Assembly: GCF_006345805.1 (NCBI RefSeq)
Contig: NC_043016.1
Coordinates: forward strand, 25,668,001-25,732,000
Direction of reading: 5' to 3'
Source of the DNA: Octopus sinensis
Taxonomy: Eukaryota
DNA length: 64,000 bases
Both the position numbers and the translations under genes were made by a program. A model generated the notes under the pieces. That model worked only from the letters and a program-made list of their open reading frames with translations, was not told the DNA's origin and made no database searches. This document shows positions 1 to 64,000 of the stretch, piece by piece (the stretch's first letter is position 1; each line of letters begins with the position of its first letter).

Positions 1-550
1 ATGCATCGGGTTGATACCAACCTACCAGAAACTAACTTGGTTCTATAATACAAATTTCATGTTTTAAAATTGAAACCTTCCATCAACATTTTGTAATAAT
101 TCATGTTTCCAACACCAGCTTAATAATTACAACTTTAATTTACTAAATTACTCATTATTTAAAAAAAATTTATTGGAATTAAAGCAGTGTATTTTCAATT
201 GAAATATGGTAAAAAAAAAAAGGGTGGGGCGGAAATGATCTATATTAACACCATCCAAATTTCATGCTAATTTTTGTACCAAACGTCAACTTAATGACAA
301 TGCTATTTTATTAAATTCTACATTACTTTCAAAATTAATTGAAATAAAGGCTGTGCATTTCAACAGAAATATGGTAACAAAAGAGTTACAGTGATCTAAA
401 TAGAAACGTTCCATCAAAGTTTCATGTTAATTTTTGATCCAAATATCAACTTAAAAACAACAGAAGTTATTTTACTAATTTGTTCATTGCTCTCAAAATT
501 GAAATTAAGGCAATGTGCTTCAGCTGAACTACCGTAACAAAAGGGTGAAC
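1..550 (+). mobile_element. TTAA-type (piggyBac-like) MITE family M1, three tandem ~157-bp units
   Basis: Unit GTGATCTAAAT...CCATCAAAATTTCATGTTAATTT...CAACAGAAATATGGTAACAAAAGGGTTAA repeats, with units starting near 70, 233 and 390. Other copies at about 890-1181(-), 21205-21655, 25675-25860(-), 30195-30465, 32129-32878, 36512-36724, 43850-43975(-), 54540-54808(-) and 57128-57280. Consensus ends TTAA|CCCTTT...AAAGGG|TTAA. Confidence 0.7.
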
Positions 551-564
551 ATAATTTCTGTTGG

Positions 565-890
565 TCAGCATCGCCTTACTGGCACATGAAAAAGAATTCG
601 AGCAAGGTCATTGCCAGTGCTGCTGGACTGTGCAGGTGGCACGTAAAAAACACACCATTTAAACATGGCCTTTGCCAGTACCGCCTGACTGGCCCTCATG
701 CTGGTGGCATGTAAAAGCAACCACTACACTCTCGGAGTGGTTGGCATTAGGAAGAGCATCCAGCTGTAGAAACTCTGCCAGATCAAGATTGGAGTCTGGT
801 GCAGCCATCTGGTTTGCCAGACCTCAGTCAAATTGTTCAATCCATGCTACATGGAAAGCAGATGTTTAATGATGATGATGATGATGATGA
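565..890 (+). mobile_element. RTE LINE 3' UTR/tail fragment
   Basis: Three GGTGGCAYGTAAAA-like motifs, GGTTGGCATTAGGAAGAGCATCCAGCTGTAGAAA and a terminal (ATG)n. Same tail as the RTE ORF-bearing copy at 30812-31776. Confidence 0.8.
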
Positions 891-1181
891 TAATTTCATT
901 GTAAAATAGGAATAGTTGCTAAAAGTTTTGTTGGAGAGAGAGGGTTCGGTCTGTGCATGCTTGACACTTCTGTTTCTATATTTCTTTTGAAATACACTGT
1001 TTTTAATTTCAATGAATTTTAAAAAATAATGAAGAAGAATATAGTAAAATAACTTTGTCATTATTAAGCTGACATTTGAAATTTTAATGGCAAATTTTAA
1101 AACTTAGATCATTTTAAAAATAGGAAGCTTGTTCCATAGAACCAGGGGTGGTTTCAGGCAGGTCGGTATCAAAAGGATTAA
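890..1181 (-). mobile_element. MITE M1 copy, reverse orientation
   Basis: Reverse complement of the unit at 1-550; ends GGTATCAAAAGGATTAA. Confidence 0.7.
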
Positions 1182-1474
1182 AGAGGATAACGAATGAGCC
1201 AATCTAAAACGGCAATTTAGGAAAGACAATGGGTGAGAGATACTCATGAGACTTGTTTTCAGTAAAAGATTTGTCAATAAAAGCTGATTATTTGTTCCAC
1301 TAAAAATTTCAAGCTGGACAAAGTTTTGCATTTTCACATTTTAATTCTACGACAGCTCCTTTCAGTGTCATGTGTGTGTTGGAATTATAGTTTCTCTGGT
1401 CATGTGGAATACACAATAGTAGAGGCGAAATTAATCTATTCTATTTAGAACACAAAAAAGTCTTTGTCATAATT

Positions 1475-1509
<35 letters not shown>

Positions 1510-1527
1510 AGTGTGTGTGTATATATG

Positions 1528-1560
<33 letters not shown>

Positions 1561-1695
1561 TGTGTTACATGCACACACACAAACACATGCTCACACACAG
1601 TTATGTCAATCATTGTTTTCTCTGTCTGTCTACACCTCTACCACCACCACCATCACTACTACTAATACTACTTTTAGAGACAGAACACTGCAGAT

Positions 1696-1726
<31 letters not shown>

Positions 1727-1963
1727 TGTTATAATTTCAACTAACTCAAAATGGTATTTCAACCTTTTGTTTAGCTTCACCTTGTGACAGTACCATTTTG
1801 TTGTTGCTTACCAACATTCCATTCAGACTATCAGACTATTTAACCAAAGAGTTTCGGTTGTCTGTATTACTCTTCTTTTCATTCAGCAGACAAGAATTTT
1901 TACTTGTATGTTTTATTAGATTTTATTCCTCCTCCCTCTCCATTTTGAACTAAACTACATCAG

Positions 1964-1985
1964 CAAAGATAACCACCACAATCAG
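1964..1985 (+). CDS. candidate 22-nt microexon of an unidentified host gene
   Basis: AG-free pyrimidine-rich stretch, catcag|CAAAGATAACCACCACAATCAG|gtatga; two frames open. Splice-signal evidence only. Confidence 0.2.
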
Positions 1986-2084
1986 GTATGATGGAGTGGT
2001 AGAAACAGATGACTCTGACAAAAAGACAAAAAAGAAAGAAAGAAAGAAAAATCTTTCAGTAATAAACGACTTCATTATACTGTA

Positions 2085-2503
2085 TCCAATTTTTCTTTTA
2101 ATTGTGTCAGTTATTGGACCACATCTGTACTAGGGTACTGCACTAAATGGTTTAAGTCAAATAAATTGACTCCAGTTCTTTTTTTTTTCTTTCTGTTTTT
2201 AAAGTCTGATACTAATTCTATCAGTTGCTTTTGTCAAGCTGCTAAGTTATAGAGACATACACAATCCAACACCACTTGTCAAGCAGTGGAAAGGAACACC
2301 CAAAGACACACACACACACTTATATAAACGGTAGGCTTCCTCACAGTTTTTATCTACCAAAATTGCTCAGACTCTATTGATTGGTCTACTAATATAGTAG
2401 TAGTAGTAGTAGTGGACAGTTCAAGATACCACATAGTTGAAATGAACTCAGGACCACATGGTTGCAGAGAGAGTGTCTTAACTGCACATGTGTGCTTATG
2501 CCT
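2085..2503 (-). mobile_element. diverged SINE family A copy
   Basis: Degenerate match to the reverse complement of 53105-53512; a similar relic lies at 3170-3400. Confidence 0.65.
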
Positions 2504-3429
2504 ATCCAATGATTTCGTTTTTTTCCAAGTTCTTTTCCCCTGGTTTTCCCTCCCCCAGCTCATGATATTATAGTAGCTGTTAACTTCTGGTCAGCTCTGA
2601 TCTAGCAAACCTACAATCCAAGGCATTCCAACCATGACTGTCCTGTATTATTTTTAAACATCATATCCCCTGTTTGCATTATTAAGTATGTTTGCTTTTT
2701 TCCCCCCTGTTTTTTAAAAAACAGTCTAGGTTTAATTTGAGGGAGATATAGCTACGTTTGTTTTGCAAGGCCTCATAAAGTCTTCATTGTTAGCAGCAGA
2801 TGATGGTGGTGGTGGTGATGACCAACTTAACTTTCCTGGGAATGCTTTAAGTGCCACCTCTATCTTCTCTAATATAAACGAATAAATAAATAATATGAAA
2901 AATATATTGATAATATAAGAAAAACAAGATAGACACGATAATATATATCTTCCATGTGTTGCTTGCTATATTCAGCTACTCAGTAGTGTGTTATGTAGAT
3001 AAGAGGGAACTAACTGCCATCACCACCATCTCCTGACCTCCTCCATGCACCGGCAGGATGCTAGTCTATCACAGTTAACACACCTGGAAGATGTGGTGCC
3101 TTATATCATATACTGACACCTATACCAACCAAACTCTCAGCTAAATGAACTGCGACATGACTCGTTCCACTCTTCATTGGACTGTGGCCATGGTTGGGCA
3201 CAACCCCTGAAGGGTTTTAATTGAAGTAATCGACTCTAGTACTTGTATTCTAAGTGGTAGTACTTACTTATTCCATCTCTTTTACTGAACTACCAAGTTA
3301 CAAGGACAGAAACAAACCAACAAGTGTGTCAAGGTGGGACTGACGCCCAAAACATTTGGATGTAAAGTCAACTTCTTAATTATGCAGCCATGTCTGTGCC
3401 TGTATAGAGGATTATCATTATTATTGTCA

Positions 3430-3435
3430 TCGGCG

Positions 3436-3467
<32 letters not shown>

Positions 3468-3887
3468 TAGGCAGCAAGCTGGCAGAATCGTTAGTATGGC
3501 GAGCAAAATGTTTAGTAGTATTTCATCTGTAATTACATTTCGAGTTCAAGTTCTGTCAAAGTTGACTTTCCCTTTCGTCCTTTTCAAAGTTGATAAAACA
3601 AGTACCAATTGAGCATTTGGGTCAATGTAATCAACTTACTCCCTCCCCAGAAATTGTTGGTATTGTGCCAAAATTTAAAACCATTATTATTATTGTTGTT
3701 GTTGTTGTTGTTGCAGCAAACTGGTAGAATTGTTAGCACACAGACCAAAATGCTTAGTGACATTTTGTCTATCTTTACATTCCGAGTTCAAATTCTGCTG
3801 AGATCTTTGCCTTTCATCCTTTTGGGAGTCGATAAAATAATTACCAGTCGAGCTCTGATGTTGATGTAAATGACTTATTCCTAATTC

Positions 3888-3920
<33 letters not shown>

Positions 3921-3960
3921 CATCATCATCACTATCATTATTATTATTATTATTACTGAG
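3430..3960 (+). mobile_element. two head-to-tail SINE family B (Nin/Deu-domain-like) copies within (ATT)n/(GTT)n
   Basis: GGCAGCAAGCTGGCAGAATCGTTAG head, GAGTTCAA B-box-like motif, CTTTGCCTTTCATCCTTTTGGGAGTCGATAAAATAATTACCAG central domain. Confidence 0.75.
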
Positions 3961-4232
3961 GACGCATGGCCTAGTGTTGCACTCACGATTGTGATATCAT
4001 GGTTTCAATACCTAGACCAGGTAGGGCATTGTGTTCTTGGGCAAAATTCTGCAATCACTTTTAGTACCTGACATGTGGTACACCATGCGCCTGTTCAGGC
4101 AATGTTGATTTGATGAAGAGAGTAAGTTCATGTATGACACATACATTTGATTACTTACTATAAACAAATCATTTGTGCAGGTCATTTGGAAAAAGTTGAA
4201 CATCCATACATTGTCTTCAACAGGAGAATTCA
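3955..4232 (+). mobile_element. tRNA-headed CORE-type SINE with a distinct tail
   Basis: GAGGACGCATGGCCTAGTG...GGTTTCAATACC...TTGTGTTCTTGGGCAAAA head matches 59182-59285; the tail differs and ends in (ATC/ATT)n. Confidence 0.55.
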
Positions 4233-4247
4233 TTATCATCATCATCG

Positions 4248-4293
<46 letters not shown>

Positions 4294-4344
4294 GGTGGCA
4301 AGCTGGCAGATTCATTAGTGTGCTTGACAAAATTCTTATATATA

Positions 4345-4540
4345 TTGATAGAAATGGTAAGACAATAAAAGAATAAAAGAGACCTCAATATTATGTAAAT
4401 AGAGGATTTTATCTGTAAACGTAATATGTGACAATTATTCGGTAGCCATGATAAAACATTAGAGTTTCGGATGATGGGGTGGAAATCCACACCAGCATCT
4501 CTTCAGTTATCCAGCCATAGGAAAAAATGCTATTTTCTTG
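4345..4540 (-). mobile_element. Penelope-like pseudo-LTR fragment, family P1
   Basis: Matches 59990-60175 in opposite orientation; partial same-orientation copy at 4903-4985; contains a hammerhead motif. Confidence 0.6.
4450..4511 (-). ncRNA. type-I hammerhead ribozyme motif (canonical core)
   Basis: GAUAA CUGAAGA GAUGCUGGUGUGG-AUUU-CCACCCCAUCAUC C GAAA C(UCUAAU)G UU UUAUC: 5-bp stem I, long stem II, short stem III, GUU triplet. Confidence 0.65.
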
Positions 4541-4544
4541 GCAA

Positions 4545-4697
4545 CAGGCTTCTTTCAGTTTCCACCTACCAAATCCACTCACAAGACTTTGGTCGGCCTG
4601 AGGCTATAGTAGAAGACACTTGCCCAAGGTGCCACTCAGTGGAACTGAACCCAGAACCATGTGGTTGGTAAGCAAGCTACTTACCACACAGCCACTA
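4545..4697 (-). mobile_element. SINE family A, 5' half
   Basis: Close match to the reverse complement of the head at 53110-53265. Confidence 0.85.
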
Positions 4698-4726
4698 CTT
4701 TATATATAGTTTTTTTTATTTTATTT

Positions 4727-4824
4727 TTAATATCTAGCAGAAATAACAAGACTCGAGGTCCGAGAATTTTTTGTGTTGGCAATGAAACTCTCAAACCTTG
4801 AATCTTGTTACTTCTAAATATTAA
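4727..4824. repeat. imperfect foldback (~40-bp arms)
   Basis: Left arm AATATCTAGCAGAAATAACAAGACTCGAGGTCCGAGAATTT; reverse complement of right arm AATATTTAGAAGTAACAAGATTCAAGGTTTGAGAGTTT. Confidence 0.8.
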
Positions 4825-5189
4825 TAAAAATATACATGTACTCATATTTTGAGTTTTATTTCTCTTGTTTGCATCAACACACACACACGCGCGCGCGCGT
4901 AAATATAATATGTGACAATTATTCGGTAGTCATGATAAAACTTTGAGTTTTGGATGTCGGGGAAAAAATGCTATTTTCAGAGTGTGTGTTCTGTTTATTT
5001 TGTTAATAATATTGGATGCACTCTGTCCCTCATGGATATGTATGCATATTTCTACTATATGCATGCGTGTGTCTGCATGTACACACACATACAGTTTGGA
5101 AACAAAACAAATGAGTTGGTGACAAGAAAGGCATCCGTCCATGCAAGCAATGAAAAGTGGATACATGTATGTATGTGTATGTATATATA

Positions 5190-5245
<56 letters not shown>

Positions 5246-6284
5246 CAAATTCTAAATTTTCATGCTCTTCGGTCTAATGTGCAATTTCCCCACATACTCT
5301 AGACTTACCTTATTCCTCTTGCTACCCCACTTCCCTTCTCCCTTGGAGCTCACCAGCATCTCCACTCGTACCCTTCCTGCCTACCTTTCACTATCCACAT
5401 CTCAACCTTCACTGCTTCTACACTAACGCATGGTCAACACACTAACACAGCTTACACACACAACAATTTCTGTCCCCCCCCCCACTGTTCACTCATCTCT
5501 TAAAAAATGGCAAATATTGTACCCCTTCTGCCACCTTCTTTCTAGACCATGTGCATTATGTCTAGGTTTTTATCTGCTTATCAATATTTTTTTTCTCTGT
5601 GGATTTTATCAGCTTCCTCTTTACAGATATTTTTTCTTTATGGATTTTACATGTTTCTTACCATTCTCTGGAAAATTCTACCAAACTCTTCAAGACCTCT
5701 TGCTGTTGATGTGTAGTAAATTCTTAATTTCTTTGACTTTTCCTCTCTTCACAGAATTCATTTTTCTCTTGTTATCAAACTTTAGTTTTGAAATTCTTTG
5801 TGAAAAATGTTTTCATACTTTGTATTTTTGTTATTTCAGTTGGACACACCGTTCATCAATACGTTTATTACCTCAACGCTCACATCCAGTCTCACCTGCT
5901 TGAATTCAAACTTTCAATGACATACATGCTCCCATCAAATCTCCACCCCTTATTGCCTGTTTCAAAACATAGATACACTTTTATAATTGCATCAGTGCAT
6001 CTACACATTTGTTTCACCTTTCTGCTTTCTTAATTCCTCACCCCATAGATTATTTCTCTTTCCCTGTATGCTAATCTCTTTCATTCTCTAATGAATGGCT
6101 AATGTTGAAAATGCTAAAACCTGCTTTCTATCCATTAATACAGAACTGTAATACCTCATTTGTCACACAGGCACATTATATATATATATAATGTGATTCA
6201 TTTACAAAATAACTTTCCTTCTACAAACATGGATTGTAAACCTCTTATGATACCATGAAATTGTTATATTATTGCCAATTTTGT

Positions 6285-6319
6285 TGGTCATGATTAGCAA
6301 AAGCAAAACCGGTCGACTA
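6285..6319 (+). ncRNA. minimal hammerhead-like motif with A3-U8 core, probably inactivated (G12A)
   Basis: UGGUC AUGAUUA GC-AAAA-GC AAAA CCGG UC GACUA; palindromic stem III ACCGGU, GUC triplet. Confidence 0.4.
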
Positions 6320-6464
6320 TGTAAATATTTTATCTCATAAAAATAAATTCTGTGCATTTTCCTTTTTTTATGTATATATCAGAGTGGAAGTTATGGTATA
6401 TATTTCAACACTTGATGGTATATGCTATTCAGGAATATAAATATAATTGATTTTGTAATGTTGG

Positions 6465-6675
6465 TTTCAAATTTTGGCACAAGGCTAGCAATTTCAGGGA
6501 GAGAGTATAAAGTCAATTGCATTGACACCAGTGTTCAACTACTTATTTTATTAACCCTGAAAGGATAAATGGTAAAGTTGACCTCAGCAGAATTTGAACT
6601 CAGAACTTAAAAATGGATGAAATGCCACTAAGCATTTTGCCCAGCATGCTAAAAATTCTGTCAGCTTGGTGCCTT
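6465..6675 (-). mobile_element. SINE family B copy (short GGCCTTGTGCCAAAATTTGAAACC tail type)
   Basis: Reverse complement of the B head and central domain. Confidence 0.8.
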
Positions 6676-6756
6676 ATTTGATTTTGTAATATTACAAAGC
6701 ATTACTGTTTACCATGTGCATCTCATTAGACATACGTTCACAGTAAAGCATATATT

Positions 6757-7089
6757 TATTGGCTACAGACAAATCTAGTTATATTAATTAATCTATGTGA
6801 AATATCATTACATTTTTTACTGGAACTGTTGTGATGATGTAATATATATATATACACAGTGATCATTAAATCAGGGATTTGATTCCTGAACCAGAATATA
6901 TATGTATGTTTTCCAATTTGGGAATCAAATCCATGACTTAATGTTCACTAGGTCAATACTCTAATCATTATATCATGTGTTTTTCACTGTAAATGTATCT
7001 GTTACATCATCACAAGGGTTTCAATGAATAGCATAGTGGCGTTTCATATAAATTAATAAATATAGCTAAATTTATGTCTGTAGCCAATA
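6757..7089. repeat. nested imperfect foldback
   Basis: Outer arms 6757-6862 and 6985-7089; inner arms 6858-6896 and 6911-6950. Confidence 0.85.
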
Positions 7090-7696
7090 CTGCCATCTTT
7101 GATATCCCAGTTTTGATAAACATCTGTAGCTAACTGTTACCTCACAGTTTGATAAATATGATATAGTATTTCATAGAAGGTAAGGTGTAGTTTGAGAAAA
7201 TAATGCTGTTCCACTATCTGATGAATAATGTTGCGCTGCTTGGAAACAAATGGGGAGGAGGAGGAGGTGGTAGGAAAGGCATCTGGCTGTAGAAAACCTA
7301 CTTCAGTTAATTTTGTCTAACCCATGCAAGCATGTAAATGTAGATGTTAAAACAATGATGACGTACTGTTTACTGATGAAACACTAGTACACGTTTATTT
7401 CTAGATTTAATTCTTGAAACTATCAGTGTATTGTCTTTGAGAGTAAGGCACATACAGCTAAAATGAACATCAGCCAAGAGCTGGTGAAGCCCTCTTCTTT
7501 CAGGCATTTCATTCTAAATGTTCCACTAAGTCAAAAGATAGGAGGGCTGAGTATATAGGCACCTAAAACAAATTAGTGAATGCATGGTACAATACTACTG
7601 AGTCGTACCTGCTTGTGAGTGATAATTACAGTTTATATATACATATGAATATATTATATATATTTGTGTGTGTGTTTATGTGCATGTGTGTGCATG

Positions 7697-7728
<32 letters not shown>

Positions 7729-7739
7729 CACACATATAT

Positions 7740-8770
7740 GTTGGTGCCACATAAAAAACACTCAGTCCATTCTATGGGGTGGTTGGTGCTAGGAAGGTCA
7801 TCCAGCTGTAAAACTATGCCAAAATAGGCATAATAGCCTAGGGTAGTCTTCTACCTGGCTGGCTCATGTCAAACCATCCAACCCATGACAGCTTGGAAGA
7901 CTGATGTTGAATGATGATGATGATGACATATGCATCATTACCAGTTAATGTCTGTTTTTCTGGAATTGGTTGGGCAGATGCTGCACCAGGCTTCATTGCT
8001 TTGACATGGTTTCTATTGCTGGAAGCCCTTCCTGTCACCAACCACTTTACAGAGCGTATTGGATGGTTTTCATGCGGCACCAGCACCAGCCAGTTGCCAA
8101 GTACCTTGCAAAAGGAACACCCCCCCTCCCGTCAGCTGGGAAGTAGAAGCAGTATTGAGGGTGGGAGTGGTTTTGTACCAGTTGACGAGAGATTAAAGGT
8201 ATAGAGGGACACAGATAGGTGTTTTCTGTACAATGGAAACACGGATGCTCTGGTTGGAAAAGAAAGGAAGAGAGTAAGATAAAAAGAGTGGTTAAGTCAG
8301 AGTAAAATAGAGAGAGCAATAATGAGAGAGATGTGGTGAAGATGTGTTGGGGGCACATGCCCTTTGGGGTGAGGGGCATTGAAGGTGGGGGACAGTGAGT
8401 GAGAATAAGTGAGGTGATGCAGAGGTTTGGACTAAGTGAATGGGTAGGATAGTGGTGACGGTGGCAAATATGATAGGGTGAAATATAGAAGCTGGGTGGA
8501 GGCTGCATTAGATATGTGAGGGTACTGAGGGTGATAACAGATAAGCAAGGTATTAACCACACAGGGAGAGAAGGCACAGAAAGGAGGTGATTGCTGAAGA
8601 CAGTAGGGGTGAGTTTGGGGAGTAGAGATAATGGGGCGGGGGTGGGGTGAAGGAAGGAAGCTAACTGAGAAAGTAGGTGGGAGGGATGTGGTGTGTGCCT
8701 ATTCTGCTCTCAGGTGATAGAGAAGTGATAGGTATTGGGATGAACTGAGGAGGTAAATGGTTGGTGGTAT
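7740..8770. mobile_element. tail-to-tail pair of RTE 3' ends (+ 7740-7928; - 7930-8770 with purine-rich UTR)
   Basis: GGAAGG(G/T)CATCCAGC motif and (ATG)n on +; CCCTTCCTGTCACCAACCACTTT reverse motif on -; the GA-rich block resembles 38000-38370 and 49880-50045. Confidence 0.65.
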
Positions 8771-8907
8771 GTGTGTGGGTGCTCACACACACATACACAC
8801 ACACACACACATATATATTCAACATGTTTTCATACTGCTCTTCCAGTTCACTAAAATTCGCAAGGCATTGGCTGAGTAAATGGTATGGTAGAAAAGAAAT
8901 ATTTGCT

Positions 8908-9148
8908 CAAGGTGGCGAGCTGGCAGAAATATTAGCATGCTGGGTGAAATGCCTAACGATATTTTGTCTGTGTTACTCTCTGAGTTCAAATGCCGCTAAG
9001 GTCAACTTTGCCTTTCATCCCTTTGCGGTCGATAAGTTAAGTACCAGTTACGCACTGGAGTCGATGTAATCAACTTGATCCCTTTGTCTGTCCTTGTTTG
9101 TCCCCCTCTATGTTTAGCCCCTTGGGCACAATAAAAAAATAAGAAATA
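8908..9148 (+). mobile_element. SINE family B, full length with TSD
   Basis: Flanking direct repeat AAGAAATATTTGCTCAAG at 8894-8911 and 9141-9158, partly overlapping the element ends. Confidence 0.9.
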
Positions 9149-10354
9149 TTTGCTCAAGTTATATCCTTTGACATATTTGCAAAGCAAGCTTATACACACA
9201 CACACAAACATGTACGAACATCTATCTATCTATCTGTCTGGCCATTGTTGTTTGTATCTCTTCATGACTACATAGGCACCTAAAAACAATTCGCAAAAGA
9301 TTGGTACATGCTACCAATTCATACTCACTTGCAGGAGACAAATTGTATGCTATTTCACACACACACACACACATGTGTGTGTGTGTGTGTGTGCATGTAT
9401 ACTTTAGACTATGAGTGTTTTGGCCACTGGTTGTCTTCAGGTGCACTCACATGAGCAACATTAGTCATTTCCAGTCTTCTATGGAAATATTCTGGCCATC
9501 ATGGTGTTCATGGTTTCAAAGAACTACAGAATGTATTATTAACCCTGTTTGGAAACAAATATAAGTTGGTGACAAAAAGAGCCGGGTATAGAAAATTTGT
9601 AGAAAATCTGCCACAATAAAACTTCATTTGTTGTAGGATCAGTCAAGCAATTGTGGTAAATTGCAGTAGGTTAGTCTCTAGTATAAACATGGTTTGCATA
9701 ACAAATATAGATGGTTTGATAATTGATCAATAAGATTTATTAATCAATGCATCACATACAGTTCATCCCATATCAAGATTTGAACATTTCCAATAACAGG
9801 TATTATACAACTGCATATATAATGTAAAAAAAAATATAAGCAAGATATACCTATCTATCGATTATATTGTATTTATGATATTCTGTTGTTTTATATGGAT
9901 ATTGTAATGCTATTTCACTGAAAATATGACTATAGATATGTATATGTAGCTTATACCATGACTGACAAATCCTCCTATTTTCTTCATTCAGCTTTCTTCT
10001 ACTTCACTTCAGTTGAATTTCATTGGATGTTTTGATCATGTGACAAATAGTTAATGAATATATGCCTACTACTTAACTCTGAGACACTAACCACACATTG
10101 ATTTTTCTCCTCACTCTTTCACTCCCCACTCTTCCTTTCTTTGAAATTTCATTCATTCTTTCCTTATCCTTTTTTTTTTCTTCTTTCTCTGCCACAAAAT
10201 ACTACATTGTCTTACTATTATTTCACTTTTTATCCTTGCTTTTTTCTTCTTCTATCTCTGTTGTTGTTGTTGTTGTTGTTATTGTCAATACTAGTAGAAG
10301 TAGTAGTGTTTTATTTTTTTCTCTAATTTTTCCATTATCAACTTTATTCTCCAG

Positions 10355-10400
10355 TCTTTGCAATGCTTTAGTGTTTGTTAAAAATTTTAACAGAATGGAA
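10355..10400 (+). CDS. candidate 46-nt cassette exon (LCNALVFVKNFNRME, phase 2 to 0)
   Basis: ctaat branch-like motif near 10323, ttattctccag acceptor, weak GAA|gtagga donor, open frame. Confidence 0.2.
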
Positions 10401-10496
10401 GTAGGAGGAGTTGCTTTTCATTTGGTTTTTCTTTTTGTTTTAGATGTTCTTTTATTGTTAGTTCTCCTTTTATCTCTCTCTATCTCTCTCTCTCTA

Positions 10497-10529
<33 letters not shown>

Positions 10530-10911
10530 AAGTGTACAACTGTTAGCTATTCTTATTCAAGAAATAGTCTTAAGATATTTTCTTTTAGTTAAGTCTAACC
10601 CATCCCTCTCTCTGTCTCTCTTACTCCCTCCCATTCTCTCTCTCTCTCTCTCTCTCTCTCTTACTTATGCCCTCTCTTTTTGTCATTGACTTTATGCTAC
10701 TCTCCATTTAACTACCTCCCATTACAATGACTATGATTGTATAGTTTAAAAGTTTGCTTCTCAACCACGTGGTTCTCGGTTCAGTCCCACTGTGTGGCAC
10801 CTTCGGTCTTCCATGAAAACATGTCTGACCATGGAGGAGATATTAAACCTTACTTGGAAATGGGTGACGAAGGGTGTTCCCTCTGACCCATGCTAGCTTA
10901 AACAATGATGA

Positions 10912-11256
10912 TGTGGCTGTGTGGTTAGAAGCTTGCTTCTCACCTACATGGTTCTGAGTTCAGTCTCACTGCATGGCACCTTGGGTGTCTTCTACAATAG
11001 ACTCAGGCCGACCAAAGCCTTGTGAGTGGATTTGGTAGACAGAAACTGAACGAAGCCCGTCATATATATATATATATATTATATATATATGCGTGTCTTT
11101 GTGTCTGTTTGTCCCCCCCCCATCATTACATGACAGCCAATGTTGGTGTGTTTCATGTATCAGGCTTACAAAGAATAAGTTAGGGGTTGATTTCTTCGAC
11201 TAAAAGGCAGTGCTCCAGCGTGGCCCCGGTCAAATGATTGAAACAAGTAAAAGAAT
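10912..11256 (+). mobile_element. SINE family A with internal deletion
   Basis: Head, central (TA)n and CAAATGATTGAAACAAGTAAAAGA tail. Confidence 0.85.
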
Positions 11257-11607
11257 AAATAAATATATATATCACCATCCTCATCATGTTCATTTAAGTT
11301 CTGTTTTCCATGCTGGCAAGAGTTGGATGACCTGAGAGCAATTGTCAAGACCAGGGGCCACTCCAGGTTTCATAGTCTGTTTTGATATGGTTTCTACAGC
11401 TGGGTGCCCTTCCTAATGCCAACAACTTTTCAGAGTGTACTAGGTACTTTTTATGTGCATCATCATCAGTGCTTTTCACGCAGCACCAAATATATATATA
11501 TATATAATCATTGTTTTAACATCCTCTTTCCTATGCTTGCATGAGTTGGAGGAATGTCCTTCTTCTTATTTAACTCTCACCTCTTTCCAAGCAAAGTAAT
11601 ATTTCCT

Positions 11608-11990
11608 CAGTGGCTGTGTGGTAAGTAGATTGCTTATGGACCACATGGCTCCGGGTTCAGTCGCACTGCGTAGCACCTTGTGCAAGTGTCTTCTACTATA
11701 GTCTCGGGCCGACCAAAGCCTTGTGAATGGATTTGGTAGACGGAAACTGAAAGAAGCCCGTCATATATATGTATATATATATATGTTTGTGTGTCTGTGT
11801 TTGTCCCCCCCAACATCACTTGACAACCAATGCTGGTGTGTTTATGTCTCCATAACTTAGCAGTTCAGCAAAAAGAGATTTATAGAATAAGTACTTGGCT
11901 TACAAAGAATAAGTCCTGGGGTCGATTTGCCTGACTAAAGGCGGTGCTCCAGCATGGCCACAGTCAAATGACTGAAACAAGTAAAAGAGT
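11608..11990 (+). mobile_element. SINE family A, near full length
   Basis: A-box-like TGGCTGTGTGG, B-box-like GGTTCAGTC, central microsatellite, conserved tail. Confidence 0.9.
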
Positions 11991-12832
11991 ATACATGTTT
12001 GTGTATGTATTCAATCTGTGCCACCCCTCCTACCAACACCATTATCACCTTTCACCACCATCACCATAACAACCACAAGCAATACTACCGCCACTGTATC
12101 CATAACCACTGTCATTCACAACATTTCTTCCTCAATCAAAGTGTGATGGCTAAATGAATAAAATATGAAACTATCTTGTCTCAGACATCAACATATCATT
12201 GTTTAACATCCTCCTTCAGTGCTGGCATGGGCGGAAACCTGTGCCATGCTTCTGAGTGTGTTTTCATGTGGTTTCCTTCCTAACACCAACCACTCTGTAG
12301 AGTGGGCTGAGTGCCTTATGTGGCAGGTGAGATCAGTTTTGGTGTTTTTACAGCTGAATGCCCTTCCAAATGCCAACCTCTTTACAGTGTGAACTGAGCT
12401 CTAACTGTGATAACCTACTATCCTTTCCTGGTAGAGGTTACCCTCTCACATATTGCTGAACCCACTTGTTAATTTACTGTTTCTGAAACCTTCTCTGCTT
12501 TTTCATCTGCAAAGTTTTAGTTTCAATGAATTACATTGTTTGCTATGAGACATTCTTGTTATTTTCCATGTCATGTAAAATGGTATTTGGGCTGGGAGTT
12601 CAATTATTCTATCTATCTGGATGTAAAAAATCTCATAAATTGTTACCTTTTAGAGCCTTGTTTAAAGGATTGTGTCTGCATTTTTTACCTGACCAGATCT
12701 TATGTCATTCCTTATTTTCTTTCTGAGTTAATACTTCCAGACTGTTACAAAACGATCAATATTTTCCATTTGACTGATTCCACATGTGGCACATGTTGAG
12801 CAGATAACAACAAACTCTCCATTTTTTACTAT

Positions 12833-13064
12833 AATACCTTAGCATTCAGATTACTCTTTCAAATGTATTGCTTCGAATGTACTACTCACATCATTTTGAG
12901 TTAATCCTGCATTATCTTGTAGCTCCAAGATTTTGATGATGTGATTGTTTATTTTTAGAATGACATTGTAGGGTAGGAGCGAGAGTCTAGATCTGGCCAG
13001 TTTCAAAATAAAACATGTAGAATATTTGGACCAGATATGGCTATTTTAAATATTAAAGAGTTAA
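12833..13064 (+). mobile_element. TTAA-type MITE family M2
   Basis: CCTTAGCATTCAGATTACTC...TTTAAATATTAAAGAGTTAA; reverse copy at 58822-59048; partial copies near 19700, 37425, 45550 and 56290. Confidence 0.7.
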
Positions 13065-13359
13065 ACTTTCTCTGGAAGCTATTCCTACAATGAGTCCTGA
13101 TTTTTTTTCCACATTCTTTGTATCTCTGCAGAACTGTCCATAAAACTTCCCTTCTCCTAGCATTTCCTTTTCTTTTACAAATTACCCTGTTTTCATATGT
13201 TTTCTTCTCCTCAAATTCAACGCCACTAAGTCCTACTTCTATTGCAGTAAGCATGTTTAAGTAGTTTTTTTCTTCACTCTTTCCAAGGTAGTGGTTTATT
13301 GACCTTTGTTTCCATTCACACAATCAGAAATGCTAATAAGTCTTCTCTCCCCAACTTCC

Positions 13360-13525
13360 ATTTCGTGTATAAATGGCTGACATTTGCCTTCATATGAAAC
13401 ACTCCATGCATAGAGTTTTACTTGTTTTTCCAATGTATCATCTTCCACTTAATTCACTATTCCAGTACTATGAAGCACAACTAATAAAAGCCTGTATGTT
13501 CATTGTATACATTAAATTCCTTGAA
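13360..13525 (-). pseudogene. possible decayed GIY-YIG endonuclease fragment (PLE)
   Basis: Minus strand reads NLMY...YIGKTSKTL...SAIY with stops, resembling the PLE pattern YIGxTxRxL...SAIxxH. Confidence 0.3.
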
Positions 13526-14169
13526 TTTTGTAGATTTCTGTACAAGCTTTTAATTTTAGCAAATATATTGTTTTTAGTTTTTCTTTCTTTTCTCTGTACA
13601 TGAATTCACCAAGTTCCATCTACTGTTCTTGATTTGTGTGTTCAAGTATTACAAAACTCAATCGAAACCTTTAACACAATCAAACAAAGCTATGAAGATC
13701 TACAGATTTATGTTTTGAAATAGAAATAAGAATGTACATAAAATGTAAAATTTCCATTGGTTCTGCTAATTATCATCATCACCACCTTGACCATCATATT
13801 CCATGTTTGTATTGGTCAGATAAAATTTGTTGGGGAAAGTTTTCTGTCACCAGATGTTCTTCCTGTCACCAACTCTCTTCATTTCAAATATCAACAGCTC
13901 ATTGGGGTACCAAGAATTTGGAATACAGAATGCAACCTGGACAGTGAAGCTGAAGATTCAGGGCAAGGCATTGTCTCTAGAGATAAATGTGTGTATGTGC
14001 ATGCATGCATCTGTGTTTTTGTTTATTCTACATTGGTCTAATTTTCTAATTTAACCTTTCATCTATTCAGGGCCAATAAAATGGAGTACTGGGCTGGTGT
14101 TATTGTTAGTATGTTGGACAAAATGACTTACAGCAGTATCTGTTTTAGCTCTGTATCTTCTGATTTCTT

Positions 14170-15097
14170 ATTCACTGACATACTATGACATGGCTTTTTG
14201 GTTGGTAGGTAATCTGTCATATGTTCTTGTATGTGCCGAGCTGTGTCTACTCCTTTTGCAAGCATTACGGCCAGGTTTCTTATTAACTATTTCCTTCAGG
14301 AGCCCTAAAGGAATAAATATAAGGGGCAGGGAGTGCTGATTCTTTCTCTCCATAACTAAGAGGTAACCCTGACACCTCACCTGTACCATCCTTTCTCCTT
14401 TTCTTGCTCGGGTTGTCATGAATATGAAAAGTCCATTGAGTCCTCATTGCCCACCAAGACCTGTTCCTGTCCTGTTATCATACCTTTAGCCTCTCATCAC
14501 CTGGCATGAAGCCACTTCCCTCAGTACCACCACCTCTAGTTAATTAAAAGACTTTCATCTTACAGACAGGTTTCTTTCACTAGTGATGGTACCATGCTAT
14601 CATGAGAAAAGCACTGTAGTACATGCTGTAAAGCAGTTGACATTAAGAAGGGCGTCCAGTAGTACAGGAATCAGAAAACCAGGGTAAATTACCCTAAGTG
14701 GGGTAAAAACGAAATTCTTAGGGGTAATGAGAACTCATTAGACTCCAGTAAAATTATACAAAAAAACATGTTCCTTATTACAACAGAATTTTTTTTTGCT
14801 GGCAACACTGCATGTGTCCAATGTAATGGATGTGTAAATAGAGTCATATAAATGGATTTAATAAACCTTTTGAATTCAAAGAATCTATGATTTTTCTTCC
14901 TTTCAAATCAAGTAGGTAATGTTGGCGTAAATAAATATATTTGGGGCAATTGGTTAAAAGAGTTCCCTGACTCCTGTAGAAGTAGAAACAATGCTAAAGC
15001 CAACAGTGCAGCCTGATGCAGCTCTGCAACGCATCAGATCAAGACAAACTGTCCAACTCCTACCAGCATAGAAATCAGGCGTTAAATAACGATGCTG
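14170..15097 (+). mobile_element. decayed RTE 3' region interrupted by a hAT MITE
   Basis: CT-rich UTR, GTTGACATTAAGAAGGGCGTCCAG motif, terminal CAGCATAGAAATCAGGCGTTAAATAACGATG. Confidence 0.55.
14665..14976. mobile_element. hAT-type MITE
   Basis: TIRs CAGGAATCAGAAAAC / GTTCCCTGACTCCTG; 8-bp flanks CAGTAGTA / TAGAAGTA (6/8 identical). Confidence 0.75.
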
Positions 15098-15144
15098 ATT
15101 ATATTGTGTGTATGTGTTTGTTTGTATGTATGTCTGTATGTATA

Positions 15145-15499
15145 TCTTCTTCTTCTCTCTATATATAAACGGCAGTTTGTCTGTGTGTGTTTCTGTGTGT
15201 CTGTTAGGTTGTACCCTCACCCTGACCACGGCTTTCAACCGATTCTGATGAAACTTGACACACACAGAGCCCAATGTCATAATTCAAAACTAACGCAGCG
15301 AAAATTTTGAAAAGTTCCCCCAGTTCTGAAAAAAATTGATAAATTCGACATGGGGTCGAGAATCAGAAACACAAACCACAGACTGTCTAGGGAACGCAAC
15401 TTTACCGTCATTTTTTTCCCATTTTTTGGCTATAACTCTCTAAAAATGCTTTATAGTTATTCCCTTACAAACCCGAGCAACGCCGGGCGATACTGCTAG
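15145..15499 (+). mobile_element. non-autonomous Helitron
   Basis: A|TC 5' end followed by CTATATATAAA and (GTCT/GTGT)n; subterminal GC-rich hairpin CCCGAGCAACGCCGGG; 3' CTAG|T; no TSD. Confidence 0.85.
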
Positions 15500-15530
15500 T
15501 AGATCATATATGTGTGTGTGTGTGTGTATG

Positions 15531-15585
<55 letters not shown>

Positions 15586-15590
15586 ATATA

Positions 15591-15623
<33 letters not shown>

Positions 15624-16609
15624 CTCATGTGGTGGTGATCTGATAGTTCCAGCATCTATAGGAGATGGTTCTCGTCTGCCAATGAAATGAATATAAGTGC
15701 TTTTATGCACTACCAGTCCATATGAGAGATTCTTTCAAGGTAAATAACACAGTGTTTGGTGTTCTAACAAAACACATTGTGTTGGACATAAAGGATTGCC
15801 TTTTCTCACACATACACACACACACACACACACATGCATATATATTTGTAATATATTTACATGAGACTCATGTAATATAGTGTCTTTGTCCCCCCCCCCA
15901 TTTCTCCTCCCCTGTACTCCCATCCCCTCTACCTCATCTCTCCTCTTCTCCCTCATGAAGAAGATAGATCCCATTGAGATGTCCGAAAAAATTTTAAAGT
16001 TACCATATTAAATGAACACTTTTTTTTATTACACATTTTTATATTCAAGAATTTGTGGCATAGCCCCATGTTTGTGTGTGTATGTGTGTGTTGTGCACAC
16101 ATATATATTTGTGTAATGTATCTATGTGTGTGTGTGTGTGTATAAAGCATATAAGTAGTTTTTTTATTGTATAACTAGGGTCAAACTGTTTAATAATGTA
16201 TTCCATTTTTCTCTCTTTTTTTGTTTCCTTCATAAATTTTATTTACAAGATGGTGGAGTTGGCTGATATTTCTAGCATTCCAATATTGAGCGACTTCATA
16301 TAAAATGCCACCCTTGTTTGCTAGGCATTACCAGCAGGCATCAAAATTCCTCGGCATAATTGATCAATTAAGTTAATGTTAATATAATGAATATAGGAAA
16401 ACTTTCAAAAAAAATCTAACGAGGGATAATTACGCTGTAAGGAGAGGTAGGAAACAAATGAATATTACTCAGTCGTTATAATGATTTGAGCCAACTCTTG
16501 ATTGTGGCCATGATATGGCATGATCACATGACCTGAAAATATCCATTTCAAGAGTAATTATTTGTCATTCTTAAATTTGTGGCTGCAAATATACATATAT
16601 AAAATGCAT

Positions 16610-17157
16610 ATTCTTTTACTTGTTTCATTCATTAGACTACATCCATGCTGGGGCACTGTCCTGAAGAAATATAGTTGAATGAATCAACCCCACTACCTTT
16701 TTTTGTTTTTAAAACCTGTTATTCTATCATTCTCATTTGCTAAACTGCTAAGGGATGCAAACAAACCAATACTGGTTGTCAAGTGATGATAGGAGACAAA
16801 CAGACACACACACACCCACAATGGGCTTCTTTCAGTTTCTGTGTACCAAATCCATTCACAAAGCTTTGGTCAGCCTGAGGCTGTTATAGATTTGCCCAAG
16901 GTACTGTGTAGTAGGACTGAACCTGGAACAATGTGGTTGGGAAGCAAGCTTCTTTACCTCACAGCCATGCTGGTGGCCATGCTGGAGCATCGCCTTTAGT
17001 CGAACAAATCGACTGCAAGACTTATTCTTTGTAAGCCTGGTACATATTCTATTGGTCTCTTTTGCCAAACCGCTAAGTTATGGGGATGTAAACACACCAG
17101 CATCGGTTGTCAAGCGATGGTTAGGGGACAAACACAGACACACAAACATATACATAC

Positions 17158-17193
<36 letters not shown>

Positions 17194-17333
17194 GCTTCTT
17201 TCAGTTTCCATCTACCAAATCCACTCACAAGGTTTTAGTCGGCCTGAAGCTATAGTAGAAGACACTTGCCTGAGAACCCCGGGACCATGTGGTTGGTAAG
17301 GAAGTTACTTACCACACATCCACTCCTGTGCCT
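16610..17333 (-). mobile_element. two abutting SINE A copies (older 16610-16970, younger 16970-17333)
   Basis: Two successive reverse-complement matches to family A. Confidence 0.85.
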
Positions 17334-17771
17334 ATACACACATAAAATTCATACCTATGCATACATACATAGATATATACTTATGTTCAAACATACATAC
17401 ACATACCTTTATTTTTTCTAATTTTGGCACAAGGCCAGCAATTTTGAATAGGTGGGCGGAGAAGTTGATTAGTTCAATCTTAGTGTTCAAATGGTACTTA
17501 CAGCACAAAATGATGAAAGACAGAGTCAACCATGACAACTTTGAACTCAGAATGCACATGAATATGTTGCATATCTTTGCAAAAATGTGTGTGCATATGC
17601 ATTTTTCCATAGTGTTGTAGTTAAAGCAGATATAATGTCTGCTTTGCCCACAGATGGTTGTGAGTTCAAATTCACTAATCTTATACAATATCTCTAATCT
17701 TTTTTTTTTTCGTCAAGATGGTGCCCCAGCATGGCCACAGTCCAATGACTGAAACAAGTAAATTATAATAT

Positions 17772-17808
<37 letters not shown>

Positions 17809-18422
17809 GTCTTCATCATTAGGATAGTGGTGATGATGATTATGATGAAATTTGAAAGTCTTTATTGTTGCAAATACAATTTACCATTAAATAGGTGAAT
17901 GTGTGTATGTGTGAGTGTGTGTATATGTGTATATATATATATAATATATATATAAAGCTAGGGTGTATGTGTTTAAAAAAGTTATGTGTACACACACACA
18001 CATGCAATCTATCTGCAATATATATTCATATAACATCTATCTGTCAGTTATATATATACACACACACAAAATTTTAACAAATATAACAAAAAGATAGCAA
18101 ATAAATAAAATATTCCAGTTTTGTTTGAAAAACACTGTGTTTGTTTTAAATAAAAAAATTTTTGTCAGAAAGTGAACACCTAAAGTCACTACATTTGTGG
18201 GTTCTTAACTGTTTTTAATAATTGTCTCCTCTAAGTGGCTTCTTCATAATTAGGTTAAAAAATTACTTCACTTCCTCTGCTGCATAGCCTAGATGTTCTA
18301 AGCATTGAAAAAGTGACATGAAGACGTCATTTTCTTTTATTTTGCTTTTTTGTTTTCTTCCTTATTTTTTCTTTCTTTTCAGCTTTTTTTTTTTTTCTAC
18401 TTTTCTTTTTCTTTTTTTACAG

Positions 18423-18494
18423 TACATATGGACCGAATTTAAAATGTCTATCTGCTTGACCTAATAAATTTTCCAATGTGCATACTAACTAGTA
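18423..18494 (+). CDS. candidate exon or alternative terminal exon (phase-2 frame TYGPNLKCLSA*)
   Basis: Very long polypyrimidine tract ending tttacag at 18422; TGA at 18457-18459; AATAAA at 18463; gtaagt at 18495. Confidence 0.3.
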
Positions 18495-19296
18495 GTAAGT
18501 AAATGTAGGGAGAAACAAAGAGAGGAAGTGAAAAAAAGAGGGAGGGGGAGAAACAGAGAGAGGTGTACATATGCGTGTGTTTGTATAAATGTATGTATGT
18601 GTTTGTGTATATGTGTGTATGCGGGTGAGTGTGTGTATGTATATATATTCTTACACATGCATATTTGTGTACACACACACACACACACACACATATAGAC
18701 ATGCATATACACAGTATATATAATACACACATACATATAGACATACTTTACATTTTACATAGTGCAAACGTTATCTGATACACAACTTGATGTGTTGGGT
18801 AGAGTGGATAGATATATATTATCAAAAAAAAAAAATAAAATAAATAAATAATATAACAGTCTACCTTGAGTTTCACCCTCCTACCTTTGGTTAATCATAG
18901 TTGTAAACACACACACACACACACACACACACAACACACACACACACACACACTGCAAGTGATCTCTGAGAGCCTCTCCTGCTGGTTCACAGATCTTTTT
19001 AGTTGTTGTTTTAGCCCAGTGTCATTCATGATTGAGCAGATTTATTTATTACCAAAGGCCATTCCAGTTGTGACCATCCCATCCCATCCTATCCTATCCC
19101 AACCTAGTGAACAATGCATCAAGAACCCTACCACCTTAAATACATGCACTACTACTTCAGGTGGTGGTTCATGCATGCATGCACATGCACACACATACAT
19201 TTTGGCTGGTCCAGTTGTCAGGTCACCTGACAATAATCAGTTGGGTTGATTGGATAGAATAAACCATTTGAGGGAAAAAAAAAAAGGCATTATATA

Positions 19297-19517
19297 CTTC
19301 TTTACTACCCACAAGGGGCTAAACATAGAGGGGACAAGCAAGGACAGACAAACGGATTAAGTCGATTACATCGACCCCAGTGCGTAACTAACTGGTACTT
19401 AATTTATCGACCCCGAAAGGATGAAAGGCAAAGTCGACCTCGGCGGAATTTGAACTCAGAACGTAACGGCTACTCATTTCGCCCGGTGTGCTAACGTTTC
19501 TGCCAGTTCGCCGCCTT
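19297..19517 (-). mobile_element. SINE family B, young full-length copy
   Basis: 18-bp TSD AAAAAAAAAGGCATTATA at 19277-19294 and 19520-19537. Confidence 0.92.
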
Positions 19518-20139
19518 CTAAAAAAAAAGGCATTATAACATGTCTTTCCTATCACTATACATCACATGACTACACTACACCACTACAACAGTTAACCTGT
19601 TCACTGATTGCCATTGTTGTTCTTCTTGTTGCTGTTATTGTCATCATGTGCTAATGTCATAACATTCCTCCTACTGCATTTAAACCTTCCATGTACAGCC
19701 TAAATACTCCACCCGTTTTATATTCAAAACGGCCAGATCTGGCCTCTCACTCATACCCAACAATATAATTTTAAAAATAAATAATCAGATAGGTGCATGC
19801 GTGGTGCTGGAGCACTGCTTTTAGTCAAGCAAATCCACCCCAGGACTTATTCTTTGTAAGCCTAGCACCTATTCTATCAGTCTCTTTTGCCGAACCACTA
19901 AGTTATGGGGACGTAAACACACCAGCATCGGTTGTCAAGCAATGTTGGGTGAGGGGACAAACACAGTTACACAAACATATATACACACAGACACACACAC
20001 ACAAACAGACCTCTGACCTCTGCCTGAAGTCCGAACGCCATGATAGACTGTTAGGTTACGGGGATGTAAACACACCAGCATCAGTTGTCAAGCAATGTTG
20101 GGTGGGGGGACAAACATATATACACACAGACACACACAC

Positions 20140-20382
20140 AAACAGACCTCTGACTTCTGCCTGAAGTCAGAACGCCATGATAGACCGTTAGCTCCTACAC
20201 ACATTTTTTTCTCTCCTTGTTTCTCTCTTTGTTTCTTTTCTGTGTATCTTTCTGTCGAAGAGCGTAGGCTCGAAATGTAAAAGACTTGTTCTATTTCTAT
20301 TCCTGAGTGCCATACTAATACATTTGTTTGTTTGTACTCCACCTGCCTTTGTCTTTTGTTTATTTTCGTAAACCTTCCCGTT
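20140..20382 (+). mobile_element. Penelope-like fragment carrying a hammerhead-like motif
   Basis: Unrelated to the host SINE, pyrimidine-rich, contains the motif at 20247-20284, lies in the SINE (CA)n/(TA)n. Confidence 0.55.
20247..20284 (+). ncRNA. minimal hammerhead-like motif (A6U variant)
   Basis: UCUUU CUGUCGA A GAGC-GUAG-GCUC GAAA UG UA AAAGA. Confidence 0.55.
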
Positions 20383-20789
20383 ATATATATATACATATAT
20401 ACGATGGGCTTCTTTCAATTTCCATCTACCAAATCCACATGCAAGGCTTTGGTCAGCCCGTGGCTATAGTAGAAGACACTTACCCAAGGTGCCATGTAGT
20501 GGGACTGAACCCAGAACCATGTGGTTCGTAAGCAAGCTATTTACCACACAGTCACTCCTACGCCTATATATTTATATTTATTTTGTAAACAAATAATACA
20601 ATATTACATAAGCTGATAATTTGTTTACTGCAGTGCATAAGACGAAATTACTGAAATTGTGCTATTGTTTTGTTCTTTTCTGGAAACTCACTGCATACTG
20701 GCAGCTGATGGCTCGCAGACCACCAATTTGTGTAGCACTGATGTAGCTCAATAATTAGTAAAAGTAAGTACCCTGAACATTCCTGTCTT

Positions 20790-21033
20790 GAGTTTAATGA
20801 CTCATAGGGTCAGTTACCTGGTTTCCATAGCATATAAGTGACCAAGATCACAACATTCCCCCTCAACGGAACACTGGTCAGTCACACCGTTACCTATTTA
20901 CAGCTGAGTGGACTGGAACAATATGAAATGAAGTATTTTGCTCCAGAACGTAGTGTACCAGACAGTTTGGGAATTGAAACCACGACCTAATGGTCATGCC
21001 TACAACACTGACCACTGGGTCATGCATCCTCAC
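20790..21033 (-). mobile_element. CORE-type SINE (C2), diverged
   Basis: TTTACAGCTGAGTGGACTGGAACAATATGAAATGAAGT is the reverse complement of the CORE-like block at 59265-59330. Confidence 0.7.
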
Positions 21034-21438
21034 AACTCAATACAATTTGTTTTTTCCATCACTAAAAATTTTTTTTTATATTCAATAAAAAACCTTTGAC
21101 TTTGTAATATTCAAGTCAAAAATTCAAAATGTTCTACTGAATAAGAGTTGCTTTGGTTTGGGTACTGATTGACATTTTGAAGCATAAACCAAATGTTGAG
21201 TGCTTTAATTCTTGATACCAACCCTCTTGTGACCACCCCTGGTTCTCGGTTAATTTATGTTTGAAACATTAGCTTGATAATGACAAAGTTATATTACTAA
21301 ATTCTTCATTACAATCAAAAGTAATTAAAAAAAAAAAAGCAGCGTATTTCAACAGGAATTAAAGTGATGTAAAATGAATAACATTTATGTATTTGTTTTG
21401 CAAAATTCTTGATGTGAAACCGTGTATTGAAACGGATA

Positions 21439-21519
21439 TTGTTATACTTGGGGGTGGTCATATTTTCCGATTAGTGCTTGTGTTAATTGGCAAAATATGA
21501 CCATCCCCAAGCATAACAA
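21439..21519. repeat. compact hairpin, ~35-bp arms, 10-nt loop
   Basis: TTGTTATACTTGGGGGTGGTCATATTTTCCGATTA / TAATTGGCAAAATATGACCATCCCCAAGCATAACAA. Confidence 0.9.
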
Positions 21520-21734
21520 AATTAATAACCTTCTATCAAAATTTCACGTTAATTTATCTTCCAGTCATCAGTTATTTCTCTAAATTCTTCCTTATTTTAA
21601 ATATTTATCGAAACACTGGCAATCTATTTCACCCAGAAAATGGTGACGAAAGGAAACATGCTTGCGTAGGTTGGACAGCTCCCTTTCAAGCACAGGATCT
21701 TATTGCTATTTTGCTTTGACTTTAACCTTTGTGA

Positions 21735-22117
21735 TTCTTTTATTCTTTTACTTGTTTCAGTCAGTTGACTGTGGCCAATCTGGAGCACTGCTTTGAAGGG
21801 CTTTAGTTGAAGAAATCGATCCCATAGGACTTATTTTTTTAAAGTCTAGTACCTATCCTATCAGTCTCTTTTGCCCAACCACTAAGTTACAGGGATATAA
21901 ACACACCGACATCAGTTGTCAAGTGGCGATGGAGAGACAAACACACACATAAACATGGCAGGTTTCTTTCAGTTTCCATCCACCAAATCCACTCACAAGG
22001 CTTTGATTGGTCCAAGGTTATAGTAGAAGACACTTGCCCTAGGTACCATGCAGTAGGACTGAACCCAGAACCATGTGGTTGGGAAGCAAGCTTCTTATCA
22101 CACAGCCATGCCTGTAC
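21735..22117 (-). mobile_element. SINE family A
   Basis: Full reverse-complement match. Confidence 0.85.
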
Positions 22118-22139
22118 CTTTGTGATGATAAAAAAAGTC

Positions 22140-23090
22140 TTGAGATATATTTTCACTATTTCTGTATATGTCCTTCTCAGATACCTTTTCTTCCCCTTTA
22201 TATCACCTGGCATTTCTTTACCCAACAGTTATTACCCTTATCCAATACAGATCTGTACCAGTGCAAGTACCCCAATTACACACCACAAATAATTCCAGTT
22301 TATCACACGATATACCCAGCTTATCACTTGACGTACATGTGCCCCCCCCCCATTTTCTCCCACAGACATTGCACATCCAATGGACAATGCTCACTTCATT
22401 TCTTTCCAGCCTTCACATATCTTCTTGCATTCAGTGCCTGTGTCGCATCTCTTGCACATCTTCATACAATATAACCTTTACATCATGTGAGAATTCCTTT
22501 GTCACCAGAAAAATTTTTTTTCTTATTTTTGCTACTATGATTTCAGAGCAACCCTCATGCATCATTCATTGGATCATCTAGGTAACAGTAGTTATCATAT
22601 CATTTCTGTGGAATCTTCTGAACAGTGGAGAGACTCTATTTTAGTAGTACTCAGCTTACTAACTACATCTTTACATCTGCCACATATAAGTCTCTCATTT
22701 CTGTTAGTCTTTCTATGATCCAATGTGCAGCAGCTACAGTTGACACTGGTACACCTTATGCAGTTCCTGCTAATTCCTTTTCTGCATGTCAAATATGACT
22801 ATTTCCTTATGGTAGCAGCATCATTGCTATCTTTTCTTTTAGTTTTGACTGAATTTACTCCGGGCCCTCTTGGTACTAGGGTTTGTTTTGATGTCTCGAT
22901 TTTCTTCTCTAAATCTTCAGCTGAATCCTAGATCATTAATCTAGGAGTTTATGGTCAGCTGGCCCTTAAACTCCTGCATCAGAGAACTATAATAAACTGG
23001 AGGAGGCTGAAAACCAAACTTTCATGCAATCTTATCTGCCTACTAAATGCTTCAATACCATGCATTGTTGTGAAGAAAACTTCTTAACTG
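22140..23090 (-). pseudogene. decayed RTE ORF C-terminal fragment
   Basis: Minus strand LVTKEFSHDVKVILY...EDM*RLERNEVSIVHWMCNV parallels LVTKGLSLRVKGRLY...EDMRKLARNEASMLQWVCNV at 31279-31776. Confidence 0.7.
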
Positions 23091-24077
23091 TATAACCATT
23101 CTCTCACACTCACAGATGCACACGCACGCGCACACACACACTCACACACACACACACAGAGTCCTTATTGATTGTAGTTGCTGTGTGTGTGCATCAAATG
23201 CCAGCAATGTAGGACTTTGTGTTTGCATAATATTCAGTTGAACACCATCATTTCTGACAAGTGCTTTACTATTATATATATATATATTATATATATATAT
23301 AATATATATATACATATATATATGCCCAGTTATGTGTGTGTATATGCATGCATACATGTACACATATACATGCTATAAAGTGGAGACTAACATATTTAAT
23401 CTAGTAAGCAAGGGAATTTCAGTTTTTGAGGTAAGGAGGGGTATGTCAGGTACTTTCATGCTTTTCAGCAGAGCCTCAGGTATTGATAATACTGTCTACA
23501 TGTTGAGATGCTGGAAACAGCGGCCAGTCTGGAGATTAAAGTTGAGAACAAACAAAAGCAATATGTGCCCCTAGCAAGCCCCTGCTTCCTTCTAGTTGAC
23601 CTTCATAACCCAGGAATGATTGTCAAGAATTTCTATTATCATGTGACCTTCTGGCTCCCTTGATGTGATACACTCCTCCTCCTCCTCCACCAGATTACAC
23701 CTGCAGCCCCACAATACAAAGGACTTCTTGAAGGCTGTCATTATTGGCAGCATGATGGGCAACATAGAGAAGAATCATTTGATCCTGACTTGCAGTCATT
23801 CTTGTAGCTTCTGAAACGCTGCTGTTGAGGCTCAAAACAATCTGGTTTTCTTTAATCTATATCTCTCATGCACACATGCTTTCTTATTCATCCCATAATG
23901 TTTCCATACACACACACACAGACACGAGAGGAAGAGATAGTATATATTTGAAACGTTGTCATTATTAAATAAAGTCTGCATTTGAAAAGTCATATCTTCA
24001 AAAAATTAGAGCACTAATCAAATATCATAGAAGATAGAAAATAATTTATTCTTTCATTGAAGTGTAATGTTTTAGGT

Positions 24078-24492
24078 GCAGATGTAGCTATGCAGTTACA
24101 AAGCTTGTTTCTAAATCCTTTGGTCTCAGGCTCAGTCACACTGCATGGCAGCTTAGACGAGTGTCTTCTATTTTAACCCTGGGCTGACCTTGTGAATTGA
24201 TTTAGTAGGCAGGAACTGAAGGAAGCCTTTTGTGTATGTGTATAATCTGTGTGTGTGTGTGTGTATCCTTGTCTAACCATCTCATGATGGTTGTAAATGA
24301 TTATCACCATCATAGAAGTAGAAGCTGCTCATGTCCAGTTTTCCATGAAAATAAGACATCTAGTCATTGGAAATAGATACGGGTTGGTGACAAGAAGAAC
24401 ATCTGGCTGCAGAAAAATTCACCTCAAATAAACTCCATCTGATCCATGCAAGCATGGAAAAGTGGATGTTAAACTTTGATGATAATGATGAT
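24078..24492 (+). mobile_element. composite SINE: family-A head with RTE-type tail
   Basis: A-like head and microsatellite, then TTTTCCATGAAA...GGTTGGTGACAAGAAGAACATCTGGCTG...CATGCAAGCATGGAAAAGTGGATGTTAAA(ATG)n. Confidence 0.6.
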
Positions 24493-24700
24493 TACAAATT
24501 ATGGAGTTGTACTTGCATAGCAAGTGACCTGATCTGAGATTGTGTGCTAGAACGAAAACAGTTGCAGCGTGGAAGGTGTTTATAAGTCATTTAAGAAACA
24601 CACAAAAACCGTTAGATTCACTTCAACATTTAAATTTAATTTGTCAAAATATTTTCGTCACTTTGAGACCGCGACCTGTTCACTGACAAAAATTCCGTAG
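24493..24700 (-). mobile_element. Penelope-like fragment
   Basis: Distinct CpG-containing island that carries the hammerhead motif at 24640-24690. Confidence 0.45.
24640..24690 (-). ncRNA. minimal hammerhead motif with swapped G3-C8 core
   Basis: UUUGUCA GUGAACA G GUCGC-GGUCUCAAA-GUGAC GAAA AUAU UU UGACAAA: 7-bp stem I, 5-bp stem II, palindromic stem III. Confidence 0.6.
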
Positions 24701-25432
24701 AATTAAGTTATTTTATGTTTACATGCTATTTAAAACTGCACTAATAAATTCTTCAAAAGTGAAAAGTTATTTTAATAGCGACTGCATTCCAATATATAGT
24801 TTATTATGTTTTGTGTGAAATATAAGTACAGGCATGGCCATGTGGTTAAGAATCTTGCTTTGCAACCATGTGGTTTTAGGTTCAGTCCTACTAGGCAGCA
24901 CCTTTTGCATGTGTCATCTACTAAAGCCTTGTGAGTAGAAGTAATTTAGAGAAACTGAAAGAAGCCAGTTGTATGTATGTATGTTTGTGTATACACACAC
25001 ACACAGAAAGAGGGCAATTGATTCCTGTTATAGCCTTTCTTTACCTTGTAGAATGATCCCTTGTAAAGACATTGGGGTCTAAGTTTGAATCTTTTGGGCA
25101 CTACTAAGTGTCTTCTATATGGAGAATCTCTGGATCTCATCTGTGAACTATATATATATATATATATTGTTTGTATGTCTACTATGTAGCTTAGATATAT
25201 TATGATATTATACCTCGATACTCTATGGAGTGAGATCCTGTTGACAGGCCACTGATATTAAAGGAAGTGTTAACTATTTATAGTATGAACTTAGATAAGC
25301 TGTTAGATATGTCTGTATAAGCATATGATGACTCCCATCAAAGATGATACTTCTTGTGAGATAATCTGCACTGGAACAGCACTGCAGAAAAAAACTGTAG
25401 CAAAATGAGGAAGCTCTCTGCGATCATTTTCT

Positions 25433-25655
25433 TATTTCTTTATTGCCCACAAGGGGCTAAACATAGAGGTGACAGATAAAGGGATTAAGACGATTAGATC
25501 GACCCCAGTGTATAACTGGTACTTAATTTATCGACCCCGAGAGGATGAAAGGTAAAGTTGACCTCGGCGGAATTTGAACTCAGAACATAACAGCAAACAA
25601 AATACCACTAGGCATTTCGCCCGGCATACTAACATTTCTGCCAGCTCATCGCCTT
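25433..25655 (-). mobile_element. SINE family B, full length
   Basis: Flanked by the direct repeat TGC(G/T)ATCATTTTCT. Confidence 0.9.
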
Positions 25656-26196
25656 GCTATCATTTTCTGTTCACCATCCAGAAATACACTGCCTTTATTT
25701 CAGTTGAGTTTCAAAATAACAAATAATTTGGCAAAATAGCCTTTTTAATTATTAAGTTGATGTTTAGAACATAAAAAATTTGATGGAAGATTTTAATTTA
25801 AATCACTTTGTACCATGAATCCAGGATCATTTTCAGGTGGGTTGCTATCAAAAGAGTTAGAACATGCATCTGTGCAATATTCAGTCACTTTGCACACTAA
25901 TTCACTGATTAGATCATTCAGTTTATTGACCAACTGGACTACTGAATTGAAGATGATGAAAGAGACCATACATACACTTTATTTATTTGCTGGTTTATTA
26001 GGCACAGTTTTTAATTATTTTAAACCCCTTTCCAAAAAAAAAAAACAGAAACTGTTTAACACAAGATTATAGATGTGCTATGTTTTGCTGACAAGTCATA
26101 GTTTGGCTCTTGCAGTATCCTATAAAATAGATGCAAGTACCTATTTTACAAAACTACTTTCTGGAGTTATTATTATTGCATATACATAGTATTTCT

Positions 26197-26534
26197 GAGA
26201 CCCCCTTCAGTCACAACACAGACCATGGGATTGCACCTAGAAAGTTACCTTCCCAGGCACAAATCCAGGCAAGGTTGTTTATGGAAGACCAGCAGTCACC
26301 CATGCATACCAGCCTCCCTTCTCCATGCCACCATTGTTATCCAAGGGTAAAGCAAAAGCCAATAGAGCTTCGCACCTGTGACGTTGCAACTCATTTCTAC
26401 AGCTGAGTGAACTGGAGCAACGTGAAATAAAGTGTCTTGCTCAAGAAAACAACATGCAGCCCGGTCCAGGACTCGAGCTCACAACCTCACGATTGTAAGC
26501 TCGACGCTCTAACCACTGAGCCATGCGCCTTCAC
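26197..26534 (-). mobile_element. CORE-type SINE (C1), full length
   Basis: Reverse complement of 56783-57118; TSD ACATAGTATTT at 26184-26194 and 26535-26545. Confidence 0.9.
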
Positions 26535-26564
26535 ACATAGTATTTACTTATATATAAGTACAAT

Positions 26565-26660
26565 ATATAAGAAAAAATATAACATGAGGAAGGAGGATGT
26601 CAAGCCTTAATAGTATTAAAGCCTGATATCTTTCATCCTTGTGTTATATTATTCTTGTAT
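26565..26660. repeat. imperfect foldback with a 1-nt centre
   Basis: Left arm AATATAACATGAGGAAGGAGGATGTCAAGCCTTAATA; reverse complement of right arm AATATAACACAAGGATGAAAGATATCAGGCTTTAATA. Confidence 0.8.
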
Positions 26661-26807
26661 TAATCTTATGCGAAGAGGAGTTCCATATGTATATCCAGTC
26701 CTGAAATATACCCTACCGTAGGATAAGATATGGTAGTGAAATTACAACATAAGAGCTATTATACGCACATTATGAGGTTTTTACCAAAATTATACTAAAT
26801 AGGTGTA

Positions 26808-26847
<40 letters not shown>

Positions 26848-26848
<1 letters not shown>

Positions 26849-27155
26849 TCTTTTACTTGTTTCAATCATTTGACTGCAGCCATGCTGGAGCACCACCTTG
26901 CTAAGTTACAGGGACATAAATACACCAACATACCAGTTGTTAAGCAATGCTGGGGGTGGAGGGCAAACACAGACACAAAGACACACACACATAAATACAC
27001 ACACACACAAACACACACACACATGGCAGGCTTCTTTCAGTTTATGTCTACCAAATCCACTCACAAGGCTTTGGTCAGCCTGAGGCTATAGTAGAAGACG
27101 CTTGCCCAAAGTGATGCACAGTAGAACTGAGCCTAGAACCATGTGGCTGGGAAGC
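26848..27155 (-). mobile_element. SINE family A with internal deletion
   Basis: Reverse-complement match to head and tail. Confidence 0.85.
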
Positions 27156-28004
27156 AATACATGTAGTATTTACTTCATATAAAGCAACACCAGCCAGGAG
27201 GTAAATTAAGTGACCACACTTGACCATACATGTAGGTGAAAATAGTGACCAGTGTTTTTAAAAAAGCAACAAACAGCTTTTGGACTGTTTCTCTTTCAAT
27301 ATTTTGAAGAAGCTTGATCCAATCTGTCACATCCTCGTGATTTTAAATCACTGAACATTTATCTTTGTTTATTTCAATTCAAGTGTTACTTCCATTATTA
27401 TAATGAATAGCAAGGATGAATTGCTTCATAAAACGTAAACAAAGAGAAAATATAAAAAAAAGAACACACTGAATGAAATGAGGACATTAATTCATAAATA
27501 TAGTATAAAAGGCATATAGTTATGTAATAGATAATGGATAATATTTAGCTGATAACTCATTTTGTATGGTGATTCATGGTATGGGTATCCTGAACTTTAC
27601 GGTTTAAAACAGAAATTTGTTTTCAAAACAGATAGTCATGTCACATTCAATTTAGTTTTGTACATGTGCTAAAAATGTGGGTCACATACATGTACAAAGA
27701 ACTTAACCATGGTCACCCCATTTATTTTGTTTTGTTTTGTTTTTTTTTTGTTTTTTCATTAAAAATATAAAAAATAAATATAAACCTTTCGCATTTAAAC
27801 TGTCCATATCTGATTCAAATATTCTACAATACTCAGAAACATATTCTTCAGGTGCAAACCATATATCATGATGAAATATAAAAAAATTGAATAATAGGTA
27901 AAACGTGAAAAAACTGAAAAGGCAGCATATAGAAAATGTAGAAAGTAAACAACAGAAAGTGAACAATACATATACACACACACACATTATATAATATATA
28001 TATA

Positions 28005-28565
28005 TCATTTAGTGCCCAATTTCCATAGCATCGGGTTGGTTGGTTTACATGAGCTGGCAAGGTAGAAGACTATATCGATCTCAAAATGCTGAACTTAATG
28101 AAGAGGACCAAGATATGTGACACATTGCCGTACTCGAAAAGACCTGCCCACCACTGAGATCCTGAAAATCAAGCTTTGGTGCTAATGCCACGTAAAAAGC
28201 ACTGGTGATGGTACCACACAAAAAAGCACCCAGTGCACTCTGTAAAGTGGTTGGCATTAGAAAGGGTATCCAGCAGTAGAAACCATGCCAAAACTGACTA
28301 TGGAACCTGGTGCAACCCCTGGCCTTGCCAGTTCTTGTCAAGCCAGCCAACCCATGCCAGCATGGAAAACGGGCATTAAATGATGATGATGATACACATG
28401 ATGGGCTTCTTTCAATTTCTGTCTTCCAAATCCTCTTGTAAGGTATTTGTTGTCTCATAGATGTAATGGCAAGTGTCACTTGCCTAAGATGTCATGTCAT
28501 GGGACTGAACCTGAAACCATGTAACCATGCGGTTAAGAAACAGTCTTACCAGACAGCCATGCTTG
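28005..28565. mobile_element. RTE tails (- 28005-28070; + 28080-28393) abutting a SINE A head (- 28398-28565)
   Basis: GGTTGGCATTAGAAAGGGTATCCAGCAGTAGAAA...CATGCCAGCATGGAAAACGGGCATTAAA(TGA)n. Confidence 0.75.
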
Positions 28566-28842
28566 GGCATATTAAATTCTACTACCACTAACAAACGCCT
28601 CAATTTTCTTTTTATGTAATCTTTCTGTCCCGGCTTGAAAACTTTTGTAGTTTATCCTTCGCATTTGTCATTTTTTATGGTCTGTCTCTATTCATCACAC
28701 ATTCACGTGGACATCCATCTTCCACCATTTCCATCCTGAATTTTGGAGTACCTCATGCCATTGGAGTACCACTTAAGGCTGTTGCTGGATTATCACAAAT
28801 TACCATTTGGATTACACTAGATGCTTTGTACCTTGATTTTAT

Positions 28843-28889
<47 letters not shown>

Positions 28890-29757
28890 GGTAGGGTAGG
28901 GTAGGATAGGTATACGTTAGACTGCACTACATTTTGAAAAAATTCTTTGCTTTTTTTTTTCATATAAGGCATCCATCTTTTCTAATTTTGGAAGAACTTC
29001 TCTATGATGCCAAGTATTGTTTATATTTATAAAAGCCAGATATATTTTGTAAAAATGTATTAAAAATTGGCATATTTTATTACACAAACATAGTCATTCT
29101 TGTACACTCCAGTCATGAAAAAACAGTAAAACACATCAAATATGACTGAAATCACATCCACACACACTTTCACACACGTGCACACACACACACATGTGTG
29201 TAATAGTAAACAGCATTGCATTATGGGAAGAAATGCATCAACCCAGCCAACAAATTCCATCTGTTTCATATTAATTCAACGTCTGAAGATGTAGAATAAG
29301 CATAAAAAACAAGTTCGGTTCGGCAAGTGCACTATTTAAGGAAGCAGTTTTTGTTTTTTTTTCTTCTTTTTGGATTGTCGAACATAATCACTTTTGTTTC
29401 ATTCTCTTATTAGGCACCAACAATTGTCTGCTTTCATATTTGTATTCAGCGGTCTCTGATATTTTTACTAACAGCCCCTAAATTGGCAGGGAAATAGTCT
29501 AAATGACTGTGACAGAAATACACTTTAATGCTCATATTACATTCTAACTTCTGGAAGGAAAGAACTAATTCACTAAGTCTTCATAGTTTTCAGATTTGTT
29601 GTTGCCCCAGAAGTTATTCATAACTTCTATGGATGCTCCCCCAGCATTTTTTTTTTCCCACAGATTTAAAAGTAAATTTGCAATAGCTCATCTTTCATTA
29701 ATGTTCTTAACTTAGGTCTATCTCAAAGATATACTTGTTTTGTGGTTTTTTTTTTTT

Positions 29758-29965
29758 ATAGGAGTGGCTGTGTGGTAAGTAGCTTGCTTACCAGCCACAT
29801 GGTTCCGAGTTCGTTCCCACTGCGTAGCACCTTGGGCAAGTGTCTTCTACTATAGCCCCGGGCCGACCAAAGCCTTGTGAGTGGATTTGGTAGGCGGAAA
29901 CTGAAAGAAGCCTGTTGTATATATATATGTATGTGTGTATATATATATATATGTATGTGTGTATG

Positions 29966-30002
<37 letters not shown>

Positions 30003-30195
30003 TTGTCCCCCCCCCCCAACATCGCTTGACAACCGATGCTGGTGTGTTTATGTCTCCATAACTTAGCGGTTCAGCAAAAGAGACCGACAGAATAAGTACT
30101 AGGCTTCCAAAGAATAAGTCCTGGGGTCGATGTGCTCAACCAAAGGTGGTGCTCCAGCATGGCTGCAGTCAAATGACTGAAACAGGTAAAAGAGT
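29758..30195 (+). mobile_element. SINE family A, full length
   Basis: Head, long (TA)/(TG) centre and tail. Confidence 0.92.
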
Positions 30196-30604
30196 AACCC
30201 TTCTGATACCAACTGGTCTGTGACCACCTTTAGTTCTATGATACAAATTGCATGTTTTAAAATGATCTGAATGAAAACCTAACATCAAAAATTTTGTCAG
30301 TTCATGTTCCAGACACCAGCTGTAAAGGCAGCTGTTTTACTAAATTCTTATTTTCAAAATTAATTGAAAAAACCGTAGTGTGTTTCAACAGAATTATGAT
30401 AACTAAAGAATTAAAGTGATCTAAATTAAAATTTCCTATCAACATTTCGTGTCAATTTATGTTTCATCAGAAAAGAAAGATCTGGAGAGAAGGCAAAGAA
30501 CAGTCCAAGAAAAGCATTTGCATGGTTACATAGTTGAAATGACCATATATCTATGTATATATTTGTATATATGTAAGTTAAAAGGATAAGGATGCATACT
30601 CCCT

Positions 30605-31942
30605 CTCTTTACTCTTTTACTTGTTCCAGTCATTTGACTGCGGCCATGCTGGAGCACCACCTTTAGTCGAGCAAATTGACCCCAGTACTTATTCTTTGTA
30701 AGACTAGTACTTATTCTATCGTTCCCTTTTGCCGAACCACTAAGTTACGGGGGACGTAAACACACCATCATCGGTTGTCAAGTGATGTTTGGCAGGGAGA
30801 CAAACACAGACATCATCATCATCGTTTAACGTCCGCTTTCCATGCTAGCATGGGTTGGACGGTTCAACTGGGGTCTGGGAAGCCCGAAGGCTGCACCAGG
30901 CCAGTCAGATCTGGCAGTGTTTCTACAGATGGATGCCCTTCCTAACGCCAACCACTCCATGAGTGTAGAGGGTGCTTTTTATGTGCCACCGATACAGGTG
31001 CCAGACGAGGCTGGCGAACGGCCACGCTCGAATGGTGCTTTTTACGTGCCACCAGCACGGAGGCCAGTCGATGTGGTGCTGGCTACGGCCACATTCAGAT
31101 GGTGCTCTTATGTGGCACTGGTACCACAACTACAAATTCCATTGCTGTTGATCGATTTCGATTGATTTGATTTTCACTTGCCTCAACAGGTCTTCACAAG
31201 TAGAGTTATGTGTCCCAAGAAGGAAGGTATGCACAGGTGGACTGACTACTTCCCAGGTAGGGGCCACAGGTTATGGCCTCACTTGTCCTGCCGGGTCTTC
31301 TCGCGCACAGCATACTTCCAAAGGTCTCGGTCTCTGGTTGTTTCCTCGGTGAGACCTAAAGAGCGAAGGTCATGCTTCACCACCTCGTCCCAGGTTTTCC
31401 TGGGTCTACCTCTTCCACAGGTTCCCTCAACCGCTAGGGTGTGGCACTTTTCAACACAACTATCTTCATCCATTCTTACCACATGTCCATACCAACGTAG
31501 ACGTCTCTCTTGCACACCACATCTGATGCTTCTTAGGTCCAACTTTTCTTTCAAGGCACTTACACTCTGTCGGCTATGAACACTGACATTACACACCCAT
31601 TGGAGCATACTGGCTTCATTTCTTGCAAGCTTACGCATATCCTCAGCAGTCACGGCCCATGTTTCACTGCCATGTAGCATGGCTGTTCGTACACACGCGT
31701 AATACAGTCTGCCTTTTACTCTGAGTGAGAGGCCTTTTGTCACCAGCAGAGGTAAGAGCTCTCTGTACTTTGCCCAACGACGAGCTTCTTTCAGTTTCCG
31801 TCTACCAAATCCACTCACTAGGCTTTGGTCGGCCCAAGGCTATAGTAGAAGACACTTGCCCAAAGTGCCATGCAGTGGGACTGAACCTAGAACCATGTGG
31901 TTGGTAAGCAAGCTACTTACCACACATCCACTCTTACACCTA
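30605..31942 (-). mobile_element. SINE family A split by an RTE insertion
   Basis: Tail half 30605-30811, head half 31777-31942. Confidence 0.9.
30812..31776 (-). mobile_element. 5'-truncated young RTE LINE (ORF C-terminus 31279-31776 plus 3' UTR)
   Basis: Open frame with RTE-type motifs MLHGSETW, RRLRWYGHVVRM and GRGRPRKTW; (ATG)n tail. Confidence 0.93.
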
Positions 31943-32259
31943 TATTGAAATAAAATACGGAAGTGCATACCTACAATCATCAATGTTAATATTATATACA
32001 AATTAGCTTGGGAAAAACTTCTCTTACATAACTTTTCGATGTCTACAGGTATTCTCCATAAGAAAGAATTTATCTGCTTAACAACTTTTCTCAGCTAATA
32101 ACAGCTGTCACTTGATACTTGCTGTATCTTAACCCTTTCGAGATCAACCCACCTGAGAGTGTTCCTAGTTCAATGATTCAAACTTCCTGTTTTCAAGTAA
32201 TCTAAATTAAAACCTTCCGTCAAAATATCATGTTAAATTATGTTCCAAACACCTACTAA

Positions 32260-32627
32260 TCTATGTATACAAAGCTGAAGTTGTCTGTGTGTGGCACGTT
32301 TGGTAGCCTTCAACTAACACTATCTCCTCTGAGACCCTGCAGCGCAAGTTGACCAAAATTGAGAGTATGATAGAAGAAGGCTTGCTCTTTATTCCGTAGC
32401 AGATAAAATTCAAATTGGACCATATTAAGACCAAAAATTATTTACATCAATATGGTGCTTTTTTTCTATGAAAATCCCTATTTTTTTACGATTTTTTTAC
32501 TGCTGTGTCACCATTTTTCAGTGTATTTCAACCAGAAAAAGGTTCACTTAAAGAGAATAACAAACTACATAATGCAAAAGTTTTACTTTTTAAAAATTCC
32601 AATTCTAAAGGGTCGAAACAAACCCAG
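32260..32627 (+). mobile_element. non-autonomous Helitron (3'-truncated) inserted in MITE M1
   Basis: A|TCTATGTATACAAAG...TTGTCTGTGTGT start resembles 15145; ends at AAACCC, where the other Helitron's hairpin begins; M1 sequence resumes on both sides. Confidence 0.6.
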
Positions 32628-33469
32628 TCATTTTAATAAATTTTTATTCTTTAAATTAACTGAGACAAAGGCAATGTATATTTTAAGAGAAATGTGGCAA
32701 CTGAAGGGTTAAAGTGATCTTGGGATCTTCTATCAAAATTTCGTGCTAATTTATATTCAAAAACCAGTTTGTTAATGATAAAATTACTTGACTAAAGTCT
32801 TTATTATCTGTATTATTTACAAAATTAATTGAAACTAGGAGTGTATTTCAACAGAAATATGGTAACAAGAGGCTAAAGAGCCTACTCCTTTCTCTGTTTT
32901 AGGGAGTTTTCTTGCATTATATTGTACTTTATGCTCTATGGTCGTATCTAAGTATCTTGCTTCATAATTAGTCTATTAACTTACATGTCTTTTCCTCAGA
33001 TTTTCCCATAGCAAATAGGGCACTTGGGTGGTACTATTGTGCAGGATATATAAGAAATTTATTTGATTTTCATTATTAATAAAAAATTTTAAAATGTCTT
33101 GTTAGTAGGCACCACTTTAACTTCAAGTTAATGAAATTGTTTAAAACCAAGAATTGATGTCACTGCTAATTTTCCTAAAATGAACAAAAAAAGAAAAAAG
33201 AATTTTGCATTGATGACCTCTGGTGCTTAGCGTGGGATCTGGCAGACCAAGATAATTAAATGTTTGCTTGTTTGCTCTCCTTTTTTTCTCAACTAATTAG
33301 CATTGTTTGAACAAATATGTATTGAAGGGGCATTGTTTTTGCATCTGGATGCCTTTCCTGTCACTAACTCTTTCCTGTTTGTCAAGTAATAAGATTTTTT
33401 TTTATTGTTTTTGTCCTTTAAAATGCCAAGCTATGATACTTTCTGTTAGCAGAGAATGATGGTGAACAT

Positions 33470-33870
33470 CATCATATACTGCTTGAATCATAGAATGTAA
33501 TCATTCAGACAGATACACATGTTCATTGCGACTGTCAAATCACAGACAAAGAAATAGTCGAACAGGCTAAATGAATGTTACACAAGAATGCTATGAATTG
33601 CTTTGAATGTGAAATGGCAGCAACATGTCTCAAATGAATGCTTTTTATGGGGACCTGCTGAAAGTTGGCTAGAAGATCAAGCAAAGATGACTGCAACTAT
33701 CTGGCCACTGCGTACACCACCCTGAACTAGAAGCATCCAAATTAGTCTTCTGAAAACTACTTTATGATGATGTAAAAAGAGAAAAATTGATTGCAGACAC
33801 TGACCTAGAATGTATCCAGGTCCTTGAAGTAGTAGTGATGATGGACCAAGAAATGTGGTGGGTGGACTTA
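33470..33870 (+). pseudogene. decayed C-terminus of a second RTE-like LINE family
   Basis: RLNECYTRML*IALNVKWQQHVSNE...LYGDL...LQLSGHCVHHPELEASKLVF resembles LDGCYTRMLR..LN.W..H.TN..LYG / RRL.LAGHC.RH. Confidence 0.7.
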
Positions 33871-34189
33871 ATAATAATGCATATGTATATGCATGCACAC
33901 ACATGCACTAATTTTACTCGCAAGGTTTTGGTGAATCCGAAGCTTCGGTAGAAGACTCTTGTCCAAGATGCAGTAATATGGAACTTGGGATTATGTGGTA
34001 ACAAAGTGAACTCTGTATCCACATAGTCATACCTACGCATACTCATATGAACATAGGTATATGGCTGGATGCATTCCAGATACCAGCTTTAAGTCATGTA
34101 TTGGGTACTTTTTATTTTAACACAGGCACTAGAGAAATAATCAAGCCTCACTACCTGCAACTCCCCCCCCCCCATATGCTGTCTACCTT

Positions 34190-35800
34190 TTCACTCAAGG
34201 GAGACACATACCAAAGGTAATAAATCCTGAATATCCTTCACCCTGGTCTCTTACTGTGTTTTCAGTGCATAAAACACTACTGCTAATTAGGTCATCTAAG
34301 GAACAAAAGTGACAGATAACTTGAAGGGGGCTTCTGAGTATTTGATGGATTTAATTTTGTTTGTACTCTTACTATGACTACTCTGGTACACCTATTACAT
34401 AGGAAATCTCCTTTCAATTTCTGCCTTCTTGTGATCTCACAACACCTTTTGTGACTCCATAGTTTAAGCTGAGTACACTGTATGGAATTTTCTACTGACT
34501 TCTTTTCAGCATGCTGAGCATAGCTATTTCCTTGATGATAGCTTTTTTTTCTTGCATACTAAAACTTTAGCCTTTGTTGTGTTTACTTTGAAACCTCTAA
34601 ATTCTGAGTTTTATTTCCAGGTTTGGAATTTGTTCTCTGCCAAATTTTCTATAAATTCTTCTATAAGAATTAGATCATTGTCATACATGGCTTTCCACAG
34701 ACAACCTGTCTTAAACTACTCTGTTATATGGTCTCTAAGACAATAATAAACTGGAGAATACTTAGAATTTAGTTCTGATGAATCCTTCCTTACATATATG
34801 CTAAATCCATTGCCAAACTCATTGTTGACTTTCTTAACTGACTCACACTGTTGTATGTGGCTTGTAAGGGCTGTCACAAGCCATTCATCTATATTTAGTT
34901 TCCTTAGAGACTGCCATTTTACTGATTGACAGGCCATCATCGTTCATTGAGTGCTAAATATAGTTGAGTGTTGCTCCCAGTTATGTATTTCCCAAAATAC
35001 ATCACATCTTGTGTAAGTCTTTCTGCAAAATTCTTGACTTTATTACAACAATTTGATGACGCTGTAATTGCACCCACCCCTTTCTCTCTTTCTCTTCCTT
35101 TGCTCATGTAGCAGTTGACAGTAATACTGCTTGCTATACCAGCCATTGGGTGTGTCAACCTCCTATGTTACCTCATTTACCATGCAAAGTGATTACCATG
35201 TGCCTTATTTTGCCAGATGATTTTTAAGTATCTCAACAACTGTTCCTGATGATGATGCAGCTGTCTTCTCTGTCTTTATCATTAATTGTGCTTGCAACCA
35301 TACACCTGTCAACTTGAATGGCTATTCCATCTGTTGAGTCTACTTGGAGTGGACTCTCTTTCTCCCATGCATTTTATTCTTCTCTCATTCAACAGCCTCT
35401 TGTAATAGCTATTCCACTTCTCTTAATTTTCTGTGTCAGTAAAGCCAAATGTGCTGTCACCATTCCCTACACACTCCCCCCCCCATGACATCTTGATTGT
35501 CTCCAGTACACTTGCATTTATGAACCCCTCACACCTCTGATCTTCGTGTCACAGAACATTGGTAAATCTCTTAACTTTTTGCTTCCCTCTTTGCTAAGTA
35601 CACTTGACATCCAGCTTCTTCTCTCCTACTTAGTTATAGTTCCCTTCAGCTCCAAACTGTTTCTTAGCTTTCAAGGCTACAGTACTATTTTACCCAAATG
35701 AGATCACCTTTGATCTCATTGGAATTTTGCCCCAGCCTGCCTATAGTGCTCAGCTGCTTGTCTTGTAAGAACCGCCCAAGTAAGACTTTTTATACTAGGG
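34190..35800 (-). pseudogene. decayed RTE RT region
   Basis: SLRKLNIDEWLV...KVNNEFGNGF and FCSLDDLIS segments, with many stops and frameshifts. Confidence 0.7.
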
Positions 35801-35904
35801 GATGCTTTTCCCATCTACTGCTGATTATGTCACACATGTAATAGAAGCCATCAACCATTTTTTGGGAAGTGAACTTTTGTGTGTATGTGTTTTTGTGAAT
35901 TAGA

Positions 35905-36140
35905 AAAATGAGATAGTGAGTTCAATTCCTGGATTGAGCTGTGTGTTGTGTTCTTGAGCAAGACACTGTATTTCATGTTGCTCCAGTTCACTCAGCTGTA
36001 GAAATGAGTTGCAATGTCACTGGTACCAAGTTGTATCAGCTTTGCCTTTCGGAGCTTGGAGAGGGGGAGGCTGGTATGCATACCAGCCTCCTTCTCCATG
36101 AACAACCTTGCCTGGTCTTGTGCTTTGAAGTGTAATTTTC
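35905..36140 (+). mobile_element. CORE-type SINE C1, partial
   Basis: TTGTGTTCTTGAGCAAGACAC...CTCAGCTGTAGAAATGAGTTGC. Confidence 0.8.
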
Positions 36141-36984
36141 ATTCATGAACAAAAGGGTTGTGTGTGTATTTAAATCAGAAACAAAATTTCCCCCAAAAAT
36201 AGCAGAGAAAAAAGTTATGCAGGTGGCGTACATATTAGATAATAGTGATTAATATATATGGCATTTAATCAACATATATCGTTTAATGGGGCACAGGTGT
36301 AGATATGTGGTCCAGAACCTTGTTTCATAACCATGTGGTTCTCAATACCATCATTAAAAATATTTAGTTTAAATGTATAACTCTAGCACTTTTGAAAATA
36401 AGATATTTTGATGTATTTTGTTTTCTGAAGCCCCATGAAAGTGATAAATACTCATACAGAAAAAATTAGATATTTGGACAAGAATAAATGTCTTCTTACA
36501 AAATGGAAGCATTAACCCTATTGATACAAATCTGCCTGAGATTGCCTCTTGATCTATGATACAAACTTTTTAAAGTAATCTAAATAAAAAAGACTTTTAT
36601 CAAAAAAATTTCTGTTAGTTTGTTTTAAATGTCAACTTAATAACGACTAGGTACTTTCATTAAATTCTTCAAATTTTTAAATCATTTAAAACAAAGGCAT
36701 TGCATTTCAACAGAAAAGGGTTAATAGTGGTCAGCGGAGTACTGGCCAGACACTCACTATAAGGCATCCAATATTACTTGTTGATATTTGATGGTGGATC
36801 TACCAAATATTGTAATTAAATCCACAACTTTAATGTGATCAGAGCATGATAACTGCTCAGATGCATTGAATGCTAATAGGAGAGAGAATGATTAGCAACA
36901 AATTCCAAAGTCACAGATACTCTTCAGCAAATTTATTCTAGACCTCTTCATCGCATTTGGCTTTATCTTCATTGTGGTGAGGAT

Positions 36985-37245
36985 GTGTGAAGATGTATGG
37001 TCTTGTGATGAGGGCACTGTACTCGCAAATGCAAGATCATAACTTTTGATTCTTGCACTGGACAATACATTGTGTTCTTGAGCAAAACACTTAATTTCAC
37101 ATTGTTCCCATCCACTCAGCTGTAAATGAGTAACTCTGCAATGGACTGGCTTCCTGTTAGGTGAACGTGTTGTGATTCTCGGTCAATTATATATGCTATA
37201 GAAAACCAGGTGACCAGCTCTATGTGTCCTTTGATTTGAGACAGC
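36985..37245 (+). mobile_element. CORE-type SINE C2, diverged
   Basis: CORE block plus CTGCAATGGACTGGC...ATAGAAAACCAGG tail. Confidence 0.75.
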
Positions 37246-37984
37246 AATATAAAAGAAAAAAAATCCAGTGAGGATGTGAAGATTTGTGAAGAACTGTATC
37301 TTGTAGTTGGATACCTATGGAAGAGTCCGTTGCCAGAAACTCACTGCAAAATCGTTTTCTGAGAGAAAACTTACTTATCTTTTATGCAAGTCTTTGAGCA
37401 CATGTAGTATCTATTGGGTGTATTAACTCTCTAGCATTCATATTACTCTGTCAAATGTAATACTCATTTATTCACATTGTTTTAAATCAATCCTTACAAC
37501 TTCCAGATTTCAAAGATGTGATAGTTTACTTTTTAGAATAACATTGCATTCCATTTTTTTTTTCTTTTTTTTTTTTTTTCTCCGCTCTTGTCTTTGAAAA
37601 GACCTACCCGCTGACAAGCAAAATACTTTCACTTCTTTAGGTCCTGAAAATGAAGAATTACTGACATCTTTTAAAAAAAATTTTTTTTTAATGAAATTAT
37701 TACAAACATCTAAAACAATTTATAAATATTTATTTGAAAGTTTTGGGAAAAGGAGACAAGAAAAATATATATATATATATAAAATAAACAAATGCATTTG
37801 TGTGTTGTGTGTATTTGTCAGTTGTTGGGTAACTATTTAGAGAAATATTCAGTACAAATGTAGAGTGCAGTAGTTTGGATAGGTTAGTTCAGATGAACAC
37901 AGAAAATCCAGAGTAACAGTCCACTGGACCAATGAAATGTATGTGTTACTTCTCAAAAACTGAATGCAGAGTACAATGATGATA

Positions 37985-40095
37985 CTCTGCAATGTCACCA
38001 AGTAACTTGCAAGACAAGATCCCTCAACTGAGATTGGTGGGTAGTTTCGAGGGAAGTAGCTTTATGCTAAGTAATGATAGGTTAGCATATGATAGAAGGA
38101 GAAAAAGAAGCAGATGTGTTGTGGTAGAGGAGACACATGACCATCTCTGTTGGAAAAAAAGGGGTAGAGAGAGAATGTAAAGATGTGTCAGAGCATACCC
38201 TCAAATTACAGGAAGAGTTATATAAGTGGGGTGGTATAGAGGATTGGATAGGGTGAGTGGGCAGGTAAGTTCAGAAGATTGCAAAGGAAACTGGGAGGTA
38301 AAGTGTAGAATGCAGTGAATAGAGAACATGGACAGAAGGAAGATAAGATTTAGGGAAGAGTGACATAAACATAACCATCATGCTTTTAGGGCCTTCTTTT
38401 TACTTAGATGGACAGGTCTTCTTAAGCACAGCGAATTGCCAAACATCTCACTCCTTTGTCCATCTCGTCTCTAGCACACTATATCTGATGCCTCTTGTAC
38501 CCAATTTTTCTCTCAATGCTTTTACACTTTGTTGTACATGCACACTGACATTACACATCCAACAGAGCATGCTTACTTTATTTTTTTTTTCAAGCCTTTA
38601 CTTGTACTCTGCATTTACAACCTATGTTTCACTACTATGCAACATTGCTGTTCATATACAAGTGTCTTACAATCTGCTTTTCACTCTGAGGGGAAAGCCC
38701 TTTGTTACCAACTCTCAACTTTCTCTAACCAGTTCTTACTCTAGCAACTATGTTTTCAGAGCATCCTCCACCATTGTTAATTTGGTCATCTAGGTAACAG
38801 AAACTATCTATCATCTTTAAGGATCCTCCTGGGCATTTGAAACTATTTACTGTGTATCCTTTCTGTTTATTGTTCCTGCACATATATCACATACAAAGAC
38901 TACTTTCTCTGTTAACCTTTGCATGCCTTCTGTATCCATAAGCTTGCACTGGGTACACCATATGGAATTTCTACCTACACCTTTTCTACATATTGAGTAA
39001 AGCCATTTATTTGAAGGGATTAGTAATTTGTCTGCTTTTCTGCTTACTAGGACTTTGGTCTTTACTAAATTTCTTTTCTAATTCTATTATACATTCAGCT
39101 ATAAAAACGGGGTCAACAGCACAGAGGAGCTCTGATAGGTACCTAGTCTTAAACTCCTCTGTTATACCGTGAAAGACTATGATACATATGAGGGGGCTAA
39201 AAACCAAACCCTGGTGGACTCCTATCAGAGACACTAAATTCATTGCTATACTCATTGCTAACTTTCACCTTATTGACACCACCCCTATATATAAAGTCAG
39301 TCATCTATCTATAATTTCAGCAATGACCATGAGATGAGAGAACAAGGGACCTTGTCAAAAGCTTTCTCCATATTGACAAATGCCAAGTACAGCAGTTTAT
39401 TTTTGGCAGTTACCTCACTAAGAGGGTACCAGTATTATTACTTCTCCTTGGCACAAAACTTAACTGCATCTCATCTAGATTAACTCTCTTCCTAATTAGT
39501 TGTGCAATGATACTTTCCATAGATTTCTTGACCAGGTCCAGCAATTGATACCTCTGTAGTTATTTTTGTCTAAGGCATCTCCCTTACATTGTTAGCACTT
39601 GACTATAATGCTGCTACACCAGTTGTTGGGTATGATACTTTCCCAGACACCTATGTGGGTGACTAGTCTGTATCCCACTCTATCTGATATTTTCAACATC
39701 TCACCAATAATTCCTGGTGGACTAGGGACTTTCCCTGTTTTCATATCCTTAATTACTCTAGCTATCACACTACTATCAACTTGAACAGCTGGGCTGGGCC
39801 CTCTATTGGGTCTGCATTGAGAAGATTCTCCTCACCTAGCAGCCTTTCATAGTGGCACTTCCATGCTTCTTTCTTCACAGAATCACTAAATGCAAGTGTA
39901 CCATCATCCGTCCCAGTGCATTTCTGTCCTATAACATCACAATTTTCTCTGACACTCTGTCTTGCTATCTGGAACACCTCAGGCCCCTGGTCCTCACATC
40001 ACAGAACATTGGCAAACTGCTTCCTTTCTGCCTCTCTCCTAGCTAAATGTACTTGTCACCTAGCTTCCTGGTACACTTCTCTGCTACCAACATTA
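37985..40095 (-). pseudogene. decayed RTE LINE, RT core to 3' UTR
   Basis: FQIARQSVRENCDVIG, KKEAWKCHYERLL and GVHQGLVFSPLICIIVFHGITEEF...ELLCAVD (degenerate QG-LSP and YADD). Confidence 0.85.
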
Positions 40096-40218
40096 CTTAA
40101 AAAAACATTATGTCTGTAAGTTTAATTCATATATATGTATACGTGCACACACACATATGCATACAACACATCCAAGCACATAAATCTCTTTAAAAGTATA
40201 TATTTATACATATATATG

Positions 40219-40279
<61 letters not shown>

Positions 40280-41529
40280 TCCATTTATCTTTTACTTATT
40301 TCAGTCATTGAACAGTGAGCTTGCTGGGGCACTGCCTTCAAGGGGTTAGTCTAACAAACTGCCCCCTAATATTTTCAGTTTGTTACTAATTCTATTGGAC
40401 TTTTGGCCAAAGCTAGAGACACATATTAACCAACACCAGTTGTCAAATGGGTGTGAGGGGAATACACACACACACACAGAGCTTCCACATTGTTTCCATC
40501 TGCCAAATTCATCTATAAGGCATTGATCCACCAAGGCTCTAGTAAAATTCACCCAAGCTACCATGCTGTGGAACTTGACCCAAAAACATATGGTTACATA
40601 GTGAGCTTCTTAACTACACAATATATGTGAGTACACACACATACACATACACACATATAACTTCAAAGTCACTGACAACATTTTTATATAAGAATAATAA
40701 AATAGTTGTTTTTTTTTTATTATAACTGAACATAAAAACCAACTTCATATATATAAATTTTCAGGATTCCCAAGAATCATGTATATTTAAACAGTAGATG
40801 AAAAGGCTTTTTTTTTTTTCTTTTGTATAATGTAACACTTTTTTTTTCATCAATAAAGAACATGTCTGAAAAAGCTGTAGTGAACAGCAGCCCACCTGTT
40901 TCTATTGATATGTATATGTATGGGTGTGTGTATATATATGAGTTATTCTCAAAATACTGAACAGAAGTCAGATCACAGCTACCAGCCAAATTCATCAGGA
41001 AAGGTCTCTTCACCTCTTTCTTTTTTGATTTAGATAAGCTAGTTTTTCTTTAGCCTGCATGGCTGAGGTGAAACAGATAGAATAGTGAACAAGAGTGAAA
41101 TAACTATGGATAAGGAGTTCCCTGTCTTTAACCAGTAGTTTCATCAATTTCATTGTGTACTACATGGAAAGAAAGATAATGGTAAAGATTGGCAGGATTA
41201 GCAATTAGAGTATTGCTCGAGGGATTGTGTGTACTCTAAGCGTATAACTATAGTCCAGAGAACTGAGCCAGAAGAATGCAGGAGTGTGTACTTGTTTTGG
41301 AAAGTTAAGATAATCCAGTATACATGGAGTTCCCTTATTCACTCCCATCATCTCTCTTTCTTAGCTGTCCTATTGGGTTTTTTTTATTATTTATCTTTTC
41401 TTTTTTGTATGTATGTTGTTTCATTTCCTCTCTTTCTTTTACTGGATTCTTCTCAAAAACCTTCACAGCTTGTAATTTGCTCTTGTAAAATTTCATCATT
41501 TGTTGCCCCTTGTGGCAAAAATATAGAAA

Positions 41530-41793
41530 TTATTATTATTATTGTTATTATTAGTAGTATTATAATAAAGGTGGCAAGCTGGCAGAATTGTTAGTGCGCT
41601 GGGCAAAACACTTAGCAGTATTTCATCTGTCATTACAATTTGAGTTCAAATTCCACTGAAGTCGACTTTGCCTAGGGTTGATAAATTAAGTACCAGTTAC
41701 ACACTGAGGTTGATGTGATCAACTAGTCCCCTACCCAAAAATTTCAGGCCTTGTGCCTTTAGTAGAAATCATCATCATCATCATCATCATCAT

Positions 41794-41825
<32 letters not shown>

Positions 41826-42060
41826 TCATCAAAGACAGTGAGCTGCTAGAATGGTTAGCATGCCAGACAAAATGCTTAGGACCATTTTGTCTGTCTTTAT
41901 TGTTCTGTGTTCAAATTCTGCTGAACTTGATTTTGCCTTTCATCCTTTTGGGGTTGGTAAGAAGTACCAGCTGAGTGTCAGGGTTGATGTGATCAACTTG
42001 TCCCATCCCCCAAATTTCAGGCATTGTGCTTATAGAGGAAATAATTATTGTTATTGTTGT
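41530..42060 (+). mobile_element. two head-to-tail SINE B copies separated by (ATC)n
   Basis: Heads at about 41568 and 41831. Confidence 0.8.
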
Positions 42061-42063
42061 TGC

Positions 42064-42675
42064 TTTTCTTTTTACTTGTTTCAGTCAATAAACTGTGGCC
42101 ATGCAGGAGCATCACTTTGAATTCAATTTGGATGAATCAACTGGAGCACTTATTTTTTTTAAGCTTTGCTGCTTATTCTATCAGTCTTTTTTGCTGAACC
42201 GTTAAGTTATAGGGACATAAATTCATTGACAGACACCATTACTCAAATGGTGGAGTGGAAACAAACAGAAAATTATTATCATTATTATTATTCAGGCTGT
42301 GTGATAAGTAGCTTGCTTACCAACCACATGGTTCCGGGTTCAGTCCCACTGCGTAGCACCTTGGGCAAGTGTCTTCTACTATAGCCTCAGGCCGACCAAA
42401 GCCTTGTGAGTAGATTTGGTAGACGGAAACTGAAAGAAGCCCGTCGTATATATATGTATATGTGTGTGTATGCTTGTGTGTCTGTGTTTGTCCCCCCAAC
42501 ATCGCTTGACAACTGATGGTGGTGTGTTTACATCCCTGTAACTTAGCAGTTCGGCAAAAAAGACTGATAGAATAAATACTAGGTTTACAAAGAATAAGTC
42601 CTGGAGTCGATTTGCTCGACTAAATGCAGTGCTCCAGCATGGCCACAGTCAAATGACTGAAACAAGTAAAAGAAT
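42064..42675. mobile_element. SINE A tail (- 42064-42270) next to full-length SINE A (+ 42294-42675)
   Basis: Opposite-orientation copies about 25 bp apart. Confidence 0.88.
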
Positions 42676-42943
42676 AATCATCAGGACATTGAATAAAATT
42701 TGCAATCTGGGTTCAGTTCCCATCAATGTCAGTTTTACCTTTCATCCTTTGAGGGTCAAATACTGGTGTTGATGTAATCAACTCATCCCTCTCCTCAAAA
42801 CTGCTAGCCTTGTGCAAAAAATTTAAACCATCATTATTGCTGTCATTGTTGTTTTGTTATTATTCTGTTATTAATTTATTTATATACAGTTAATTAGTTA
42901 AATATTTTAGCATGCATATATCAAATTACATTTTCTTTTACAG

Positions 42944-42986
42944 GCAATCCTCTACTTAGAAAAGGTTACATTCCTGGAGATGCTTT
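42944..42986 (+). CDS. candidate 43-nt coding exon (GNPLLRKGYIPGDA-L, phase 1 to 2)
   Basis: ttttcttttacag acceptor, TTT|gtaagt donor, non-repetitive flanks; a second frame (AILYLEKVTFLEML) is also open. Confidence 0.55.
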
Positions 42987-43605
42987 GTAAGTCAGAATCT
43001 TAGCTAATTCAATTTTTATTGTTTTAATATTTAATTTGCATAACTTAATCTTTATGTGTGTCTAAAACTGAGTTTCAAATCTTATGCAAGCAACTGCTGG
43101 GGAGAAATTATCATTCTCAAGTAGTGTAGGGTAATCAGATTTACAAACATGCTAATGAACCTTTAACAAATGATGAATATTTAACAGTTAAAAACTTATA
43201 GGAATATCACTGGAATAACAATATCTTTAGTACATCTTTTATAAACATCTTACATATATGCACAGGCATGGCTGTGTAGGTAAGAAGCTAATTTTGAAAC
43301 TATGTTTCAGGTTCAGTCCCACTATGTAGTACCATAGATATGTATCATCTACTGTAGCCCCTGGGCCAACCAATACTTTGCGAGTGAATTGGGTATATGG
43401 GAACTGTGTAGGTCCCCTGTGTGTGTGTGATTTGATGTTTGTTTGTCCTTGTGCCATCACTTCACAAGTGTTGATTTGTTTATCTCTTCCTAACTTAGCA
43501 TTTTGGTAAAAGATTCTAATAAAATAGTACCAGGCTTAAAACAAACATGACAATATGCACTTCTTCTCTTCACTGTAAACAGTAGTTCAGTAATTCTATA
43601 TTTAA

Positions 43606-43836
43606 TAGCGGCAAGCTTGCAGAATTGTTATCACGCTGAGCGAAATGCTTAGCAGTATTTCATCTGACGTTATGTTCTGGGTTCAAATTCCACCGAGATC
43701 GACTTTGCCTTTCATCCTTTCAAGGTCAATTAAATAAGTACCAGTTACGCACTGGGGTCGATGTAATTGACTTAATCCCTTTGTCTGTCCTTGTTTGTCC
43801 CCTCTCTGTTTAGCCCCCTGGGGGCAATAAAGAAAT
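43606..43836 (+). mobile_element. SINE family B, full length
   Basis: Matches 8908-9148. Confidence 0.9.
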
Positions 43837-44449
43837 ATGTATTTAAGTTTTTAACTCTTTTGTTACCATATTTCTGTTGAAATACACTGCCTTAGTTCCA
43901 GTTAACTTTTAAAATAATGAAAAATTTAGTAAAATAACTTTATCATTCTTGAAGCTGGTGTTTGGAACATAACACTATCAACACTGCTTTGTACTAAATG
44001 TGTGAAAGCAAAAAAGTTTGTTGATACTTAAAAATATTAGGGTTTGTTCATCATCATCGTTTAACGTCTGTTTTCCATGCTAACATGGGTTGGGTGGTTG
44101 TATAAAAATGACCTCTAAATTTCAAAATACTTGGGTCGAGTTTGACTAATGATCTGAATCCTATCTTTGTTGGAACTGAAGCAATCAGATAACAGAAGAG
44201 CCATATTAAAAATCACACCAAAAAAAATATTAAAATTCACTTTTTACTTATTTCTTAAGGTGTTAAAATTTTCATTGCTTGATTGCAACCACAGCTCTTT
44301 CCATGTCAAATCTAAAGGGTTTTAAATAAGAATCTTTATAATTGCCTGTCTTTTTTTTTTCTTTCTCTCAGAGAATACCAGAGATATTCTTCTCTTTGTA
44401 AAGATCTGATTCAAGCCTTCATAACTACTACTAGATACTGTGTATATAA

Positions 44450-44666
44450 TAATAATGATTATCATCATGATGCACTAGGCCTGGAATTTTGAGAGAGGTG
44501 TTAAATCGATTTAGTCAATCCCAATATCCAATTAGTGCTTATTTATTGATCCAGGAAAGACAAAGTCAATCACAATGGAATTTGAACTTGGATTGTAAAG
44601 ACTTGGAAGAAATGCCACTTAACATTTTGTCCTGTGTGCTAATGATTCTGCCAGTTTGCCAACTTA

Positions 44667-44704
<38 letters not shown>

Positions 44705-45140
44705 CCTTTCTACTAATGATACAAAGCCTGAAATTTTAGGGGATGAGATAAGTTGATAATATCAATCCAAGTGTGTAACTGGTGCTTGTTTTATTGATCC
44801 CAAAAGGATGAAAGGCAAAGTTGACGTCAGCAGAATTTGAACTCAGAATGTCAAGGCAGACAAAATGCTGCTAAGAATTTCTCCTGGCATGCTAACAATT
44901 CTGTCAGCTTGCCACGGTTTCAAATTTTGCTACAAGGGCAGCAATTTTTGTGGGTGGAGATGAGTTGATTACATCGACCTCGGGTATTCAACTGGTACTT
45001 TATTTTATTGACCCACCCCCCTTCCAAAGGATGAAAAGCAAAGTTGACCATTTTGGAATTTGAACACTGAATGTAAAGACGGACGAAATGCCACCGAGCA
45101 TTTTGCCCGGTATTGCTAACAATTCTGCCAGCTTACCGCC

Positions 45141-45178
<38 letters not shown>

Positions 45179-45200
45179 TATAATAATAATAATAGCAGCA
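44450..45200 (-). mobile_element. three tandem SINE B copies with (AAT)n spacers
   Basis: Copies at about 44475-44665, 44715-44915 and 44917-45142. Confidence 0.85.
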
Positions 45201-46578
45201 GCAGCAGCAGCACTTTTGTGACATCAGTAAGTCGAACATCAATATGAATTAAATATAAATTAGATGTTCAGTATTCTACATTTGTGCCTTTGATTTCATA
45301 ACAGTGGTTCTGAGTGTAGTAAATATTTCTGTAGGAAACTTCAACTGAATATTGATTGAGATTATTATGATAATGGATTGGCAGGAATAATAAGAGTGCA
45401 GCAAACAAAATGCCTTACAGTATTTAGTTATGATCTGAGGTCATTCTTCATCATAGGCTCTTCCAGAATCGATAAAATAAGTACTGGTTTGAGGGTTTGA
45501 AAGTATTGTGGGTTGATTTAATACCATTCTAAAAACTTAACAACTTCCTCATCAAAACCCCAAAGCTACATGAAAATGCATGATTAATTCAAAACAATAT
45601 AAATAAATAGGCATTACTTTTGACAAGATAATGTGAATGATAAAGGTTGCAGCACTCTGTATATAGTATTGCTCACACATTTTTTTTTTTTTTTCACTGG
45701 AATTGGTGGGGAGAAAATAAAAGATGAATGGCAAATGCTGAACAGATCGAAAAACAAAAAAAAAAATCTTTGTTCATGAAACAATACATTGCATTGTGAA
45801 AAGCTAAGTTTGACCTTATATTATCTAGACTAACATCTTAAACTTATACAGCACAATGCACACACACTTGCAAGTAGTTAACATTATCAATGACTACGTG
45901 TTTCAGTTTTATCCAAATGTTATTATTCTTCAACCCTAGGTCTACACACTAATCCATAAGGCTTATGATCAACGGCATCAGACTGTTCAGTGTTTTCAGA
46001 CAAATTTGTCTTGAACATATACAGTACCCTCAATACTTTCTTGGGCTGGTGGGGGTTGTGATGATGATTGCGGTTTGAAATTAGTAAGGAATATGATTTG
46101 AGGGGGGAAAAAAAATGATTTGACTGGTATCTCTTGCTGACATTGAAGCTGCCTTGGTAGTTTGTTCTACCCAGATATTGCAGTGGGTGTGTGCTGAAAT
46201 GAAGTCATTATCTCCTCCTCCTCCTCTTCCCGTCATACAACAACAAAAACAACAGTAATAGCAATGTTATTTGAAGATAAGTTGATTGAGTGTTCTTATT
46301 AGAGTGTGTAGATAATATTGAGATGACCCTCACAGTTGTATTAATGTTTGTATTTACTGATACACAAAATAATATATGATATATATATATAAACATACAT
46401 ACACACATTGCAACTCTTTGTGTTCGGAGTTCAATTTCCACTGCAGCATGGATGGTAGACTTAAACTGCCACCCTGTTGAACACCATCACTTAACATGTT
46501 AAGTGCCTTTAGTGAAGTGCACTCTTTTGCAAGCATTTGGACAAGTCCTCTAGTTTGAGGCTACTTCACTGTCTCTTT

Positions 46579-46634
<56 letters not shown>

Positions 46635-47184
46635 TGTAAAGGCTCTGGGGCACTACCTTTTCTCCAGAAAAACATATATATATATATATATGTTTGTGTG
46701 GATACACACACAAGCTAATTAATGAAATATCTCTCATGTAGCTGCTCAGTTTGCTAGTAAAACTAACTAAATCTCTTTCAAATCATAACCTGCTGTCTTA
46801 AACTTTTGGGACATCATCATCCTGTATGCTGTAGCCATCAAGGGATAGTGGCAGTTTGCATTTGCAACTGAATGGAGTGGAAAAATGTGAAATGAAGACT
46901 GCTATTCAAAGACATATTATGCTACCTGGTCCTTACAGTTCTGAGTCCAACAGCTTAACCATGATAAGCTAATATGGTAAAAACTGGAATGCTTTTGATC
47001 AAGGATCTGCTCAACCAGAGATGACTGGAATTGAATAAAACAGTGATCTCTGACATAAACTGACACAATCACTTAAATTTGGTACCACTTCACTGTGTTC
47101 TTGCTGAACATAATATAAAAGATACTTTTTTCTTATTAATCTCCCTACTCACAGTAAGGACTGAATAGACATTATTGATTATTA

Positions 47185-47395
47185 AGTGGCTGTGTGGTAA
47201 GTAACTTGCTCACCAACCACATAGTTCTGGGTTCAGTCCCACTGTGTGGTACTTTGGGCAAGTGTCTTCAAAGCCTTGTGAGTGGATTCTATTAGACCAA
47301 TAGAATAAGTACTGTCGATTTGCTCGACTAAAGGTGGTGCTCCAGCATGGCCACAGTCAAATGACTGAAACACGTAAAAGAGTAAGAGAGTAAAG
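47185..47395 (+). mobile_element. SINE A with deletions
   Basis: Head joined to tail without the microsatellite. Confidence 0.8.
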
Positions 47396-47839
47396 AGAGC
47401 TGATAGCGATTAATTCAAGACTGTTGTCATTATATGTACTCCTCAACCCCACACCCTTAGAGATTTTGATGGATTCTTTTCTTTAATCACGTATACACAT
47501 GTGCGAGTGAATTTTAATGATATAACTTTGAGGACCAGTTTTTGTCAATTCCGGCAGGATCAGAAATCTTAAGACGTTTTGTATCTGCTGTCAAAAGTGA
47601 TGATGATGATGATGACAGCAAACACATTCATTATGGTTGTATTAATGATGTTGGGAGGTCAGTTGGGGTGACACACTTTGCAGCAGTTTATACTCTATTC
47701 ACAGATATGATACAAGCATGTGTGTGTGTGTGTGTTTGTGTTTGTATGTATCTAGATGAGTCATTATTTCCTCCTGGTGCACCAATCTTTGCAACATATG
47801 ATGATTATTATTGTTATTATTATTATTATTATTATTATA

Positions 47840-48355
47840 CCCCCTCCCCCCAAATTTCAGGCCTTGTGCCTTCAGTAGAAAGGATTATTGTTATTGATTT
47901 TAATATTATTATTATTATTATCTTCATCATCATCATCAACATCACCACCAACACCACCATCAATCAATCATCATCATCATCAAGGTGGGAAACTGGCAGA
48001 TTCACTAGCAAGCCAGATGAAATGCTTAGTGGTATTTCATAGTCTTTATGTTCTGAGTTATTTTTCTGCTAAGGTTGACTTTGCCTTTCATCCTTTCGGA
48101 GTCACTAAAATAAGTACTCAGTTGAGAGCACTGGGTTTGATGTAATCAACTTGCCATTTTCTCTGAACTTGCTGGCCTTGTGCCAAAAATGTGAAAGTGT
48201 TAGTGGCATTTTCTCTGTCTTTATGCTCTGAGTTCAAATTCTCCCAACTTTGACTTTGACTTTCATCCTTTCAGAGCCAATAAATTAAATACCAGTCAAG
48301 CACTGTGGTCAGTGTGATTTTATCCTCTCCTCTGAATTACTGAAACCATTATTAT
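47840..48355 (+). mobile_element. SINE B array (tail, full copy and partial copy)
   Basis: Repeated CTTTGCCTTTCATCCTTTC domain in an (ATT)/(ATC) context. Confidence 0.8.
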
Positions 48356-48543
48356 TCTTATGCTCCTTTTGGTTTTGGTTTTGTTTTAATTTATACAAAC
48401 TACACTCGTCTCTCAAGGAAAAATGTCAAGGGACAACAAGATTTTGCATCTATAGATGCCATGCAATTGAAAAACTGTTGTCAGTGCAAAAAAATCTGTT
48501 TATAAAATTTATGGTAACACTGAATGAGCAAGCTTGCATTTAA

Positions 48544-48762
48544 CCCTTTCATTACTGTATTTATTTTGAGATGCTCTGTGTTATTACAATTACTTTAAAT
48601 ATAACAAGGAATTTAGTAAAATAACTTAGTTATCATTCAGCTAGTGTTGGGAACATGAATTGTGACTAAGGTTTGGTGGAAGATCTTAATTCAACACATA
48701 TGAAAACAAGACATTTGTACTCAGAGCCAGAGCCGGTTTCAACTGGGTTGGTAACGAAAGGG
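48544..48762. mobile_element. complete M1-related MITE
   Basis: TTAA|CCCTTTCATTAC ... GTAACGAAAGGG|TCAA. Confidence 0.75.
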
Positions 48763-48774
48763 TCAAATGGAGAG

Positions 48775-49570
48775 GAATTTATGTAAAACATGTAAAGTAT
48801 GATCTTTTACAATTCACCTATTTTGGGGCTGCTAGGAATTTCGTCTACATGTTTGTTTGCTCCTTTTGATATCATTCCAAATGCCCCAATAAAATGTTGC
48901 TTTGAGATGCCACATTCTTCTGATTTCTGTCTCCAAGTCTTTATATTTGCTCAGTTTTCTCAAGTGTTTTCTGAAATGTGTTTTAGTCAGTGGGGCTGCA
49001 AAATCACTCAAAAGACCAAGTCTTCAACACAGTTTGTGTGATATCATCATCATCGTTTAACGTCCGTTTTCCGCGCCAGCACGGGTTGGACGGTTCGACC
49101 AAGGTCTGGGGAGCCAGGGGCTGCCCCAGATATCTGGTCAGTTATTTATTTCTCAATCAGTTGGAACACTGAAATTCCAAAAGATGGTAACTTCATAATT
49201 CTGGGCAACTTGTGGTGGTTTGTGTTCCTTCCTGTTCTCTAAGTGAGGGAGTTTGCATGTGCAGCAGTGCAGCATATTGACCAATGTATGTACTGCGCTA
49301 TCCTGTTCCTGTCATGTCTTTGCTGCCATTCAGCTGCATCCAGAGATTATGTGGCCCTGGCCCAATTTTGGTAATCACTCATAATCACTTCTGGGAATAC
49401 TACTTCCTACTGAATTTTGTTTTCCATAAAATCACATTCAAGCTTCTTGTCTTAAACTCTTCCCCACCCAACCACCCCATTTTCAGATATACTTTGAAAT
49501 TAATTAGCAAATCTCATAGATAGAACTGTTTGAATTGCCCGCATTTCTTCTAAGATATTGTTTCAAGGCT
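48775..49570 (-). pseudogene. decayed R4/Dong-clade LINE C-terminus (REL endonuclease)
   Basis: HIISGC, YIHWSIC, EHKPPQV...VTIFWNFSVPTD...PDI, KLSKYKDLETEIRRMWHLK and IGAFGMISKG...IPSSPKI motifs in the expected order. Confidence 0.85.
49043..49128 (-). mobile_element. very short RTE tail inserted in the R4 relic
   Basis: (CAT)nCGTTTAACGTCC; TSD GATATC at 49040-49045 and 49129-49134. Confidence 0.85.
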
Positions 49571-49664
49571 TTGAAGATGTGTGTGTGTGTGTGTGTGTGT
49601 ATAGGAAAAGAATGGGCCTATAAAAATAGACTGGGTTAGATGACCTTACTGAACATCAGCATAA

Positions 49665-50045
49665 TCATCATCATTTAACATTTGTTTTCCATATTGGCAT
49701 GAGTTGGAGAGTTTGATAGCAGCTGGCAAGCCACAGAATTGCACCAGCTGCTTTGGCATGGTTTCTATGGCTGGATACCCTTCCTAAAGCCAACTACTTT
49801 ACAGACCAAACGGGGTGGTTTTTATGCGGCAACAGTGCTGGTGCCTTTTACAACACACAAGTGGAGTTGCCAGGTAGCTTGCGGGACAAAGATCCCTTGT
49901 CTGGGAGAAGTGGTACTGAAGGAAGTGGTTTTGTGCTAGTTGAGAGGTTAAAGTATATTAAAGGGATAGAGATAGTAAGCTATAGAGGAGATATTCCACT
50001 ACCCTCAGTAGAAAAGGAAAGAAGAGGAAAGAGATAGAGAAAAAG
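49665..50045 (-). mobile_element. RTE 3' tail
   Basis: TTTCTATGGCTGGATACCCTTCCTAAAGCCAAC motif and (CAT)n. Confidence 0.75.
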
Positions 50046-50156
50046 ATAAGCCCTTCGTTATTTTAATGACTGTCAAACCATTGTTTTACTAGGTCTTCAA
50101 TGGAGCAGAAACACTCATTAGTGGATCAAGCAACCCTGTTTCTTGTCATATATGTA

Positions 50157-50375
50157 TAAGGGGGTGCTGAAAAGTTTCTGTTGTAAAGGGTATCGTGAAA
50201 GGACTGGTTCGAGGCTCTCGACCTTCTGAGTTCTTTTACAGGGCTTAGAAAAACTGAAAGACAGCTGCAATAAGTATGTGAATCTGAGAGGGAATATGTT
50301 GAATAAAATCATAATTAACTGATCCTCCTGTATTTTCTTTTACCACAAAACCAAGAACATTTCATCACTCAAACA
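50157..50375 (+). mobile_element. mariner-derived non-autonomous element
   Basis: TA|TAAGGGGGTGCTGAAAAGTT end with a degenerate mate at the right; encodes GLEKLKDSCNKYVNLRG/EYVE*, like the mariner transposase C-terminus. Confidence 0.75.
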
Positions 50376-51790
50376 TATATGTGTATGCATGTGTCTCCTT
50401 GTTTTGATATTGGTTTAAAATTTTGGTACGAGGCCAGCAAGTCTGGAAGAGGAGGGGAAGTCAATTACATTGACCCCCAGTGCTCAACTGGTACTTATTT
50501 TATTGACTCCCCAAAAGGGATGAAAGGCAAAGTCGAACTTAGACCATTAATGCTGCTTAGTAGTTTGCCCTGTGTGCTAACTATTCTGCCTGCTCCCTTG
50601 TCTTGGTATTGCACAATAATTATAGGCAGGCATCACATTTTAAACAAAGTAATGTCATTCATTTCCAGTTTTCCTTGAAAAACATGTCTGTATATGGGGA
50701 AATGTTTATTACCTTGCTTGGTGACAGGAAGGGCATCTGACCTAGAAGATCTGCTTCAACGAATTCTGTCTGACTCATGCAAGCATGAAAAGTGAATGTT
50801 AAGATGATTTGATGATTTCTATGTCTGTATGTATAGAGACAGACAGACAGACACACACACACACACACACACATACATGTTTATGTAGTTTTTTGTGTGT
50901 CATATTATTGTAGAAGGTAACTCATGTGTAGTAAACTACACCTTAACATATATCTATGCTGATGCTACAAATTTCTGATTTGTAAAGCCACACCAAATCA
51001 GCAAAAAAAAAAAAGAATTGTGTGTGTGTGTGCATTTATATTTACATACTTGCATATGCAATATATATGACAGTAAGGGGACATAGAGAATAAAGAAAAA
51101 AAAATCTCTAATATAACAAAAAAATGTGACAAGATTTTTTTTTAAATGCTCTATAAATGTAAAAATAAAAAAATAAAATAGAATCAATAAAACAGGTAAA
51201 AAAAATATCCAGTAAATAAATAAATAAATAAATAAATAAAAGTGTATTGTGTAAGTATTTGTAAAGGTATACACATACATTGAACTCAATTAGCTGGAAT
51301 AATGAAGTGGAGTGGGCAGAATTGAATAAAGTATAAAAAAAGAATCGTTTATAAAAGGAAAAAAAAAAAGTGTCTTAAGATTACACTACTTTTTTTTCTT
51401 TTCTTTTTTCTTCTTTTTTTAAGCTGAACACTACAATAGCTTATGTATGTGTTTATATGGCTGTGTGTGTGTGTGTGTGTGCAAGCAAGCTTACAATTTA
51501 AACTGGTCTCTTTATGTCTTTTATATCATCTCTCTTCTCACACACACACACAGAGCAATGTACAAACACATTTACTTGTGTGAATGTGTGTGCCCTGTGC
51601 CTTCTTTCACATCACCTCTCTTTCTTTCTCTGTGACTCATTTTTTTTTCTTGTTCTTTTCACTCTCACTCCTTACCACCCACTCTATCCCTCTTAACCTT
51701 TCTTTAGTGTTATCTTTTTTCTGTCTATGTCTATCTGTCTGTCTATCTATCTCTTTGCCTCTCTGTTTAACTGTTTAAAATTTGTCTATT

Positions 51791-51833
<43 letters not shown>

Positions 51834-51907
51834 GAATCACCATATCAAGCAACTCTGGTGATTGAACCACTGTTTTTTGATATTATTATTATTATTATTA
51901 TTATTAT

Positions 51908-52127
51908 TAAGTAGCATGCTGGCAAAATCGTCAGCACATTAGACAAAATATTTAGTGACATTTCGTCCATCTTTGCTTTTTGAGTTCAAATACTGCTGCA
52001 GTTCACTTTGTCTTTCATTCTTTCTGGGTCAATAAAATAAGTACCATCCGAGTACTGGGTCGTTGTAGTCGACTAGATCCACCCCAACCGCACCGAAATT
52101 TCAAGCTTTATGCCTTTAGTAGAAAGG

Positions 52128-52130
<3 letters not shown>
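51908..52130 (+). mobile_element. SINE B between (ATT)n tracts
   Basis: Diverged head and domain; tail GCCTTTAGTAGAAAGG(ATT)n. Confidence 0.75.
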
Positions 52131-52184
<54 letters not shown>

Positions 52185-52255
52185 AATAATAATAATAATA
52201 ATAATAGTAATGTTGTTGGTGTTATTTTACTTGCTTTCTTCTCTCACCTGTAAAG

Positions 52256-52283
52256 AAATAAGAATAAACTCAGTCCAGCTAAG
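52256..52283 (+). CDS. candidate 28-nt microexon (NKNKLSPAK, phase 2 to 0)
   Basis: First AG after a ~48-nt AG-free pyrimidine-rich tract; strong AAG|gtgagg donor; in phase with 42944-42986. Confidence 0.45.
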
Positions 52284-53104
52284 GTGAGGGGTTGCCGGAA
52301 TAAAATTATTACACCTGTACATGTATTTATTTATCTATTTGTTTGAATGACATAAATAACTTTGTGACGAAGGGGTGGGGGACAAAAAAGAAACCACGAT
52401 AGAAGATTTAACTTTTTCTCACAGTGTGTAAGTGTGTGTGTATATGTACCTTCTTTGATACTATTGTACTGTTACTACTACTGCTACTACTACTACTACT
52501 ACTACTACTACAAACGTGTGCACTAGTATTATTACTATCACCAACACGACCACTGCCACTAATACTACTGGCACTACTACTCTTATTACTACCGCTGACA
52601 CCACTTATCACTACTACCACCACTACCACTTCACTGTCAGTTTTCTTACAGCTAGTATTTCAAATATATCATTTAGATAAATTTCAAAATTTCTCTTTAG
52701 AAAATTGATGTTATTGTTGTTATTTAGCCACAGGTACAATGATTAAAGCCATTATTCCCACCGACCATCCTGCCTATTTGTATATCTACACAATGTCCGG
52801 CATAATTTTTTTTTTTTTTCTTGTTTAAGATATCAGTTAAAAGTTCTTTTGCTTGGTATTTGTAAATAGCCTGCACTGCTTTAATGGTTTACTTTTGTTG
52901 TTTCATTGTTGTTGCTGTTGTTGTTGTTATATTGTGATTTCTATATTTCACTTGTGATGCTGGTACCTAGAAAGTTTCTTAGTTCTCAAGGATCTTGAGA
53001 GTAAATTTTGCTAAGTAAGCAATACTATAATACTGATGATCATCATGATCATGCTGATTTCTAACATAGACACATCATCATCATCATCATTGTTTCTTAA
53101 CATT

Positions 53105-53512
53105 AGGCGCAGGAGTGGCTGTGTGGTAAGTGGCTTGCTTACCAACCACATGGTTCCAGGTTCAGTCCCACTGCGTGGCACCTTGGGCAAGTGTCTTCTA
53201 CTATAGCCTCGGGCCGACCAAAGCCTTGTAAGTGGATTTGGTAGACAGAAACTGAAAGACCTGTCATATATATGTATATATATATATATATGTATGGCGT
53301 TGTTGTGTTCTGTGTTTGTCCCCCTAGCATTGCTTGACAACCGATGCTGGTGTGTTTACGTCCCCGTCACTTAGCGGTTCGGCAAAAGGGACCGATAGAA
53401 TAAGATACTGGGCTTACAAAGAATAAGTCCCAGGGTCGATTTGCTCGACTAAAGGCGGTTCTCCAGCATGGCCGCAGTCAAATGACTGAAACAAGTAAAG
53501 GAGAGTAAAGAG
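53105..53512 (+). mobile_element. SINE family A, full-length reference copy
   Basis: AGGCGCAGGAGTGGCTGTGTGGTAAG...GGTTCAGTCCC head, (TA)n, tail CTCCAGCATGGCCGCAGTCAAATGACTGAAACAAGTAAA(G)GAG. Confidence 0.93.
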
Positions 53513-53873
53513 TATGCAGGAGCATAAAACAATACATGTACAACAAACGTGCATTTATATAGACACCAGCATAATACACATACATCAATAAATACTGACA
53601 TAAACATATGTATAGACATCAACATGTACACATTTCAGACATACACACACACTTATAAATTCACACATACACACTCATCAAACTAATCACATATTTGTGT
53701 GTATTGCTATGAAAAAGTTAGTTTCAGATTTATATTTCAGATTCTCAGATTATTGCCATTTATGTTAGGTATTGACCAAGTTTGAGTGATATAAGCATTA
53801 ATATTCTTTGGTGAGTTTGTTTTATATATATATAATATAATATATAATATATATATATATATATAAATACATA

Positions 53874-54107
53874 TTTTCTTTATTACCCACAAGGGGCTAA
53901 GCACAGAGGGGACAAAACAAGGACAGACATAGGTATTAAGTCGATTACATCGACCCCAGTGGCGTAACTGGTACTTAATTTATCGACCCCGAAAGGATGA
54001 AAGGCAAAGTCGACCTCGGCGGAATTTGAACTCACAACGTAACGCAGACGAAATACCACTAAGCATTTCGCCCGGTGTGCTAACGTTTCTGCCAGCTCGC
54101 CACCTTA
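53874..54107 (-). mobile_element. SINE family B, young copy
   Basis: Near-identical to 19297-19517. Confidence 0.92.
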
Positions 54108-54427
54108 TGTATGCATAAATACAGTGTACATTTAAACACAAGAGATGACCATAATAGGACATCTGACTCACTAGAAAGAGCAGTTAAACTCCAGACCACT
54201 AATAGTTGTAGTTCTGAAAGGGAATGAGAAATAAAAACGTTTACCCTATCTTTCCTGGACTATGCATAGTTTCAGCAATCTTTTGTAAATAAAATAAAAT
54301 GATTTTCTTTTACAATTGGCATTGCCATTCTATGAATAATATATAGTCTATTGACTAATTTTTCTTCTCACTAGAGCACTGGTAGCAAAGAATTTTTCTA
54401 AAAAATTCGGTACCCTTAGATTTATTA

Positions 54428-54480
<53 letters not shown>

Positions 54481-55089
54481 TTCAGCTTATATTCTTCTGA
54501 GGTAATGATGCCTTCTGATGATTGATTAAATCTTTCACTAACTGTTTCTGTTGAAATACACTTCCTTTATTTCAATTAATTTGAAAATAATGAAGAATTG
54601 GGTAAAAATAACTTGAGTTGGTGTTTAGAGCATAAATTAACATGAAATTATGATGGAAGGTTTTGATTTGAATTACTTTGACTGTTTAGTTGCCATGTTT
54701 CTGTTGAAATACATAACTTTTGTTTCAACTAATTTCTGACTTTTAAACAGGAAGTTTGTATCATACAGCCGTATGCAGTTTTATGTGCATTGGTATTAAA
54801 AAGGTTAACCCCTTTAAAACACATGGTGTTTTGGTATGTGTAGCCAAAAAGACCAAAACGTTTTTACTATTGAGATTGAAATTGATGGGTGCATGTAGAA
54901 AGCAAAGGATAAAGTGCCTAAAACTACTTTATTAATATGCAAAACTATATATATATATATATATATTATGAAAGCTTACAAACAGTACAATACATCTATC
55001 ACAATAAGAAAATCTAAAACAGCACAATTCATGTTAGTAAATAAAATAATAAGCATAAATGTTTATGTAAAAAAACAAACAAAAAAATA

Positions 55090-55960
55090 TCTACTGAAAG
55101 ACAGTCTCTGATTGATATTACACATCAAGATCAACCATTCACAACATTTGTTTCATTGGGCCAATGGATCAGCCTCAAAATCCTTTCAGCTTGTATCACT
55201 TGGGCTGATCAATCAGCCTAGGTATCCTTTTAAGGAGGTTAAGGAAGTGATGAGCTCAGTTTTTTTTTTTTTTTCTATGCATGTGTTCACACATAAATCA
55301 ATCAGAACAGCTGCAGTTTACACTTTCAACAACAGATGGAATTCTTCAACTGAATATAATAACATAATATCATCTAAAACTATCAGTTATTACTTTTAAG
55401 TCAGGGGTTCTCAGCTGTTTTTTTTTTACCTATGGATCCCTCTGATTATTATTATTCTATTCTAGTGAACCTCTGTAGTCATTTGATGTTTAAAACTAGT
55501 TTTATAGAAACTTCCTTCAAAATTCCTATTTTGTTTTCACACTTTAACTTGTGTTGGTTGAACTATGTAAAACATTAGAGAAAGAAACCTAGCTGTTTCT
55601 TGCAATACATAGCAATGCATATATCTAAGACAAAATTTTTTCAGGGGCCCTTAAAATACTACTGTGGATTCCCAATTTACTATTTCATTCTGTGGACCCC
55701 TCAGAAATCTTATATGGACCCTGGTTGAGAACCGCTCCTTTAGGTGAATGTTTTGGACCATGGTAATTCTCATAGCATAAACTAATGCAGCCACAAAAAG
55801 TTAAGGTACCATAGTATCTCCTTGTAGTACTCCTGCAAGAATTTAAAAAATTGTCCATCTCACCTAAGAGTACTTAGGCCCTTGTTTCCTTGAGGAGAAT
55901 ATTGATGACATTTATGATTTTTTTCAAGGACACCATAAACTTCTAGAATTTGTATTAATC
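55090..55960 (-). pseudogene. decayed RTE-like RT core, split by a hAT MITE
   Basis: ILAGVLQGDTMVP*LFVAALVYAMR on one side of the MITE and DDIMLL on the other. Confidence 0.7.
55402..55737. mobile_element. hAT (Charlie/Buster-like) MITE
   Basis: TIRs CAGGGGTTCTCAGC / GTTGAGAACCGCTC; 8-bp flanks TTTTAAGT / CTTTAGGT with central TA; internal ATGGACCC repeats. Confidence 0.8.
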
Positions 55961-55989
55961 TTTTAGCATTGAGATTATTAAGGGTAAAG

Positions 55990-56287
55990 CCCATCCCACT
56001 GGAAAGTTACCCTCTGAGGCATAAGTCCAGACAGTTGTTTGTGGAAGACCAACTTACCTATATGCATACTAGCCTACTCTCTTTCCATACAACCAATGTT
56101 ATTCAAAGGAAAGGCAAAGGTCAATACAGCTTGACACCAGTGACATTGCAACTCATTTCTACACTTGAGTGACCTGAAGCAATGTAAAATAAATATCTTG
56201 CTGAAGAACACAACACATAGCCTAGTCCAGGAATCAAACTCACTACCTCATGACTGTGAGCCTGGTGCTCTAACCACTGCACCTTCC
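55990..56287 (-). mobile_element. CORE-type SINE C1, diverged
   Basis: Reverse complement of 56783-57090. Confidence 0.8.
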
Positions 56288-56782
56288 TGTCAAATATAAT
56301 GCTTATTTATTCACACTGTTTTGAGTTGATCATACATTATCTTGTAGCTTTGAGATTTTGATGATGCATTAGGCATGACTAGGTCAGTTTAAACACAAAA
56401 TAGGCAGAACATTTGGCCCTGATGTGGCCTATTCAAATGCTAAAGGGTTGAATTTTTTGTGATGAATCATGTTGAAGTCTGTTTTTAAAAAGTTTTTTTT
56501 TTTCTCAAGGTCTCTTGTTCTCTTAACAAGCTTCATAAAGAAAGTATGTATATTGTAGTGATTGATTTACCTGGAATTTATGTTGGTTTTCTTTTTTATT
56601 TTCATCTGAGTATTGGTTCTAAGAGAGGTCTGATTCTTTGCTGAAGCATCTTGTAAATTTTTGCAGTTAGCAATTGTATTGGGGAAATAACTTGTGTACA
56701 AATTGATTTTTTTTTAACCCTTTTGACACTAGCCTGCTTAAAACAGCTCTTGTTTCTCATACAAAATCTTCTTGTTTTATAA

Positions 56783-57118
56783 GTGAAGGCACATGGCTCA
56801 GTGGTTAGAGCGTCGAGCTTACAATTGTGAGGTTGTGAGCTCGAATCCCGGATCGGGCTGCGTGTTGTGTTCTTGAGCAAAACACTTTATTTCATGTTGC
56901 TCCAATTCACTCAGCTGTAGAAATGAGTTGCAACATCACAGGTGCCAAGCTGTATCGGCCTTTGCCTTTCCCTTGGATAACATCAGTGGCTTGGAGAGGG
57001 GAGGCTGGTATGCATGGGCGACTGCTGGTCTTCCATAAACAACCTTGCCCAGACATGTGCCTTGGAGGGTAACTTTCTAGGTGCAATCTCATGGTCAGTC
57101 ATGACCAAAGGGGGTCTC
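56783..57118 (+). mobile_element. CORE-type SINE C1, full length (OR-like)
   Basis: A-box TGGCTCAGTGG, B-box-like GCTCGAATCCC, CORE-like GTGTTCTTGAGCAAAACACTT...CTCAGCTGTAGAAATGAG. Confidence 0.9.
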
Positions 57119-58047
57119 AGCAGTATATAGTGATCTAAATTAAAATCTTCCATCGAAATTTCATGATAATTTATGTTCTAAACATCAACTTCATAATGAC
57201 AATGTTATTTTACTAAAATCTTCATTATTTTCAAAATTAATTGAAACAGTAAGAGTGCAGTTTAACAGAAAAGGGATAATCCCAATTTATTTTTTGTGTT
57301 TGTTGCTGGAGACCACTTGTAAAGCAAAAACTCACAAAGCAGAGCAATGATTTCCCATGGTACTCTGTTGCTGTGTAGACACTTCAGAACCAGTGTTGCC
57401 ACACACACACACACACACAAAATGGTTGTTTAACCTTTTTATATTTATTATAAAATAAAACTTGTGAAACTGAGGTCTCCTAAAGCAGGTCCTCATAAAG
57501 TGAGGTATTATTGTATTTAATTTTGTTGAAAGAGTGTTAGTAAAAGAAAGGGATCCATAGTTATGGTAAGAATCTCAGAATGGTAATTTGGTTATTAATA
57601 GAAATGTGAAGGGGATGAGAGAAAATGATTAAAAATAGGAAGAAAAGAAAATACTTCAAGAGTTCAAGGAGTGGCAGACTGGAAGAATTATTTGGTTGAA
57701 GTATTTCTTACTTGAAGGTCAATTAGGGTCATTTAGTAGTGTATGGTGGTCAGTGAAAGTGGAATTTTTTTTTTTCTTTTTGTACATTCAAAAAAAGAGT
57801 GAGTATGTGAGTTGACAGAAATTTCTGTGATGGGGTTTATGTCAAGAGTAAAGAAGGTGGAGTGCATAGGATCAGTGTTGATGGTGGTGTATAGTCATGG
57901 CTTCATACACATGAACTATGTTAAGATTTCAGCCATGCAAACACACACTGGCACATTAACTTTATGGACACTGATGGTTTGGAATTTCTTATAATCCACA
58001 CTAATTTAAGAGCAGGAACTACAAATTCTCACATCTGCCAGACTTGC

Positions 58048-58445
58048 TCTTTTACTTGTTTCAGTCATCTGACTGTGGCCATACTGCAGCACCACCTTTA
58101 GTCGAGCAAATCAACCCCACAACTTATTCTTTGTAAGCCTAGTACTTATTCTATTGGTGTCTTTTGCCGAACCGCTAAGTCACAGGGACCTAAACACACC
58201 AGCATCGGTTGTCAAGAGATGTTGCGGGGACAAACACAGACACACAAACATACACACACACACACATATATATATATACATATATACGACGTGCTTCTTT
58301 CAGTTTCCGTCTACCAAATCCACTCACAAGGCTTTGGTCGGCCTGAGGCTATAGTAGAAGACACTTGCCCAAGGTGCCACGCAGTGGGACTGAACCCGGA
58401 ACCATGTGGTTCGTAAGCAAACTATTTACCACACAGCCACTCCTA
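58048..58445 (-). mobile_element. SINE family A, full length
   Basis: Reverse complement of 53105-53512. Confidence 0.92.
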
Positions 58446-58821
58446 ACAGAGTTAATACTTTGCACATTACAGTATATCAATTTATTGGATGTAGCTCTGC
58501 ATCATTGACCAGTAGAAAGGATGTCCTCTTGGGGTTAAAAAATCGCAGTAGAGTCCATTTGAATGGACAGCAATGTTGAAGTGGCCATGAATATTACTTG
58601 TCAGTATATTAATACTATAGATTAAACTTCTATCATTTATACTAATGGACAAGTACAGCATCTTTAATATTCTGAGTTCAAATTTTGCTAAAGGCAACAT
58701 TGCCTTTCATCCCTTTCGGGGTTGATAAAATATAAATCTGTTGAGCCTTGGAGTTGATGTAATTGGCTTTCTCTTCGCTGAAATTGCTGGTCTTGTGCCG
58801 AAATTTGAAGCCAATATTTGT

Positions 58822-59048
58822 TTAATTCTTTAACATTCAAACCAGCTGTATTCAGCCCAAATATTCTATGAGTTTTATGTTGAAACCAACCAGATCAAGC
58901 CTCTCCCACCTACCCTACAATGTTATTTTAAAAGTAAACAACCATATTATTGAAATCCCAAAGTTATGAGATACACATGATTAATTCAAAGCAGTATGAA
59001 TGAGTAAACATTGCATTTGGCTGAGCAATCTGAATGTTAAAGGGTTAA
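58822..59048 (-). mobile_element. MITE M2, complete
   Basis: TTAA|TTCTTTAACATT ... AATGTTAAAGGG|TTAA. Confidence 0.75.
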
Positions 59049-59181
59049 TTTAGTGTGTATCTACCCCTAGTTCAGAAAAAATCAGGATTAGGATTAGGTT
59101 TTGAAAGCAAAGGTTGAAGAAAATTGATCCTGTACCTGTACTCACAGTTAAGAAATTATGTGTTTGTATGGAGACACGGAG

Positions 59182-59440
59182 TGGAGGTGCATGGCTTAGT
59201 GGTTAGGGTGTCAGCATCATGAGCGTAAGATGGTGGTTTCGATTCCTGGACCGGGCGACGCGCTGTGTTCTTGAGCAAAACACTTTATTTCATGTTGCTC
59301 CAGTCCACTCAGCTGGCAAAAATGAGTAACGCTGCGATGGACTGACGTCCCGTCCAGCTGGGGAACACATACGCCATAGAAACCGGGAAACTGGACCCAT
59401 GAGCCTGGCTAGGTTTTAAAAGGACGCATTTATTTATTAT
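59182..59440 (+). mobile_element. CORE-type SINE C2, full length
   Basis: A/B boxes, CORE block, CTGCGATGGACTGACGTCCCGTCCAG tail; TSD TATGGAGA(C/T)ACGGAG at 59167-59181 and 59441-59455. Confidence 0.92.
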
Positions 59441-59519
59441 TATGGAGATACGGAGGCAAACAGACTAACACATAATGGTACATATGCATAGATGTAAATA
59501 TACATAATTGCTTGTGTCA

Positions 59520-59830
59520 TAATCATCACCATTTAGCTTCTACTTTCCATACTGGCATGGGTCAAACAGTTTCAGTTTGATTTGGCATGGCTGAATGCCC
59601 TTCCTAACATCAACTACTCCAAGAGTGTAATCGGTGCTTTTAACTTACCACTGGCATCAGCCAGTACTATGATTTCACTTGGCTTAATGAGTCTCCTCAA
59701 GCACAGCATATCACCAAAGGTCTCAATCACTTGTCATCACTTCCATGAGACTAACGTTTGAAGATCACACTTCACCACTTCATCCAATATCTTCCTGGAT
59801 CTACCACTTCTACACATTCCCTCCACAGAG
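59520..59830 (-). mobile_element. decayed RTE 3' end
   Basis: Minus strand VEGMCRSGRSRKILDEVVKCDL plus tail. Confidence 0.8.
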
Positions 59831-60175
59831 TTCAGCACTACAAGCGCGCATGTGTAGGTATAGACATGTGCGCTTACGCGAATACTATGAACTTTTTTAC
59901 TCCCTCCCCTCACCTAGCGGTCATTCAAATAGCTCTTTTATCTTAATAACGGTCAATCACACAGTAATTTCCCTTTGTTTAATGGTCATTTTCATAGCAT
60001 TTTTTCCAATTGCCAGATAACTGAAGAGATGGCGGCATGGGTTTCCACCTCGGCATCCAAAACTTATGGCTACCAAATAATTGTCATATATTATATTTAC
60101 AGATAAATTCCTCTATTTACATAATATCGAGGTCTCTTTCATTCTTTTCTTGTCTTACCATTTCTATCAATATAT
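59831..60175 (+). mobile_element. Penelope-like family P1 copy with a damaged hammerhead (60016-60067)
   Basis: GATAA CTGAAGA GATG...CATC C AAAA; downstream sequence matches 4345-4450 in reverse. Confidence 0.6.
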
Positions 60176-60801
60176 TTAAATATATATATTTTTAGGAAGT
60201 TTATTGTTACACCTGGTTGGAGAGTGACCATTGGTTTTGCACCTATAAAGCTGTATAAGTGACTTGTAGGCTAAACACTTTATAGGTGTGTACCAATGGT
60301 CACTCTCTGACTGATCACAGCAATAACCTTCCTAAAACTATATATTACTGCTCTAAAGTTTTAGAATGTGCTTTTTTTTTTTTTTTTTTGGATATACAAA
60401 CTACTGATGATTATAAACACACACACACACACTCACTTATTTATAAACACACACACACACACATACACATGCACATGTATGAGTGCTTCCAATCAGTCTA
60501 TTAGTTATACTTGTGCACAATTATAACTCTATGTTGAATACATAGTAATATTATATAAAACGATTTGTTCATAATCTTATAGCATGAACCACACTTGTTT
60601 GGGCAAAATAAAGGAAGGTTCCACTAACCATCATTATTAGAGTAGAAGATATATTTCAGAGACTGAATTGTGTCAATTTATGAATGGTTTTGGCAGAGCT
60701 GGAGGGTTAGGTAAGTAGTAAGTGGAAGGTGTTGAAGTGAAGGAGCTAAGTAGGAAGCAAGCTAGTGAGAGAGAAGGGGAGAAAAAGATAGACAGAGAGG
60801 G

Positions 60802-60833
<32 letters not shown>

Positions 60834-61323
60834 CAAAATAGATAAAGGGAGAAAGAAGCTTATAAGAGAGTAAGATGTATGTCTGGAGTGAAGTTGAGAA
60901 AGAGTGGGAGGTGTGGTAGGAGTGTCATTGATAGCAAGGCTGGAGGACAGGGAGGAAAGACTATGATAAGGGAGAGAGAGGTGCTGGTGGTGGTGAGGAA
61001 TAAAGGGAGGTGATTTGGTAAAGTTGATGGATATGTGAAAGTGTATGTGTTGTGTTGTGTAGTGGGTAGAAGGTGGGGGTGTAAGCTTGTGAGAGAAAAG
61101 ATGTTTGGGGGTACAAGAGACCAGTATTTTGATACAAATGTAAACACCAATGATAATAATAGTAACAGGTGAAAAACAGAGGTTAGGATGATGACCTTTA
61201 GAAATGGTGTGTGTGTAAACACACATATAGTAAGTAGTATAGGTCCTAATAAAGTTGAAAATTGGTGTATTTCCAATGCAGTTATTAACACTATATATAT
61301 AAATTATATACACACACACACAT

Positions 61324-61363
<40 letters not shown>

Positions 61364-61770
61364 AATGTCAAGCAGTGAGACAGAACTGGAGACCTCAGTC
61401 ACATTCTTATCCCCCATTTCATTTCTGTTTCACTAACTGAGACTGACCAATGCCTTGTGGGTGAAATAATAAGTTGACAAAACTAAAAGATGATTCGTCC
61501 TTTTAAGCGTTTTAGTTCACATTTCATGTCCATGAAAACTTTTATATATATATATATAATTCCAAGAAAGTTAGGGGTTGTGGGTCCAACCTACTAAGGA
61601 ATAATATCTATCCAATATACTGTTGGTATAATTTAATATTTAGGATAAATGACATGTATGTATGTTATTATAATTATCATTTTAATAAATAAATAAGTTA
61701 ACATTTTACTGTCCTAATGTTGATGAATCAACTATTGTGCTTCTCCATTTTCTTATTTGCAATATATATA

Positions 61771-62195
61771 CTCTTTTACTTGTTTCAGTCATTTGACTGC
61801 GGCCATGCTGGAGCACCACCTTTCATCGTGCAACTCGACCCCGGGACTTATTCTTTTGTAAGCCCAGCACTTATTCTATCGGTCTCTTTTGCCGAACCGC
61901 TAAGTAACGGGGACATAAACACACCAGCATCGGTTGTCTAGCAATGCTAGGGTGACAAACACAGAAACACAAACACACACACGCATATATATATATATAT
62001 ATATATTATATACATATATACGACGGGCTTCTTTCAGTTTCCGTCTACCAAATCCACTCACAAGGCTTTGGTCGGCCCAAGGCTATAGTAGAAGACACTT
62101 GCCCAAGGTGCCACGCAGTGGGACTGAACCCGGAACCATGTGGTTGGTAAACAAGCTACTTACCACACACCACACAGCCACTCCTGCGCCTATAT
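61771..62195 (-). mobile_element. SINE family A, full length, young
   Basis: CpGs largely intact. Confidence 0.92.
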
Positions 62196-62622
62196 ATAAA
62201 CTACACTTATTTTTCCTGAAGAGATTTAACAATATACAGATTATTGCATCTTTTTAAGTTATAATTATTCATTATTCTCAAATATTGCTATATTGAAACA
62301 TACATATGTATGTGGCATATCTTTTTGCGGGATGGGTAATATTATTTGGGTTATTTTATTAGTTGAGGCGGTTCCTTTTATACTCTTATAGGTGTATTTT
62401 TTCGTCTTTTCCTTTGCATTACATTTCCAATTGTAATACAAACAAAACAAATCAAGCATCTTTTGAATTATTCTTCTCCATTTTCTTTTATTGACTTTAA
62501 TTTTATGATTTCTTTATACACATATATATTGATGATCTTCCTATCAATATATTTGGTAAAACAGTGGCATAGGGATTGTTTTTAACAATCCCTTACATGG
62601 ATATTGCTTTATCAAATTCTGA

Positions 62623-63045
62623 TTGTATGTATATATATATATATATTATATATATATATATTGTATGTATATATATTGTATGTATATATATTGTATGTAT
62701 ATATATTGTATGTATATATATGTATGTGTATATATTGTATGTGTATATATGTATATATATATTGTATGTATATATATTGTATGTGTATATATGTATATAT
62801 ATATATATTGTATGTATATATATATATATGTATATATATATATTGTATGTGTATATATGTATATATATATGTATTGTATGTGTATATATGTATATATATA
62901 TGTATTGTATGTGTATATATGTATATATATATATATATTGTATGTGTATATATGTATATATATATATGTATTGTATGTGTATATATGTATATATATATGT
63001 ATTGTATGTGTATATATGTATATATATATATTGTATGTATATATG
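62623..63045. repeat. compound (TA)/(TG) minisatellite
   Basis: Recurrent unit TATTGTATG(TG)TATATA(TGTATATATA..) of about 15-33 bp. Confidence 0.95.
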
Positions 63046-63046
63046 T

Positions 63047-63200
63047 CAGTGGCTGTGTGGTAAGTAGCTTGCTTACTAAGCACTTGGTTCCAGGTTCAGT
63101 CCCACTGCGTGGCACCTTGGGCAAGTATCTTCTACTATAGCCTCGGGCCGAGCAAAACCTTGTGAGTGGATTTGGTAGGCAGAAACTGAAAGAAGCCCAT
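63047..63200 (+). mobile_element. SINE A 5' half
   Basis: Head through GAAAGAAGCCC, then the foldback begins. Confidence 0.9.
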
Positions 63201-63282
63201 CAGCATGTGTATATATAAAAATTAACAGAATGAGATAAAAATCCAAGGCCCTGAAAGATTTTAGAACATTTATAAACAGAAG

Positions 63283-63330
63283 GTCTTACAACTGTTTCCA
63301 GGATATTTTATATATTCCTTCATCGGAGAC
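63283..63330 (-). ncRNA. minimal hammerhead motif, left-arm copy
   Basis: GUCU CCGAUGA A GGAAUAU-AUAAA-AUAUCCU G GAAA CAGUUG UA AGAC. Confidence 0.55.
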
Positions 63331-63368
63331 AGTGTGAGAAAATGGTTATGCAATAGTTTTCTCACACT

Positions 63369-63416
63369 GTCTCCGATGAAGGGATATATAAAATATCCTA
63401 GAAACAGCTGTAAGAC
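63369..63416 (+). ncRNA. minimal hammerhead motif (U4C), right-arm copy
   Basis: GUCU CCGAUGA A GGGAUAU-AUAAA-AUAUCCU A GAAA CAGCUG UA AGAC; palindromic stem III ACAGCUGU, GUA triplet. Confidence 0.6.
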
Positions 63417-63554
63417 CTATTTATAAATGTTCTAAAATCTTTCACAGCCTTGGATTTTTTATCTCATTCTGAAAATTTTTATATATTTTATAAAATTTGA
63501 TTTAATCCTAAATCTAATTTTTCCCTGTAAGTTTGGATATATTATATATCACTG

Positions 63555-63780
63555 TGTTGCTATCACATGTTGCTACACATCGCTTCGCATTGTTTTAGCC
63601 TTCAAATGAAGCCACCCCACGAGCAAGCCAACAGAAGAAAGAGTGAGAGAAAGTTGTGGTGAAAAAGTACAGCAGGGATCGCCACCATCCCCTGCTGGAA
63701 CCTCGTAGAACTTTGGGTGTTTTCACTCAATAAACACTCCCAACACTCGGTCTGGGAATCGAAACCACAATCCTATGACC
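63555..63780 (-). mobile_element. 5'-truncated tRNA-headed SINE of another family
   Basis: Minus strand GGTTTCGATTCCCAGACCG B-box followed by a CORE-like GTGTTTATTGAGTGAAAAACACC and an unrelated tail. Confidence 0.6.
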
Positions 63781-63788
63781 AATCTATT

Positions 63789-63829
<41 letters not shown>

Positions 63830-64000
63830 TAGGGTGTGGTGAATAAACTGTTGTCTAAATTATGCAAAAATGAAAATAACACTAACATCTCATTTTACCA
63901 GATTTATGTATCAAAATTACATAAAAATGTTTTGAAATACTAATGAGTAAATTTATTCAATAAAATCGCAACTGTCTTCCACCACAGCTGCCAAACAACT
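63830..64000 (-). mobile_element. Tc1/mariner-family element end
   Basis: TAGGGTGT (cf. CAGGGTGT) terminus; minus strand SCLAAVVEDSCDFIE* resembles the RLEAVVEAxGxFIE* transposase C-terminus; runs off the window. Confidence 0.6.

Follow-up and report, generated by a model that had tools for sequence, protein, structure and literature searches.

Minimal type I hammerhead motifs with all four Watson-Crick 3:8 pairs, associated with Penelope-like elements in Octopus sinensis

The window analysed here, a 64-kb stretch of Octopus sinensis DNA, contains small hammerhead motifs that probably represent fragmentary 3' ends of Penelope-like elements (PLEs) and of non-coding repeats of PLE type. The pair between core positions 3 and 8 is kept Watson-Crick across these families in all four forms, which we ascribe to the likely need of the source elements for a folded ribozyme, predicted to cut as a dimer. 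Our data support a dense and diverse population of PLE-associated minimal type I hammerhead motifs, for which cutting is predicted.

Hammerhead motifs in the window

Seven sites had been listed in a sequence-only reading of the window, and we recovered all of them with the same coordinates, strands and cores; they belong to five repeat families (F1 to F5). F1 has the canonical C3-G8 core CUGAAGA. Its copy at 4450..4511 (minus strand) has a decayed stem III palindrome, a second copy at 4909..4962 (minus strand) is a 3' fragment that starts at the end of stem II and has lost G12, and the copy at 60016..60075 (plus strand) is dead, with an A in place of G12 and an 11-nt deletion that took stem III and the cleavage site. 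The F2 hammerhead (6285..6319, plus strand) has the A3-U8 core AUGAUUA, a 2-bp stem II and stem III ACCGGU, and A replaces G12 here too. In the F3 hammerhead (20247..20284, plus strand), the core CUGUCGA combines C3-G8 with U6, an extra base follows A9, and stem III is AUGU. The F4 hammerhead (24640..24690, minus strand) is essentially intact, with the G3-C8 core GUGAACA, an extra G after A9, a 7-bp stem I and the palindromic stem III AAUAUU; the whole insertion (24498..24698, minus strand) corresponds to an ORF-less unit of ~390 nt, truncated at its 5' side, together with an optional 3' tail of ~65 nt. The two F5 hammerheads are inverted partners. The one at 63369..63416 (plus strand) has C3-G8 and C4, a 1x1 mismatch beside the core and the palindromic stem III ACAGCUGU, while that at 63283..63330 (minus strand), with core CCGAUGA and again C4, carries one change in stem III.

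The full hammerhead pattern, claimed for all seven sites, is matched by the majority sequence of each family, but most window copies are decayed, two of them without G12. Similarly, stem III is palindromic in the family majorities but damaged in the window copies at 4450, 20247 and 63283. A strict descriptor was passed by only two of the seven sites (24683, minus strand, and 63373, plus strand), and the first descriptor, which allowed no single-base insertions beside stem II, recovered none of them. No Rfam hammerhead model matched the window (E up to 10) or L157, L169 and L361 (E up to 1), and no PLE protein remnant was found in the 64-kb window. The window motifs are more than chance and are mostly decayed copies of true families. 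One further match, at 41715, was single and lay at the end of a SINE beside an ATC repeat; it was taken as chance.

The 3:8 pair within and between families

The majority sequences of F1 to F5 correspond to a minimal type I hammerhead (core 3-9, G12-A13-A14-A15 and U16-H17), and G5, A9, G12-A15 and U16-H17 are retained in every one of them. The catalytically active hammerhead fold includes the 3:8 pair. It was C-G in 77/88 copies of F1, 53/54 of F3 and 56/62 of F5, A-U in 31/32 copies of F2 and G-C in 115/132 copies of F4, shares that are biased upward because the copies were mostly chosen by likeness to the window copies. A G3/G8 mismatch (GUGAAGA) recurred in F4 (6/118 copies), and in reads from three RNA-seq runs position 8 of F4 was C in 335/351, 237/250 and 239/249 cases. 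The covariation series that had been proposed at 3:8 (C-G, A-U and G-C) was borne out, but it had overlooked U3-A8, the commonest non-canonical pair between families; all four Watson-Crick pairs occur in the genome. The families had also been described as a non-canonical set missed by CUGANGA, which holds for F2 (A3-U8), F3 (U6), F4 (G3-C8) and F5 (C4) but not for F1, the only one that meets this consensus core. Variation in F1, F3 and the A-U and G-C families falls at position 7, which hammerheads leave free. Stem II is 1-2 bp in the A-U and G-C families, stem III is ACGU in most relatives of F3, and that of F1 (2266 first-look candidates genome-wide) has one unpaired base at its centre. Apparent G3/A8 families turned out to be decayed U3-A8 copies.

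With a descriptor that left 3:8 free and was composed once the families were known, we found 23 matches in 1 Mb (100 evenly spaced 10-kb stretches), as compared with 1, 0, 2, 0, 0 and 0 (mean 0.5) in six local dinucleotide shuffles. This ~46-fold excess answers, on a 1-Mb sample, the proposed check against shuffled sequence. Nineteen of the 23 matches had a Watson-Crick 3:8 pair, which the descriptor had not required. The suggested density of about 1 per 10 kb also stood (~92 family copies per Mb, decayed copies included). The exact F4 pattern had 5,721 matches in the genome and its reversed version 0. When matches were grouped into sequence clusters, 3:8 was Watson-Crick in 25/27 clusters of the genome (permutation mean 12.3, reached in 0/20000) and in 19/19 clusters from PLE loci of other organisms (permutation mean 10.3, reached in 0/20000), and none of 11 multi-copy clusters had a family majority with a 3:8 mismatch. 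The latter loci (n=91) contained 41 matches, 40 of them on the sense strand, versus 1.7 per shuffle; the pair was C-G in 31, U-A in 9 and A-U in 1. A3-U8 is also present in an unrelated PLE of another organism (L481). In phage contigs there were ~2,100 canonical stretches, of which 125/134 sampled were complete, and complete motifs amounted to 1/39 for G3-C8 and 0/3 for A3-U8. Purine-3 cores being very rare there, PLEs seem unusually tolerant. No PLE relatives were found in viral contigs.

Penelope-like elements and the ORF-less F4 unit

The expected link to a PLE RT/GIY-YIG ORF was found for F2 and F3, but F4 is a non-coding unit, and no ORF could be linked to F1 or F5 at the loci analysed. 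For F2, L100 and L102 each have a GIY-YIG end upstream of the motif, in the same orientation; for F3, such an end is contiguous with the motif in L080, ~800 nt upstream. The motifs are located 220-800 nt behind the GIY-YIG end in the A-U, G-C, U-A and F3 families. An A3-U8 motif follows the ORF in 14/20 loci of the A-U endonuclease group, with stem I changes that preserve pairing, and a motif follows it in 7/16 loci with an endonuclease match in the G-C PLE group; the U-A families are likewise on the sense strand behind a PLE ORF. L157 has Pfam RVT_1 and GIY-YIG. In 60 loci each, F1, F4 and F5 had no linked ORF, the few PLE matches being unrelated neighbours, and F5 homology extends ~800 nt upstream, ORF-less, to a TA repeat. 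The insertion shape of PLEs was seen (an inverted 5'-truncated partner, an optional 3' tail and TA-repeat targets). Solo, decayed copies make up most of those in the genome, and these are thus not themselves working ribozymes. An F1 'tandem' in L147 was a local duplication that included flanking DNA.

One PLE lineage carries both A-U and G-C motifs in otherwise homologous flanks (9 G-C and 3 A-U in alignment A2), and this difference, as read from the alignment, is a direct compensatory swap, in which pairing is preserved and drift is seen at position 7 and in loop II. A purine-3 pattern with position 8 left free gave 65 matches; by eye, 57 of them were counted as G3-C8, variable at position 7, and 8 had no C8. 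The A2 motif rows share one endonuclease branch (95/94), nested in a 96/97 branch, and the nearest outside rows are U3-A8. Purine-3 rows were not recovered as one clade in the endonuclease tree (2 changes), from which 12/43 rows had been dropped after a microsatellite-contaminated row distorted the first large tree. From these short endonuclease trees, we infer that the order was C-G to U-A to A-U to G-C. The alignment-wide covariation test on A2, which contains one event, was weak (score reached in 12/500 shuffles).

In L361, the F4 unit is 387 nt long and arranged head-to-tail, with one type I hammerhead and a longest open frame of 59 aa; L342 and L366 carry the same spacer. The genome holds few full units; the arrays encountered consist mostly of 170-nt truncated units, and there are two alternative 3' ends, with or without the ~65-nt tail. 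The circular fold of one decayed unit was no better than shuffles (-78.9 versus -78.7 +/- 5.7). The F4 flank with C3-G8 in place of G3-C8 had 0 matches in the genome, with the exact F4 search as positive control. Outside the core, the F4 monomer had no significant likeness to PLE 3' ends, so the G-C PLE group is at most a candidate source of F4. An alternative F4 upstream sequence hinted at by loose read ends gave 0 matches.

The stem III hairpin was computed to be unfavourable in the monomer (+2.1 to +6.0 kcal/mol) or too short (F3), and the self-duplex to range from -0.2 to -9.7 kcal/mol in seven examples (no F5 row), F4 having just -0.2 kcal/mol. On these modelled energies, the short palindromic stem III would suit dimers. 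In three raw RNA-seq runs, possibly from a related species and of each of which ~6% was read, there was no pile-up of ends at F4, an insensitive test of cleavage, and no abundant or circular F4 RNA. F4 sequence was found in both directions, with a depth of 0-3 over the full-unit spacer. A search of sequencing runs gave no holder recorded as RNA.

Known hammerheads and competing explanations

The pLTR hammerheads of metazoan PLEs described by Cervera and de la Pena in 2014 are similarly type I, with a short palindromic stem III and a base between 9 and 10.1; they are mostly solo truncated copies, with thousands in many families, and form inverted pairs 100-700 bp apart (PMC4209133). Their U3-A8 variant numbers ~1,300 in Schistosoma mansoni, and their Fig. 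S3 has C3-G8, U3-A8 and one U3/G8 core but purine-3 in 0/56 rows, whereas octopus families have A3-U8 or G3-C8 majorities, with C4 and U6 fixed in others (PMC4209133). The natural variants of Perreault et al. (2011), called rare, comprise U3-A8 covariation, U4C and A6C, the last two reported to reduce activity, and 2-bp stem II is common among them; the text passages compared make no mention of G3-C8, A3-U8 or A6U (PMC3088659). In the anole Poseidon PLE hammerhead, Frangieh et al. (2024) reported that C3G or G8C abolishes cleavage and that the double mutant partly rescues it, so that G3-C8 is a laboratory mutant there and the natural state of high-copy families in the octopus; two RT start sites account for the tail in the anole, a parallel to the two 3' ends of F4, and that study likewise saw no RNA ends at the cleavage site (PMC11167929). 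F4 resembles animal non-LTR retrozymes by its ORF-less head-to-tail unit, single type I hammerhead and tandem arrays, and differs from them by its G3-C8 core of minimal PLE type and the rarity of full units (PMC7229834; bioRxiv 10.64898/2026.07.22.740005). U3-A8, the 9/10.1 insertion, dimer cleavage and partial C3G/G8C rescue are already published. No natural A3-U8 or G3-C8 family was found in the literature compared, which leaves out the alignments of Lunse, Weinberg and Breaker (RNA Biol 14:1499; 2017), by its title on the same motif class and dimer cleavage and possibly including purine-3 cores. These alignments aside, A3-U8 and G3-C8 as natural family majorities are the apparently new point, the hammerhead class itself being known.

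The four pair forms suggest that a ribozyme fold is under selection, with self-cutting predicted. Two motifs in a tandem transcript would pair via their palindromic stem III and be cut after N17, perhaps aided by the PLE protein; selection would act on a few source copies and solo insertions would decay. Counted against this explanation are U6 in F3 and C4 in F5, fixed where substitutions lower activity (PMC3088659), and also the lack of RNA end pile-ups, the -0.2 kcal/mol of F4, the recurrent G3/G8 and the unlinked F1, F4 and F5. We give about even chances to a bolder form: active hammerheads with all four 3:8 pairs in one animal genome, purine-3 having arisen in one PLE lineage by two transversions (U-A to A-U) followed by two transitions (A-U to G-C), with A3-U8 again in another animal, F4 as a G3-C8 retrozyme, and the whole a natural proof of in vivo selection on cleavage.

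Alternatively, the fold, 3:8 pair included, could be maintained because the PLE RT-endonuclease binds it or is positioned by it, cleavage being slow or incidental. We find this unlikely, since the 3:8 pair belongs to the catalytically active fold, and acceptance of four different pairs with all catalytic bases kept is unexpected for a pure protein site; in addition, the sequence needed for protein binding was mapped to the opening 172 nt of the ORF and was not tied to the core (PMC11167929). It would fit the fixation of C4 and U6 in high-copy families, the very weak stem III of F4, the 1-2 bp stem II of the A-U and G-C families, the low activity of PLE hammerheads even as dimers (PMC4209133), and the findings that catalytic mutants spare insertion in vitro and that cutting requires protein (PMC11167929). 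That purine-3 families are dead or drifting ribozymes, in which a source element was inactivated and a complementary second change fixed by chance, appears very improbable. The change from U-A to A-U or from C-G to G-C does require two transversions via a mismatch, mismatches persist (the G3/G8 minority of F4, the 8/65 G-C PLE matches), and uncleaved RNA serves as template in vitro (PMC11167929). However, no mismatch majority exists among the multi-copy clusters, the apparent G3/A8 cases are decay products, the A-U to G-C swap stays paired amid drift, and A3-U8 recurs in the unrelated PLE of L481. Chance matches in AT-rich repeat DNA, to which the shortness of the motif, the 41715 match and the failure of the first descriptor might point, are already refuted by the excess over shuffles, the F4 counts, and the fixed position and strand behind PLE ORFs.

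PLE hammerheads have been suggested merely to parasitize PLEs (PMC8557442), and in vitro they cut poorly and insertion does not require them (PMC11167929). That compensating substitutions occur within a PLE lineage, at a tertiary pair belonging to the active fold, argues for selection on the fold in source elements, and the A-U and G-C motifs are natural matched pairs available for direct assay. As CUGANGA descriptors overlook thousands of motifs in this genome (the exact F4 matches alone number 5,721), censuses of animal ribozymes undercount.

Window copies and family consensi

On re-reading the window, the seven hammerhead sites had exactly the coordinates and cores given by the sequence-only reading. 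They belong to five repeat families: F1 at 4450-4511 (-) and 60016-60075 (+), F2 at 6285-6319 (+), F3 at 20247-20284 (+), F4 at 24640-24690 (-), and F5 at 63283-63330 (-) and 63369-63416 (+). Each family is dispersed in G000, the 2.7-Gb assembly containing the window, with 143 to 2,266 first-look candidates per family. The majority sequence of F1 has the core CUGAAGA, a long stem II and stem III ACUCgGAGU; F2 has AUGAUUA, a 2-bp stem II and ACCGGU; F3 has CUGUNGA, an extra base after A9 and ACGU; F4 has GUGAACA, an extra G and AAUAUU; and F5 has CCGAUGA, a 1x1 mismatch beside the core and ACAGCUGU. The proposal that all seven sites fit the full hammerhead pattern held for the families, every majority being a complete minimal type I hammerhead, but not for several window copies, which are defective. 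G12 is absent from 6285 and 60016, a deletion in the latter has also removed the cleavage site along with stem III, and stem III is impaired in 4450, 20247 and 63283; two of the seven passed a strict descriptor. Several of these defects fall at CpG sites that are unbroken in relatives. A C at position 4 (CCGA cores) was also seen in families other than F5 (loci L066, L140, L284 and L371), and CpG decay converts CCGA to canonical CUGA in some copies. The window is repeat-rich animal DNA, with microsatellites, SINEs, one LINE remnant and a repeat landscape of cephalopod-like appearance, and had no gene-like ORF that was taken further. A 186-aa frame at 31279-31839 (-) had no Pfam hit; it resembles the C-terminal portion of the ORF of RTE-type LINEs.

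Chance matches and pairing at 3:8

A descriptor permitting no insertion beside stem II matched none of the seven sites. When it was revised to permit one insertion there, to require a palindromic stem III and to leave positions 3 and 8 free, it gave 23 matches in 100 stretches of 10 kb taken from G000 at fixed intervals, as compared with 1, 0, 2, 0, 0 and 0 in six shuffles. The motifs are well above chance level. Family copies number about 92 per Mb. The 3:8 pair was Watson-Crick in 19 of the 23 (13 C-G, 4 U-A, 2 G-C), and the other four seem to be decayed copies, with visible decay in two. Pairing was also Watson-Crick in 25/27 motif clusters from the G000 loci examined (permutation mean 12.3, equalled in 0/20000), a set that takes in loci picked via the window families, leaves out the A-U families with a 2-bp stem II and includes one G-C match that is probably due to chance. 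Ninety-one loci of Penelope-like elements (PLEs) from other organisms were found by protein and are therefore a sample independent of the motif. At a looser setting they gave 41 matches, of which 40 were in sense orientation (pairs: 31 C-G, 9 U-A, 1 A-U), versus 1.7 per shuffle.

The hammerhead motifs are real and ordinary in kind; what sets them apart is the presence of all four 3:8 pairs in one genome, with a traceable swap. Minimal PLE hammerheads that act as dimers, the insertion at 9/10.1, copies in inverted pairs and natural U3-A8 are already described in PMC4209133 and PMC3088659, the latter also recording a natural U4C, and C3G/G8C rescue has been obtained in the laboratory (PMC11167929 and PMC8495972). 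No natural A3-U8 or G3-C8 family was found in the 56-row alignment of PMC4209133, in a search of the PMC8557442 supplement, or in a text-based literature search, which does not establish absence from print. Purine-3 cores are rare in phage contigs, where all stems closed in 1/39 G3-C8, 0/3 A3-U8 and 125/134 canonical matches. In one phage contig (L539, IMGVR_UViG_3300032397_001285), a type I hammerhead that looks complete combines a G3-C8 core with a stem III of normal form.

Penelope-like carriers and the A-U/G-C swap

A GIY-YIG search of G000 yielded long RT-endonuclease frames with a CxxxxCxxC linker, which resembles that of Neptune/Nematis (PMC8557442). Named relatives of these proteins came from bivalves or bivalve-associated assemblies. 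Same-strand hammerheads behind the ORFs were U3-A8 in several families and C3-G8 in others. Among the window families, F2 (L100 and L102) and F3 (L080) run on unbroken from a GIY-YIG end; for F1 and F5 no ORF link appeared among 60 loci each. In the endonuclease group nearest F2, 14/20 loci had an A3-U8 motif about 220-290 nt behind the ORF; changes in stem I preserve pairing, while position 7 varies. Genome-wide, the pattern of a purine at position 3 with ACCGGU had 2,747 matches versus 1,501 for the reversed pattern, and of the first 100 matches in the list about 68 were A3-U8 by eye. A single-copy A3-U8 hammerhead also follows the GIY-YIG end in a different organism, in a PLE that is distant and unrelated (L481:1969, metagenome contig Ga0314667_10019796).

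The list of purine-3 matches with ACCGGU surfaced a further PLE group in which, with position 8 left free, 57/65 matches were G3-C8 by eye (the rest having G in 3, U in 3 and A in 2); an endonuclease match lay upstream in 7/16 fetched loci. Twelve homologous motifs, 9 G-C and 3 A-U, aligned over 104 columns; their flanks are shared, and some rows agree exactly in stems II and III. The alignment-wide score exceeds that of shuffles only modestly (12/500 reach it), and the A-U/G-C change counts as one event. An endonuclease tree was built on 31 rows, after removal of 12 from the original 43, and in it the rows with the swap share one branch (95/94). A 96/97 branch takes in every purine-3 row, together with a short U-A row and a row with no state assigned, and the nearest rows outside it are U3-A8; we therefore infer that 3:8 changed in the order C-G, U-A, A-U, G-C.

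Other features were noted among the PLEs. Columns 24-42 of the A-U/G-C alignment (L509-L532) form a conserved 5-bp hairpin immediately upstream of stem I, and its loop might reach the tiny loop II. Across species, these PLEs commonly have a 1x1 mismatch, in many cases U/U, where the core adjoins stem II (L414, L416, L440, L164, L165, L371). In a young family (for example G000 C6:12733272 and C3:65736423, L157, L158) the frames are intact, at about 780 aa, and the hammerhead is U3-A8; it would be a good assay system. Animal-type PLE contigs within several bacterial MAGs (L491-L501) are probably host contamination.

Predicted cleavage and the F4 family

In computed folds stem III does not close within one motif and pairs with a second copy, as in the PLE motifs published in PMC4209133. 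Transcripts of tandem pLTRs (PLE terminal repeats) or multimers would be cut slowly after N17, perhaps aided by PLE protein, by analogy with the anole element (PMC11167929). Being on opposite strands, inverted partners cannot provide the other half within a single RNA. Solo copies would decay, and 3:8 pairing between families would reflect selection on source elements. Against the predicted cleavage stand the fixed C4 and U6, the very weak stem III of F4 and the RNA-seq null: in three runs read ends did not accumulate at the predicted site, and full-unit RNA was almost absent.

F4 gave 5,721 exact 20-mer matches in G000 (control, 0), and its flank joined to C3-G8 gave none. A generic G3-C8 pattern had 8,587 matches versus 946, with subfamilies differing in loop II. 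F4 copies begin 10-25 nt upstream of stem I, have two alternative ends about 65 nt apart and often an inverted partner; this is a PLE footprint, which F1 and F5 insertions also bear. F4 may have descended from the G-C PLE group, as suggested by the core and the initial stem pairs that the two have in common. Rare loci carry a 387-nt head-to-tail unit without an ORF, and 170-nt units form arrays with TA-repeat spacers (L054, L341-L370; G000:C30 and unplaced contigs). A G3/G8 minority recurs (6/118 copies), and one array mixes G3-C8 and G3/G8 units. In a full unit (L361:1800-1900), a 9-bp inverted repeat around about 85 nt lies just upstream of the usual 5'-truncation point and may stall reverse transcription.

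Follow-up and report, generated by a model that had tools for sequence, protein, structure and literature searches.

How does a short inverted repeat come to hold a hammerhead ribozyme motif on each strand, and does such a hairpin work as a ribozyme switch or reflect the way in which it was made? The question is raised by a foldback near the end of the window, i.e., the whole 64-kb stretch of DNA analysed here. The foldback very probably consists of two 5'-truncated ends of a Penelope-like element (PLE) with Hydra-type motifs, worn and set head to head, likely left by a single insertion, and the hammerhead motifs predicted to be trapped in it are likely a by-product. The repeat family, its link to an ORF with reverse transcriptase-like (RT-like) and GIY-YIG regions, the recurrence of the head-to-head layout and the drift of both arms are established below. 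The hairpin itself is real but ordinary, two clipped Penelope ends set head to head in a known layout: head-to-head pseudo-LTRs with one tail, opposite-strand hammerhead pairs and a Hydra family with hammerheads on both strands are already in print (PMC3846280, PMC8557442, PMC4209133). Less ordinary are the U4C core of the lineage and the pair statistics, which bear on the integration mechanism.

The hairpin and its hammerhead motifs

Local alignment places the inverted arms at 63211-63342 and 63357-63486, 91% identical over 133 columns with 14 nt between them, and the predicted folding energy of the hairpin RNA is -176 kcal/mol for the plus strand and -186 kcal/mol for the minus strand. The features of the locus are as follows.

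63048..63201, plus strand: unrelated SINE-like repeat abutting the left arm, with inverted copies at 58288-58441 and 62022-62169 (91-92%)
63200..63210, minus strand: 11-nt stub of the element tail, which leads into the ORF in longer copies
about 63200..63358, minus strand: left arm, the pseudo-LTR (3' end) of a Hydra-type Penelope-like element, truncated at its 5' side, 92% identical to about 496-662 of the working family reference
63280..63282, minus strand: 3 nt that the left arm has and the right arm lacks, the site of a deletion that recurs in the family, directly 3' of hammerhead stem I
63283..63330, minus strand: minimal type-I hammerhead (motif scan), core CCGAUGA, with damaged stem III palindrome CAGUUG and predicted cut at 63287/63286
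63357..63358, no strand: head-to-head junction with 2-nt TT microhomology (junction analysis and sequence)
63357..63486, plus strand: right arm, the 3' end of the same element, truncated at its 5' side and tail-less, 94% identical to 517-648 of the working reference
63369..63416, plus strand: minimal type-I hammerhead (motif scan), core CCGAUGA, with loop-less palindromic stem III ACAGCUGU and predicted cut at 63412/63413

The arms of about 130 bp given in the preliminary description are thus recovered, while its 14-nt spacer dissolves into the left arm, being element sequence rather than separate DNA. The closest other genomic copies are 89-94% identical to the left arm and up to 95% identical to the right arm, which terminates in TA-rich sequence. 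The two arms mismatch at 12 of the 133 columns, family-level variants among them, and disagree both at the 3-nt deletion and at an AA/TT subfamily marker, where the window pair is one of 2 discordant pairs in 27; strict copying from one RNA would not give this AA/TT mismatch, which calls for a second template or conversion. The likely target of the insertion was the TA-rich 3' end of the SINE-like repeat, other copies of which continue into TA repeats near 63198.

A short AT-rich inverted repeat flanked by TA could also be a foldback DNA transposon (MITE) or an assembly artefact, and although both arms are covered by contigs of four public runs, none of the 32 pieces listed spans the centre. 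An artefact is nevertheless unlikely, since the arms carry the 12 mismatches and the layout recurs elsewhere with other junctions; as for a MITE, fixed termini are not found, junction position and arm length varying at every site, and the arms are the 3' end of an element with RT-like and GIY-YIG regions. Both readings are extremely improbable.

A hammerhead motif reading outward in each arm, as first proposed, was found by scanning the window for the motif on both strands, a search that returned these two motifs and one weak unrelated match. The plus-strand copy consists of GTCT (63369-72), CCGATGA (63373-79), a 21-nt stem II, GAAA (63401-04), CAGCTG, TA and AGAC; in the minus-strand copy the core starts at 63326 and stem III reads CAGTTG. 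The core boxes, stems I and II and palindromic stem III are those of a minimal type-I hammerhead, except that the canonical U at core position 4 is replaced by C (U4C). Folding predicts a self-dimer of -11.7 kcal/mol for the plus copy through ACAGCUGU, and of only -4.0 kcal/mol for the minus copy with its damaged stem III. No hammerhead family is among the 15 Rfam matches listed for 54000-64000 at E<=1, which fits the non-canonical C4 and the loop-less stem III; a MIR400 match on the hairpin was dismissed as a generic long-hairpin match far below cut-off.

The commonest cores of the family include CCGATGA (86 arms), CTGATGA (21) and CCAATGA (16), and a sister family with about 53% protein identity has the same three (13, 5 and 4, respectively), the T and A forms fitting a pattern of CpG decay. 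More distant families have U at position 4, and related families keep the hammerhead frame with different stem II sequences. Among family arms the GAAA box shows 1.1% substitution vs 5.8% in the 3' flank, which is not counted as selection since retrieval favours conserved words.

The motifs resemble the minimal PLE hammerheads of Cervera and de la Pena 2014 (PMC4209133) in having a 4-bp stem I, a stem II of roughly 7 bp plus one additional nucleotide on the 5' side, and a palindromic stem III; that paper also reports hammerhead pairs about 100-700 bp apart on opposite strands, and the variant it describes is U3-A8 rather than C4. Likewise, the Hydra-clade hammerheads in the part of the supplementary table of PMC8557442 consulted here all have U4, in contrast with the C4 of the window family, whose hammerhead also differs from that of Hydra-1_Obim. 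Elsewhere, a C4 hammerhead frame (CCGAAGA) with a different stem set lies on the minus strand of locus L116 near position 594, and C4 may thus occur in an unrelated family. Lunse et al. are said to have described small PLE hammerhead variants, which may already include C4 forms. A further locus, L120, holds three identical hammerheads with core CTGACGA at 1723, 2182 and 2641, a retrozyme-like tandem with a 459-nt period (for background on retrozymes see bioRxiv 10.64898/2026.07.22.740005; further background in PMC6765202).

The element family and its clade

A search of the 2.7-Gb genome with the arm gave 3777 first-look candidates, the top copies being 92-95% identical, and among the first 30 loci 17, which make up 16 distinct sites with the window counted, have a partner on the opposite strand. 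In longer copies (L101, L104, L109, L114 and others) a sense-strand arm, 80-88% identical to the window arm, lies downstream of an ORF, with its hammerhead about 1 kb past the nuclease domain, so that the arm is both multi-copy and tied to a PLE, as anticipated. The tail, about 150 nt following the arm, leads into the ORF start in the related copies L110 and L120, which is the permuted layout of a pseudo-LTR.

The GIY-YIG region of the ORF matches PF01541 at the curated cut-off. Upstream, an RT-like ORF with a YRDD motif is present in L101, L112 and L119, and the Atlas neighbours include clusters with RVT_1, which in three of them is carried by 16-48% of members; no Pfam RT match was obtained for L119 or L101. 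The family thus shows the features of EN+ Penelope-like elements, i.e., RT followed by a C-terminal GIY-YIG in one ORF, together with a hammerhead-bearing pseudo-LTR, an inverted 5'-truncated copy and an optional tail, and all copies seen of the window's family are broken. Of 76 tail-less ends, 49 lie in TA repeats, and TA or TC repeats hold 38 of 70 tail ends, a setting that hides target-site duplications.

Several motifs are shared with the Hydra clade of C-terminal EN+ Penelope-like elements, which includes Penelope-13_HM and Hydra-1_Obim (Craig et al. 2021, PMC8557442): RWK (RMRWKAFF in L038 and the related copy L110), DKT (FSDKT in L119 and L110) and, in the translations of L114, L104, L102 and L058, a CxCX5C linker and a GIY-YIG domain with no internal CCHH cysteines and with CxxC and CxH beside E and N. 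Insertion into (TA)n and a sense hammerhead near the 3' end are also as in that clade (PMC8557442), to which the family is assigned on the match of its sequence motifs and (TA)n targets; Neptune/Nematis membership, the first candidate, was dropped given the Hydra motifs. An inverted 5'-truncated copy with a hammerhead on each strand is known from Penelope-13_HM (PMC8557442). The window family departs from the clade in its tail of about 150 nt, as opposed to the usual 30-40 (PMC8557442), in the stretch of about 1 kb between ORF and hammerhead and in an Asn-rich linker within the ORF. A non-LTR retrozyme, made of tandem hammerhead units, was rejected on finding 0 tandem pairs among 38.

Some other copies have features of their own. 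The Asn-rich stretch lies between the RT thumb and the Zn-finger linker (L104:5047-6084, L114:4992-6014, L118:4465-5865) and is similar to the N-rich inserts described in rotifer Penelopes (PMC3846280). A 919-aa open frame in L111 (3113-5869) holds two apparent nuclease regions, the end of another PLE type, with cysteines in its GIY-YIG-like motif, running in frame into a Hydra-type RT and GIY-YIG, and is probably a nested insertion. Three same-strand tail-only copies of about 137 nt without a hammerhead, 97-99% identical to the reference, lie together at G000:C9:43593097-43593825 (L217/L227/L239). Finally, L033, L039, L044, L045, L046 and L052 hold one truncated element and are 97-99% alike including their flanks, representing a segmental duplication or redundant contigs.

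The origin of the inverted pairs

A single hairpin carries little weight, and it is the family that provides a large natural sample of how inverted PLE ends form, an origin called undefined in PMC8557442. The 166 unique hammerhead arms obtained from 210 loci represent the few percent of the family that match best. Among them, 37 pairs stand head to head, one is tail-to-tail and none is tandem, which bears out the earlier reading of an inverted pseudo-LTR. Analysis was based on 31 close pairs, leaving out 6 pairs more than 700 nt apart. In 28 of the 31 a long tail is present on exactly one arm, in none on both and in 3 on neither, the window pair, with its 11-nt stub, being one of these 3 below the tail threshold. 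Exactly one tail is also found in 7 of 8 pairs of the sister family and in 14 of 15 pairs of a young distant family, for which tail status comes from a separate analysis because the other reference ended in flank DNA. One sister-family pair, L265, is at odds with this pattern in having two long 3' ends.

The 5' ends lie within 25 nt of each other in 22/31 pairs vs 6.5 in shuffles, subfamily markers are concordant between arms in 217 of 244 calls (0.69 when shuffled), and 21 rare variants are common to both arms against 3.3 in shuffles, 8 of the 21 coming from two pairs. In the young family, arms are 0-4 differences apart and marker calls agree in 36/36. One tail per pair, matched 5' ends and shared markers and variants together indicate that the two arms stem from one event and normally from one source; the idea that they usually derive from unrelated family members is contradicted by the shared markers and rare variants.

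Within this explanation, the event probably consisted of two priming events on element RNA from two start sites. The element protein would cut both strands of a TA-rich target, and each target end would prime reverse transcription on the element RNA, one start site lying inside the tail and the other before it; both cDNA copies would stop near the same place, and their ends would be joined by microhomology. In L1 twin priming, too, both target ends prime on the element RNA, giving an inverted junction with microhomology, the difference being that the L1 segments barely overlap, whereas pairs of the window family usually duplicate the whole 3' end. This two-start-site model is the simplest given the pair statistics and the in vitro behaviour of the Poseidon element PAc (Frangieh et al. 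2024, PMC11167929), in which two RT start sites bound the tail and both target strands are cut and extended. PAc also has AT-rich targets and a predicted dimer, i.e., the ingredients of the model, although it belongs to a different clade and the main text does not present a test of inverted pair formation.

The pairs could instead have arisen by fold-back, one copy having folded at the TT overlap and been copied back, or having self-primed on an antisense template; we regard this as possible though not probable. It accepts the same element and the same neutral status and competes with the two-start-site step alone. The inverted pseudo-LTRs of EN+ Penelopes (Arkhipova et al. 2013, PMC3846280; PMC8557442) share with the window family the head-to-head layout, a tail at one end and a short overlap or palindrome at the junction, and in rotifer Penelopes the junction palindromes were taken as self-priming on an antisense template (PMC3846280), as opposed to the two priming events towards which the pair statistics lean here. 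Near-symmetric junctions (the 22/31 pairs within 25 nt), microhomology, short templated insertions at several pair junctions, the markers and rare variants common to both arms and the window's 14-nt loop, part of the tail-side arm, are all as fold-back would have them. Nevertheless, the matched 5' ends, shared variants and templated insertions are compatible with either model.

What separates the two is arm length and identity, since fold-back of a tail-bearing copy should never give a shorter tail arm and should give arms identical at birth. In contrast, among 28 pairs the tail-bearing arm is the shorter of the two in 13 and the longer in 9, the arms being equal in 6, and in 6 further cases a tail-less arm meets an inverted piece that is mostly or only tail (2 show the reverse). 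Shorter tail arms also occur in young pairs with arms less than 1% different, by 109 nt in L297 and by more than 460 nt in L302, although central deletions after insertion could also shorten a tail arm. The 3-nt deletion is discordant in both directions, and the start sites and two-strand extension seen in vitro (PMC11167929) likewise speak against fold-back. The window pair itself counts against the two-site step, its tail arm being the longer one and carrying the TT overlap, as fold-back predicts.

The 3-nt deletion, just after hammerhead stem I, is present in 54 of 159 arms and in all three subfamilies (five control sites with the same type of repeat give 1 in 591), and shows no link to flanking markers at p<0.001. 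Of 28 pairs that could be scored (25 together and 3 from another analysis), 11 carry it on one arm only, 7 one way and 4 the other, which fits independence of the arms (p=0.35). It may also reflect a DNA hot spot acting after insertion: in one of the three subfamilies, divergence is slightly higher among arms with the deletion (0.049 vs 0.040, p=0.012), a hint of an age effect. A slip beside stem I as a general feature was discarded, the equivalent hot spot being absent in both other families examined. Self-cutting by the element nuclease with messy repair was also set aside, nearby indels being no commoner than elsewhere (0.07-0.08 per arm per 20 nt near the site vs 0.04-0.26), although a single dominant repair product may still be compatible with these counts.

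The pairs may, on a tentative and rather doubtful reading, be a fossil record of a dimeric enzyme that primes both target strands on one RNA from two fixed starts, the trailing RT displacing the first cDNA; each pass would slip 3 nt independently at the foot of stem I, a sign of the ribozyme being folded on the template while reverse transcription is under way, and the lineage would have reached thousands of copies with a U4C, probably weakened, core. The literature consulted, mostly open-access, yielded no test on genomic data of whether PLE inverted pairs arise by two-site priming. One tail per pair, matched 5' ends and an arm-discordant marker make two start sites and fold-back distinguishable in the existing in vitro system, and a lineage amplified with a U4C core offers a probe of the level of hammerhead activity that such elements need. 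The young PLE family mentioned above (L291-L320; 141 first-look candidates, 93-97% identical to the query) has a canonical core, a tail of about 29 nt and an internal inverted repeat; its 15 head-to-head pairs are near-identical, and it is the best material for mechanism work.

Predicted masking of the hammerhead motifs

Read-through transcription of either strand would yield the antisense arm before the ribozyme, and the ribozyme would be zipped up on emerging. The ribozyme fold lies 64 and 71 kcal/mol above the hairpin by folding, and from this gap and the order of transcription masking is predicted; the suggestion that the ribozyme is locked in long dsRNA is thus borne out at the level of folding prediction. 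In an active element, the hammerhead would likely work as a dimer via its palindromic stem III.

A stronger version, in which the lock is regulated or modulated by editing, is not supported. A ribozyme switch kept by the host, with ADAR editing or unwinding freeing a hammerhead that then cuts the host transcript, might draw on the plus-strand motif, which has all family core positions and an intact stem III palindrome, and a 130-bp duplex, if transcribed, would be a good ADAR substrate. Against this, the energy gap is large, and the motif needs a second free copy to form a dimer; the layout is that of a routine insertion, both arms have drifted 6-8% from the family reference, the minus-strand stem III is damaged and two intact cores are kept in only 9 of 25 scorable close pairs. 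Moreover, U4C, a natural viroid variant, has much reduced activity in vitro (PMC3088659), and minimal PLE hammerheads show no activity as monomers and little as dimers (PMC4209133). The sense strand of the family copies shows no A-to-G excess (A>G 233 vs T>C 308, p=0.36), so that edited RNA has left no record in the DNA, a result that concerns the genomic copies and not present-day transcripts. A host-kept switch is therefore highly unlikely, and the predicted masking of the hammerheads is most likely a by-product rather than a designed switch.

Inverted repeats in other animals are ADAR substrates, and hairpins of this kind, if transcribed, would add to the pool. The SINE-like copy beside the hairpin, which is inverted relative to the two others 0.9 and 4.6 kb away, could form a second dsRNA, and a direct repeat of about 390 bp is found at 58047-58435 and 61771-62169.
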